From Magallana gigas (Eukaryota), in NCBI RefSeq assembly GCF_963853765.1, contig NC_088855.1:51646001-51710000 (forward strand): 64,000 nucleotides of DNA, written 5' to 3'. The notes beneath the pieces were generated by a model. That model made no database searches. It was given only the letters and a program-made list of their open reading frames with translations, and had not been told where the DNA came from. Of the stretch, positions 1 through 64,000 are shown in pieces. The position numbers were made by a program, and so were the translations under genes. How positions within the stretch are numbered: position 1 is the first letter of the stretch; each line of letters starts with the position of its first letter.

Positions 1-3000
1 TCTGTTTCCGTAATTTTGGGACAGCTGGTAAGTTACAATTACATGCATGAAATCAAGTTGATTAATTATGTGTTTACAACTCCTTAAAATCTATTTTCGC
101 AGTATTAATTTTGGTATGGTATATAAATGGTCTGCCCATAACAAATTTAAAGGAATACGGCATTTGCCATCTTTGGTGTTAAAGAGACTTGCAGTATAAT
201 CCTGATAAACACTTATGAAATTTAAGGACTTCATGTATTTCGAGAATATCCTTCCCTTGATTTACGCAATTATTATCACAATCTATATCGTTAAAGAGCA
301 ATTTATAACAATAAACAAAAGTGTCCTCTTGTAATAAGCGCACGCCCTCTTGTGTTAAGCACACTTATGTAGGTACAACACACTTATGTATGTACAGCAC
401 ACTATGTATGTACGTGACGAGGAAAATGACATCTTGTAAGACTAACTGTTTTCAACGAGACGAAATAAAATAATAATTTTTAACGTAGATTTGTAGTAAA
501 CAAAAAAGAAGTAAGCAAATTTTTTTTATTCATTTATTTTTTGTTTTACCTTTAAGCAAAAACTACTTGTAGTAAGGTAGCAATGACAGATACAAAGATT
601 GTTTCAAGGGTAATGTAACTGTGGTTCGTATTGCATTGTTTTCATTCGATATTTATTTATAATAGATAATAATAGTACTATTACAAAAATTTAAGTAAAT
701 ATTAGGCACATGACCAAATTCGATTTTAGTGTTTTGATCATGTTCATTAACTAGGACGATGGCAATGAGTTTAACAGCCTCGTATAAGCAAACGGTTTAA
801 CTGTGCTTATTAATTCTAAGATCTTTAGTCGCTGTCTGCAACGACTAAAATTATTTTACATCTTCTTTCTATGGAACTAAATGTCTTACATTCATATGCA
901 GCGGCTACGCACCAGGAATTTACTAAAATTTATGAAAATTATTTTTAAGGCGTTGGTAAAAAGCTTTCTATAGAAATGGAGGTTGTGTCACCTCCACAAA
1001 ATACAGTTTATCTAGGTAGTATTACCAATTTAAGTTTAGATAACAATAAACAAGTTAAATACTTTAAAAACTGTGGCATATTTTATTACATCAAATACAT
1101 GAAATAAATTGAAACAAAATAGATTAAAACCAAAAGATAAAAACCATTCCACCTTCTCCCAAAATAACAATAACATTAACAACAACAACAACAACAACAA
1201 CAACCGAGAAGACTTGAAGAATCGATAGCCAGGACACACAATATTATTGTAATAATTGCTAAAACACATCTACATTTTATATATAAGTATCATTTCCGTT
1301 CGATACAATAAATGAATGAGGAGAAATACGAGGATTAAGCTTGCAGAGAAGTAAAATTTTTCAGCAAGTCTGAAGGGCAAAGTGAATATTGTACTTATTA
1401 ATAATTGTACTAATTGATCGACCAGTTACAGTTGTTTTTCATGATTTAATGAATGAATAACGCGCATTTATAACGTTGAGTCTCTTTAAGCAAGGTTTAA
1501 AAAATCTCTGTTTAGTTTGATTACGTCTGCTGGAGTTTCACTGACTTTCATCGGCCATTTGAAGCAGTTTGGAAATTACCAGTGAGGAAAAGAACTAAAT
1601 TTTATGTTTATTCACATGAAAAACACCAGTTTTGGGTAAATATAGAGTTTATTGATTTCTAGAATCGTTCAAATAAGCGAACCATAAAAGAGTTCTAAAT
1701 TTGTTATTAATATTAAAATTTTGATCATATGTCTGAAAGGTTTATAACAAATAATAGTATTTATGATAAATACCAAATAAAAAAATCATAAATGTACTGA
1801 TAAAAAATATGCTTATAAATTGATAATAGGGCTGGACGGTCCAGGCAATTGTTAGATTTTCTGATGAAAAAGTAATAAATTGAGATCTGAAAAATATTCA
1901 AACTTTACACCATTATAGCTTATAATTTTAAAAAATCAATTTGTAAATTTTAAGGTAGATCTGATGAGCTATTTGTTGGTAATCTAGCCCTCTTAAATAC
2001 ACCTAACTTCATTAAATTTTAATCAGTACTATATATTTTCAGACAACAAGCATGGAGAAAATTGAAAAAGCCTGTACAAGTCTAAACAGCTGTGAGAAAT
2101 GCAGTTCGTTCAATATAACAACACAGTCTGTCATAGAGGAAGAAAGTCTGCAGATTAATGATAACTGTACTAAATATCTTAATTCTTCTTTTGATCCGAT
2201 AACAAAAGTTTACCTCGATGAAAACACAATTTCTTTTAACCAGACTCGCTGTTGCCTGGGTAACCGCATATTATTATACAATAAAGGTAAATGTTGCAGC
2301 AAAATAAATTTGATTTTGAATGTTAACAGTGAAATCTTCTCTTTTATATTGTTAACGCCCTGCCAAGGGAAAAGTTCATTGGAAGTAATACTAGACACAG
2401 TAATTATTGATGAAGGTTGTGGTAACTTCAGTTGAATTTTATAATGAACTTCAGACTTTTATGAAAAACTAAAATCTAACATATTTTTACTTAAATCTTT
2501 GATTAGCAGAGAAAATCAATTATATAAATAAGGCATTAAAATCAACTATGATTTCACTATATAGACCTTACGACCGAGAGAAACATCTTGGACCTCTCTA
2601 CATTTTCACCTAAAGATACTACCGCAAACTATGAAACATTTTTTCTGGATTCGAGGCCTTTTAAAACCTTAACAATCAGCTTGTTAACAATGGCACTGGT
2701 TGGAACGCTCCTCATGTGTGTATTGATAGTGGTTTGCTGTTGTAAACGGTAGGTGTTTTTGTGTAAGTAACGCACTATACCTATTAAAATCACACGGCAG
2801 ATTTATTGAATAATAAACTTTTGATGAATATTTTTTTTAAAATAATTTGTTTGTTTTAGGCAATCAAAGATTAAACAGAGAACACCAAGCCCTTCTAAAT
2901 TTACTGCAAATGGAACACACAACGTATGCTGAAGTTTTTCTTTTGGTTATCTTTTGGCATTAAATCTGTTATTTAGACTAGCAGGGTGATTTTAAAAGCC

Positions 3001-3597
3001 ATGTACTCTACGGAAATCTCACAACTACTCAATATGTAATTTGTACACAGATCTTTGCTTTTGAGCTTACTTTTCCTTAAGTCAAAAGTTAACATAAATA
3101 TGCTTGTCTATAAAAATAGTCTAAATTTGATCGATTAATTGACTAGTAGATTGAATGAGACGATAATTGATACTTTGATTAAAGAGAACATGTACATTCC
3201 CAATGAGTGATATTAAGATATGAAAAGATAAAATTGACCATTTGAGCTTTATTTTGTTGTGATATCGATTTATCAAATGTTGTAAAATCTGCAGGAGGAA
3301 GTTGCTGAATACTCAACTGTAGAGGAATCGGCCATTCTAATGGAGTCCTTGACTCAGCACAGAACTCTACCAAAGATGGAGGAAACACCTTCTGACAATT
3401 ATTTTATTCTTGAACCAAATAAAAGATTATCAACCACCTCCGTGGCTACAATGTCAATAGAACTGAAAGAATGTGAAACTGATGAAGATGTCTACAATAC
3501 ATTACATGAAAGAAGATCCAAGGAAATGGAGGAGAATGCATACAGCCATTTTGTGGATTGTAATGACAGTGTTTACTGCAGTACGATTAACCAATGA
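1..3597 (+). CDS. Locus A1: five-exon type-I membrane protein (signal-peptide end, 6-Cys ectodomain, Ser/Thr stalk, TM, Tyr-motif tail); 5'-partial, about 273 aa in window
   Basis: Exons 1-27 (SVSVILGQL, donor GTAAGT), 2043-2286 (TTSMEKIEKACTSLNSCEKC...TRCCLGNRILLYNK), 2565-2748 (stalk plus TM TISLLTMALVGTLLMCVLIVVCCCKR), 2860-2923 and 3295-3597 (AEYSTV, DNYFIL, DVYNTL, NAYSHF). All introns are GT-AG with compatible phases 0,1,2,0 and the spliced 822 nt is open to the stop. Confidence 0.85.
1178..1204. repeat. (AAC)n microsatellite
   Basis: aacaacaacaac run read directly. Confidence 0.85.
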
Positions 3598-4049
3598 ATA
3601 TCCAGAACAATCAAGCAGATGATTCATTATCATGTTTCATCGCTATTGGATGACATTTTATGTTTTTAAAAGGTAGAAGTAAACATATTTAGAATGAGGA
3701 AGAATAAAAACAAGACAAACCTTTACAAATCTCAATGCTTTCAAGACGGAAGTGTGTAAGTTTGTGTCAACTAGACGAGTATTTGAAAAGATAAGGAAGC
3801 AAAAATGTGTAATTTAAGATGATATGTTTAAAGGTATTTCCGATATGTACTTCACTGTGCGTTTTTTTTCCAAGATAACACGTTCATTTCATTACATGAG
3901 ATTAGACACTCGCGATGTTTTTGTTTAGATAATATCAGCATCAAGACAAATTGAATGTGACAAACATTAAACTGTGTCAACTTGTGTTCCTTGCAAACTG
4001 GCTAAAATCTGTTTGCAACAGATCTTTTACTAGTATATTTAACCATTGT

Positions 4050-4235
4050 TAACAAAAGACACGAGCCTTGTTTACATATAACAAAAAAATTTGAGCTGTT
4101 CTGTAAATCGCTTATAACTCGATAACTGATATTCAAATGCTGATTTGAATATTAAAGATACCCTGTTAGAACAATGTTAACATTAAAACTGGAAAAATAA
4201 AAATGTTAACTCAAATCATGATCATCTTCCTTAGT
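4050..4235 (+). mobile_element. Degenerate partial copy of the TTAA-flanked MITE at 46659-47162
   Basis: Shares cacgagccttgtttaca...gcttataactc...aaatc(a/g)tga(t/c)cat with 46990-47160. Confidence 0.6.
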
Positions 4236-5084
4236 GCTTTACAATAAAATATTAAATAAAAATATAAAAAAAGTAGACAAATTTTGATTTTAGTGTTTGT
4301 TATGTGATCAAATCGATGAGGCAATTATGTATTTTATTTTTACTCTATATGTTTCAGGAAACATTATGTTCATATATGTGGAAGAAAAGTTAAATTTATC
4401 TTATTATGAAAAGCATTCGTTTCCTTTAATTTATTAATTACTAAGATATTATTTGTCATGATGTTACTTCACCATCCTGCATTCTGTTAAACATAGTACT
4501 GGCCACATTGATGCAGTTTTACATAGAAATAATTGTTGGCTTTTTATTGTATTTCTATAACAATTATTTCAATATTTATGACGCAGATTATGCACATTAG
4601 AATACAACAAAAGTAAGCATGCTATATATGGTTGTTTAAATAATTTATTGTAGAAGAAAATGGTACTAAACACTTTTGCATTGCATTTCGTATAAAAGCA
4701 AAAACGACTGCAACACACGAGAGGGGGTGGGTTACCTCATTCGGAGTTAGATACCTTGTGTTATTATTATACTATAGGGTATATTTTTTTCTCAGAAACA
4801 AGTGCCTGTGAATTATCCTATTTGTGTTGCTCTATCAGGATATGGCAGCATAGTCGTTTGAAACTACTACATAATTTAGAGCAAATAATAATGCTAATGT
4901 ACAACTTGTATCAATTACATATAACATGCACGATCATGCTGGGAAATAATTTTAAAACCATATTCCACCTTCCAGTGTATCCCTTTGGCATTGGGTAACG
5001 TAACATTTTTGTCTTCAAGTTTAGCAATTCAATTCAATTTAATAATTATAAAATACCAAAGGGAGGTCACTATTACTTTGATAC

Positions 5085-5740
5085 GAGTAACTGAAGATGT
5101 GGCATGTTTGCAAAGTAATATTACATACTATAGTATTATTTCTTCAAAGAAATATTTTTATACGAATAACTGAAGATATGTGCATGTTTGCAAAGTAATA
5201 TTACATATTATATCATTATTTCCTCAAAGAAAGATTTTTTAAAAACATTTTTCCTATTTATTTCTAGGTTGAGTTTTAAACCCCTCTCTGGACCCCAGTA
5301 CTGACCCAAAGGTCACGGCTTGAACAATATGTAATTTACACTATCTGCGAATATTTGCATAGTAATACCACAAATTGTAGCATTATGAATCTTGAGAAGA
5401 AGAACATTTAACGTTTCTTATACATTTCTCTAGTGAACAATGAACCCTTCCAGGAGCTTCGGTATTGACTGGAGGAGAATCTCAGTTTAAACAATTTAGA
5501 ATCTACACTAATTGAAGATAATTGCAGAGTAATACAAAAATTAGTATTGGTGTTCTTGAGAAGAAGATTTTAAAACATTTTTCTTTATAATATTATTTTG
5601 AACTTTGGACCCATCCTATGTCCCAAATATTGATTCGGATTACAGTTTGAATTTAGACTTTTCACCATACAAAAAGTTGATGTTAATAATGGCATTTCTG
5701 GTTCAGTGGGTCTTGAGAAGAAGATTTTCAAAGACACACA
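5085..5740. repeat. Degenerate ~160-170 bp tandem satellite-like array (Cg170/Helentron-core type), preceded by a ~77 bp tandem duplication
   Basis: Units begin with (tc)ttgagaagaaga(tttt) at about 5396, 5558 and 5716, with a related start near 5227. The duplicated block taactgaagat..gcatgtttgcaaagtaatattacata lies at about 5088 and 5165. The family assignment is from recall of oyster repeats. Confidence 0.6.
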
Positions 5741-6120
5741 CCTTAGTTTGTTGTGGTCGTTACGTACCGCCTATTAGTAGCAGGGCTATATGGTCTGTCC
5801 TAGAGTTTGTCGCTTGCATCATTATCATAGCAACCAAGACATTTAGTCACTGGGACGAATGGGAAATAAAAAAGCCATGGTTACAGTTACTCATGAGCAT
5901 TATAATCAAATACTCCGTTTCTTCCAGACACCCATATAGTGTTGTTGGTTATATGCGGTACCCAATGGGCTTGGTCATAATAACACGAGAGAGCGTAGCT
6001 CCCGAGTTTTAAAATGGCCACGCCCATTAAGTATCTGACATAACATAAGTATCCACAAAGCAAGTTTATCATTCAAACGCGTTCTTATCACGTGATTAGC
6101 TATAGGCTTTTTAAAAGGAA

Positions 6121-6613
6121 TTTACTTCAAATAAACAACAGTATCCTGGGCCTACAAAATTTTATTTTTTGCAATGCTCAATATACAATTTGCAATTAAA
6201 CACAAACAACATACATGTAATACATCATGTACATGTGAAAAAGTAACCTCCCATAATTGCTAAATACAAGGCATGTCTGCAGTAATACAACTGGTGTGGG
6301 TGGGTGGGTTTGCGAAAAATAGCTCAAACTTGCTCTTTGTTGCTCAAAAAAAATTGGCGCACTAAAAAATCGCGCTTTACAAATAACATGTGACATAGCT
6401 GGCTTGCTGCCTAATAATAGAAAAATATGCACGGAAACATTATTTCCGTAAACCTCATTCATTTCTACATGAATTAACATTTTACTTCAAATAAACAGCA
6501 GTATCCTGGGCCTACAAAATTTTATTTTTTGCAATGCTCAATATACAATTTGCAATTAAACACAAACAACATTCATGTAATACATCATGTACATGTGAAA
6601 AAGTAACCTCCCA
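6121..6613 (-). repeat. 3' split-direct-repeat block B1-A2-B2 of the Ngaro element
   Basis: 6121-6253 and 6481-6613 differ at 2 of 133 nt; 6309-6480 matches 10282-10452 apart from one A-run indel. Confidence 0.92.
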
Positions 6614-6653
6614 GACCCAGGGGGAAAATGTTTGAATGAGGGAAGGGGTAAAA

Positions 6654-7751
6654 TCAACTAAAGGCTGAAGGTAGTCTTCTACCAAACTGGTACATATTTG
6701 CAAATTTTTGATCCAAGTTGGACTCCAGGTAGCGTAGATAGGCGTTACTCTTCCAAAAACCCAGTTCTTGGATAAGTTCACCCTGTAAACCTTGCTGGAA
6801 CGCCCACGTGGCACCGCCCCGCCGAAAGGAATGCCCGGTGATGCCCTCTCCAGGTAGGATTTTTCGCAGTCGAGACAAAAACCAGCTGTAAGACAGGGGT
6901 TTGCCATATGTCCGTTGAAGGAGAGGGGATGTGTCTGAAGTCAAAGGATTGGCGAAAAGCAACCGAAATAAGCTACGCAGGGCGCTGGCAGGGCACAGTG
7001 GATGACCGTGCAGATCCGGAAGGGTGACTTGAAGTTGATGCTCATGAAACTGCAAAGTTTTCGTCCAATTCAGGGATAACAAGAAGCCTTTGGCGTGCGG
7101 GCTTATGTTTTGGATACACAAGTCGCGGTCCGGTACACAGATAGGTCCCTGAGATAAGAAGTTTCCAGGGCGCAAAAGTCCAAAAAATGCTATCAGGCAT
7201 GCCGCCCAAAAAGATAAGTCCTCCTTGAGGTCTAAACATAACGCACTCCTAATACGTAAAAGGTGACAAGGCTGGATTGGTGTAGCTGCCTCTTGGGCAT
7301 CCCCAAGTTCACGTTTTGCTCCCTTCAGTGTCTGCTGGATCAACCATACACCATGAATAGGGTCATCAAAGTCATTTGCACAATGTAAATGTTTCACAAT
7401 ATTAAGATAATTCTTAATAGTACTATACTTAAAAGATTTTACATCCACCATATATGCTATGTATAGGATGATCTGCTCCGGTGATGCAGGCACACCAGGT
7501 ACGTTAACCTTTGCACAAAAGTCCAAGTAGCAGGTAAGTTGGGCTTGGTATGTTTTCTTGGTGCTAACAGCCCATCCTTGGCTCTTCAGGCGACTAGCTG
7601 CAGTGTGCAGTGCTTGAAGAAGCCCGGCCCCATCTACAATAGATAAAAGCAGGTGACATGTGTGACACAATAGCCTTAACAGTGAAAGGTACAATGCATG
7701 ACCCATTAAATGGTAACATTTCATATTGCTTAGTAAGCATATTAGGTTCAT
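6654..7751 (-). CDS. Tyrosine recombinase of the Ngaro-type element (ORF intact; true start probably downstream of the first ATG)
   Basis: Catalytic residues in order: R (GLLRPGN), K (WTKT), HxxR (GHSFRRGGAT), W (LGFWKS), Y (AYLRY). N-terminal SAM-like segment YLDFC...FKYSTIKNYL. Overlaps the RNase H frame. Confidence 0.9.
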   Translation of the reverse strand: MNLICLLSNMKCYHLMGHALYLSLLRLLCHTCHLLLSIVDGAGLLQALHTAASRLKSQGWAVSTKKTYQAQLTCYLDFCAKVNVPGVPASPEQIILYIAYMVDVKSFKYSTIKNYLNIVKHLHCANDFDDPIHGVWLIQQTLKGAKRELGDAQEAATPIQPCHLLRIRSALCLDLKEDLSFWAACLIAFFGLLRPGNFLSQGPICVPDRDLCIQNISPHAKGFLLSLNWTKTLQFHEHQLQVTLPDLHGHPLCPASALRSLFRLLFANPLTSDTSPLLQRTYGKPLSYSWFLSRLRKILPGEGITGHSFRRGGATWAFQQGLQGELIQELGFWKSNAYLRYLESNLDQKFANMYQFGRRLPSAFS

Positions 7752-9210
7752 TTAGACGTGAAATGACATCTGCTAGTGTATTCAATTTGCCTTTAACATA
7801 GGCTGCATAGACACTAAAGTTATAAGAAGCTTGAGTCCAAAAGAGGCTCCTAAGCCAGTCCATAATAAATGTATTTTTGCTGGCTCCCTTGTTTATGTTG
7901 GCCCTTGTCGTAGTATTGTCTGTGTACACTATGACCTTTTTGTTGGAGAGCAACGGGGCCCAACGCTGTAATGCAAGGTTTCCTTGGTGTTGATATGTTT
8001 GTCTGCCACCTCAGGTAAGTCCAGTGCCCAGTTCACATAGAAATAATCACCATGGAAGTAGCCGCCTCCTCCTGAGTTGCATGCATCCGTCATTAAGGAA
8101 CGAACAGGACGGGTCTCTAGAAAACGCACTGTTCCATTGAATACAGGTAGAAAAGCTGTCCACCACTCCAGATCCTTACGAAAACAATCCAGAAGAACTT
8201 TATCAGATTGTCTATGTAAGGTATTCTTGGCATTAATCACACGGCGCAGGAAGGTACGACCACCTTGTATCACTTGACAAGCCCAGTTCAGTTTTCCTAT
8301 CAAGGACTCAAGTTGACGTTTGCTTGCACGCTTTTTTGACTGGAATGTCATCAGAAGTTCGTGTAAGGCTTCCAATTTGTTCTGAGGGAGGGAGAGGGTG
8401 AGGGCACAGGTATCTATTCTCACACCAAGAAAAGTAAGCTGCTGGCATGTTCCTTCCACTTTGTTCCAATTGATACAGAACCCTAATTGTCTCAGTGTTT
8501 TGACCAAAACTTGTAATGCAAACATACATTTCTCAAAAGTTTTTTCAATAACTAAGAAATCGTCAATATAAACAATTGCTGTAATCCCATAATGAAGCTT
8601 CACAATTCTACAAACACAACTAGACAATCTCTGAAAAATGCTAGGGCTTTTTGCAGCCCCAAAAGGTAGTTTTGCATCATACAAATATGTAACACTGCTG
8701 TCATTTGTAAATTGCCATTTTAAACCTGTAAATCTATAATTACTAGGGTGAATATTGACAGACCTGTAGGCACTCTGAAGGTCTACTTTAGCTAAAAAAC
8801 AGTTTTTGTGATTAGTTTACAAGCATGAGTTAGGTCCATATATGAACAATAGTTATCAGAAGTATAATCATTGAGACTTTTGCCAATGGGTCGACTTGCG
8901 TCATGAATGAGTCGTACTTTGTTTGGAGACTTGGGGATGGCGCCCAAGGCACTTACAATATTCATAGGTCTATCACATACAACATAATTTCCATGCAAAA
9001 TTTCATAATCAATTTGTGACTCAACTTGATTGCAAAAAACTACAGAAGATTTATAATTGCTACATTCAACATAAGTATCAGTATCTAAATCTTTGTCAAC
9101 AATGTGAAACCCCTCCTTAACGCCCTGCAGGATAAATGGTTTATCAAAGTCATTTTAAGGAATAAGCTTTTCCCAGGCGGAAACCTGCAGGTTGTACGAC
9201 GGAGAGTTGC
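7594..9210 (-). pseudogene. Disrupted RT/RNase H (pol) of the Ngaro-type element
   Basis: RLIHDASRP, KVDLQSAYR (after a frameshift near 8800), LPFGAAKSPSIF, VYIDDFLV; RNase H motifs TDAC, HINTKE, YTDN, NTLADVISR. In-frame TAA at 9155-9157 and a second frameshift near 7975. Confidence 0.9.
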
Positions 9211-10257
9211 CTATCCGTTTTTTGGGTCTGTTGCTGTTTTTCCTGCCAAACCATGCTTAGTTGCCGGATGAGTTGTCCCATAACAAATGTAACAGTTATG
9301 AGCTAGCCTGCAGTCTGGACGCACACAGTTGTCCTGGTTAAAACGACGGCATATTTCACGCCCATTTAATAAGAATGGTCCCTTTCCGCGTTTGTTGGGT
9401 GTTGACGGTATAACAGTAGGCTGATGAACTGGCTTCTCCACTTGCGCTTTGCCCATATGAGAAATAAACTGAGTGGTGGTGTTATCCCTCTTTGGTATAA
9501 GATTGAACTCTCTTAGCTGTGCACATGGGGTATTCCACGTATAAGAATACTTCAACTGGTTTTCACGGTATTCACGATCATACAACAAAACGCTTGGCCA
9601 CATAAAGTTAGCGGCCAGTCTGAAGACGGATTGGGTGTAGCGCACATAATCAAGAGACTGTTTCAGTGTACAAGTACCATCATTGATCATCTCAAATAGA
9701 ATTTGAAGGCTTGCATAACCCCACTGCTCTATAGTTACGTCTCCTAAGGATAGTTTTTTCTCCCCCACGTTCAATTTGACTCCGTTTCCCATATCAATGG
9801 TTTTAGATTCGTCTAACAAGTCCCTAGCTCCAGTCAATACATAATCCTGGATTTTTCTAGCTTTCTTTGAAGCATTTGACGTATGTAAATTACCTTGGAA
9901 TTCCGGTGGAGCGTCAAGGGTCCTCGTATCTGGTGGTGCTGTCGCCGCCGCCGGATGAAGGGTCATGGAGTGCAGATTCCTCGTCTCTGTTTCTATCTGG
10001 GTTTGTCCCTCTATATATCTGCATTCTAGTTTCGTCCTCTGTAGCTTCACCTCCAGCTCTCGGCATTTTGACTCAAGGTCCGCTATTTCATGCGGAGAAA
10101 CTGAACCTGTTTGCACGTGTTGGCCATCCCGCACTATCGACGCTGGCGAAGGTCGTGACGGCGTGGATTCCAAGTCGATGGTTTCGCTTTCCCGTAAAGA
10201 CTTCATAATTTCTGACATCTTTGCGCCTGATTTTGCTCTACGTTCTCTGTCTGTCAT
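9211..10257 (-). CDS. gag-like ORF1 of the Ngaro-type element, 348 aa
   Basis: Coiled-coil N-terminus, WPSVLLYDREYR motif typical of YR-element gag, C-terminal Cys/His finger CRRFNQDNCVRPDCRLAHNCYIC. Confidence 0.82.
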   Translation of the reverse strand: MTDRERRAKSGAKMSEIMKSLRESETIDLESTPSRPSPASIVRDGQHVQTGSVSPHEIADLESKCRELEVKLQRTKLECRYIEGQTQIETETRNLHSMTLHPAAATAPPDTRTLDAPPEFQGNLHTSNASKKARKIQDYVLTGARDLLDESKTIDMGNGVKLNVGEKKLSLGDVTIEQWGYASLQILFEMINDGTCTLKQSLDYVRYTQSVFRLAANFMWPSVLLYDREYRENQLKYSYTWNTPCAQLREFNLIPKRDNTTTQFISHMGKAQVEKPVHQPTVIPSTPNKRGKGPFLLNGREICRRFNQDNCVRPDCRLAHNCYICYGTTHPATKHGLAGKTATDPKNG

Positions 10258-10281
10258 TTCTGCCCAGGAAGTCGATGTGGT

Positions 10282-10452
10282 TTTGCGAAAAATAGCTCAA
10301 ACTTGCTCTTTGTTGCTCAAAAAAAATTGGCGCACTAAAAATCGCGCTTTACAAATAACATGTGACATAGCTGGCTTGCTGCCTAATAATAGAAAAATAT
10401 GCACGGAAACATTATTTCCGTAAACCTCATTCATTTCTACATGAATTAACAT
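10282..10452 (-). repeat. 5' repeat A1 of the Ngaro element
   Basis: Near-identical to 6309-6480. Confidence 0.92.
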
Positions 10453-13400
10453 AATATGTATACATAATCGCATATGGTTTACTTACACCTGTTTCTTAAT
10501 TTGCTCGCACACATGGAAGAGAATTTGAAAATAGGTAGTTTTCAAGATGAAATCATTGACAATATCGTCTTGTCACAAGTACAAATGAGATTTCGTGCGA
10601 ATATCTTTTTGTAGAACTTAGTCTGAGTCAGTTATCCGTGTTTAATACGAGCAAATTTAATCTGCAGGAATATCTTACAATGGACAATCTTTCTTTTGAT
10701 TCAATTAAGTAAAATTGATAAAAATAAAAATTTGATAAATTTGGTAAATGTTTTACTCGTAAGTTGTGGTAGGATTAAAAAAATATGTGGGTTTATATAG
10801 ATAACCCATACTTGTAACAAAAGACAGCACGCCAACTATGGTACAAGTTAAACTGACATGAAATGAATCAACCTGTAAATCAATAAAAGTTGTTCAGATA
10901 AAAGTTTTTCGATAATGACCGTGGCTTTAATTCTCGGGTTCTTTTTGATTTGTCTAGATTTCTATTGGATAGATTCTGAATGCAGATCGGTAAAAAAAAT
11001 TGACACATCTCATGGCCAAATACAATAATACGTTTTAATCCTAATGAAGGTAAAGTTTTTACATTAGTATAAATCATAATTTCTTTTTTATGACTATTGA
11101 TGATAAACATTTATCAGGTTCTTAAACATCAAATTAAAAAATGTTTTTTTGTGATAATTATTGTTTGTATATATTTCTTACAGTGATCTCTCTTCGTGCA
11201 TAAAATTTGTGCTTCGTGCTCTCTGTATATAACGTACATAATTTGTATACTTTTGTATACAAATATTGTTTCGGGTTGAGGGCAGCATTGATTATGTAAG
11301 CCCTGGGGGACAAGATTTTGCCTGATGCGAATTGAACGGCAATATATTCGCCCCCCCCCCCCCATTTATTTTGTTGTGAAAAAATCCCAAACAATTCTAA
11401 AATAAAAAAAAAATTGAGCATGAATATTTGTCTATTTAGATTTATATAGTGAGAATATAACATATCACAATCAAAATTATTTTTATGAATCTGTATCTGT
11501 ATTTACTGTTCAAATTAGGAGTAGCATTATTAACATTTTTTGTGAAGCAAACCTTGACGTGATTTAAAATCTATTTAAACGAATCAATGCAACTGCAATA
11601 AGTTTATATATCAGAAAAATAGTTAATCCACTGATTAAAACACGATCTTATCATCTCCGGGTCTCTTTTGAATGTACTGTATACACAAAAAAGCACATTT
11701 TTTCCCATCCATTTCATGTTAAAAGCATTCATTCATATGCTGTATGTTGTATTAAGTAGTCAAATAGCGGGTTAAATCTAAGGCAAACGCATTACAATGT
11801 TATATAATTTCTAATCAGATACCCCTTTTATTTTAATATTTGTTTTATCCATCAATGAATTGTGGTGTTGTCACTGAAATCAACAACATGACTGTAAGCA
11901 TTTTCCTCCATTTCCTATGATAATCTACTTTTAATTGAATGACAACGTAGATTTCTTCGTCGGTGTTGGATCGTCCAGGTCGTGTATTATAGGCAGCATT
12001 ATATATCGTTTCATTTGATTCAATAATCAAGTTATTGTCAGAAGGCGTTTTATTCATCTTTGGTGAAGCTCTATGCTGAGTCATGGACTCCACAAATATG
12101 GCTGACTCTCCTACCGGTGAGTAATCTGCCACTCCATCCTAAAGATTTATACATTGAAAAGGTCAATTGTTCTGAATAAATTCACATATTTTCGTGATAC
12201 TTTATGTTCGTTATCAATGAAATTATTCAGTAAATCAAGCACTAAAATTTGTAAAATTACTAGATACACAACATTCCTTGTTTCAGGTTTATATATTTTT
12301 TTGAATTGCATGATTTTAAAATATTTTTGTCGATCTCCTACTGTAAGTGTCAAAAAATTAAAAAAAAACCTCAACATACTCTATTTGTTTTACTTGCACC
12401 AAAGTACTTATGATTGGATCTTTTTTTGTCGGGCTTTTGATCGTCTAAATAAAACAAAATCTTTTATGGAATGATCAATAAAGAGTTCAGTGAATGACAA
12501 GACAGAAAACAGGCAAAAGAAATGACATATGCAATACCAGAAACATAGAGACATATTTAAAAAAATCAATTTCGTAAATTATATCTAAAATTAGTATTTC
12601 TCCTATCCCTGTAAACCCCAAGATAAGGATAACTACAACCAGTTCCACTACCAACTAACTTATTTTTACCGTTTCCGACAAGTGTGGATGTAATTGATCT
12701 ACTGGAAATGGTCCAGTTTTATTAGACACTACTTCTGTGGAAGCTGTAGATACATGTAGGTCCGAATATGTAACGGCAACGGTGTCCATCAAAGTACTTC
12801 ATGTCGTTCCTGAATCGGTAATTGTCTCGCCTTTTTTATTAAAATTATGACAATGCATTTCTAGGTAACTGTACAACAATTTTCATTCGAAAAGACTTTA
12901 TTTTGTGTTTGACCGATAATAAACTAGTTTGTGGTATATTATTTATGCGACAACAGAGATTTTCTGTCACAAATGATGCATATATATAAATTGAAGGGCA
13001 GGTTTTTTTTTCGTACAAACGTTCAAAAACGACAAATTAAACCTAACTTTGCTTGAGATTCATGATTATTAATAAAAGTTGGACCAAAGTATGTTTGCTA
13101 GACTATGTATGTGTGCTCCTATGAATTATAGAAGGAAAATATGATAAAAATATTTGTTTGTCCAAAATTTTTGATATTGTTAATAAACGATAGAAATTAT
13201 CATTAATAAAACTTTCGATACAAATAATTACATATTTATTTTAAAACATGAAATAAAAAATCATTGAATACGTGCTATAACTCCAAGTGTTTTATTTTAC
13301 ACGAAAAATTACAACAGCAAAAATATTTGTACATTTATACATACCGGTATTTATCCATTGATAAAAACATAACAAGTATATAATATTGCTGACCATGTGC

Positions 13401-13715
13401 AGATACCTGATGGGCTATGTCATAATGACACGAGGGAGCGTAGTTTCCGACTGTCATTAAGGCCACGTCCATCGAGTATATGCACATAATTACCAATATT
13501 AAACGGGGTAAGTTCTTGTACCACAGTTAACAATCATTCATTACATCTTACATCTTCAAAGAATTAAACTTATTAACACAAATTTATGTTTACGAGCCCT
13601 TAGTTTTGAATTTTCTTTTTGAAATTAGATTAAAATTGATGATGATTTAGTCACTTTTTTTCAAAACCCATTTGATACTTTGTATCAATAATAGATAAGT
13701 ATGTTTTTAAAAATG

Positions 13716-13879
13716 NNNNNNNNNNNNNNNNNNNNNNNNNNNNNNNNNNNNNNNNNNNNNNNNNNNNNNNNNNNNNNNNNNNNNNNNNNNNNNNNNNNNN
13801 NNNNNNNNNNNNNNNNNNNNNNNNNNNNNNNNNNNNNNNNNNNNNNNNNNNNNNNNNNNNNNNNNNNNNNNNNNNNNNN
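13716..13879. other. Assembly gap (N run)
   Basis: 164 consecutive N. Confidence 0.99.
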
Positions 13880-13880
13880 T

Positions 13881-14018
<138 letters not shown>

Positions 14019-14112
14019 TCATTACACGGTCGTTTGAGATACAGGTGGAATACAGTTAAACAACAAACGAGTAAATCATCATCTATTTCATATAATTTTA
14101 TATTAATCTTAT

Positions 14113-14118
<6 letters not shown>

Positions 14119-14161
<43 letters not shown>
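14119..14161. repeat. (TA)n microsatellite
   Basis: About 20 TA units read directly. Confidence 0.9.
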
Positions 14162-14164
<3 letters not shown>

Positions 14165-14676
14165 ACTATTTACAGGATACCCCTATTTCATCTTACACGT
14201 GATTCTCTACTTGTTCGCAGACATGGAGGGAAATATTAATGATAAAGAGTCATTCTGAAAAAAAAAATCCGTTGCCGATATTGTTTCGCTCAAGCAACAA
14301 ATGAGGTTTATTCGACTATCTAAGTTTGAGTTAGTTATCCGTGTTGAGTGTTTTGCAACTTTGATCCGTAGGAATCTCTTACTGTGAACAGTATAATTAA
14401 CGTGTTAGAAAACAACATTATTTTTGATGATAGAATACACGCCAAGCATTGGTACGATGTACCAACTCTCATCAATTTTGATACCCAAACCCTTGGATAT
14501 ATCGACTGTGAATTTAGTCTCACCAAGTTCTAGATACTGGAGTAGTACTGTAGTAGAGTGATATTGTTACTGTTTGACAATTTTCAAACAAATTGATTAC
14601 CTTCATTGTATGATAAAATGCGGGTTCCCTCCCAACAGCGAGATCCGTTAAATGTTAATGTTTTTCCATCCTCTTA

Positions 14677-15018
<342 letters not shown>

Positions 15019-17104
15019 TCATTATTTAGTTAGAATGTAATTGATCATCAGTAAAGGAATATTTTAAACAAGTCTTTTTTTAAAATTTATAGAATAAAAA
15101 TATTCCGAAATATTACCGACCCTGTAATGATTCAATCTCAAAGAATCAAAATATTCATTAATTTTAAACAAATATACATGGCATATCTTTTTGCAATGAT
15201 TAAACAGTTGTTATGTGCGTAATCGTAATTCAAGCGCTATTTGATTTAAGTTAACAGGCTAGCACCCTCTTGTTATATACATTAGCTATATTTTAAAGAA
15301 AAATATGCATAAATTATTTGCTGAGTATTGGTGACAAGTAATATTTTATTTGAATCTAAACTAAAACAGTTTTCTTGCGTAAGTTTTAAAGATATATGTA
15401 TAAAGTTTTATATTGAATGACGTAAAAATTAGCTTTCACTATCAAGTAAGTGATATTTCATCGATTTAGAATAAAACTTGATTGCAATCACAATCTGGCT
15501 AATGCAAACATTACGGCTTAATTTAAATATTTAAAAAAAATATCTCAATTAAACTTCCTAATTAAACACTGATGAAGTATCAATTACATTTTTATCTTTT
15601 TCATTCCCATTGGGATTATCTTTTATTTTGATTACAAATGCACATGCATTTGGTGATATTGCAATTGACTAGTTGACTTGCTTGCTGTCGAAGGAATTTT
15701 TCAATCATAAGAACTATTTCTTTTGACATTTATTCACACTAGTCCTCCATTCAATGAATCGTATTTCTTCTTAATGGTAGAGTATTCTAATGTGTAATTC
15801 TGAAAGGGAGAATACAAAAACGATGAAAAAAGCATAACGTATAGGGATATTGATTTTAAAAAATGAAATTAACTCTACGCAACTCTAAAGGATAAAGATA
15901 AAGGATTCTGATAAGCAGAAGAAACTGGGTGTACCGTGTTAGCCATGATTCCGCGTAGTATTCTTTGATGTAGGGGTTGTTCTAGCATACAATAAAAGGT
16001 CAAGTAACTTGATTAAGATTACAAATTGCGCTAGTCCATGATTGATGTTCAATTTTGGAGGTTGTACCAAAACTTACTAGTAGGGGTTTTACTGTGTTAA
16101 CTGTAAAACTGTGATTGTGTACTTTTATTCAGTTGAAACATGAACTTATATAGTGATCCCCTAAAACACCAAACAAAAACTGTTCAAACAACGATAATAA
16201 CGTATAAAACAAACCGTAGTCACGTCACCAGTGTTTACGACTTTAGCATTGCATATGCCTCTCCTGATTTGTATCCTGTTAATCTACAATAAGAGACGTA
16301 TATCAAGAAAGAAGTTAAGAGGATACACAGGGACCAAGCCCGTTTTAACATTAATTTCAATGTAACCATAAATAAAGAAAGGGGTCGAATTCTGACCCAG
16401 ATGAAATCTACCAGCTCGCTTCAAAAGACAAATAAATCAATTTTTATAACATTCGCAAAATGCATATATTTTTCAGAATAGCGTTGTCTGAAGTACACTC
16501 ATGGCGAATTTCAAGACAGTGGGTCTTAACATAGCGGATATACATGTATATGTATACGTCATTATTCTCTCAAAGTCGCCAGTTTATTTCTACTCGGACA
16601 ATTACCGGACCGTTGATTTACCGGGGTATATTACCAACGAAAGCGAAATTAAATCCTCAACGAATATTTCTGCTTCTACAGTATGAAAAGAAGTGATAGC
16701 AACGGAAAATAACACTTCTTCTACCCCCCCCCCCCACCACACACACACACTTTTAATGTAGGTGTTTTAAGACAAGTCTTCAAACTGTTTGGTTTTTTAA
16801 AACTTAAGTTAAAATATATTAAAGTGACAGCCTGAACTGTCTGTCGAGACTTCTATCCGTACTTTTACAATAAAATAGATTTAGAAATGTGTAGGAGAGA
16901 CTTCTTTCAGGTAACAGAAAATAAGTTGTGTATCTTCAATAATTCAGCCGTATGTTTACTTGTGAAAACATATCGTTTCATCGCAAAATTCCTCAATTTT
17001 CATTCACATTTTACACTTGCGTCTTAAAAAGTTCCCACGTTTTAATCCCGCTATTGATTTATAGTTATAGTTTTGTTAAGGTAACATTCACTTGTAACTA
17101 CGTT

Positions 17105-17525
17105 GGTAAGGCTTCAATTAATGAGTGATCCGTCAGTCGATTTATCAAAATCACCCGACAGACCAGCGATCCTCGGTCAATTTTCGGTCGTCAATCGGTG
17201 TCTACCGGCCGACAATAAAGTAATCCTAAACGCCTTAATGTCGACCAACCAACGACAGACAGAAAAAAAACCTGTCTTTTGATGGTTGGACAAAGATCGA
17301 CGGTTGGTCGACGGATTATTCAACCGAAGAAATCGACCATCGTCGAAGAAAATGTTATTACTTGGCCCGACGGACACAAAATTGGTCAGCCGACGAAAAA
17401 GCAGGTCGAAATCGGCTAAGACAACGGCTGATGAACTGCCGACTGTCGCTCGAAGAATTCCATTTTTGCTTGAAACCAGTCGGCCGCTGGTCGTTATTTT
17501 TTTTAATGTGACTGAGGTTTGAGTA
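17105..17525. repeat. GC-richer interspersed repeat rich in CCGA/TCGG motifs, probable non-autonomous DNA element
   Basis: Abrupt composition change with many cgac/gtcg/ccga words; right end tgtgactgagg looks like a TIR remnant; no recognisable protein in the overlapping ORFs. Confidence 0.4.
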
Positions 17526-20500
17526 AGAAATATTAGCTTTGCGTTCACTCGAACTGTATTGGTAAATATTAATGCAATGCAATTATCAAGTCAAAGCTGA
17601 AACAAAAAGAATAACAACTTACTCTATATTGGATAATTCTCCACTGACCCAGGAATTTATTATTAATTAATACATGTACATGTCAATTCTCGACAAAAAT
17701 ATCGTTATTTTTTAAAATCAACATAATGACAACATTCACAGTATACGAACAAAGCTGCGTTTTACAAAAGAACTTTATTCTCATTGATTGATCTTTAATA
17801 AACAAAATTTATGAAAAACTGTTAATTCACAACTATTTTGATTTCTATAATAATATTTTATTAACGGCACTAATTTGAAACACTGATTAATTTGTTATCA
17901 ATTAGCATCCGTTAATTTGGTCGTAAGTCGATTGAAAGTAAATCCTGTTAACTTTATTTACGCCCACGCTTGTTTTCGTAACACAGAACAGATCTCATGT
18001 TTTCATTTATTTTTGGTAAAAATGATGGAAAATAACTAGACTCAAATTCAACATAACAAATAGAACACAGACGGCATCGTAGCACGAGGTAACTTAAAAA
18101 TCTATCACACGTATACATTTGTGAAATCACATGACATTTCAATGATACGTACTAAAAATAGTCAAGGAAAGCTTTTGAAAGGAAGGTATCTAATTTATAA
18201 CAAGATTAAATTTAAAAAAAAATGAAACTTAATTGTATACTGTACATTAAAGGATGGTACTTTGAAAACAATATTACATCAAGTTTTAAAATAGCAATAA
18301 TATGTCTTTAGTTTTACATGAGTACAACAAAATAGGTATAAAAATAAACTCCGACAAACGAATAAGAAGTTTCTGTTGACTTTGTAGCTAAAAGGGATTT
18401 GGCAGCATTTTATTTTAAAGACGGCAGTCAGTTTTGCAAGCATACAAACTTCAACTATAGCATTTTAACAGTAAAGATTACATAAGAAATATTTTCATTG
18501 TCTTCTTCGTTTTTACATGGAAGTTTATTTCTGGAAATACCCATCTTAGAAAGAAACAAGTTAACCTATTTTTACATCCTGCATTAAGATATCATGGTAG
18601 CAAAATTATACAGTATTAATCATATCTCTCCAAATTTTGCTAATGAAATTGAGCTATGTTTCTTTTTTAAATGTAAGCTTGCAGATAAAAAAATGTTATA
18701 TACTATTCTTGTTTAAACGTTAAAAAAATATTAAAAGCAATTGAACATTTCGCTTACGATTTAAGTGTTGCCGAAAAAAAAACACGTGTCCATAACATCC
18801 TCAGTGCATCATTTCTGTTCCAAAAATGGCATTTCATTTATTGACACTTAAAACATTACTAATTTCGTAGTTCTCTATTGCTTCACACACGTGAAGATCT
18901 GAATGGGCGGAAACATGTTCCAAGTTTTCATAAGGAAATTTTTTGTGACCTAAGAGACCACTTGACTCTTTTTCCTTAACTGTATAGACCAAAATAACTG
19001 TAACTTATGTGTATCCTGAGTTACACCCCTCCCCCAAATGAAAAAAAAAACCACTCGCAAAAAAGAAACCCAAAATACGAAAACAAAAGGAAACAAAAAG
19101 ACGAAGATCAATTTAGATGAGATCGTTATAATTACAAGTGTTAAATCTACAAATGTATACTCAGTCACATCAGAACCAAAACATGGTAATGACTGTTTCT
19201 AGTTGTTTAAGTCCATAGTAAGCAAGAAATATCAAAAGGCAAATATCTATTCAATAACTTTCATATTACCAATTCATTCAGAAATTATAAATATAGTTTA
19301 ACATACAATATATCATTACAACATTATAAAAAATAAACGATAAAACAGTTCAATATTTAACAACAACTTTTTTTAACAATTTAATGATGATAGCAATTTT
19401 ACAAATTTCAAAATCTGTTCATAAGCATATTCGTATTCTATAATCGAATAATTGAGTGCATTCATATCATTGGCTGTTTTAGTTCATTATACGTACATTA
19501 GGAAACATAAAATTTGTTTTTATTTTTGTTATGAGATTTACAATTTTCAATTGTTGATATCTTATAAGCAATAAAAGACAGTGGATATTAAAAGATCTGG
19601 CATTTCGTAGCAAAAGATAACTTAAAGATTTTAATCTGGTGAATTGTGAAACTAACTTTCGAGACGATCGGTTAAGAAATCGGACAGGTAAATGATTTTT
19701 TTAAATCTAAAAATTATTTAAATAGTATTAAATCTTAATGCATAAAAGTTTCATCAAAATATCTAGGGTTGAATTAATTAGACACGGCCTCGTTAAAAGT
19801 AATAATAGGTAATTTCATATTGAAGAACTGAAACACTTATGGCAGTTTATTTAATGGTGTCTTGTTTTCCCATCTAAATCTTAGGTAGCTAAACACAGTT
19901 TCGTATAAAATCCAGGGTTTTTTTTCTCTGGGAAAAAGCATGATGGGTAGCGATTTTCCTGCTATTTTTATGCGGTATACATGAAAATTAATTTTTTAAA
20001 ATTTCAGTTGCATAATATAGTGGATTATCTTTCGAATACATGAAAAAAGTATGTAGAAAAATTTTAAAAATTCATTTTGTGAGACTCTAAAATAAAGGGA
20101 GGTAACTCCAAAAAACATCCGGATTTTACACATGCAGAAATTCATAGAATTTTAATTTTTAATGGGTAACATAGCTCTTTTAAAAGCTAGCGAATGTACC
20201 CTGAAAATACAATACAATGATGCCTAAGGATTTGTTCTTGAAAATGTATAGAAATTAAAATAGCTGATTTGGTTGTATTCTGCTTTTAGAGGGAGCCTAA
20301 AATGCATGGGTGTACTGCATTTAAAGGCATCCTTTTGTCTATTTTCCGCATGTTTTGAGTGCCAAATAAATTCTAGCATTAAGTTTCATGTGGAATATTC
20401 TTAAATATTAAAAAAATTCACGATTTTATCTTTCTATTGATATATAGATATATATGTAACATGTTTTTAAAATTTATTTTTATAGGGGTCAGTTTTGCTT

Positions 20501-20529
20501 GCCCCTCATCTGAAAACGTTCTTATAACG

Positions 20530-21181
20530 TTACATATAAAATGTGTTTTGCACCCTTAGAAAGATATACGAAAGAAAAATGACAGCAGCAACACATAGTA
20601 ATAAAATGATAGCTATGGTAATGTTAGCATTGGTATTGCCTTTATTCCCGACGCTCGTCGTACACCGATCCTTTGGTTTTAAAGTTGCGGTCAGTATTTT
20701 TACATCGACTCTTGACGCTGTGACATTTTTTGAAAAAGTAATATTCTTCACTGGGTGCTTGGTCGTTATCGTACCATTTCCTAGAAGATGAATAATAATA
20801 ATACCAAGATTTATTGAGCTATATCATTCACATACATATTCGGACAAACAATCACGAAAATACACGATTTTTGTTTTCATCATAGGAAAAAAAGGTTTAT
20901 GTCATAAAAATAAAAAAACATGCGTACTTATTTGAATAAAATTATTAAAAGAGCACCTCTATTGTAGTGGACTGTAAGGTTTCCCGAGCAGCAGGTTGTT
21001 GAATTTCTGTACAACACAACAAAGTCTGAGTTTGTCACGGTCATATTGTACTGAATTCCAGCTGTACAACCAGACCAGTCTACAGTTGACACATTCACTG
21101 CTGTCTCTATTTTGACGTTAGAACACGAACTGCACCAGTTCACGTAAGAACAAAGAAGTATTTGAATGCTGAATTCCATAA
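20530..21181 (-). CDS. Locus B1: 6-Cys ectodomain, Thr-rich stalk, TM and ~10 aa tail (157 aa from the exon ATG)
   Basis: Domain exon 21181-20957 (phase 1-1) splices in frame to 20780-20530 (GNGTITTK...NITIAIILLLCVAAVIFLSYIFLRVQNTFYM*). Confidence 0.8.
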
Positions 21182-23045
21182 CTTATAAATAAGTGGTTCC
21201 ACTTTTCAACCAACCTCGCCTATCAATTTATTGAAGTATACTAGTTGATACAACAATGCAATTGGTAAAATACTTTACTTCAGAATTCATACGGAACTCG
21301 CCCATCAATCTATTGAAGTATACTGGTTGATACAACAAAATCATTGCATGCAATCAGTAATATACTTCAGTATTCATAAGGAAGCGAGATACAGGACATA
21401 ATTCGTACTGACGAGCAACTAATGCTAGCCACTCCTTAAAAAATAGAAGATTGATTCTCATTTCTGTAGATGCCCAAATTGAAATTCTGTTCAAACATTT
21501 ACAGCTTTTAAATTTATCTTTAATGTATTTATTAATAATAATGATATTTCATATATTAGGAGAGACTTGACAGTTAAAGAAATCTAAATACATCAGAAAC
21601 ATATCCAAACCAGTCGCAAATTAAAGATATATAAATAGAGCCAGAAGGCCTTATGATAGATTTGATAACGCCCGACCGAACAAATCACCTTATAATATTC
21701 AAATAATGATTCCTTATTACTTTCATCGTTAGAATTTATTGGACTATATACTACATACTATAAACCATTCGTAGTGTTTTCACAAAAACACTAAAAAATG
21801 TAAATATATGTATTTTTGGATATCTATATTTAGTTCAATTTCAATAGTAAGAAAAAACATCTAATTGTACTTTCATATATTTTGATCGTTACTTTATTTA
21901 GATTCTAACATGTCCGCCATTTTTTATATGACATTTATGAGGGCTGGATAGTCGTGACCATTTATAGACTTTATAAATCTCCTTGAAAAGAAGAGCTCTG
22001 TAGAAAGATATAGGGACACTTTGGAACTTTTAAGTAAATATTTATGGAATTATCCTTTAAACATTTACATGCTAAACAATTCATTTTTTTATAATTGAAG
22101 GTGGGTCTGGTTGCTAATTGTGTTGACCACCCATGCTCTTTAAAGTGACAAAGATTTGCTATCTTAAATTACCATTGCAAAATAAACTTGAGCTACTAAT
22201 TGTGCGTGTCAGTCTATTTTTTTACAATCAACATTCCTTTAAAATAGCCTTTTTGCGTACAATTCAAGTGACTAGATAATTCAAATTCAATATAAGAACA
22301 CTCATCTGAAAGCATTTTAATTCTTGTATATAATTATTTAGAGTTTTATTCTGATAACCGAACAGCCTTAGAAAACCAGAGGCAGTTTAGTAAATAGTTA
22401 CGACGCGTTTACCATTGCTCTACTGCAGAAAAAACGGCACACATCTACTCGTGGATTCAAAACATCTTTAATCTACATACCTTTTGCATTCATAGTTATA
22501 TAGATGCATTATCTTTTTTTGAAGCAAGAAAAACAATCAATATTATCATATTTGAGGTATTTAAAGATCTCCTTTGGCTGTACATATTATTTTCATTTCT
22601 TTTCAAGCTTTCTCTTGGAGAAAAAATATTTATTATCAGATTAGGTAATTAAGAACCTTAATATGCTTTTTAAATTAAAAAAAATTGTTATCGTCAATGA
22701 ATTTGGTTAATTCAAGTACAATTTTCTAACTACAGTTAGCTCAACAAAAATTTGTCTTAAGAGATTTTTCCTCAGTAGAAATGACACGAATCCTAAGTAC
22801 ACAATTTATTGAAAAAATCAAAAGGATTCAAAACGAGTTTTTGCAAATTTTGAGTTCTTTTCCTTTTCATTAAAAAAATGACATGTGGTAATAAGAACAG
22901 TGTTTAAAATCAAAAGTCCAAAGGAAAAATACAAAACAAAAACATAGCAAACGCTGACCTCTAAAAAATTAGTAGAGGGTAGTTGCCATGGCGAAGTGAG
23001 CGAACCGGTCACATCCACCGCGTGGTCTTTGTCGTAATTGTAATA

Positions 23046-23270
23046 CTGTAAATTCCTTTTTTACGCGAGTACTTAATTCCGCGATTCCGCTGTTTTGTAT
23101 CAAATTGCGAGAATACAAAATCGAGATCACCAACTTTTTATTATAAATTCCTAGTTCAAAACGGTCTTTAAAAAAAGCGAGATTTTAAATTCCGCGAGGG
23201 TTACTTCTCGCGATTTAACGTGAAAATTTTTTACTCGCGTTTACATATGCATGTAAATAGGAATCTACAG
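23046..23270. mobile_element. Short TA-flanked MITE (Tc1/mariner-derived type)
   Basis: Termini TA-ctgtaaattcct ... aggaatctacag-t(t)a form a ~12 bp TIR with one mismatch; interior rich in cgcga words. Confidence 0.55.
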
Positions 23271-23537
23271 TTACTGAGACACTCTTTTTTATTTAATAAG
23301 TGGAGAAACTGTGTAGAGTATGATTCAGTGTTCATTATATTCTATAAAGGTAAATTTGAGGTAGATTAAGTGAAACATTAAAGAATCATTACAGTGTGAT
23401 AAATTACGTCAAAATTTGAAGAAAACGTTTTTCGTTTTTCATTTATGTATTGATTGTTCTTAAGACACGTTATGATTTGGACATATCTGTAATTCGGTTT
23501 TTTTAAACGTCAAGTTTTGAATACATCACAACATATT

Positions 23538-25024
23538 CTAGCGGAAAAAAGAAACTTTGCATTATAAAATTTTCTATATCTATTGTTTTTATTCATAAAA
23601 TTTAAACAATCGATAATGGTATTGTTTTTGACAATATAGAATGGTAACCGTCCGGGTGCACGGACTTTTTCATGGTTAGTGAGCACCTGTTGTTTATTGA
23701 AGAATTTGTACGCACGAGTTTTACGGGCCAATACTGTTTGGAATAAGAACTGTAAAGGATTTGTTTAAACTTTTTTTGTTAAGGAAATCACTTTAGTTTC
23801 AACAAAATTTACCCCTATGTCATTCCACGACTCAACGAAAACCAACGTAATCGTGTTTTTGGGATGCTGCAAGCTGGAATGGCACAAACTAAAGTAGCAA
23901 GACACTTTGGAGTTCATCGGAACACCATCCAGTCATTATGGAGATGTTTTCAACAATCTGGCAACATCCAGGATCGACCACGCTCTGGGCGACCTCGTGT
24001 GACGTCACGTCAACAGGACAACCACATTAGACTTGTGCATCTGAGAAATCGCTTCCAGACAGCAAGTTTGACTGCCCGTAGCATTCCAGGGCTTCGACCA
24101 ATTAGTCCAAGAACTGTGCGTAATCGTCTGATCAGACCAACACGTCCAGCGGTGCGCCCAGTCCTGCTTCAACGTCATCGTATCGCCAGACTAGCGTGGT
24201 GCACACGACATCTGCGTTTCAGAATACAGGACTGGGCCAATATTCTGTTCACTGATGAATCCAGATTTCATTTGGATAGCAGTGACGGCCGTTGTAGGGT
24301 GTATCGTCGCGTTCGGGAGCGTTACAAGGACGCTTGTGTTGTGCAACGTCGACAATTTGGTGGAGGTAGCGTTATGGTGTGGGGTGAAATATCAGCAAGT
24401 GGAAAGACCCCTCTACAAATTGTCAATGGAAATCTCGGCGTACGCTCTCGAGATGAAAATATTCAGCGTCATGTGATACCCTTCATCCAAAGACATCAAA
24501 ATCACATCACTCTGCAGCAAGACAACGCAATGCCACATGTTGCACGTATAGTCAGGGACTTGTTTGTTCAACAGAATGTCGATGTCTTGCCATGGCCAGT
24601 TGTTTCCCCCGATTTGTCGCCGATCGAGCACGTCTGGGATGAAATGGAAAGACGTTTATGCCGTTACCAAATCAGCCAGTGACATTGGCTGATTTAGGCC
24701 AGGCTTTAATCAACATCTGGAACAACATCCCTCAAGCATTTCTGAACACTTTAGTGGCATCAATGAGGCGTCGCTGTCAAGCATGCGTGAACGCAAATGG
24801 TGGTCAAGTGTTATTAATTTTGTTAATTCAATTTCAAATACTTTCTCGAAAGTGACTTTCGAGTGTGCTGAAATTGACGTTATTCGACGTTGACATTAAT
24901 GTGTTATGAGATGTTGTTACGAATACATGTGTTAACAGTATTACAAAAAATAAAATTTGTTCATTGTAATTTTTAATTTTTTTTTTCATATATTAAATAA
25001 TGCACAGTTTCTTTTTTCCGCTAG
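23538..25024 (+). mobile_element. Tc1-family (DD34E) DNA transposon, defective copy 1
   Basis: ~28 bp TIRs ctagcggaaaaaagaaact..gcatt, TA on the right side. Transposase with HTH, FTDESRF, QQDNAMPH and SPDLSPIEHVWD; 34 residues counted between D2 and E. Start codon mutated to ATT, frameshift near 24660. Confidence 0.92.
23864..24855 (+). pseudogene. Tc1 transposase, frameshifted
   Basis: ORFs 23864-24682 and 24658-24855 (LPNQPVTLADLGQAL...SMRRRCQACVNANGG) together give the full protein. Confidence 0.88.
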
Positions 25025-26598
25025 TATATAAATCCTTTCGTCCTTGATGTCCTCCTGTCAGGGGCTTTAAAGGGGTTCATAAATCTTACCGTACAAACCA
25101 CTCAACATTTGTAAAAACGTATAAATGTAAGAAAAAAGGTTAGTTTGATGGATGTTTTCTTTGCACAGGCTTACAAACTGGTGAATAAACTTTTGATTAT
25201 CAAAGCTATTCCTATTTTTATTATTTCTTGTCGAGCTCAACAAAGATGATTTTAAAGAAATGTACTTATTTATAACATGTCCCGAGTTTTTGCTTCCTCA
25301 TCTGTTAAGTTGATATTTCGATAATCATTTATACCTTTCCGCCACTAGAATAAAAAACATCAGATTCTATTTTGAAACCGGTTTCAATAAAAATCAAAAA
25401 AGATTATCTACGGTGATTTTGCTTTGCAAACAACATTAAAGGTACCTAAATGATAAAATTAAAAAAAACTGTTGTAAAAAGTTCCCGGGTATTTCCGAAG
25501 GTCAACTTTTCCATTATAAATCTCGGTAAGAATGTAGTTATCGTCCACGTTAATACATCTGAGTAAAAATGATAACGTGTCAGTAGGGGAATCTTGGATT
25601 CCCCCCCCCTCCTTTTATTGATTTTATTCGTAATGCTATGACATGTGAGTGTATTTTCGTTAAAATTTGATAATCTGCAGCGGATACTGTAATCTACGAC
25701 ACACTATTAATCACATAACTGTCGCCTACAGTGCATTTGTAATTTACATAAGAAAAATTTTAAACCAACTTCAATGTGTACAGAGTAACAAATGTTATAT
25801 AAAGCTTTGAATAAATTTGATACTTATTGTTAAAAGGCAAAATATCATAAAAGTTTGAACAGTCGCATTTACTTGCATATTTAATTTAAAATAAATAAAT
25901 AAATCTAATTTTAAAAAGATATACATATAGATCAAACAATGACAAGGAAAAGTAAAAATTCAGCTACTGAATATAAGAAAGTAAATACCAATTGTTAAAA
26001 GATGATCGGTTTTGTTAGAAATCCTTTGGTTCTGTTAAAGTGCTTATCGACGAAAATCGTGCAATTTTTAAACGTTCCATCTTCATGTGATAATAATATC
26101 ATGAGTAGGCGACATGAAAAACACACATCTGTTATAAACCTTTACAACCGTAAAACATGGGTACATGAATGACCCCTGTTTAGCCATTTAAGTTTTTAAT
26201 GTTGTTAAGCCGAATATTTTTGATTTATTGCCAGTTTCTGCTAAGAGAGGCATTCAATTTCCGCATTCGATAATGTACTTTTGAGAATTCGAGAACCCGA
26301 GTTATACGTTCAACTTAAAAATAATCAATATTGGTATCAAGTGGAACATAACAATTCAATCAAATCAACATCAAAATACAGACTGATTATATTAAACACA
26401 TTTGCTGAAAGAGAACAATTGTATAATACGCATTTTGGGGGGGACATGAATCAATAAAACAAAGTTTATCGTCGAGTCATTTTTTTTCTTTTTTCTTTGC
26501 TACAACACTGATTGAAAATTTTTACTAAACCACTAACTAAAAATTTATGACATATATCACTGACATTACCAAAAATGCGATGGCAATCTTACAACAAG

Positions 26599-27396
26599 CT
26601 AGCCACTAAATATTGATTGAAATAAAATGACAAACACCATCATCAATACAATAATAGCGATAGGTATGTTGGAATAACAAACACTTGTGCCATGGTTGAA
26701 GTTTGTCAATGAGTGATTCACGACTGCTGCATTCATAGGTTTGGTATCAAATCTTGCGGTTGTTACACTGGCTGTTGGTTGACCTTAAAATATAAATGTT
26801 TTTAACAATCAGTCATACTTTGTTGTCCTTCCCTTTAGTTTATTATATTAAACCAAGGAAATTTCATTTACTTTCAATGCCATCCGCTAATATCAAACAT
26901 CACGCTGACTGTATTGGCATACTGTACACTATATCAGTTGGCAACTTGTGTATCATTCTCAGTGAAATGACTAAGTTGTAAAGTCGTAGCGACTCATTGT
27001 ATGCCCAGCGCTTGGCTTTAAAATTGATGTTGCGGTGTTTTCGATTTCGATGTGTAATATTTCTTTCTCAACGTAAGGCTAAGTGAATTTTTTGAAAGAC
27101 GGAATAGTTTTGCGATAATTTTTTTTGGTTAAAATCAGAACTTTAATAAAAGAAAAAATAAGTTTTCCTACCCATATTGTAGTGGATTGTAAGATTTCCC
27201 GAGCAGCAGGTTGTTGAATTTCTGTACAACAAAACAGAGTCTGAGTTTGTCACGGTCATGTTGAACTGTCTTGTATCTGTACAACCGGACCAGTCTACAG
27301 TTGTCACACTCACTGCTGTCCCAATATCAATATCAGAACATGAATTGCACCAATTTACGTATGAACAAAGAAAAAACTGGAAAGAAATGTCCATGT
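26599..27396 (-). CDS. Locus B2: 6-Cys ectodomain, stalk and C-terminal hydrophobic segment with no cytoplasmic tail (135 aa from the exon ATG)
   Basis: Exon 27396-27172 splices in phase 1 to 26783-26599 (GQPTASVTTARFDTKP...YSNIPIAIIVLMMVFVILFQSIFSG*). Confidence 0.8.
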
Positions 27397-27754
27397 CTGG
27401 GCTCTTACATCGATTAAATTAAAGTTAGTGATGAATTGTATTGAAATCAATTTGTATCCGGTTGGTGAAAATGAATGTTTTCAATAAATCTGTGTATTTT
27501 AAGTAAATAGCATCGGAAACACAAATAAGGAAATATAAGCATACATTGATGCTGTACGGAAACAGATTGACAATCACACGGCGCAATGTATATCATATAA
27601 ACATGTAAAATGCATTTTAATGACCAGCGTCTCGATTGATTACATCATCTCGAAGAGCTTGTTTGTTTATTTAAACTTGCAAGGAGATAACAACAATATA
27701 TTGTTAAAAAACGACAGAAATCACTGGTGATGGAAAGATTTCATTCGATAACTC

Positions 27755-30030
27755 TTATCGAGTGTTTAAAACGGATGTAACATCTGTTTTCCGTCGCAGT
27801 ATTTGTTTTACTTTACCCCAATTGTTATTATAAACCATTATCATGATGTAATCATGTTTAAGTTTGCCTTGTTTGGCAACAGTTCTAATATCTTTGTATT
27901 CACGAGACTGACATTCATTTTTAATTTTAAACGCTTCTACAACGTTTTCAGCATTTTCATAATGGTTCGAAACCTTACAAAAGATTAATATCTTTGATGG
28001 TACAGTAATAAATATACTGAAATGAATGGAAAATGCACTCTTTAAACTTAGCTCATTACTACCTTTGCTTACAGTGCCAACTTTTTTTCCTGTAAAGAAA
28101 TTTTGTTGTGTCTTTAGTCTGCCTGGTGAAATATTTAGAAAATAAAGTAAATTGTAAACAGTGTCCCAGTATATCTTAAATTTCAAAAGGTACGACCATC
28201 ATTACATATTTGGTCGGAGCATAAGACGAGTTTCGCATGTTTGGGGGGTCGCTAGAGGGATGGATCTCTGCTGAAGTTAAATGCTCTGCTAGACGGCTTC
28301 TTCTGGTTATCTTGGAAATTTTGTCTTTCCGTCCTTAAGAAGATTATAAAGATAATTCAGTTATGATATATACCAATATACACATAATCGAATGTTAATT
28401 GTTCCGTTTCTTGAAAGTAAAATACCCTTTAAATTACGTTTCATTTATCTCTCTAGGGTCATTCTTTTGAATTTCTTCGTAAATAATAATTGTATTGCAA
28501 CGCCTGTCAAGTAAAATATATAACTCCAAGAATAATTTAACACACTAGATTCTGTCATTAGATAGTTAAACTTGCAATATCCCTAAAACACACCCTTTTT
28601 TCTAGAGAAACAAACAAGAACCCAAATTAACATTTATTACCTAATAAAAAGGATTTTATTAAAACCGATGTATTGAACTGCCGGTCAATATGATATATTG
28701 GACCGGCAACGTATTTTGGAAAAAAAACCATCTGGTTTTCAAATTCATATGTAATAACAATTTTGAATACTTAGTACTATAATGGAATTAGGTAAAAAAA
28801 AAATCATAATTATTAAATGCCTGAGCAATCAATAGACTAGAATATTTTTCAATTGAGATAGGGAGTGAGTCAGTGTGTTTAATTGTCTGTGGCTGTTGGC
28901 CTCGGGCAATCTCATACATTAAGCTGTTCAAAACTCGAAGGTCAAAATATACTTCAACGATGACTGCTCATGATTGAATAATTATAAATGCTAAAACGGA
29001 TTGGCAGACAAAAAATTCCTGTCTTCCACCTTCCTTCCTGAGCATTTAGATGCAGAGATAGGAAAGGGCTTGTTATTGGCTTGCATGTTAGTGTTTCGGG
29101 GCTTATGGCTTAACAAAATGTCACTACAATGCTTTGTGAATAAACACAAACCACGGCTGTGGCGCAGTGTATTTTGTTTCTTTTTTCGATATTTAAAGGC
29201 AGTATTGAGCAATTTCAAATTAACTTAAATTAAAACCCCTCTCGGCTCGACATCGTCTTAGATTGCCTACAATTAATACATCAATTAATTGAAGCCATAA
29301 AAAGAATTGGAAACACGTTTTTGCAACTTTTCTGTTTTTCCTTCATCAATAAAACACTTGCTTTTTCCAAAAGTAGAGAAATTGTATGGAATAGTATTTT
29401 CATATTGTGCTCACTTCACATATTATTTGATTAGGCGCCGCTTTTTACATTTTCTCTAACTCAGGATTTACAATTTTTGTTGCTTATCGTAATCGTACTG
29501 TAATTTTGTCTACTAATCGTACCATCATAAAAAAGTGTTGAAGAATATTTTGAAAAATAAATTTTTCACCATATAATCAATATATCCCCTGCCAACTCTT
29601 CGGAAGGAAAAAGGATTCGACAACTACGTAAAAACTCCCGGTAGATAATTTGTACAATAGGGTGGTCAAAAAATAATATGAAAGATATCGATGACATCAA
29701 TATATATCATATTTTAATAATCAAATGCTTAATAATTCTACTTTACATATACATGCTAGTGTTGGATTCATTTTCTCAAATTGTTATCAGCGTAACAATT
29801 ATTTTTATTGATATATATTCAATTCCCTCATCTGTGTCTCGGATATTTTAATAAACATTCAGACAATTATAAAATGATTTAATCATACCGACATTGTAGT
29901 GGATTGTAAGATTTCTCGAGCAGCAGGACGTTCAATTTGTGTACAACACAACAGAGTCTGCGTTTGTCACAGTCATGTTGTACTTTCTTGTATCTGTACA
30001 ACCAGACTAGTCCACAATTGACACATTGAC
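27755..30030 (-). pseudogene. Locus B3: pseudogene of the long-tailed (B5-like) type
   Basis: 5'-truncated domain exon 30030-29889 with two nonsense codons (VD*SGC, YTN*TSCC). Tail exon 27973-27755 (NHYENAENVVE...ECQSREYKDIRTVAKQGK) is homologous to the B5 tail. Intron 29450-29660 aligns with B5 intron 39750-39960. Confidence 0.72.
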
Positions 30031-30179
30031 TAAATTTTAAATGATAAATTTAGTATAACATTTGTTTGATTGCAGAATAAGTTTTGAATCCCTGAAAATA
30101 AGTTCAAAAGGCATAAATCTGTAAAAAATCATTAGACTGGAACCAAGTTTAATCTGACCTATATTTTATAATAAATTAA

Positions 30180-30478
30180 CCTTATTATACATAAAAAATG
30201 AACTTTACATATACATCACTTTAAAAGTTAGCGAGCGGAAAACACGAATTTTCCAATTATTCCCTAAGTGCAAACGACACAACCCTGTCAAACTTCATTT
30301 GAACGGAACTAAATTCAAACTCAAAATGTTTATTCATTAGACACTTCCACATCATAGTTGAGTGTGTGCAACGGTTGTTGAGATAATTATCGGGAAGTAA
30401 ATGATGACGGATGACAGAAGAACGGAACGAGGTAACATTATATTCCCCGGGCATTTAATTACGGAAGCATAAAAATCC
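30180..30478 (+). mobile_element. Possible Helentron-type non-autonomous relic
   Basis: ACGG-like microsatellite remnant (gacggatgacagaagaacggaacg) followed by a short tcccc stem and ataaaaa end. Confidence 0.3.
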
Positions 30479-30704
30479 TATTAACAGATCTTATACACGT
30501 GATTAAAACATCCCGTTAAACGGTTGGATCAATGTATAAACATTTGAAAATTTATAATCATAGTTGTATTGACATGATCAAGCGAAACAGACATCACAGT
30601 AGATACACACGTTTTATCTTAAACGTACGAGTTTGTGAAGCGTTATCAGCATGCCGTGAGGTTTTTCTTTTGTTATCCTTTATTTATGTGATAAATAAAA
30701 AAAA

Positions 30705-31265
30705 TGACATTAACAAACCGTGAACCATCTCAAAAATTCATTAAACGAAATGCAAATTCAAAGCAGAGCAACACGGACTTCCAAAAAGATAGAGCTAGGA
30801 TCAGGTGCCTAGAAGAAGTGAGCATCCTTTGCTGACCAGCAACACCTGCCGTGTGCTCTTTGTCGTAATCGGGAAAAAAAGAGGAAAAGTCCGTACACAA
30901 TTAGGTGATTAATTATGGTCTAACAAATCCCAGTGGAAGATTGTATTTGCTGACAAGGTTGTTGTGTTGACCAGAGAACTTACGAAAACATGACTTCAAA
31001 CGAGACTGTTGATAGTCCTGTTTTATCAACTTGTTTGTCAGTAGCTTGCTTCGTCTTAGAAACTGTTCATACGAAGAGCATGCCATTGCGTATCGAATAA
31101 ACTGAAAGACAAAAGCACCATATGCAGGTGATGAAGGTATTTTGCTACATAAGCAATGAAAGTTGACTATAGAAAAATTGAAGTCATCACGTATATTATA
31201 AAGTTTTGTTGTTAAGTTACCATTAACGTTTATGTCCAGTAAAATATCCAAATACCATTGTAAAT
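30705..31265 (-). mobile_element. 5'-truncated Penelope-like retroelement (RT C-terminus plus 3' region)
   Basis: YLDILLDI...LTTKLYNIRDDFNFSIVNF...IPSSPAYG..V.QFIRYA.ACSSY..F..R...LT.KL..Q.Y matches the Penelope-type RT thumb region. Confidence 0.8.
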
Positions 31266-31750
31266 CACAAGTATGACAATTAATCACAATAATAGGAAAG
31301 TCAATCAACAATATGCTGACCTCAAAATTAATAATTGAAAGATTGTGACAAGTAGCATTTTCGGCAAAACGAGAAGTTAATTCACAGCCTCTTTTGCAAA
31401 GTGATAGCTCATGTTTGATATTTGTGCTCAATTGAAGAATACATGTATTATCAAGTAGAGTTAATTTTCTTTTTCTTCCCTAACATAAGGAGTCGTCCAT
31501 ACCATGTGACCAATATTATTCACTCGTTAAATCGATATCAGCCCAAAATTAATGAACCAAAAGTGTATTCAAAGCGACTTTAAACCAAAAAAAAAACAAA
31601 AAAACCTCGGAGTCAGTGAAATTGTAAAATAATTGTAATTGGTAACCATGGAGTCAATTTTCATGGAGGATATTTTGTGCTTTATATCTTTTATATTTAA
31701 ATGTTTTTCTTCCAATTAAATATAAATAAATTACATAATATTCTTTGTGT

Positions 31751-32289
31751 TCATTCAAATGTTCTCCAGAACTTGCAAAGGGCATAGATGACACAACAGA
31801 TGGCACCAACACACGCCAACACAATGACAGCGATGATTATTCTAAAATATGAATTTTTCACGCTCCTCTCAAAGTTGATCCTTTGTGTCGTTTTATGGAT
31901 TCTGACGTCAGTTTCAGTTGATTTCTGTACGAACGAAAATTTACTTTCAATCATGATGCAAAGAAAGCGAAATTAGCAAATTAGATCAGGTTAGTTTTTG
32001 TAATTGTTATGCATGTTTAGTTTTAGATAATGCATAACTGTAAAAATTCGTGTATCTAGCTTACTGACATTGTAGTATATTGTAAGATTTCCCGAGCAGC
32101 AGGACGTTGAATTTCTGTACAACACAACAGAGTCTGAGTTTGTCACGGTCATGTTGTACTGTCGTGTATCTGTACATCCGGACCAGTCTACAGTTGACAC
32201 ATTCACTGCTGTCTCCAAGATGACGTTAGAACACGAACTGCACCAGTTCACGTAAGAACAAAGAAGTATTTGAAAGCTGAATTCCATAA
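31751..32289 (-). CDS. Locus B4: 6-Cys ectodomain, stalk, TM and short tail (about 130 aa)
   Basis: Domain exon starts at 32289. In-frame joining needs the phase-0 donor AAT|GTCAGT (32069) and acceptor GTACAG|AAA (31924), giving KSTETDVR...YFRIIIAVIVLACVGAICCVIYALCKFWRTFE*. Confidence 0.7.
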
Positions 32290-32669
32290 CTCATTAGCGG
32301 AAGTGAAAAGACTATCGTAAACGTTACCAGAATTTTGTGTCGACTTTTTTGTCATCCCTTAAAGATAGAAATTATTGCATTTGTTGTTTGCGTGTTTGAA
32401 TAATCACAGACCAGGAAGTAAAGCAAATAAAGGACGTGAAATATTAACCTAATTAAGAATATTTACATTTTTAAATATGTTTCCTTACATGAACTTATAG
32501 AATAGCAAAAACGTTTAATTCTGTATGAACTTTTTCGTGACGTCACAATGTTTATAGCAAGCGCATACGCTTGTCGCTTGGATTATTGTAAACATAAAAT
32601 CTCGGTAAATCTAACAGTTCTGAACGATTTGTCTATTTCAAACGTAAATATAAGTAATAAACAGTAATG

Positions 32670-32790
32670 TTAAAAAGTTCACCGGGATATGAAGTTGGTT
32701 GGTACGTGATCAAATCTACTGAGAAGCCCTTCGGGCTTCACAGGCTCAATCATGTGACACACCAAATTCATATCCCGGTGAACGTTTTAA
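32670..32790. repeat. Imperfect fold-back element with a central C(TTCG)G hairpin
   Basis: Arms ttaaaaagttcaccgggatatgaagttggt and accaaattcatatcccggtgaacgttttaa; centre gaagcccttcgggcttc at 32723-32739. Confidence 0.65.
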
Positions 32791-33069
32791 ATTGCTGTTT
32801 TTTTCTTAAATGAAAATAAACAGCAATTTAAAAAATCAATACTTGATTAAAAAAAAGCTGAGTTACCTTTTAAAAATGAGTTCAGTATATTTCATCCTTA
32901 TTTTTATCTATATTCACACTCAAAATCAAATCATTTTTGTGATAGAGAAATATGGTTCCTGATGGATGAAAACAATTATATTATTAACAGTAAAATGGTG
33001 CAATAAGCAAACACAGATGTAATGTTCATAAATGAAGGCGGGTTTTTTTGCTTTTAGTCATTTTTAACA

Positions 33070-33345
33070 TTTATCTTAAGTACTTAAATCTTTTAATAGT
33101 TCATATTTTCATATATTCTATTAAACCAGATACAATTTAAAAAAGGAAAATCTAGTTCAAAATAAGTGATCGGTCGCACAGCAAAAACTACGCAGTATTT
33201 GAAAACAAATTAATCGTTATGTTGTCGCTGTTTCTTTTTATAGTTCTCTTTGTAGCTTTAGTTGTGGTGATTGTTTTGTTCTTCATTTTATCTAACTTAT
33301 TTTGTTCCGAAGAAAATATTGTTGTCCCGATAAGTTCTCATTTTT
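33070..33345 (-). pseudogene. Possible orphan degenerate stalk/TM exon of the receptor family
   Basis: Minus frame NKTITTTKATKRTIKRNSDNITINLF...*FLLC...*IFLFLNCIWF resembles the B1/B8 stalk-TM exon but contains stops. Confidence 0.35.
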
Positions 33346-34657
33346 CATTGCTCTTGTATACTTACATACTATGTTTTGACCATTAAAAAGCTTAATTACA
33401 ATTAACATACATACACTCAATTACTATTTAAGCCCTTATATAAACAAACTTTCTTAGAATTTTCCATAACCCTACCGGCACACACAGTTTTTAAAGTGAT
33501 ATTTCTTGTGCTAAATTGGTTTTGAGAACAAGTGGTTATTGATACTTTGATTATTTATGTTTTATATAAAGTTATAGTTTGAGAAATCATGAAACATTTC
33601 CCTCACCTAAGGGTGAAAGTTTCTGTGCAATGATATGTAAAAGCTAGCACAAACTCTTCGATAGAAATTATATGTAAGCGTGCCAACAATGGCAAACAGG
33701 TGCAGTGTTTCAAATTTTTAAATAAACAACCATTTAATGAATTTATTACCTAGATTTACGTGAGTAATGCATGCAAGTATCCTGGTTACATTGTATAGAG
33801 GCATAAAAATCAAACTCAATTTTAAAGAAATATACAGTGGGATAATACTTGATTTTATTCGGTTGTTTTATTTGTATATTAGTTGAGATGTAACTGCCTG
33901 TCCTGACCCGGGACAATCACACATTGTGAAGGGGGACATATCTCTGAATTCAAAAGAAAAATTCGAAACCAAAGTATTTTTTTATTTGATGTGATCTTGT
34001 TGAAACATCCCCCGGTTATAATAATTGTATTCATACTTTTAAGGAATTATCTTGAGAACGTATCAGATCCAAATTATATTTTCCTTAAGGACGAGTACGA
34101 TAGGGGAAAACCGTTTAAATTCAACCCCATCATTATCTATAAATCTATCTTAACAAACTCAATCTTTAGCTTCGTATTATAAAACACAGCGTTTCAAAAA
34201 TAATTCTTCAGAACAGAACGAAAAAGGCCTAGTAAAACCAAGCTGGGAAAGAATGACTGATTGATAGAAAGATTACACCCACTTATGTCCCCGGTTCTAC
34301 GGTAGGAAACTCATAATGAAAGAAAGTCTTTCAAAAATTGAAGATACTAGAGCGTTTTAACAGACATCTATAATAGAATCTGTAAACAAATCTAATTATT
34401 TCATATACAATGGAATAAAATCACGATTTGTTTGATACGTGTATTAGATTTTTTTTTATTTATAGATAAATTTCAACACCATTATTTTTGGTGCATTTAC
34501 AAGTCATTTTCTTCCATTTCTGGATTTGTTACAATACAATCTATTTATCTGCTAAAATTACCCTGCACTTTATTTAAATAGTGTTTCAAACATTATAAAC
34601 TCTTGTTTTAATTAAAGTCTATAAACAAAAAAAAACACACAGAAAAAAACTGTTGTA

Positions 34658-35703
34658 CGAGGGTTGTTCGGAAATAATCGAGACATTTACTCTTACTCCC
34701 TTGGGGAAAAAGATAAATCATTGAAATTTCACCTATAAATAAACCATAATGTCTTTTATTAACGATACATTTTTGAAGTTAATTACATCATTTGTTCATT
34801 CCTGGTAAGCTAGGAAAGTTGCTTACATCCAATGACATCCGAATTCATCGCAACGTCATATTAACGTTTTTTTTCCTTTGTCCTTTGTTATAAACACCTT
34901 TCAAACGAACGGGGAACATGAACTTTTCTTCATTTTTCATCGTTTCTTTTTATTTCAAAATCACAACAGTTACAGATACTTTCTATTCTTGATTTATTGT
35001 TTTATTTAATTGAGCTATATCTTCCAAAAAGTCAGATTACTGTAAAACTTCTCTTACATTCATTCTGTACATATCTTAAAAATGTTAAAATAAGTTTTTG
35101 TTGTAAAAAAAAGTATTTGATATTTAGTCCCTTTGTTTTAATTCTAGTAAAAAAAAATCGACAAATAAACTCCGATTAACTGAAGCTTTTGACCCCATTT
35201 CAACGTATAGTTTTAATTTAATCAATTTCATGGCCAAAAAAGGTCTTCTTTCGAGATTCATACCAATTTTATGTATATTCGCTGCGCCGCCTTGACGTCA
35301 GAATTCAATAGTTTGTCTCTGTCAGATTTCAATTGCTTGGTAAATATTTTAGTACTCTCTTCGTATTTCAAATCGAACACTAGCAAAACTTACAAAAAAG
35401 ATAGTCACAATAAATAGCAAAATGAACATACATAATTTAATTTCTTTTTTCATGAATTGTAGGTTTAACACCACTTAAAAAGAGGATGTTTATTTTTAAA
35501 ATTCCAGGTTTGTGCCTGCGCCGGGTATCCCGACCACCGATTTGTTTATGTACTGTCATAAATAAACTATTTATTATTTTGTAATATTATTTTGCTTAAT
35601 TATTCGTTCAGGATTATTCGATGTTTATGTCAATTTTCATTAAAATTCGCCACTTGGAAAGAGAGAAATTTGTGTTGTGTCAATAATTTCCGAACAACCC
35701 TCG
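34658..35703. mobile_element. Non-autonomous mariner-type element, 1046 bp
   Basis: TA on both sides; ~21 bp TIR cgagggttgttcggaaat(a/t)at; no transposase ORF. Confidence 0.85.
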
Positions 35704-36956
35704 TAAATTTAACCAAAAATAATTAAACATGATAGGAATTTCCGCATTTCAAAAAAGCAAAAAAATAATTTGCCTTAAGTAATGTTCTATTTTGTCGGAC
35801 AATCTTCCTTAGTGCGATGGATTGTTTTAATGATTGTGTCGGTTTTATTTTACGTGTTTAGTTTTGAGGTGAAAACAAATGTAAACTTCCGCCCTTTGTT
35901 TTGTACTTTCGAGAGTAAGATAATCCTTGTGGTACAGTGCATAACAATTAACTTTGCATAATATACCAAATGGTTAAATCAAACACAAATTTTAAAACGT
36001 GAAAATATAGGAATTTTAAGTTTACTTAAAATGCTTTATATATATTGATTTTACAATTTCGCACTACGAGTTATCGCACTTTTAAATGTGTATTATCAAG
36101 AAGAAGAGAGTGCTCTATTTGGTCACGTAATGTTGGTGTCATCATTTGACCAATAAAATTAAACGCAGGAATTCTAGCGACTCTCTTTGTTTAGAAAGAA
36201 GCGCTAATTCATTTTTTTTCAGGACGCCGCACGGGTAACACCTTTGAATACTGATTCTGTTCCTTCGGACCATTTCTTTAAAAATCCACCACCTCCCCTC
36301 CACCTTTCTAGTGTTAAATATTTTATATTATTTTCTTAATTTTTCGTTTTTTTTTTCTTTTTTCATGCATGTATTTTATTGTAGATGTACAGAGCGTTTT
36401 CAGACGACAAGGAATTTGTTTGACGATATTACGTAACCAATTTTCGATTTCAGTTTCTCAATACAGCCAATTAATAAAATTCATATTTGTGTATTATTAT
36501 TAATCACTATTCGGAAATTAATTTTAGTTACATCATATTAGGATCAAATGCAGAATTGTGACATAATTCAATTAAAATTCAATTGTAGTATTACGTTATA
36601 TAATTTTATATAACTTTACGCAATGTTATGTAACAATTAAAGTCACGCTGGTGGCAAAGAGCAACATATACAATGTCTTGTTTTGTTTATATACACTATA
36701 TTATGTATCGAAAGATGGTGTTGATGGTCATACGTAAAATAAACTACATAAGTTAAAGCTCTTTCATACGGAAATCAATTATGGATAAAAATAGTTTAAC
36801 CCAATCTGCAACCGCAAGATAAATTAATAAATCATTTTTTCCGCCAAATTTCTGTTATACTTGTTTAGTTTTTATTATAACATAAGCCGAAAGTTTTTGA
36901 CCAAAAATAACAATAGAAACGATGCCAATTTTACAATAGGTTAGCCAATAAAACAT

Positions 36957-37400
36957 TCATTGAAAAATTATGACAAACGTTAGTGACATCATAAATATGA
37001 CAATAATTAACACTGATTCCATGATTTTGTCCGAGTGGTCTATGGCCACTGCGATCAAAGGTTTGGTATAGAATCTTGTTGTTGATATATTGTTTGTTGA
37101 CCTCCTTAGAAACAAAAGTAGATTTTCAACCATCATGCGGTAGAAACTGAAGATTATCATTTACATCTTTAAATAAAACTTTATATTCATTCTTTTCTTA
37201 ATCCTATAGTTTATCAAACCCATGTAAGGAAAAGAAAATTATGATCACCATTGCGCTGATTTTGTACTATAATTGTAGCTTGCAATACCTGCATATCATT
37301 GTTATCGACAGATCTCAATTATTAAGAAGGAGCAACTCTTTATGTTACCCGCACGTAGCATCAGCATTAAAGTTTTGTGAATTTATCACCATATATTACA
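36957..37400 (-). pseudogene. Orphan B2-like tailless stalk/TM exon plus adjoining intron; domain exon missing
   Basis: TTRFYTKPLIAVAIDHS...VLIIVIFMMSLTFVIIFQ* aligns with the last exon of B2. 37110-37400 aligns patchily with B2 intron 26784-27050. No 6-Cys exon upstream before the B5 stop. Confidence 0.6.
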
Positions 37401-37825
37401 TATGGTTGGATAGTATAACTCTCAGCTTCATGGTCATGTTCGTAAATCATATATGTAAATTAGTAAGTCTTCCTCTATCATTTGATGACGTTTCAAATAA
37501 GCTGATGCTTTGAAGAAAAATAGCAAGATTAACTCCAAAATAAATGTTTAAATAAATTTTGATATCATTTTATTAATTGCATGTTGAGCTTTCTAGGCAC
37601 ATATTGTTTTGAAATAAAAAAAAAAAAAGAAAATTAAATCTGCTATGCACACTCACAAAAAAGAATATTCAATATTTCCATGTAAAATTCTAAATTAGGC
37701 TAGCACGCCTATTGTTCACTTCTCCTTCAAATTTTTTTTATACATTAATTTCAAGGAGAGAATGATAATAATGTAATAATATCTGTTTTTAATATAATAT
37801 AATAATATCAGTTTTACGCCATTTG

Positions 37826-40736
37826 TTAACAGTGGGTCGGATTTCCTTGTTTGGCATTAGCTGTTATATTTTCGTATTCTTTCGATTGGCATTGAATGGA
37901 TAATTGTGTAGGAATAAGACTTGTTCTCTGCAAATCCAAGTAGTTATTTGTCATTGTCAAAAATCTACCCCCAACCAACGTTGTCATTTGAGATTCTTCA
38001 GTAGCGTTAATAGCATCTTCATAATTGTCTGGAGCCTGAAAAATCAATCCTTTTTAAAATATGTTTCATTGAAAAGATAACAAATACATTAATTGATGCA
38101 GCAACACTTATATAACAGATTTGTGGTTCATTCAATGTGATGAAAAGTTATTTTGAAAATTTTAAAGAATTAAAAACAACCTTTGTTCGAAGGGGCACGA
38201 TGACGTCAAAAACATCACGTCAAAGTGACGCATGCACAATTCATTAAAATTGTAGATTAATAAAATGATAGTAATAATTTGATGTTAAATTAAAAGCTTT
38301 GGCAAAACTCGTATTTTTTTATTGATGCATATATGTTTCTTAGTGGAAAATGCACTCTTTGGAAATTCATTTACAATAAGGCATGGTTTTTTTAATTATC
38401 GCGCCAATTTTTGTTATAATTTTAAAACAACAAACCTTCTGTTCCAGTGCCGACTTTGTTTTTCTGAAAAGAGTTTAAACGAAAAACGTTTTGGTGGTAT
38501 GGGGACAAATTAAAAAAGAAGTTAAAAAGTAAAGCACATTTGACATTTCTAAATGTTACGTGTCAAAATGGTTTTGATAAAAAGCCTAGATTGTAATTTC
38601 CTCGTGTCAATGCTAGAGAACTGTGGAATTTTCAATAATTACAATTTTGCATACATTATATCTAACTGTACTGAAATTTAGATTTATTCATACCTATAAT
38701 GTCTATGGAATAGAAAGCAGACACCCAAGATGACTAGCAATGGTGCACATCCAAGTACTGTAATCATCTTATACATGATTAAAGTATCAGACGATTTTAG
38801 GATCTCTGTAGAATTACTAGTGGGATGAAACACTGCGGTTGTAAAATGCTCTGTTAGGAGGCCTTTCCTGGTTACCTTGGGACTTCTGACTTTTCACGAA
38901 TTAAAAATATATAAATCTATCTCAGTTATGTTATAAATCAATCAACACAAAATAAAATCTACATTTTCTCTATTCTTGAAAATGAAAGATATGCCAATAT
39001 AAGTTCAAAATGTTAAAGAAGAGATATCAGATAGGATTACTCTGTTGATCTCTTTACAATAATAATTATATTTCAGTGCTATTCCGTTAAATTATACCTT
39101 TCGAAGGGTTTTTTTTTAACAAACTAGATGCTGTCAGTTGACAACAATGCACTCAGTTATTTCTTCATACCCGGAAAACATTCAAAACTCCATAATTGAC
39201 ATATTAAAAATATTCAAGAACATGTACAAATTAAACATACAATGTTTAATTAAGTATGGGCCAAGTGTTTTCAATGAGATGGGTACTAAACAGGAGGGCA
39301 GACACAAAAAAATCCACCTCCAATCCCAACATACAATTTTTCAAATGTGAAATATAAGGGCTTGTTGTGAATTATTGCATATTAGTATTTCATGAGTCAT
39401 GATTGAGCAAAATAACATTTAAATGTTTTTTGAATGCAAAACAATCATGGGGTTGTATATTTCGTAACCTTTTATCCAGTAATGGACGTAAAGAGGGTTA
39501 GCTAGTATTAGGCTTTTTCAAATGAAGTAATAAAATAACAATTTGGGGCTCGTCGTCGTCTTGGACCTACGTTGTAATAGTTTTGATTCATTATAGGTAA
39601 TTGAATAATAAACCAAAAGGATATAAAACAATTTTTTGTTAGAGTAAGACTGAGATCTTCGCAATTACCCATAACTTTAAAGAAACTGTCATGAAAGAAT
39701 TTAGCTTATTGATCATTTTTCAATTAGCAGGACCTGACATTTGTTCCTTTTACTTAGAGTTTTTAATTTTACAATATTATGTTGCTTATCGTAATCATAC
39801 GAAAATAAATTGTTTTAAAACTTATAAAGAGTGGACTGTGTTTTAAAAAAGGATTTTTTTTCACCTAATAATCAATATACCTCCTTATAACCGTAAAGAG
39901 AAGCAGAGAGTCCACAATTTTGCAAGAAAACCCCAGTGGATTATTTGTGAACAATGTATACTAGTACTTATTTTAAAGATACACAAGAACATGAGAGTGA
40001 AGACCTATTTTTTGGATAAATAAAACATCTATTTTTTTAAAATATCGACTTCCATTTTTTTATGCATCAAAACTGTTGCTAACTCGCACAAATACATAAG
40101 CCTTTAATGAACCCGTCTTAAAGATTCCATCTTATATGCATGCAAGAGTTGGGTTATTTTAATACGCATTTCTTATCAACGTAAAGATTATTTCATTAAT
40201 ATATTATACACAATAAAAAAATTTTAAGCAAAAAATAAATCGACTTCTTATTTACCAGGAGGTATACTACCTTGATACATAGTCTTTTTAATCTATTACT
40301 AAATTACATTTTGTCATAATCTTTCGTTGATTTTTATCTCCTTGTTCACCCAATGAGGATTTTGGTCAGTAGCAACTATTGTTTTCCGTCCCATTCTGAC
40401 CAGTAAGGGTAAACTCTTCCACGACGAACTCTTTGATTATGTCAAAAGTAACTACACTATCTATATGTCAGAAATATAAATTAACATTAAAGAATAATTT
40501 GAATTATTTAATCTTACCTTCATTGTAGATAATTGAAAGATTTCCCGAGCAGCAGGTCGTAGAATTTCGGTACAACACAACAGAGTCTGAGTTTGTCACG
40601 GTCATGTTGTTCTGTCGTGTATCAGTACATCCGGACCAGTCTACAGTTGTCACATTTACTGCTGTCTCCAAGATGACGTTAGAACATGAACTGCACCAAT
40701 TCACATAAGAACAAATAAATAATTGGAAACTCATCT
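37826..40736 (-). CDS. Locus B5: 6-Cys ectodomain, stalk, TM and long tail with three Tyr motifs (216 aa from the exon ATG)
   Basis: Exons 40736-40518, 38889-38694 (TM MITVLGCAPLLVILGVCFLF), 38463-38436 (KTKSALEQK) and 38035-37826 (DNYEDA, NNYLDL, KEYENI). Phases 1,2,0 match A1 and the spliced frame is open. The 38889 acceptor (AAG) is weak. Confidence 0.7.
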
Positions 40737-42314
40737 CTGAAGGTGAAATAAAAGAATATTTTTATATGATACTAATGATGGCATAACTTTTCATCCTTGT
40801 TGATAAATATATCAAAATCGCAGTGATGTTTCATTTCATTACAATCAAAACAGGATAAAGTCAATTATATCAATATATTTATAATTTTGGAAATAAAAGG
40901 CTGAAAACAACTGGTACTGTTCAATTCTGAATATCCGTTCCATCTCCAATATGTAATATTTTGCAAAATAATTTTTTAAAACCTGTAAATAAAACTTTTT
41001 ATGTCAAGAAATTCGTATCATTTAAGTCTTTTTATTCTATCATTATCGTGTTTCTTAAATTGTATCTTTATATCTACAATTTACTCTTAATTTTTCTTTT
41101 CTTGTCCGTCCAATGAGGATGGTGGTCAGAAACCACTTCTGTTACATCCTCCACACACAATAAGGTTGTAATTTTCCACGATGGACTCTGATTGTATATA
41201 ATCTAGCTCCCAAAACATATGGTTGTGAGCAAACCTTGAAGTTGAAAGGATAAATGAAAATCGTCCATGCGACAAGACGCGTTTTACAGAATTTTGATTG
41301 CGATATGTAAATATGTAATAGGATAAGTTTTTCTGTGTCACTGTTATGCTAGTAGAAATGATATCTGACATCGGACCAAGTTTTAAACCCACCACTGAGC
41401 AATGGGTTGTCTAGTCCTCCTCTGACTATACATTTAAGTTCCTTGGACATCTGTGTTTTGCAACCATTCATAAACAATAAAATAATTTACTTTCCTTTGG
41501 TTAGAATATTCTTTTCCGGATTCTGTTGAAATTATTGAGAACGGAGTGATAGATACTTGCAAAACAATTAGAACTCTCTTTTTGGGCTCTCTGTATTGCA
41601 AAAGGTTTGAATTGTTATTTCATTTTTTTCAAAATTCGTTTGAATGAATTTTACTTAAGTGTGAACGAGTTCTATTTCGTTGGCACGAATTTACAAAACA
41701 GATCTCAGGCATATGCCCTATTATCATAACGATACGTTACTTTCATAAGGGAGAGGTCATAATTGCAATAAGGTACATGTACATCAGTGACACAAAATAT
41801 TGTACATAAAACAATTTACTGTACCATCAAATGTTTCCCTGTTATGTACCTCGTTATTCTTTTCCAGTCGGATTTCAGTATTTTCCCATCTTGTTTGATT
41901 TTTCACCATAATGAACAGCAGAAATATCAATTTCAATTGTATGATTTCCTCGATGGCATCGTTTATTGATGTATTCATGTTTAATTCTGTGGATACACAG
42001 ATCTATCTAAACTTTCAAGAGTTGCATAATCAGCATTCTGGGGGTGTTTTCATTTTGATATTTTTACTTTGATTTGGGTTAATAAATATGGATTATCGAA
42101 AAATCAGTAAATTACATCACAAACACGCTTCCATAAAAATATAAGAAATATATATGCTGCTTCTATAATATCGATAATTAACAAGAAATATACTATACCG
42201 GTTTTACTTTTATTAAAGTGATTCAAACGTGAAAAGTTCTTTAGATATACTTTGCGTGTTTTTAATTTATTTCTATAAAAGTGATTTAAATGTAAAAAAT
42301 TCTTCAAATATATA

Positions 42315-43792
42315 CTAGCGGAAAAAAGAAACTGCGCAATATCTAGTATATGAAAAACATTTTAAAATTACAATTAACAAATTCTATTTTTTGTAATACT
42401 GTTAACACATGTATTCGTAACAACATCTCATAACACATTAATGTCAACGTCGAATAACGTCAATTTCAGCACACTCGAAAGTCACTGTTATTTGAAATTG
42501 AATTAACAAAATTAATAATGCGTGTGACTACCATTTGCGTTCACGCATGCTTGACAGTGACGCCTCATTGATGCCACTAAAGTGTTCAGAAATGCTTGAG
42601 GAATGTTGTTCCAGATGTTGGTTAAAGCCTGGCCTAAATCAGCCAATGTCACTGGCTGATTTTGGTAAACGGCGTAAACGTCTTTCCATTTCTTCCCAGA
42701 CGTGCTCGATCGGCGACAAATCGGGGGAAACAGCTGGCCAAGGCAAGACATCGACATCCTGTTGAACAAACAAGTCCCTGACTACACGTGCATCGTGTGG
42801 CCTTGCGTTGTCTTGCTGCAGAGTGATGTGATTTTGATGTCTCTGTATGAAGGGTATCACATGACGTTGAATAATTTCACAACGATAGCGTACGCCGGAG
42901 AGATTTCCACTGACAATTTGTAGAAGGGGTCTTTCCAAGTGCTGATATTTCACCCCACACCATAACGCTACCTCCACCAAATTGTCGATGTTGCACAACA
43001 CAAGCGGTCTGGTAACGCTCCCCAACGCAACGACACACCCTACAATGGCTGTTACTGCTATCCAAATGAAATCTGGATTCATCAGTGAACAGAATATTGG
43101 CCCAGTCCTGTATTCTGAATCGCAGATGTCGTGTGCACCACGCTAGTCTGGCGATACGATGACGTTGAAGCAGTACTGCGCGCTCTGCTGGACGTCTAGG
43201 TCTGATGTTTTGCTCGCGCAGACGATTACGCACAGTTCTTGGACCTATTGGTGGAAGCCCTGGAATGCTACGGGCCGTCAAACTTGCTGTCTGGGAACGA
43301 TTTCTCAGATGCACAAGTCTAATGTGGTGGTCCTGTTGACGTGACGTCACACGAGGTCGCCCAGAGCGCGGTCGATCCTGAGTGTTGCCAGATTATTGAA
43401 AACGTCTCCATAATGACTGGATGGTGTTCCGATGAACTCCCAAGTGTCTTGCTACAGTATTTTGTGCCATTCCAGCTTGCAGCATCCCAACAGCACGATT
43501 ACGTTGGTTTTCGTTGAGTCGTGGCATGGCATAGGGGTGAAACTAAAGTGATTTCCTGAACAAAAAAAGTTTAAACAAATTCTCCGTATTTGCCTGTAAA
43601 ACTCGTGCGTACAAATTCTTCAATAAACAACAGGTGCTCACTAACCATGAAAAAGTCCGTGCACCCGGACGGTTACCATCCGATATTGTCAAAAACATTA
43701 CCATTATCGATTGTTTAAATTCATAAATACAAACAATAGATATAGAAAAATTATACTAAATTTTATAATGCACAGTTTCTTTATTCCGCTAG
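42315..43792 (-). mobile_element. Tc1-family (DD34E) DNA transposon, defective copy 2, inverted relative to copy 1
   Basis: TA at 42313-42314 and 43793-43794; same TIRs as copy 1. Transposase MPRLNENQRNRAVGMLQAG... has a nonsense codon (FQ*SG) and frameshifts. Confidence 0.92.
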
Positions 43793-45343
43793 TATACTTC
43801 GCTTTAACACAGAACAAGCTGTTGAAAACACATCGACACAGTTTTAAAATGTGTCTATTAAATAATACAAAGCCATTAGAAAAGATTACTAATAAAAAAG
43901 CTCTTGCACAAATGAAAAAAAAAATGTTCAAATTTGTCTCACAACCTTCATTTGATTTTAAAATTATTGTGCCTGTTCCGCTTTGTAACGTCCTTGTTTT
44001 GATTTTTTTTTTGCGCATAAATTTTCAATTATTGCCGTATTGATGAAAATAGCCAAATTTAATTAAGTATTTGATAACTGAATTTATCCATACAGTTTTC
44101 TAGCCTGCAGACCACCGCTTCCCGATGAATCGTGGGTTTGTTCAGACCTTTACGAAACGTTTACATTCTCATTTCTACATAGATTCCATAGATACCAAAC
44201 ACCAGAGATCTTCCAATAGCTTTTTCCCTATTCAGATACAACCAAACAACTACGATCAATGGGCTTAATGGTCCTCACATGGAACCTAATTTTTAAGAAA
44301 AAACTCAGGGTACATGTATATTTTGCACGTATAACCTATGGCAATCAAGCTGATATCCTTCAGTTCATTCTTCCAGTTAACATGTTCAGTTATCTTTATT
44401 AACCTCTGTATATCTAGGTATGAAAAGCACTTTTAATACTTGTACTTGCTAACATTCATATCGACCAAGCCCTCATTGCTTAATATAAAGTCTTAACACA
44501 TAAAACCAGGCGCTTGGCATCTCAAACAATTTCAGACATTGGTCATGGTGAAGTAAATAAAATGACGTTAAGAAAAAAAGCTATGACAAAAGTATTCTAA
44601 TTTCTTTTCTCGTATATATAAATTCTATAAATTTTAACAATGTGGCTGATTTAATATCTTTAACTTGTTCCTGTTTTGTCAAACAATTTCGATCCTCAGC
44701 TGCGATTTTAAATAATTTTGCACATGTTGTAATAATATGGATAGCTTTTCTCTGCGTATATTTTCCTGGCGGCAATTCATTATCACTGTAATAATTCTTT
44801 TTTGAATTCATTACTAAGTTATAAAATAGTAACGACGATTTTCATGCTAAGCGCGTTTGTGGGTACATAAAATACTTCTCTGCTAAATGGTCATTTTGAT
44901 TGATTGTGTATATGCAAATTAAAAAGGTCTTCACCATCATCTGATAACGTCCCAACCTAGGCAAGGCGTTAACAAGTAAATCGTAGAAGATTACCATCAG
45001 TTAAAGATACAAATAATTTATTTGATTTTTAAGATATTTAATTGAATTTTCAAAAGATTTCAGAAACAATGTTCATGAAACCGTTAGGAGAAGAGGAATG
45101 TGGTGGGTGGCACCGGATGGTAGAGATTTCTGTAAGGCCATATGTAATAATCAGTAAAAATCATTCAAGCTGTAGTACTAATTAAAAGTTAAGAATTGTA
45201 ATTTTCATAAGCAATTTTTATTAGTCGATTTCAGTCATCGCATTGCATTGAATAAATTACAAAAACAAGATGGATATTAAAAGATGAAAGTGAATAACAA
45301 TTCTTAATATAATTGAAAATGAAAATTCCAAGAGAAAAGTTGG

Positions 45344-46033
45344 TCAAATCCTCCATAATTGATGATGAAATGTCCTCAAAAACTTCAAAAAAATATGAAC
45401 CAAACATAAGATGGCCACCATACATGACAATACTATAGTAGCGATTAAAAGGCTGGAATACGAGTTTTTAAATTTTCTCATATGCTTCTCCATATTCGTC
45501 GTATTTTGGGTCCAATCATTGATGTCTTTTGATTTCTGTTCTAACAAACATTGTATTTCATTATAATGCATAAAAAGCAAAACATAACGCTAAACATAAC
45601 AATGGTATTTTACTGAACAGAATGTCGTTGTAACAAGGCCACTCGGTTAGTTAACTATTTAATTAAGGCAGATCCAGCCTTTTGTAACACATCGTTCTGA
45701 AATAATCTTTAAAAAATGGTCCAAAACATTAATCTTGTATGCTTGTTCGCTCTTAGAAATAAATAAATAAATATTATTAGCTTACTTGATTTTTTAAATA
45801 AAATTTACCAGCATTGTAGTGGACTGTGAGATTTCCCGAGCAGCAGGTCGTTGAATTTCTGTACAACACAACAGAGTCTGAGTTTGTCACTGCCATGTTG
45901 TTTTTTCTTGTATCTGTACAACCGGACCAGTCTACAGTTGACACATTCACTGATGTCTCTATTTTGACGTTAGAACATGAACTGCACCAGTTCACGTAAG
46001 AACAAAAAAATATCTGAAAGCTGAATTCCATAA
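45344..46033 (-). CDS. Locus B6: 6-Cys ectodomain, stalk, TM and short tail (139 aa from the exon ATG)
   Basis: Exon 46033-45809 splices in phase 1 to 45540-45344 (EQKSKDIND...KNSYSSLLIATIVLSCMVAILCLVHIFLKFLRTFHHQLWRI*). Confidence 0.82.
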
Positions 46034-46658
46034 CTCAACAATGAGAAATTTTACGATTTCATGTACATATATTATTATAAACCCGGAAGCAAGGTAATAT
46101 CAGGACATAATTAATTATATCGCCTTTAATTTGATGGGATTACATTTTATTGAATATGCTTGTGTTTGTTTGGAGTATATAATTGTTGACAATTGTAAAC
46201 AAGGCTCATGTCATACTTTCGTTTGCATTGGTTAATTATACCGTAAAACTCTTTTTTAAGGTTTTGAACATAAATAAACAGTTCCTAGCAGCGTTTAACA
46301 CATATATTTTAGATAAAACCCTAGAATTTTCTTTTCAAAATTTGAAATGTAAACAAAACATGACATTAGCTTTGTTTGCATAACAAAAAATTGTGAGCTC
46401 TGTTTTTCGCTTATTACTCGACATTTGACAGTCTAAGGATGACTTAAACTAAGGAGATTTAAGAATTGTGACAAAATAAACGTTTAAAATGGGCATAGTT
46501 CTTTTAATTGTAGAAATTGCCAATGCCGTAACTGCAAATTAATGTAATCACATTAAAAAAAAGTTCATATTAACGAAGAACGAAATCGTTTACATATAAA
46601 GGGATCACATTTTCTTAGGCTATACAGGATAATTAGGACTCCCACATTTTTTATAGAC

Positions 46659-47162
46659 TTAAAGGGGCATGGTCACGAATTTTGTTAAAATTATTTTTCT
46701 ATTTATAGTAGTATGTTTAAAATGCTTCAGTATAGCATTTTTAAAAGGCAGCTAAAATTTGAGTGTCATTTGTTCAGTTATAAGCGAGTTACAGAGCTTA
46801 CCATTCTTCGCTATGTAAACACAGCTTTTGTTTACATTTTGAATGTTGGAGTGAAAATTCCAGTTTTAGACCTAAAATGAATGTGTTAAACATTAGGAAC
46901 TGTTTATTTCTGCTTAAAATGAAAAAGAAGATAGACAATCGGCTTGAAAAAAAGATTATTTACTGGTATATTGAATCTATGTAAACAAAAACAGGGCACG
47001 AGCCTTGTTTACATGACAAAGAATTCTGAGCCCTGTATCTTGCTTATAACTCAACGATTGACTCTCAATTTATATTTTATCATTAGCAATGGATTCCTAA
47101 AGCATTGTAAATAAAAAAAAATAAAATAGAATTTGACCAAAATCGTGACCATGCCCCTTTAA
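46659..47162. mobile_element. TTAA-bounded non-autonomous TIR element (Kolobok/Crypton-like MITE)
   Basis: Perfect 20 bp terminal inverted match ttaaaggggcatggtcacga ... tcgtgaccatgcccctttaa; no ORF. Confidence 0.85.
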
Positions 47163-47433
47163 TACAAAGTTATCTCATGGTTGTCTATTTTTCTCCTTTT
47201 GATGGTATTTGTATATTTATGTACATAAAATCGTATGTTAAAAGGACATCAATAGATGGATGATAGATGGTAGGGGATTTTTTTAATATAAGAAATATGT
47301 CTTATAAGAAGACTTCTTCCTTCTTTATTACGATGTACTTTAATTTACCATCTGTCATCCGGAATTGGAAGTGTTACACACAGACAGAATAATAGACATT
47401 AAAAGATCAATTCCATGTAAGAATCAAAATTCG

Positions 47434-48595
47434 CTGGCCACGCATAGTCACGGATTTTCTTCATACAATTTTATAGACTTTTGTGAGAAAAAAAGCCTAA
47501 CACCATTTGTTTGTTGCTATGTGGTCATGTTGCCGTGGTAACCAAGGGTAAAGTTGTAAAAATGGCATTTTAACGCTTATTTGAGAACATATTGTGAGTA
47601 ATGTGCAGAACTTGGGGTTTCCAGGGTAGAACATATTATCGAAAATAGTTGTCATTTTTCAAAAGAAAGAAAAAAAATCATGGAGAAACGCATATTTTTA
47701 AAGCGTTTCCATGGTTACTTAACAGAAATTTTAAAATCTGTTTTCTTCATCTAAATTGAATAAACAGTGCAAATCTTGGATTTTTTGGTAAACACTTTTA
47801 TGATTGTGCCATTGAAAATTTAAATATGAAAATTGAGAACCGTTGCTGTGGTAACAAGCTTTAAAAAAAAGGAAAGTTATAAACTTTTTAGGCATTTTTA
47901 AATGGATATTAGTCACATATAATGAATAAATATATAAAATCAAACGGTGAAAAAAAAAAGTATGTCCTCAACTTTAATGACTTGAAAAAAATCTTAAATT
48001 TTCTAAAAATAACTGCCGTTGCTATGGACTTTTCAAAAATTAAGAATTTCTGTGTGATTTTTTACGCAACCTAATTTTCCTTGGCAACAACACTTCTCTG
48101 TTGCATATCCTAGCCTTTTGTGGTGTATAATGAAAATTTAGATATATATTTATACAACTATAACAATTGCAAATACATTCTAAAATCAGGAACGAAAGCA
48201 TGTCAAAATCATCTTTAATTTCTCAGTTTTTCTTAATTTTTGGCCTTGTTGCCATAGCAACGGATGTCATTTCCGCTTATTAAAAAGCCGCAGAAAACCG
48301 ATTTCAAAAATTTGTAACGGTTTCCATGGTAACATTTTAAAAGTATTGGTTTCTCCATCAATTTTCTTATATAATTTATGACTTGAAAATAGGACAACTG
48401 CTGTTTTATGTGTTTGATAGTTCACATTAGTGGGCAAAACCTTCTAATATGGCTTCAAAATAGGTAAGTTTTGCTATTTTCCCATCTTTAGCCTCAATCA
48501 TTATGGCAACGGTTACCCCCAGCAACCAATTTTTAAAGGTTTTTTTTACGTTTATGTATAAAATATCAGGAAAATTGGTGACTGTGCATGGCCAG
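47434..48595. mobile_element. ~1.16 kb non-autonomous TIR element carrying multiple GTTGCCATGGTAAC-like palindromes
   Basis: Left ctggccacgcatagtcac matches the reverse complement of the right end, ctggccatgcacagtcac; no ORF. Confidence 0.7.
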
Positions 48596-48703
48596 ACCCT
48601 TTTATAAATCATTGATTCTTACATTGAATTAATCTTAAAATCACATGCATCAAAACCACTTTTCAAATACTTTATTTCAATAGTGGTTTAATGAAACGTA
48701 TTC

Positions 48704-49646
48704 TTAACCACTGAGTTCGCAAAATGGCCGTTGTTTACTTAATAGGTCTCGTTATCACCTGAATTTTTTAGACCAACAACAAAGTAAAATTGATTTAGCA
48801 GACATATATGATACTTTGAATTATCTCCATAGGAGTGAAATAATCATAGAATTTTCTTGGTTTAGTGATGTATAGCTTGGTATTGAATAAAAAGGAAGAC
48901 TACTCGAAATGTAAACAACTATTTCTAGGTCACGAAAAATTCGGGTTTCTTTTTTTGACCTTTTTCCTTGTGTAATCAATACTTTTGCTATGTTTTTAAT
49001 GATATAAATGTCTCAATGTTATGTATGCCCAAAATTGTGTTGATATTGTGTTCCTTTCAATCTAATTGGACAACAAATTTGTGTTATCTTTTTTTGACAA
49101 ACTATCGGCGATTTGTAAAGTGACGAACAACGACTGATGAGCAGCGGTCTGATTACGGTTTTATTCAACAAAATAGACTCTGATCTTGCAGTAAATTAAA
49201 GCTTTTCGATTCTTAAAAGCATGTTTTCTGTTATTTCTTGGGACTCTAAATCGGCATTCGGTCATCAAGCGGTGCCCTTTTTCAACAACTTTTACTTCGA
49301 GTTACAATTTTTAGCATTATTCCGGTCTTTAGTATTTTAAACTTTACCTCACAGTTTTTGCTGTATATTCCAATCCTCCCGTTTAAAAACATTAAAAAAT
49401 CAAACATCTTACATCTGTATGACGATTTGTTTCTATCTTCCCCTATTTTTTCTCCGGTTTTGGTGCCATGTTGGTTTGCAGACGATAATTGTTGTCCAAA
49501 GGGGAATAACTCAAAAAATAACATCGGCGAAAGCAGTAAAAAAGTCGAAGAATTTGATTCTGGTTATCGTAGAAAATAAGCATTATTTTCTTTTTAAATT
49601 GACCTTACAGAAAAAAACCTGTTACGGCGGCCATTTTGCGAACTCA
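48704..49646. mobile_element. Non-autonomous TIR element whose right terminus runs into the gap
   Basis: Perfect 19 bp inverted match tgagttcgcaaaatggccg (48712-48730) and cggccattttgcgaactca (49628-49646); left end begins ttaacc. Confidence 0.72.
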
Positions 49647-49796
49647 NNNNNNNNNNNNNNNNNNNNNNNNNNNNNNNNNNNNNNNNNNNNNNNNNNNNNN
49701 NNNNNNNNNNNNNNNNNNNNNNNNNNNNNNNNNNNNNNNNNNNNNNNNNNNNNNNNNNNNNNNNNNNNNNNNNNNNNNNNNNNNNNNNNNNNNNNN
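49647..49796. other. Assembly gap (N run)
   Basis: 150 consecutive N. Confidence 0.99.
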
Positions 49797-50360
49797 TCCT
49801 GGCAAGTTACAAATTGTTCATACAACTTGATATATCTGTAGAAAGAGAATAACAAAGAAAAAATATGAAAACAATTTTATGTGCATGTAAATCTGCAAGA
49901 ATTGGATGTTTTTCTGCACACCAGTGTAAATCCTAACATTTGTGTAGTTATTTTATAGTCTCTGTTATTATTACCGTAAAATATGCAGGTCTACTAAAAT
50001 ACCTTAATTGTGTTCTTGAAAATAGAAATGTGTTGAAGAATTTGTTCACTATATAACCAATATAACATCTGTCAACTAATAGGATATAAATATATATGGT
50101 CATGTTTGTAAATCATTCGTGCAAATTGGAGAGTCTATATCCGTCATTTGATGACGTATCAACCAAGATGATGCCTTAAAGAAAATATGATAAACGATAA
50201 GCTCCAACTTAATATTCAAATATTTTATAGCAAATAACTTAAAGAAGTGATGATAAAAGATTAATCGAAATTTTCCATTCGTGGGATTTTTTTTCGAAGG
50301 CGTTAATATCAAACCATTTGGAATGATGCAAATTGGATAGTGGAAGTCTGTGATGGGACC

Positions 50361-50466
50361 AATCTAATTAAAATTAGATGTTTGATCCGCTCGCTTACTC
50401 GCTACACAAACAGATGTTTGTGTAGCGAGTAAGCGAGCGGATCAAACATCTAATTTTAATTAGATT
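50361..50466. mobile_element. Perfect 106 bp palindromic insertion flanked by a 9-11 bp direct repeat
   Basis: Two 52 bp arms are exact reverse complements around a GA spacer; gtgatgggacc lies at 50350-50360 and 50467-50477. Confidence 0.85.
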
Positions 50467-51047
50467 GTGATGGGACCTTTGTAGTAATCCAAAAAAAATT
50501 CAAGTATATAAGAATACATGAATTGGATCAAACAGCAGACACAATGCCTATACATGTTCTCTCCTATAGCCAAGGTATAATATTTATATAAAATTTTACA
50601 CAGAATGTATTATTTTTGTCATACATTCAATTTTTATAATAGGTCAATAATATAGAAAGCATTGGAGAAGAAACAATACAAGGGAAAAAAACTAGAAAAA
50701 AGAAAACGGGGAAAAATAATAATTGAAATAGATAAGAATCATCAAATAATGATAATAAAGTGTACAGATTAATTACTAGTCTTAGAGAAAAATAGCTGTT
50801 GAGTAGAAGAAATTTGAAAATATCAATGACAAAAAATGATACAAGTAATTAACAGATGAGTGTTAAAACAACAGTTACTATAAATCAAACAAAAAACTTA
50901 GCAAATTCCTGGTGAAGGAATAATCTTAAAAATAAATCGGATATGTAAATTATCACAATAACGCATGTACCTTTTCCCGACGTTAGATTAAGTGAGTTAT
51001 GGTGGATTGTCAAAATCAGAATTTTAAAAAAACCCACATCTCTCTAC

Positions 51048-51261
51048 CGATATAGTAGTGAATAATGAGTTTCTCGAGCAGCATATGCTGTTAAGTGTTT
51101 GTACAACACAACAGAGTCAGAGGTTGTCACGGTCATGTTGTACAATAGAGTACTTGTACAACCGGACCAGTGTGCAATTCACGCATTTACTGCTGTTCTA
51201 GTATCAATGTTAGAACATTTACTGCACCAATCTATATAAGAACAAAAAAGAAACTGAACAG
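51048..51261 (-). pseudogene. B-type domain exon pseudogene
   Basis: MKISVQFLFCSYIDWCSKCSN...AVNA*IAHWSGCT...SDSVVLY: one nonsense codon plus frameshifts around the CC motif; donor ATC G|GTAGAG retained. Confidence 0.8.
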
Positions 51262-52287
51262 AAATTTTCATATGTTTGTCCTTACACACTTACACAAAGT
51301 CAAAGTAAATATATTGAAATTTAGTTATATAAATTGCACATATTTACGTTAGAGCTGACAAGGATTACATGTTATTAAACCGGTTTGTTTTTTTTTTCAA
51401 AAATATTTGCAGATAACGTGCAGCAAACCATATAATACATCTGTCCTTGAATACATTAGGTTTTATTATCTGTATATCGGGTTTGTAGAAAGATAGAAAC
51501 CTCACTTTGTATAGACTCACAAAACGTATTATACTTTTGTGCTATTTGATGCTTCTTTACAAACATTGAGGTAACTGAGAGATCAGTTAAACTTGACTTT
51601 CAGCAATATCTGAAAGCGCGTACTGATCTGTTTTCAGTGTGCAAATGAAACGAGTTGGATCATACTACATTTAATTTGCGGAACCTTGGAAAAGTTTCAC
51701 ATTTCGTGTTTATCTGTCGAAATATGTAATGAGCTTGACAAAAATAGAATACAGACTGACACACACTGACACTGACGGATTAGTTGTTTTATTGCTTTTT
51801 GTATCATTGTATGCTACGGTACGTCCAGATAATTTGGTTTGGTTTGTAGACGTCTAACTCCCACCAGCATCCGGCTTTTTGATATTTGTTACTTTTCCGA
51901 GCGTTTAATTGAGATAATTCTCAGTTAACCTGATTTTTTTCTTCAGGGTATCTCCCTCTTCAGAATACTACATCAGAATTGACGTTTATAGTTTATTTAC
52001 AGTTTGAAAACCACATACGCAACACACAGTACATCCTTTATAAAATCAACGTGAACTAGCCGCATTTACACAAAAAAAAACTTACTCACACACACTCACG
52101 CACTTACATGTGTGAAACCTACATTCAAACGAAAACCCCATTGCCCGTGCGGTGCAATCAATCGTAAAGAAATACCCATATGTTCATATTGAGCTATATT
52201 ATGCAAATAGAGTCCTTATCATGTAACACATGTATGTATCTGTAATATCCCGCTACACCTGTTACAATTCTGTTATCTTTATGATTG

Positions 52288-52288
<1 letters not shown>

Positions 52289-52363
<75 letters not shown>
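52289..52363. repeat. (TCTA)n microsatellite, about 18 units
   Basis: Read directly. Confidence 0.95.
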
Positions 52364-52959
52364 GCTGTCATTTTCATTCAGATGTATGCTCAATGAAAAT
52401 ATGATAACAAATTCGGCGTTCGCAATTTATTATTCCCGTAATTTAATGCAAAGCTATTGAATCGCGGAATTTAGTGAACTGATGAATGGGTGGATTTATC
52501 CATGGACGAATGGAAAGGGGAGTGATAAATGAGTAGATGGGTGTACAGAATTAATTATGTTTCCATTTTGATAGATATTGATTTACAAGGGTCGGACTAA
52601 ATTAAGATGATGAACCCATGGTTTGCTTTTGCCCTTTTAAAGAGAAAGGTGTCGACTTTCATACGCAGAACACAAACTTATTCAATTGCATCTCAAAAAT
52701 ATTTAATCTTTTTTCAAATGAACACAGGTTTGAGCCCTAGACATTTTATTTTTAATCGATTTTAGGTACTTTAATTACAATTGTATATTTTAAATTCAGT
52801 ATTTAAACATTTAACATGCTTAACGACTCACGAATAAAAATAGTACTTCCAATTCAACAAATATATAGTCAATAAACAGGTTTTTGAAATTTTCTCATAG
52901 CATAAATATATCCAAAAAGGAACAGTCTCTCAATGTTTCCATAACTGTTATCCTTCAAA

Positions 52960-53661
52960 TCAGTATGACAAGTAAGAGAGGATAACTGCAGAGAAAAATG
53001 AGAACAAAATGACAGCCTCAGTAATGTTGTGATAAGAATGCGTATTGTTCTTAAATTTGTTCATTTGTGTGTTGTTGTTGGTCCCAGGATCAATGACTGT
53101 TGAGTACTGATCTAAAAAATTAGAAAGTTGACAATAAAATAAAACATTACATATTTTTTATCAAATGAAGATTATTGATAATTGATAATAATTTCATTTG
53201 TCATATTTTGTTAATTTTTTGTAAAAAAAAAAAGTTAGATTTGAAATTGAGACCATAACGCCACATTCATACTTTTCCGCGATACTTAAAATGTCTCATA
53301 TTTTTAGGCCTTGTTCAAGCTTTTCAGTAACATTACGTTGTACAATTATTTTCAAAATGGGAACAGAAAATATTTCTACATATTCTTTTTTTCAGAATTG
53401 AATTAATAAGTGTATTTTAGGAGTTGCTTACCAATGATGTAGTGGATTGTAAGATTTCCCGAGCAGCAGGACTCTGAATTTCTGTACAATACAACAGAGT
53501 CTGAGTTTGTCACGGCCATGTTGTGCTGTATTGTATCTGTACAACCGGACCAGTCTACAGTTGACACATTCACTGCTGTCTCAATTTGGACGTTAGAACA
53601 CGAACTGCACCAATTCACGTAAGAGCAAAGAAGAAATTGAATGCTCAATGCCATTAGTTGT
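52960..53661 (-). CDS. Locus B7: 6-Cys ectodomain, short stalk and terminal hydrophobic segment with no tail (124 aa from the exon ATG)
   Basis: Domain exon ends at 53432 and splices in phase 1 to 53111-52960 (DQYSTVIDPG...HNITEAVILFSFFSAVILSYLSY*). Confidence 0.78.
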
Positions 53662-55694
53662 CTACGAGTTTAAAAAAGCCAAAATTAAAACCACCAGCTG
53701 TCAGTTCGTTTTCATGATATCTAACTGAATTAAGACAAAGCAGTTTAATTAAAATATCAACAATCCAGGAAGGAATGCATTAACAGGACATGATAACTTC
53801 ATTTTCCTTAACTCAACATAGAACTGAATGTTCATTAGAAGTAATTAAACACGCCTGTTATATTGTATCAACATTGTACAGACGACTTAATGTGGAGTAT
53901 TTTCGTCTTCGAATAAAAGAACCTATCCACACCCAGTGACAGTTCGTCATGGCTATAGAATTGCATTGGAAGATATTGATAATGTTGACAAACTTAGTAG
54001 GGTTGTAATTATTAGAATACTGGATCTCTAGGTCCGCGTTCAAACACGAAAGTGCATTTTTAAGATTAAGGACGTTCCCAAACATTTTTCAGTACAAGTA
54101 CTAGAGTATCATATCTACTAAAATATCAACTGTTTGTGCGTGTTTGAATTTTTTTTCCAAAGATGTGGATAAAAACAAAACAAGAACCAGATTAAAACAG
54201 ACTAAGGAAAACAGTCGGATTGCAAAATTTTTTAGGGTTACTGTTCGAATAAAGATAAAATCTCAGTGGCGGAGAAGCTAATGGAGCACAAACTGAAGAA
54301 TTATTAAGTTAAAAGAAAAGTTGTTGCCTTGTTTTTTGTAGAGCCGTTTAAAAGGTTACGGAAGTATTGTTTGTAACCAACAACGTCTTTATACGATATA
54401 TTTTTAAATACTTTAAAATCAAAGTGAATCTAGGAATTACTGAAAGGCTTAATGAAATCATTGAGCGATTTGTTTAGTGAACGAAAACAATCATTGAAAA
54501 AGGTAATTGATTGAACATCTTTATCAATATCCTAATGACAAGCTGGCCATTCCACGGGCTATTTCAAAATCTCTCAAGCAGCTTAAGAACAGTTATATCT
54601 GCACTCTCACAATTACTCGTAACAACGCATTTACCAATCTGTAAAAATTTATCTTGGGTCCAAAGCATACCTTAGAGGTTTTCTGCAGCAAATTGATAAT
54701 TGGCGGGGAACACTTTAGCTTTAAATTTCCAATCCCTTCCTGTCGAAGCATTTTTACGAACCAACGTTATATTTCGTAACGATTGTGCAGTTTGATTATA
54801 AAGAAACAATCTAACCAAACTTCATTTTTCAATTAATGCATAGCTGGTAGGTTAAATATGGAAAAAGTTATTTTTTTTATTACTTAGCCATTTACAAGTA
54901 AAAAGCGATGGCTTTGACAATATCTGTTGTAAACTTTAAAATTGTATGAACATGTCTTCTTTTCTTTAAATTTAAAAGGTAAATATTGTTTTACATTTTC
55001 ATAACGTTGACGCAGATGATCGAAGGAATCCGACAATATACTTTTATAATGCATAGTAAACTATTCCACCTGTGCGAAAAAATGTATTATTTTTGTGTCA
55101 TAGAAACATTATAAAAAAGACGAAATACTAGATGATTTGATAATGACTAGTATATCTTGTTGTTGAAATGAATCTATTAGAGATTTGTTCAGTCTAACTG
55201 GTGAAAGTAAGATTTTACAAGTATATTTTAAGGATATAAAAGGAGAAAATTGTTTATTGCTAAATTTTGCACATACAAAAAAAGAGTAAATTTTGGATTG
55301 CAAATGATAATTGTACGAATAAATTACCTCACTTTCTTAGGAAACGATATGCACAGATTTAACGCAAAATGACATTATATTTCAGAGGGTTATTCCATTT
55401 TTATTCTTCTATTTTTTCATTTCATTTTTATTAACATTTCTAGGAAACAGTAACAAAACACTCACAATAACTTAAGAAAAGGGATTAATCATTATACAAC
55501 TGATATAATGAGGTCATGTTTACATTAGACGTTCGGGAAAAGGTGCACATTTAGTCACAATATAAGCATTATTCTGGGTTGAACAAATTCTTCCTTAAAA
55601 TAGAATATTTCACTGCTTATCTAAATAATATTATTATACTTTCATTTTAAATACTGAAATTTGATTGGTTTAGACGCAGTTGGCAATCCGTTCT

Positions 55695-55975
55695 ATAACC
55701 CTAAGCGTTAGCAACTTACTTGGCAACGGGTAACACAACAAATTGTTACATGCACGTAAATTATGCCCGTACGATTTGCCGTAGAATTCACTTCATTTCT
55801 ATATAAAAGCAGTAAAATTTTCTTTAAAATTAAGACATTCTGTATAAAAAAAAAATAGTGCCTGTTTGGAAGGGTAACTGTTAAAATTGACACCCCTCGA
55901 AAACCATTGTCAACCTCCGCTTCGCATCGGGGATTTCAACAGTTACGCTCCCAAACAGGCACTATTTATATAATG
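55695..55975 (-). mobile_element. Helentron/HINE-like non-autonomous element with a long terminal hairpin, internally deleted, inverted relative to the copies at 62.9-63.5 kb
   Basis: atagtgcctgtttggaagggtaac...aaccattgtcaacctccgcttcgc...ctcccaaacaggcactat plus a body matching 63100-63260 in reverse complement. Confidence 0.72.
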
Positions 55976-55989
55976 ATAGGGGTTATCTT

Positions 55990-57318
55990 TAAAAAGAATT
56001 TCTTTACATCTAAATCTACATTGTGTTTAGCATAATTTAATATAATCAGCTAATGTCGAACCAGGTTTATTGTTGTTTGATCTAATGCAAGTTGTGGATC
56101 AAAGGTCATTGGTATACCAGTATCCTTCAGAAATGTTCACATATAAATCTTAGTCTTGCGTCATAGAAATATTCACATATGACGCATCATCTGACAATAC
56201 ACTCTTTGTTTTGATGGCATTGTTTTAATCAAATGTAAAATTCGGATATTCAACCATCTTACTGTTGCTTTCTTTTAGCCAAGTTGTAGGTCGAAGGTCA
56301 TTAGTATCTAAGTATCCTTCAATGGTGTTCTCATATGAATCCTCGTCTTGCATCATAGGTGAAATGCCAACGTATATATCATCATCTGACAAAATATTAT
56401 TTGTTTAGTTGTCATTAGTCTTAATGGAATCTGCTCGTCGGAATGTAAAAATCTTCTCAGATATTGAACCATCTTACTGTTGCCTTCTTTTAGGGCTTTG
56501 AATCTACAAAGTTTATCAAAATCCGATCTTAGTGAACACCCAAATGACATTTGATTCACGCATTTTTGTTGAGAAAAAGACATCGAGATTTCTTTTAATC
56601 AACATCTATTAGTTTTTTTCTTCGTCTCACAGAACAGACCACAATAGTAACAATGGTGGTGAAAAATAGAAATCCGCTGATGCCTCCTAGTCCTAAGAGG
56701 AGATAATCTGGAAGGTGTATGGTGCCCGCCACATCTGTTTGGATATCTGGGATACTTATTAAGTCGTTCTCACCAATGATTCATTCTTGATATCTTCCCG
56801 ACATAACTCTTAATTTATCATTCAGGAAACTGATTTTTTTGGTTTCTTATGCAAATCCTATTTTGACATTTTGATATATTATTTAAGGAGGCTCGGTGTT
56901 CAACAGAATAACCATCAGATCTACCTAAATTTTTCAGAAATTTGTTGAGCTATATATTTATATTAAGCACAGAAAAATCCGCACATCTCACCTTTTGAGT
57001 TTGCGAATTTTTCTACATTTTTAGAATTTTTCTTTTGAGAAAGATCAATACAGCATAAAAATAGCCACGACCACCGAACCCTCATAATTATTAGTACTAT
57101 CAACATAATGTAATACCTGTGACGTTTGAAACAATCCTTAAAGTACCCTCACAATACCGACTTTGGCCTTGTTTGTTGTCAAATGGACTCTTAAATCGTG
57201 TGAGAAAAAAATCATTCTGAAAGAATTATTATCACCATGGCGTGCTACGTTTAACACACAACATTTTTCACACGAGTTTACACTTTTCAGTCGATATCTT
57301 TGCTTTGTTTAGCAATTT
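55990..57318 (-). pseudogene. Locus A3: A-type receptor pseudogene with a tandemly repeated Tyr-rich tail
   Basis: Exon 57318-57117 (..DID[C, 1-nt deletion]KSVNSCEKCC...GQSRYCEGTLRIVSNVTG|GT). Then TM YLLLGLGGISGFLFFTTIVTIVVCSV followed by RRRKK at about 56612-56710. Then ~190-215 bp repeats encoding IYVGI, SYENT, GYLDT, SYVNI, LYVNI, DYIKL, with stops and frameshifts. Confidence 0.65.
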
Positions 57319-58116
57319 CTAAAGCAGGTTTGTTACAAAATTTAAAAAAACCCATTTTATATATCAGGAAATTTGCATTTTTTGCATAATAATAAAAGTA
57401 TATATTAATGAAATATATAATATTGTGTTTCGTTGTATTTAAATCCTTTTCAAAGAAAATATCAATGTACAATATGCTTATGTTTTAAGGTTTGTGTGTG
57501 GATGATTAATTTAATGTAATCAATAATAGTGATGTTTTTTTAATTTAATTTGATGTTTTGTCCTGTTTCAAAATGCACAAAATGAAAATGTAGCATTTAT
57601 TGACATTAGAATGTATACACAAACATAAAGAATTTATAAATAAGTACCTCATAAAACATTCACACGGGTAATTGTAATATAAACAATGTTGGTATATGGA
57701 TCGTTTTGAACGTTGCAATATCTGTTTTAATTAGCTTAATTGGTATCGTGTACATTTTGCACAAATGCATAATTTGTCGCTCTTAATTACCCAATTAACA
57801 TATAGTAACTTCGTGGTACATGTACATGACTAAGAACCTCTTATACACCAATGCTATTTTAATTTCTAAAATCAATTTTTTCAAGAGCATAGATTGGATT
57901 TTTCAAAATATTATCCATCACTAAGCTATGCAAAGATACATATGTTACAACATAAGTTTGGACATCCATTTTATGATGTCACACACCTTTTAAGTCCATA
58001 TAATATTCTGGGGAGTGAATATTAAATTACTTTAGGCGAGAACAATACATGAAGCGCTCTTTTAAGATTAGTAAGTGTTGTTAACATTTTGAGTTAATAT
58101 GACTGTTAATTTCATA

Positions 58117-60154
58117 TCAGCGTAATTGACACGCGGTAATGTTAAAACGTGGGGTACGTCTCAGACTTGAAAAGCCAAGGGCAAAAAAGATGATGGCACT
58201 GACACATGACAATATAATAATAGCAGCAATCAGAGTGTTAGAGTAAGCTTTAGTCTTATTTTTCTCCAACTGGTCAGTTTGCGTGGTGTTCTGGGCTCTG
58301 CTATAGACTCCAGTGGCCGTCACAGTATTTGAGGGACTTTTTTTCGTCATATTTAAAGTCTGTGAAGTCATTCCATTCCCTAAAAAGAGAAAAGATTCAC
58401 TATACCACTACACGGAATGTGTACCTTTTACTTTATGTTCAATAAAAATTCACAAAAGAACGAAATAATGATCAAATTAATCGTTTTTTGTTTTAGATTA
58501 TAAAACATCAAAAAATAATTTCTTCCAAAAATTAAAATTTTAATCATAAACAATTTTGATTGAATAATTGATCTTTTCATAATATTTTAAACGCTCCGGG
58601 TTTTTTTCTTGGTAATTTTTATGAATCGAATCTTTTCTAAATCTCGGCGCCACAAGAAAATCCAACTTTTTTATCGACGACAACTGAACTGTTTGAATGT
58701 CTCAAGGTTAAAACTTTTGGTTACATATACATGTAAGGGTATCTTTGCGAAAACAAAAAAACAAGAAGACGCCAATTTTAGAACAATAAATAAATGTCTT
58801 TTATAATATTTTAGACGTAAAAAATGTACAATTCATTTCATTATTTTAAACTTTGAAGAAAAAGCCGGACATGGGCACGACAACTCATAGTTCTTTTAAG
58901 TTGCAGAGATCTGGAATCAATTTAGAATCATTCAAGTTAACACTATTTGTCTTTGGAATTTATCTGGGACAATGATCAATGTTTGGTTGAAAAAAATATT
59001 GAAACTAAATCTTTAATTTTTTATACTATTGGTTTATGCCACTTATGTGAACAAATGTTGTCTTTACGAGCAATGCCTTGGGGTTTTATTGCATTAAATG
59101 GTTATTTAGGAACGTTAAAGGTCCAGTGCGACTTATCTTTAATCATTTTTCATTTCTCCTATCTCCGCAATGTGAAGATTTCCACTACGTAATTTGGGAG
59201 TAATATATGATACTCTTCTATCAGGATAAAAAGATTTTAGGAAAAATACGTTAACATTTATTTATAAGTGTTTAATTGACAGTTTGACATTTGCTATGAT
59301 AAGGAAAATTTAAAGTAGTCTACAAAATATCCTACTTATCAATAATAATTTACTCACAAATAGATGCCATTAAAAATAAGCTTTGGAGCTTTCATGGGTT
59401 ATTTTGTTACGATATTTATTATGTCTTTTTCAAATAAAACTCGTGTTTGTATGTTTAAAATTATGATAACATGATACAACAATAGACTATCTATCTATAC
59501 TATATAAAAAATAAGTCTGGTAATATACTCTGAATTTATTGGCTTAAATAGGTTTAAATGCAAATAAAGAAGAATACATTTTAATGGTAATTTATCTAAA
59601 ATTTATTTATATTTCATTAGTTGTTTCTATTTAATCTTTTCAATGTGTTCTTGAAAAGTAATTGGCTAAGAACTACAATGCCCGTTCACGTTAAGTTTTT
59701 ATTTTGTAGAAAATGTTATTTCAATAAGGAGTAATCGGATGGTTTTGTCGGTTGTCATATTTTCAAAATGTGAAAAGCTTATTCAAAACTTCCTTTTATC
59801 TATTTTTTTCTTCATAAAACCATGCTAGATAAACAAAAACTTTATTAAGAACAATGCTCAAAAATATTCATATTCTTATATTAATCATATATAAATATCA
59901 ACAAAACTAATACAATTACCGATATAGTAGTGGATTGTAAGATTTCCCGAGCAGCAGGTCTTAGAATTTCTGTACAACACAACAGAGTCTGAGTTTTTCA
60001 CGGTCGTGTTGAACTTTCGTGTATCTGTACAACCGGACCAGTCTACAGTTAACACATTCACTGCTGTATCGATTCGGACGTTAGAACATGTATTGCAGCC
60101 ATTTACGAAAGAGCAAAGAAGCTTTTGAATGCTCAATTCCATTATATGTAAATG
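58117..60154 (-). CDS. Locus B8: 6-Cys ectodomain, Thr-rich stalk, TM and ~17 aa tail (161 aa from the exon ATG)
   Basis: Domain exon ends at 59920 and splices in phase 1 to 58379-58117 (GNGMTSQT...YSNTLIAAIIILSCVSAIIFFALGFSSLRRTPRFNITACQLR*). Confidence 0.8.
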
Positions 60155-60636
60155 CTAGTAAAACAACAGCACTTAAGAACAAACAACAATGTAGAAACTA
60201 TAATTTGAAAATGTTTCAAAACCCTGCTTGATGATTCTGAAGCATTGAAATATTTCTATGTTCCCGGAAGATACTAGGCAGAATCAGGATATAATCAATA
60301 AATGTGAATAAACACTCGTGATATTTTGAACTGTCCTTGATGAATGTCATTTATTATTTTCACATTTTTCTTTCTAATTGCAGGTATTGGCTTAGACCTC
60401 TTATCTACGAAGGCCGATAGCGGCCGCCACTCTAACGTTTTGTGTATAATGTGTACAACGTTTCGACTTAAACTCACTGACACATTACACCTAAAAGTAA
60501 AAGTGTACAAATTGTAGTGCCATTGCAAAATACCAAGTACACTGTTTGCACTTCAACACGTAATTCTATGGATGATGATGGAACAATGTTTTGTTTTCTC
60601 TTCCAAAGGCCTGTCCTTTGATAAACAGTTGTCTAG

Positions 60637-62845
60637 TATTATTATTAAACACTTATAGAGCGCCCTATATATAAAACTCTAAGGCGCTGTACAACATAAA
60701 AAGTAAAACAATATAGATCACAGTCTATTTAAAGATCATAAGCTTTTTTAAAAAGAAAAGTTTTCAGTTTTTTCTTAAAAATTCTTAACGAATCACATTT
60801 TCTTAAAAACGGAGGAAGGGAGTTCCAAAGGGTAGACGCTGCTTTGTCAAATCGTCTATTACCATAGAAAACTGTTCTTGTTGATGGTACAGCTAAAAGA
60901 TTAGACGATTCTGAGCGTAGGCTGCGCGGTGGTACGTACGGGCGAACTAGATCTTTAATATAAGTTGGTGATTCACCGTGGAGCGCCTTGTATGTATAAA
61001 CAAGGGTCTTAAATTCACACCGGAATTCAACAGGCAGCCAATGCAGTTGGATTAAAACGGGACTTATATGGTCAAATTTTGAATTTGATAATGTTATGAG
61101 CCTTGCTGCGGTGTTGTGCACGTGTTGAAGCTTGTTCGTGAGTTGTTTGTTGGTCCCGACAAGCAAGGCATTCCCATAATCAAAGCGAGATGTCACAAGC
61201 GCATTAACAAGCGTTTTGCATGCTTCTTCGGTTATGTAATTTCTAATGCGTCCGATGTTTCTTAGATGGAAGTAACATGACTTATATAGTTCATTGCAAT
61301 GATTTTCCATTGTTAATGACGTATCAAAGTATGTTCCAAGATTCCTAACAAAGGGGGTATTATGGATGGTGTTGTTTCCAAATGAACGACTAAGACCTTC
61401 AATATCAGCTAATCTGTTCTTAGGTGCGAATACCATTAGTTCCGGTTTTTTTCCTGGTTCAATTTCAGCAAGTTTGCGTTCATCCAGTTTTGAATATCGT
61501 TGAGGCATGTAGTTAGACGATTGGAGATGTCGTTCCAATTATCACGGGGTTCGACCATGATGTAGATCTGTGTGTCGTCTGCATAGCAATGATAGTTCAT
61601 GTTGTTTCTGTGACAAATTTCACCGATTAGTTTCGCATACATACAGTAGATCTTGGGGCCGAGTACCGAACCCTGGGGTACACCAATCCTGAGAAACTTT
61701 GGTTCCGATAAAGTTGAACCAATCGAGACGCGTTGTGACCTATCACCCAGATACGACTGTAGCCACCGGAGGGCCGAGCCAGCTATTCCGTAAGAGTACT
61801 CGAGTCGACGAAAAAGTATATCGTGGTCAATGACATCGAACGCCGCAGATAAATCAAGCATCAGTAGTACAGCACAACATCCTTTGTCAAGGGAAACCGC
61901 AATGTCGTGATGGACTCTTAGAAGGGCAGTTTCTGTGGAATGAGCCGCGCGATAAGCAGATTGCAGATTATCATGTAGAGTGTTTGAACTGATGTGATCT
62001 TCGATCCTCTTTGCAACAACTTTCTCGATGATTTTAGAAATGAACGATAGGTTTGAAACTGGCCTATAGTTTTTCAGACACTCTTTATCGAGCGACGGTT
62101 TCTTAAGAAGCGGCTTAACGATTGCTTGTTTAAAGTCATCTGGAAAAACAACTTCGGCTAGTGATTGGTTGACGAGACACGTTATAATTTGTAGCACATT
62201 TTCGATGCAAGATTTCAGGATTTTCGTAGGCATCGGGTCCAATTCGCAGGACTTTGAGGCTGTTTTCAACAAAATTTTCGAAACTTCTTCGGTAGAAATA
62301 CTTAAAAATTCAAGAAGCGGGGTTCCCGTAAACATTCTGTCTGCCCATAGCACATTTAAATGATTGTTAATATGGTTTTTCTGTTGCAAAAGCTTCGTTC
62401 GAATTCCGAGAATTTTCGCTTCAAAAAATTCAGCAAAACTGACAGATTTGATTCGTTGTCACAGTCTGGTAAGACAATTTCGGATTTATTTCCGGTCAGA
62501 TTTTTAGTTATGCGGAATAACTGTTTTGTATCATTCTGGACTCTATGATTTTAGAGGAGAAGTATTCTTTTTTGCTTTGCATTAGTAAAGCGCTGTACTG
62601 TAAACACTTGTCTATGAACATTTGTTTATGCACCTCCAAACGAGTCTCCACGTCCGCTCTGCCTTGCGCTTTTCCCTTTTTGTTTGCAGCAATTCCGTCG
62701 AGTACCATTGCGTGTTTGGTCGCAAAATAAACTCCTTGGTACGAATGGGGGCGTGTTTGTCAATGGCATCTCGGACACAATCGTTGTAAATATTCACCAG
62801 GTCGTTTACAGGTGATGTACGTAATACGTCTACGTGCTGCATGGG
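60637..62845 (-). mobile_element. 5'-truncated, frameshifted L2/CR1-group LINE (RT plus 3' end)
   Basis: NYRPVSNLSFISK, QSAYR..HSTETALL, LDLSAAFD, GVPQGSVLGP, YADDTQIY, RFDYGNALL, LHWLPV. 3' stem-loop cagcgccttaga...tagggcgct and a (TAA)n tail. Endonuclease absent. Confidence 0.9.
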
Positions 62846-62929
62846 GTGTAAAAATATTTGTATTTAATTCTGTCCCAAATAAAATAAAAAATTACAACTC
62901 ACTTAATCTTTAAATAACATACAAATATA

Positions 62930-63475
62930 TAAATAGTGCCTGTATGGGAGGGTAACAGTTGAAATTGACACCCCGAGAAAACCATTGTCAACCGACGCGA
63001 AGCGGAGGTTGACAATGGTTTTCTCATTTGAAATTGACAATGGTTTTCTCGGGGTGTCAATTTCAACTGTTATCCTCCCAAACAGGCACTATTTATTTTG
63101 TTATACTGAATGTCTTAATTTTAAAGAAAACATCACTGCTTTTAGATAGGAATAACGTGAATTCTAAGGCGAACCGTACGCGCATGATTTTTGCGCATGT
63201 AACAATTCGTAATGTTACCCGTTGCTAAGTGCGTTGCTAACGCTGAGGGTAATAGTATATAAATAGTGCCTGTTTGGGAGGGTAACAGTTGAAATTGACA
63301 CCCCGAGAAAAGCATTGTCAACCGACGCGAAGTCTTAATTTTAAAGAAAATTTTACTGCTTTTATATAGGAATAAGGTGAATTCTACAGCGAACCGTATG
63401 CGCATAATTTTCGCGCGTGTAACATTTTTTAATGTTACCCGTTGCTAAGTGCGTTGCTAACGCTGAGGGTAATAT
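62930..63475 (+). mobile_element. Two tandem Helentron/HINE-like elements: the first with a ~60 bp-arm hairpin, the second internally deleted
   Basis: Arm atagtgcctg..gagggtaacagttgaaattgacaccccgagaaaaccattgtcaacc, loop gacgcgaagcgga, then the reverse-complement arm. The unit restarts at about 63260 and both end gttgctaacgctgagggtaata. Confidence 0.75.
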
Positions 63476-63477
63476 AA

Positions 63478-64000
63478 AGGATTATGAACTGCGTCTTTAC
63501 CAAAAATTAAATCACTGATACAACAATGGAATAGACGAATACTCACGCCAATTGGCCGAGTGAAAATTGTTAAAACTCTTATTTTGCCAAAACTTAATCA
63601 TTTATTTATTTCTCTTCCCTCGCCAAAATGTGAAAAAAATAACTTTACTTTCTAAAGATTTATTTGAATTTATATGGAAATCAAAATGTGATAAAGTAAA
63701 AATAGTTGTTGTATCTCAAGATTACTTATCTGGGGGTTTAAAAATGGTTAATGTAGACTTTTTCATCAAGTCATTAAAATGTTCTTGGATTAAGAAATTA
63801 ACCAAAAACAACAAGCCATGGTTAGATATATTCTTAACAATTAATGGTAGAGACATTGTAAATGAAATATTTGATTTTGGTGATGCATTTTTCTCGGATA
63901 TTTTGATACCTAAAAATAATGATTTTTGGAATGATGTTTTTACCTCATGGCTATATGTCATGAAGAATACTGAAAATGAAATGTATGCAAAAAACAATTT
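63478..64000 (+). mobile_element. L1/Tx1-clade LINE ORF2 fragment (post-RT region), frameshifted, runs off the window
   Basis: LPKIKSLIQQWNRRILTPIGRVKIVKTLILPKLNHLFISLP; then DLFEFIWKSK...DYLSGGLKMVN...IKSLKCSWIKKL...FWNDVF. Confidence 0.75.

What the first reader, a model, noticed from the sequence alone, without database searches (positions are those of the whole stretch)
20957..60142. Ectodomain exons homogenised while the rest of each gene is highly diverged: signature of exon-restricted gene conversion
Seen: B domain exons are about 80-92% identical in protein, but adjacent introns and stalk/TM exons barely align except between specific pairs. Over the 64-aa core I count 5 differences between B4 (short tail) and B5 (long tail), but 9 between B4 and B6, although B6 is clearly B4's closest relative by TM exon. 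Variation concentrates after Cys3 (VKIE/IDIG/VILE/VQIE/VRID), after Cys4 (AGIQY/DTRQF/DTRKN/DTIQH) and before CC. Established: conversion that keeps ligand-binding domains matched is documented for paired Siglecs. Inference: the same process operates here, although purifying selection alone could explain part of it.
Basis: partly seen in the sequence, partly recalled or inferred. Interest (0 to 1): 0.72.

Follow-up and report, generated by a model that had tools for sequence, protein, structure and literature searches.

The report
Gene conversion homogenises oyster receptor exon
In a row of small, oyster-only membrane-protein genes, the piece coding for the outer domain keeps being copied between neighbouring genes while the rest of each gene has drifted beyond recognition; this is a clean new example of a known process (gene conversion), found in an uncharacterised protein family.

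Summary
Observation confirmed; interpretation supported. The window (Magallana gigas-type genome) holds seven intact and two degenerate copies of a 223-nt first coding exon, all on the minus strand. They belong to an 18-copy array that runs about 54 kb past the window.

Evidence inside the window:
- Copies are 81-90% identical in DNA from the ATG to the splice donor. Mismatch jumps to random level (0.63-0.72) within 20 nt on both sides.
- Exon-1 dS is 0.18-0.47. The neighbouring stalk/TM exon is saturated (motif-anchored pS 0.62, dS about 1.3).
- The exon is a mosaic: B3 differs from B1 at 1 of the first 60 nt, and from B4 at 4 of the central 80 nt. Sawyer-type p is 0.001 or lower.

Evidence from elsewhere:
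- A duplicated gene/pseudo-exon quartet beyond the window shows two internal conversion tracts.
- A contig orthologous to B3 by both flanks (82-88%) has a domain exon equidistant from all copies.
- Proteins from another M. gigas assembly differ more in the domain (14.8%) than in exon 2 (6.9%).

Purifying selection alone is therefore excluded.

The paired-Siglec analogy is untested. The domain has no Pfam match and no fold relative. The N gap touches no compared segment.

The parts
20957..21179 (-). B1 exon 1: coding block from the ATG to the phase-1 donor (G|GT). Short-tail gene.
20533..20823 (-). B1 exon 2: stop-free segment holding the stalk, the TM and an 8-aa tail before the stop. Acceptor predicted, not RNA-verified.
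27172..27394 (-). B2 exon 1. Donor verified by RNA contigs of three studies. The 5'UTR is contiguous for at least 160 nt upstream of the ATG.
   Evidence: joint 26783|27172; pieces 27272-27557 and 27217-27474
26602..26783 (-). B2 exon 2 (stalk plus TM, short tail). Acceptor verified. The 388-nt GT..AG intron is 26784-27171.
27755..28328 (-). Exon-2-like and Tyr-motif tail-like segments of the unit whose domain exon is degenerate here. The gene is intact in another M. gigas assembly (P0002).
29893..30030 (-). Degenerate B-domain exon (two stops, 5' part missing). It is still 86-89% identical to B2, B3 and B5.
32069..32287 (-). B3 exon 1 (phase-0 donor AAT|GT, as in protein P0003). Its 5' 60 nt are nearly identical to B1 and its centre to B4.
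31754..31972 (-). B3 exon 2 segment (stalk, TM, 7-aa tail, stop).
36960..37160 (-). Orphan exon-2-like remnant related to B2 exon 2 (z=12, 39% aa identity). No domain exon of its own was found.
37826..38047 (-). Candidate cytoplasmic exon of B4 with YxxL and YxxI motifs (the 'long tail'). Not RNA-verified.
38687..38893 (-). B4 exon 2 (stalk plus TM followed by HRHYRYE).
   Evidence: (P0001)
40518..40734 (-). B4 exon 1 (ATG displaced by two codons).
45809..46031 (-). B5 exon 1.
45347..45589 (-). B5 exon 2 segment (stalk, TM, short tail). Closest window relative of B3 exon 2, yet only 61% nt identity (dS 1.42).
49647..49796 (.). Assembly gap (150 N) between B5 and the degenerate copy at 51045. 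No compared segment touches it. Continuity unknown.
51045..51271 (-). Older degenerate B-domain exon (stop codon, about 75% identity to the others).
53432..53654 (-). B6 exon 1.
52963..53157 (-). B6 exon 2 segment (matches P0032 residues 74-124 at 94%).
59920..60142 (-). B7 exon 1. The most divergent intact copy in the window.
58120..58383 (-). B7 exon 2. Together with its introns it is 84% identical over 1958 nt to the unit at window coordinate about 97-99 kb, beyond the window.

Best explanation
What it is. The array is an old tandem family of two-exon (some three-exon or more) genes for small oyster-specific membrane proteins. Each protein has a 74-aa, six-cysteine, N-glycosylation-rich N-terminal domain, then a Ser/Thr-rich stalk, one TM helix and a short basic or longer Tyr-motif tail.

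How it works. The gene units duplicated long ago: exon 2, introns, UTRs and promoters are saturated or unalignable. The coding block of exon 1 keeps being overwritten in patches of tens of nucleotides by sequence from other copies, pseudo-exons included. This happens by interlocus (non-allelic) gene conversion, and sometimes by unequal crossing-over inside the exon.

Why it is confined to the block. Only this block is still similar enough to pair, so exchange is confined to it. Exchange is most effective in its middle. Selection on the protein keeps the ends (ATG, donor) similar enough to bound the block.

Net effect. Paralogues stay alike (dS 0.2-0.4), while alleles and orthologues of any one gene differ in the domain more than elsewhere.

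Shown: the divergence contrast, the mosaics, the tracts, and the orthologue and allele patterns. Inferred: the molecular mechanism (heteroduplex repair during meiosis or mitosis), the N-out topology, and any role in recognition.
For: 1. Sharp block. Mismatch is 0.04-0.31 inside the exon and 0.58-0.72 outside. Flanks are random for all pairs among B1-B6.

2. Synonymous contrast within the same genes. Exon-1 dS has median 0.26 and maximum 0.47. Exon-2 dS runs from 0.7 to saturated. The ungapped, motif-anchored TM core has pooled pS 0.615, dS 1.29.

3. Gradient. Third-position mismatch is 0.36, 0.10 and 0.145 in the first, middle and last thirds of the exon.

4. Mosaics in the window. B1-B3 differ at 1/60 against 24/163 sites (p=0.004). 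B3-B4 differ at 4/80 against 24/143 (p=0.011). Sawyer-type SSCF gives p=0.0005 (7 copies) and 0.001 (B1-B6). PHI gives p=0.035 (7 copies) and 0.0005 (13 copies).

5. Quartet of segmental duplicates (window coordinates 77.4, 78.5, 94.6 and 95.7 kb). 12 of the 21 E77/E94 differences fall in exon nt 67-137, and at all 12 E94 equals the neighbouring pseudo-exon. 10 of the 14 P78/P95 differences fall in nt 130-184, and at all 10 P95 equals E94. Flanks follow the duplication pattern.

6. Flank kinship differs on the two sides of the exon. B7's upstream flank matches P78, P95 and E99; its downstream flank matches E77 and E99.

7. Contig L009 is collinear with B3 on both sides (5' flank 82.5%, exon 2 about 88%). 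Its domain exon is equidistant from all 13 copies (44-52 differences; B3 44). Its centre differs at 24/80 sites.

8. Proteins from another M. gigas assembly, matched by exon 2, differ at 54/366 domain residues against 23/333 exon-2 residues (p=0.001). The B7-type protein carries a B2-type patch.

9. Control. The A-type paralogues in the same window show equal divergence in the domain exon (71.5%) and the tail exon (70.3%), so the domain is not intrinsically hyperconserved.

10. The same exon-limited 87% match without flank similarity occurs between two copies in a Crassostrea virginica locus.
Against: - The exon is short, so trees are weak. The TM-based clade (B3,B5) is not rejected by the domain data (AU p=0.11). 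PHI is not significant for B1-B6 alone (p=0.23).
- The clearest tracts (the quartet) lie outside the window. The direction of transfer cannot be fixed. The duplicated units could be haplotigs rather than true duplicates, although that would not remove the tracts.
- The species of L009 is unknown.
- Logan contigs L010, L011, L012 and L014 could be k=31 assembly chimeras and were not used as evidence.
- The other-assembly comparison is at protein level only, and allelism is inferred from exon 2.
- GC3 is only slightly raised (0.47 against 0.41), so there is no clear biased-conversion footprint.
- The 5' boundary at the ATG shows that selection contributes to the pattern.
Confidence: 0.8

Rival explanations
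1. Old duplicates under purifying selection only. The domain is conserved because its structure and ligand binding are constrained, while stalk, TM and introns drift freely. No sequence exchange is involved.
For: Six cysteines and several sequons are invariant. The framework pN/pS is 0.26. The block is bounded by the ATG and the donor, that is by coding limits.
Against: - Selection on the protein does not lower dS: exon-1 dS is 0.18-0.47 against about 1.3 in exon 2 of the same genes.
- Third positions in the central third mismatch at only 10%.
- Between alleles and orthologues the domain is the more variable part.
- A-type paralogues show no such excess conservation.
Confidence: 0.04
2. A recent burst of whole-gene tandem duplication. 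All copies are young, and the flanks only look unrelated because of fast indel and transposon turnover in AT-rich oyster DNA.
For: The array holds transposons: Tc1/mariner copies at 23534-25030 and 42309-43796. Young duplicates do exist in the distal part (93-95% units). Domain exons cluster by species (M. gigas against C. virginica).
Against: - Exon 2 is coding, lies 100-400 nt away and can be aligned without gaps on its TM motif, yet it is saturated at synonymous sites.
- Pairs with exon dS 0.13-0.19 (B7-E99, B7-E77) still align at 84% and 73.5% over 2 kb of intron. Pairs at dS 0.2 should therefore align too, and they do not.
- The B3 flanks are conserved at 82-88% in the L009 source, so the flanks are not decaying that fast.
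Confidence: 0.05
3. Reciprocal unequal crossing-over inside the exon (hybrid genes, copy-number change), rather than non-reciprocal conversion, produces the mosaics. Homogeneity then follows from repeated expansion and contraction of the array.
For: Flank kinship switches across the exon in the distal copies. A hybrid 'B2 upstream plus B3 downstream' contig exists in one public run (L014). Copy content differs between assemblies: the unit at 29.9 kb is intact elsewhere.
Against: The quartet tracts are internal, with the duplication pattern restored on both sides inside the exon. That marks non-crossover conversion. B1-B6 all have unique flanks on both sides, so simple crossover products are not what is seen in the window. 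L014 may be an assembly chimera, because B2 and B3 share an exact 31-mer.
Confidence: 0.08
4. Assembly or polishing artefact: reads from paralogues were mis-mapped and 'converted' the exons in silico, or haplotigs were laid in tandem.
For: The window has two scaffold gaps. The distal 93-95% units could be haplotigs.
Against: Independent RNA contigs of three studies match B2 exon 1 with 0-1 differences and show the predicted splice. DNA runs hold 85-88% of the words of 26.5-32.4 kb. Gene models from other assemblies show the same family with the same architecture. At 81-90% identity between copies, mis-polishing is unlikely to create the pattern.
Confidence: 0.03

Closest known systems
Paired Siglec receptors (Siglec-5/14, Siglec-11/16): gene conversion confined to the ligand-binding exons (from my own knowledge of the literature; not re-read here)
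   Same: Neighbouring membrane-receptor genes whose N-terminal extracellular coding block is kept alike by interlocus conversion, while the TM and tail parts differ. Both short-tail and long-tail (Tyr-motif) members are present.
   Different: - This is an 18-copy array, not a pair.
- The domain is not an Ig V-set. It is an unclassified 74-aa six-Cys beta domain with no Pfam or fold match.
- Short-tail members have no charged TM residue, so no activating partner is indicated.
- The ligand is unknown.
- Conversion here also diversifies alleles.
Concerted evolution and patchwork conversion in tandem immune-type gene arrays (MHC class I/II peptide-binding exons, KIR/LILR) (own knowledge)
   Same: Short conversion tracts within one exon. 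A mosaic of shared motifs among paralogues. Alleles more variable in the recognition exon than elsewhere. A star-like exon tree.
   Different: An invertebrate, oyster-restricted family. No sign of pN/pS above 1 with the crude measures used. No function is known.
Chicken immunoglobulin pseudo-V gene conversion (own knowledge)
   Same: Upstream pseudo-exons with stop codons share tracts with the adjacent intact exon. Pseudo-exons lie 1.1 kb upstream of E77 and of E94.
   Different: The evidence here is for germline exchange only. Nothing indicates somatic, programmed conversion. The direction of transfer is unresolved.

Membership tests
Interlocus gene conversion / concerted evolution of a gene segment | The segment's neutral (synonymous) divergence between paralogues is much lower than that of adjacent segments of the same genes | tested here: met
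   Exon-1 dS 0.18-0.47, against exon-2 dS about 1.3 and random flanks
Interlocus gene conversion / concerted evolution of a gene segment | Mosaic structure: runs of shared variants that switch partner along the segment more than chance allows | tested here: met
   Sawyer-type SSCF p<=0.001. PHI p=0.035 (7 copies) and 0.0005 (13 copies), but 0.23 for B1-B6 alone. B1-B3 and B3-B4 segment contrasts p=0.004 and 0.011
Interlocus gene conversion / concerted evolution of a gene segment | Internal tracts flanked on both sides by the 'true' genealogy (non-crossover events) | tested here: met
   The E77/P78 against E94/P95 quartet has tracts at exon nt 67-137 and 130-184. It lies outside the window.
Interlocus gene conversion / concerted evolution of a gene segment | Paralogues within a genome are closer to each other than to the orthologue defined by flanking sequence | tested here: met
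   L009 (B3 orthologue by both flanks) differs from all 13 copies by 44-52 of 223 nt, while the copies differ from each other by about 22-45. This rests on one orthologue only, from a source species that is unknown.
Interlocus gene conversion / concerted evolution of a gene segment | Tree of the converted segment significantly incongruent with the tree of the unconverted parts | tested here: inconclusive
   AU p=0.11 for (B3,B5) and p=0.037 for (B7,E99,E77). The domain tree is star-like.
Interlocus gene conversion / concerted evolution of a gene segment | GC-biased conversion footprint (raised GC3) | tested here: inconclusive
   GC3 is 0.47 in exon 1 against 0.41 in exon 2
Paired activating/inhibitory receptors (Siglec-, KIR-like logic) | Inhibitory member with a canonical ITIM, (I/V/L/S)xYxx(I/V/L), in the tail | tested here: not met
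   The candidate long tail of B4 has NNYLDL, KEYENI and DNYEDA. None has the -2 aliphatic or Ser residue. The exon is not RNA-verified.
Paired activating/inhibitory receptors (Siglec-, KIR-like logic) | Activating member with a basic residue in the TM helix for an ITAM adaptor | tested here: not met
   The TM helices of B1, B2, B3, B5 and B7 carry no K or R. They share an IAxIxLxC motif.
Paired activating/inhibitory receptors (Siglec-, KIR-like logic) | Shared ligand specificity of the paired ectodomains | not testable with these tools
   No ligand is known
Any curated protein family or known fold for the B domain | Significant profile or structural match | tested here: not met
   Pfam: none. 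The AF2 model has pLDDT 93.5. Foldseek PDB and AFDB give E>1. VIA-align best Z is 4.0. ESM Atlas TM is below 0.5.

The most novel reading that the evidence does not exclude
The array is a germline cassette-shuffling system. Intact exons and upstream pseudo-exons act as a donor library that keeps rewriting the variable patches (after Cys3, after Cys4, before CC) of a fold-orphan, oyster-specific surface protein. Each haplotype then carries its own repertoire. This would be a recognition locus (pathogen, symbiont, gamete or self/non-self) diversified by conversion, analogous in logic to pseudo-V conversion or MHC patchwork but on an unrelated domain. The protein would, moreover, reach the surface without a cleavable signal peptide.
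Probability: 0.12. Interest if true: 0.8.

Novelty: new member of a known kind. Interest (0 to 1): 0.45.

Why it matters
It gives a well-controlled invertebrate example of segment-restricted concerted evolution. Adjacent exons of the same genes differ about five-fold in synonymous divergence, and the actual tracts are visible.

It flags an uncharacterised, oyster-restricted membrane-protein family as a candidate recognition locus. The family is found in Magallana, Crassostrea, Ostrea and Saccostrea, and its domain has no known fold relative. Its variable patches are exchanged between copies and differ strongly between haplotypes.

For annotation and population genomics of oysters it is a warning. 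Orthology at this locus must be assigned from exon 2 and the flanks, not from the domain. Short-read or k-mer assemblies will produce chimeras here.

Other first-reader notes of this scan report conversion-like mosaics in further oyster families (not checked here), so the process may be common in this genome.

Tried and rejected
- Pfam on the domain, stalk/TM and tail ORFs gave nothing above threshold.
- Fold searches in PDB, AFDB clusters, PDB-wide VIA-align and the ESM Atlas found no relative.
- PHI on B1-B6 alone was not significant.
- GC3 as a biased-conversion footprint was weak.
- Crude pN/pS gave no signal of positive selection in the variable patches (0.55-0.9).
- Logan contigs L010, L011, L012 and L014 look like inter-paralogue hybrids. 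They were set aside, because the near-invariant stretch of the exon contains exact 31-mers shared by copies, so de Bruijn chimeras cannot be excluded.
- DNA of the other M. gigas assembly could not be fetched for P0033 and P0037, so the allele comparison stayed at protein level.
- A 38-nt, 89% match between a C. virginica exon 2 and the E113-type TM exon turned out to be a family-wide TM motif. It was not used as proof of orthology.
- A paper search for the family (LOC117686652) and for oyster exon-level conversion found nothing specific.
- Continuity across the N gap could not be tested.

Full report
**Setting**

The window is G000:C3:51646001-51710000 of a 564-Mb oyster genome. Protein hits carry the names 'Uncharacterized protein, Magallana gigas' and 'LOC117686652 [Crassostrea gigas]', and an old M. 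gigas model matches the window at 100% over 46 residues.

The window is AT-rich (about 30-33% GC). It carries several transposons:
- a retroelement with RVT_1 and an integrase-SAM-like ORF at 6.1-10.4 kb;
- two Tc1/mariner copies, at 23534-25030 and 42309-43796;
- an RT-bearing element at 60.7-62.4 kb.

**What is there**

All B-domain exons lie on the minus strand. Seven are intact. Their 73-codon blocks are:

| Copy | Coordinates |
|---|---|
| B1 | 20961-21179 |
| B2 | 27176-27394 |
| B3 | 32069-32287 |
| B4 | 40522-40740 |
| B5 | 45813-46031 |
| B6 | 53436-53654 |
| B7 | 59924-60142 |

Two copies are degenerate: 29893-30030 and 51045-51271. A search of the whole genome finds 18 copies, all in one minus-strand array that runs to window coordinate about 118 kb. 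Several of the distal copies carry stop codons. I fetched the neighbouring 80 kb and analysed the 144-kb stretch.

Its B4, B5 and B6 are my B3, B4 and B5. With that mapping its counts of 5 and 9 differences reproduce exactly.

**Gene structure**

- The exon opens with a conserved in-frame ATG and ends at a G|GTAAG donor. The donor is phase 1, except in B3, which uses a phase-0 donor 4 nt upstream.
- Every gene model in the protein libraries starts at this methionine. That includes distant relatives from C. virginica, Ostrea edulis and Saccostrea cucullata.
- RNA contigs from three independent studies show the joint 26783|27172. This is a 388-nt GT..AG intron, exactly the predicted B2 exon 1 to exon 2 splice.
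- Those contigs also run unspliced at least 160 nt upstream of the ATG. The domain exon is therefore the first exon, with its own 5'UTR.
- Exon 2 encodes a Ser/Thr/Asn-rich stalk, one TM helix and a short basic tail followed by a stop in B1, B2, B3, B5, B6 and B7. B4 and the unit with the degenerate exon at 29.9 kb have further Tyr-motif tail segments.

- Copies are 81-90% identical in DNA over the 219-223 nt.
- blastn hits between copies stop at the exon.
- 300-nt flanks on either side are indistinguishable from random for every pair among B1-B6.
- Averaged over the 21 window pairs, mismatch is 0.63-0.72 up to the ATG, 0.04-0.31 inside, and 0.58-0.70 from the donor on.
- Exon 2 is recognisably homologous only at protein level. 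The best window pair, B3-B5, has z=16.7, 42% aa identity and 61% nt identity.

**The gap**

The 150 N at 49647-49796 lie between B5 and the degenerate copy at 51045. No family exon maps near them, and no segment used in any comparison touches them. I could not test continuity and did not try to recover the letters. The gap could hide an exon 2 of the degenerate unit. The conclusions do not depend on it.

**Is this more than selection? Synonymous divergence**

Nei-Gojobori dS over the 64-codon core is 0.18-0.47 among window copies (median 0.26), with dN 0.04-0.16. For exon 2 of the same genes, dS runs from 0.7 to saturated. To avoid alignment artefacts I anchored 23 codons, without gaps, on the shared TM motif IAxIxLxC. 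Pooled pS is then 0.615 (dS 1.29).

Adjacent exons of the same genes therefore differ about five-fold in neutral divergence, which purifying selection cannot produce.

Two internal calibrations agree:
- Pairs that are true recent duplicates (B7-E99, B7-E77; exon dS 0.13 and 0.19) still align at 84% and 73.5% over 2 kb of intron. Pairs at exon dS of about 0.2 ought to align as well, and they do not.
- The A-type paralogues in the same window are equally diverged in the domain exon (71.5%) and the tail exon (70.3%). The domain is not intrinsically hyperconserved.

Within the exon, third-position mismatch is 0.36, 0.10 and 0.145 in the first, middle and last thirds. This is the gradient expected if tracts must start and end inside the homologous block.

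**Direct traces of exchange**

In the window, B3 differs from B1 at 1 of the first 60 nt but at 24 of the remaining 163 (p=0.004). B3 differs from B4 at 4 of the central 80 nt but at 24 of the other 143 (p=0.011).

| Test | 7 window copies | B1-B6 | 13 copies |
|---|---|---|---|
| Sawyer-type SSCF permutation | p=0.0005 | p=0.001 | p=0.0005 |
| PHI-type | p=0.035 | p=0.23 | p=0.0005 |

Beyond the window, the unit [pseudo-exon P78, gene E77, exon 2] has been duplicated as [P95, E94, exon 2], with 93-95% identity in the flanks. In this quartet:
- E77 and E94 differ at 21 of 343 aligned columns. Twelve of these lie in exon nt 67-137, and at all twelve E94 carries the base of its neighbouring pseudo-exon.
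- P78 and P95 differ at 14 columns. Ten of these lie in nt 130-184, and at all ten P95 carries the base of E94.
- Both ends of the exon and both flanks follow the duplication pattern.

These are internal, non-crossover tracts. The direction of transfer cannot be fixed.

In addition, the flank families on the two sides of the exon do not coincide. B7's upstream flank groups with P78, P95 and E99, and its downstream flank with E77 and E99. E77's upstream flank groups with E94 and E113. Recombination breakpoints therefore fall in or at the exon.

**Orthologue and allele comparisons**

A 1.1-kb genomic contig from a public run (L009, SRR20718604; species unknown) is collinear with B3 on both sides and with no other copy. 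Its 5' flank is 82.5% identical, the start of the intron about 85%, and exon 2 about 88%. Its domain exon differs from B3 at 44 of 223 nt and from the other twelve copies at 45-52. In the central 80 nt it differs from every copy at 22-27 sites. The flanks say 'orthologue of B3'. The exon says 'outgroup to all M. gigas copies'. That is concerted evolution.

Proteins from another M. gigas assembly were matched to our genes by exon 2:

| Gene | Protein | Domain differences | Exon-2 differences |
|---|---|---|---|
| B2 | P0033 | 11/74 | 3/55 |
| B3 | P0003 | 8/73 | 4/56 |
| B6 | P0032 | 11/74 | 2/50 |
| B7 | P0037 | 22/71 | 10/86 |
| E99 | P0006 | 2/74 | 4/86 |
| Pooled | | 14.8% | 6.9% (p=0.001) |

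The B7-type protein carries the B2-type patch CNSCSHIDIGTAVNV and is closer to B2 (14 differences) than to B7 (22). The domain is thus the least diverged part between paralogues and the most diverged part between alleles, which is what patchwise exchange predicts.

In a C. virginica locus (L015), two copies match at 87% over 274 nt with unrelated flanks, while another pair is uniformly about 70-75% identical over a kilobase. The phenomenon therefore recurs in a second species. Domain exons cluster by species.

**Limits**

- The exon is short and its tree is star-like. The supported groups are (B3,B4) at 86/93, (B7,E99) at 96/91 and (E77,E94) at 93/95.
(B7,E99,E77) gives p=0.037.
- GC3 is only slightly raised.
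- pN/pS is below 1 everywhere: 0.26 in the framework and 0.55-0.9 in the patches.
- The 5' edge of the block is the start codon, not the exon edge. Selection on the protein therefore helps to define where homology, and hence exchange, persists.
- Four further Logan contigs look like inter-paralogue hybrids. They may be k=31 chimeras and were not used.

**What the protein is**

- There is no Pfam match.
- The family is restricted, as far as the libraries show, to oysters: Magallana, Crassostrea, Ostrea and Saccostrea.
- An AlphaFold model built on a 24-sequence alignment is confident (pLDDT 93.5). It is all-beta, and the N-terminal residues 3-10 form a strand of the domain.
- It has no relative in PDB, AFDB clusters or the ESM Atlas.
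- Six conserved cysteines, conserved N-x-S/T sequons, an S/T-rich stalk and basic residues after the TM helix argue for an extracellular N-terminal domain. No cleavable signal peptide is apparent. This remains unexplained.
- Features of paired receptors were not met: neither a canonical ITIM nor a basic TM residue is present.

**Verdict**

It is better worded as conversion, with some unequal crossing-over, confined to the coding block of exon 1 and bounded by selection. The process is well known from vertebrate receptor and MHC families. What is new is the family and the clarity of the contrast.

Other first-reader notes of this scan list conversion-like mosaics in other oyster gene families (unchecked). 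The scan has therefore seen this kind of signal before, on other DNA.

Noticed in passing
window 20957-60142 (all B exon 1 copies); model: The protein starts at the domain's own methionine. In-frame stops lie just upstream in B1, B3 and B5, and the 5'UTR is unspliced in RNA contigs. AlphaFold builds residues 3-10 into the beta sheet. There is thus no obvious cleavable signal peptide, although sequons, six Cys and the positive-inside rule point to an extracellular domain. Topology is unresolved.
   Followed up: partly
window 2052-2435 (+), 3340-3597 (+), 14674-15012 (-), 11845-12132 (-); L008 about 5860-6095 and 7505-7815: There are three 'A-type' genes with a homologous C-x5-C-x2-C...C...CC domain (31% identical to B) and Tyr-rich tail exons. 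Domain and tail exons are equally diverged between them (about 70%), so there is no exon-limited homogenisation. I used them as an internal control.
   Followed up: partly
beyond the window: window coordinates 78545-78763 and 95722-95944 (L002, L004): Pseudo-exons with a W-to-stop change sit 1.1 kb upstream of the intact exons E77 and E94 and share conversion tracts with them. The layout recalls pseudo-V donor arrays.
   Followed up: partly
L014 (Logan SRR327436), L012 (SRR6063083), L011, L010: Public-run contigs join the upstream part of one copy to the downstream part of another, for example B2 5' flank plus B3 intron and exon 2. They are either real hybrid-gene haplotypes from unequal crossing-over or k=31 assembly chimeras through the near-invariant exon core.
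   Followed up: partly
window 29893-30030 with 27755-28328: This unit's domain exon is broken here (two stops, 5' part missing). The same gene is intact in another M. gigas assembly (P0002, A0A8W8MUM1). This is presence/absence or pseudogene polymorphism within the species.
   Followed up: no
window 6121-10452: A retroelement whose internal ORFs match RVT_1 and an integrase N-terminal SAM-like domain (a tyrosine-recombinase-type, DIRS-like layout). It is bounded by 98-99% identical repeats: 6121-6253 with 6481-6613, and 6304-6480 with 10277-10452.
   Followed up: partly
window 23534-25030 (+) and 42309-43796 (-): Two Tc1/mariner-type transposon copies (DDE_3, HTH_Tnp_Tc3_2), 89.6% identical and in opposite orientation, inserted between B genes. 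A third copy lies in L008.
   Followed up: partly
window 30637-31227: A repeat between the degenerate exon at 29.9 kb and B3 is extremely abundant in RNA-library contigs (word depth in the thousands). The overlapping 172-aa ORF at 30913-31431 has no Pfam match.
   Followed up: no
L015 5040-5310 vs 9967-10240 (Crassostrea virginica, CM130316.1): The same exon-limited similarity (87% over 274 nt, with unrelated flanks) occurs between two copies of the C. virginica array. There the shared block extends about 35 nt upstream of the ATG.
   Followed up: partly
exon 2 of B1, B2, B3, B5, B7 and distal copies; C. virginica L015 4537-4574 and 6149-6186: The TM helices share a motif, I-A-x-I-x-L-x-C, conserved even between M. 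gigas and C. virginica despite otherwise saturated exon 2. It may mark a partner-binding or palmitoylation site.
   Followed up: no
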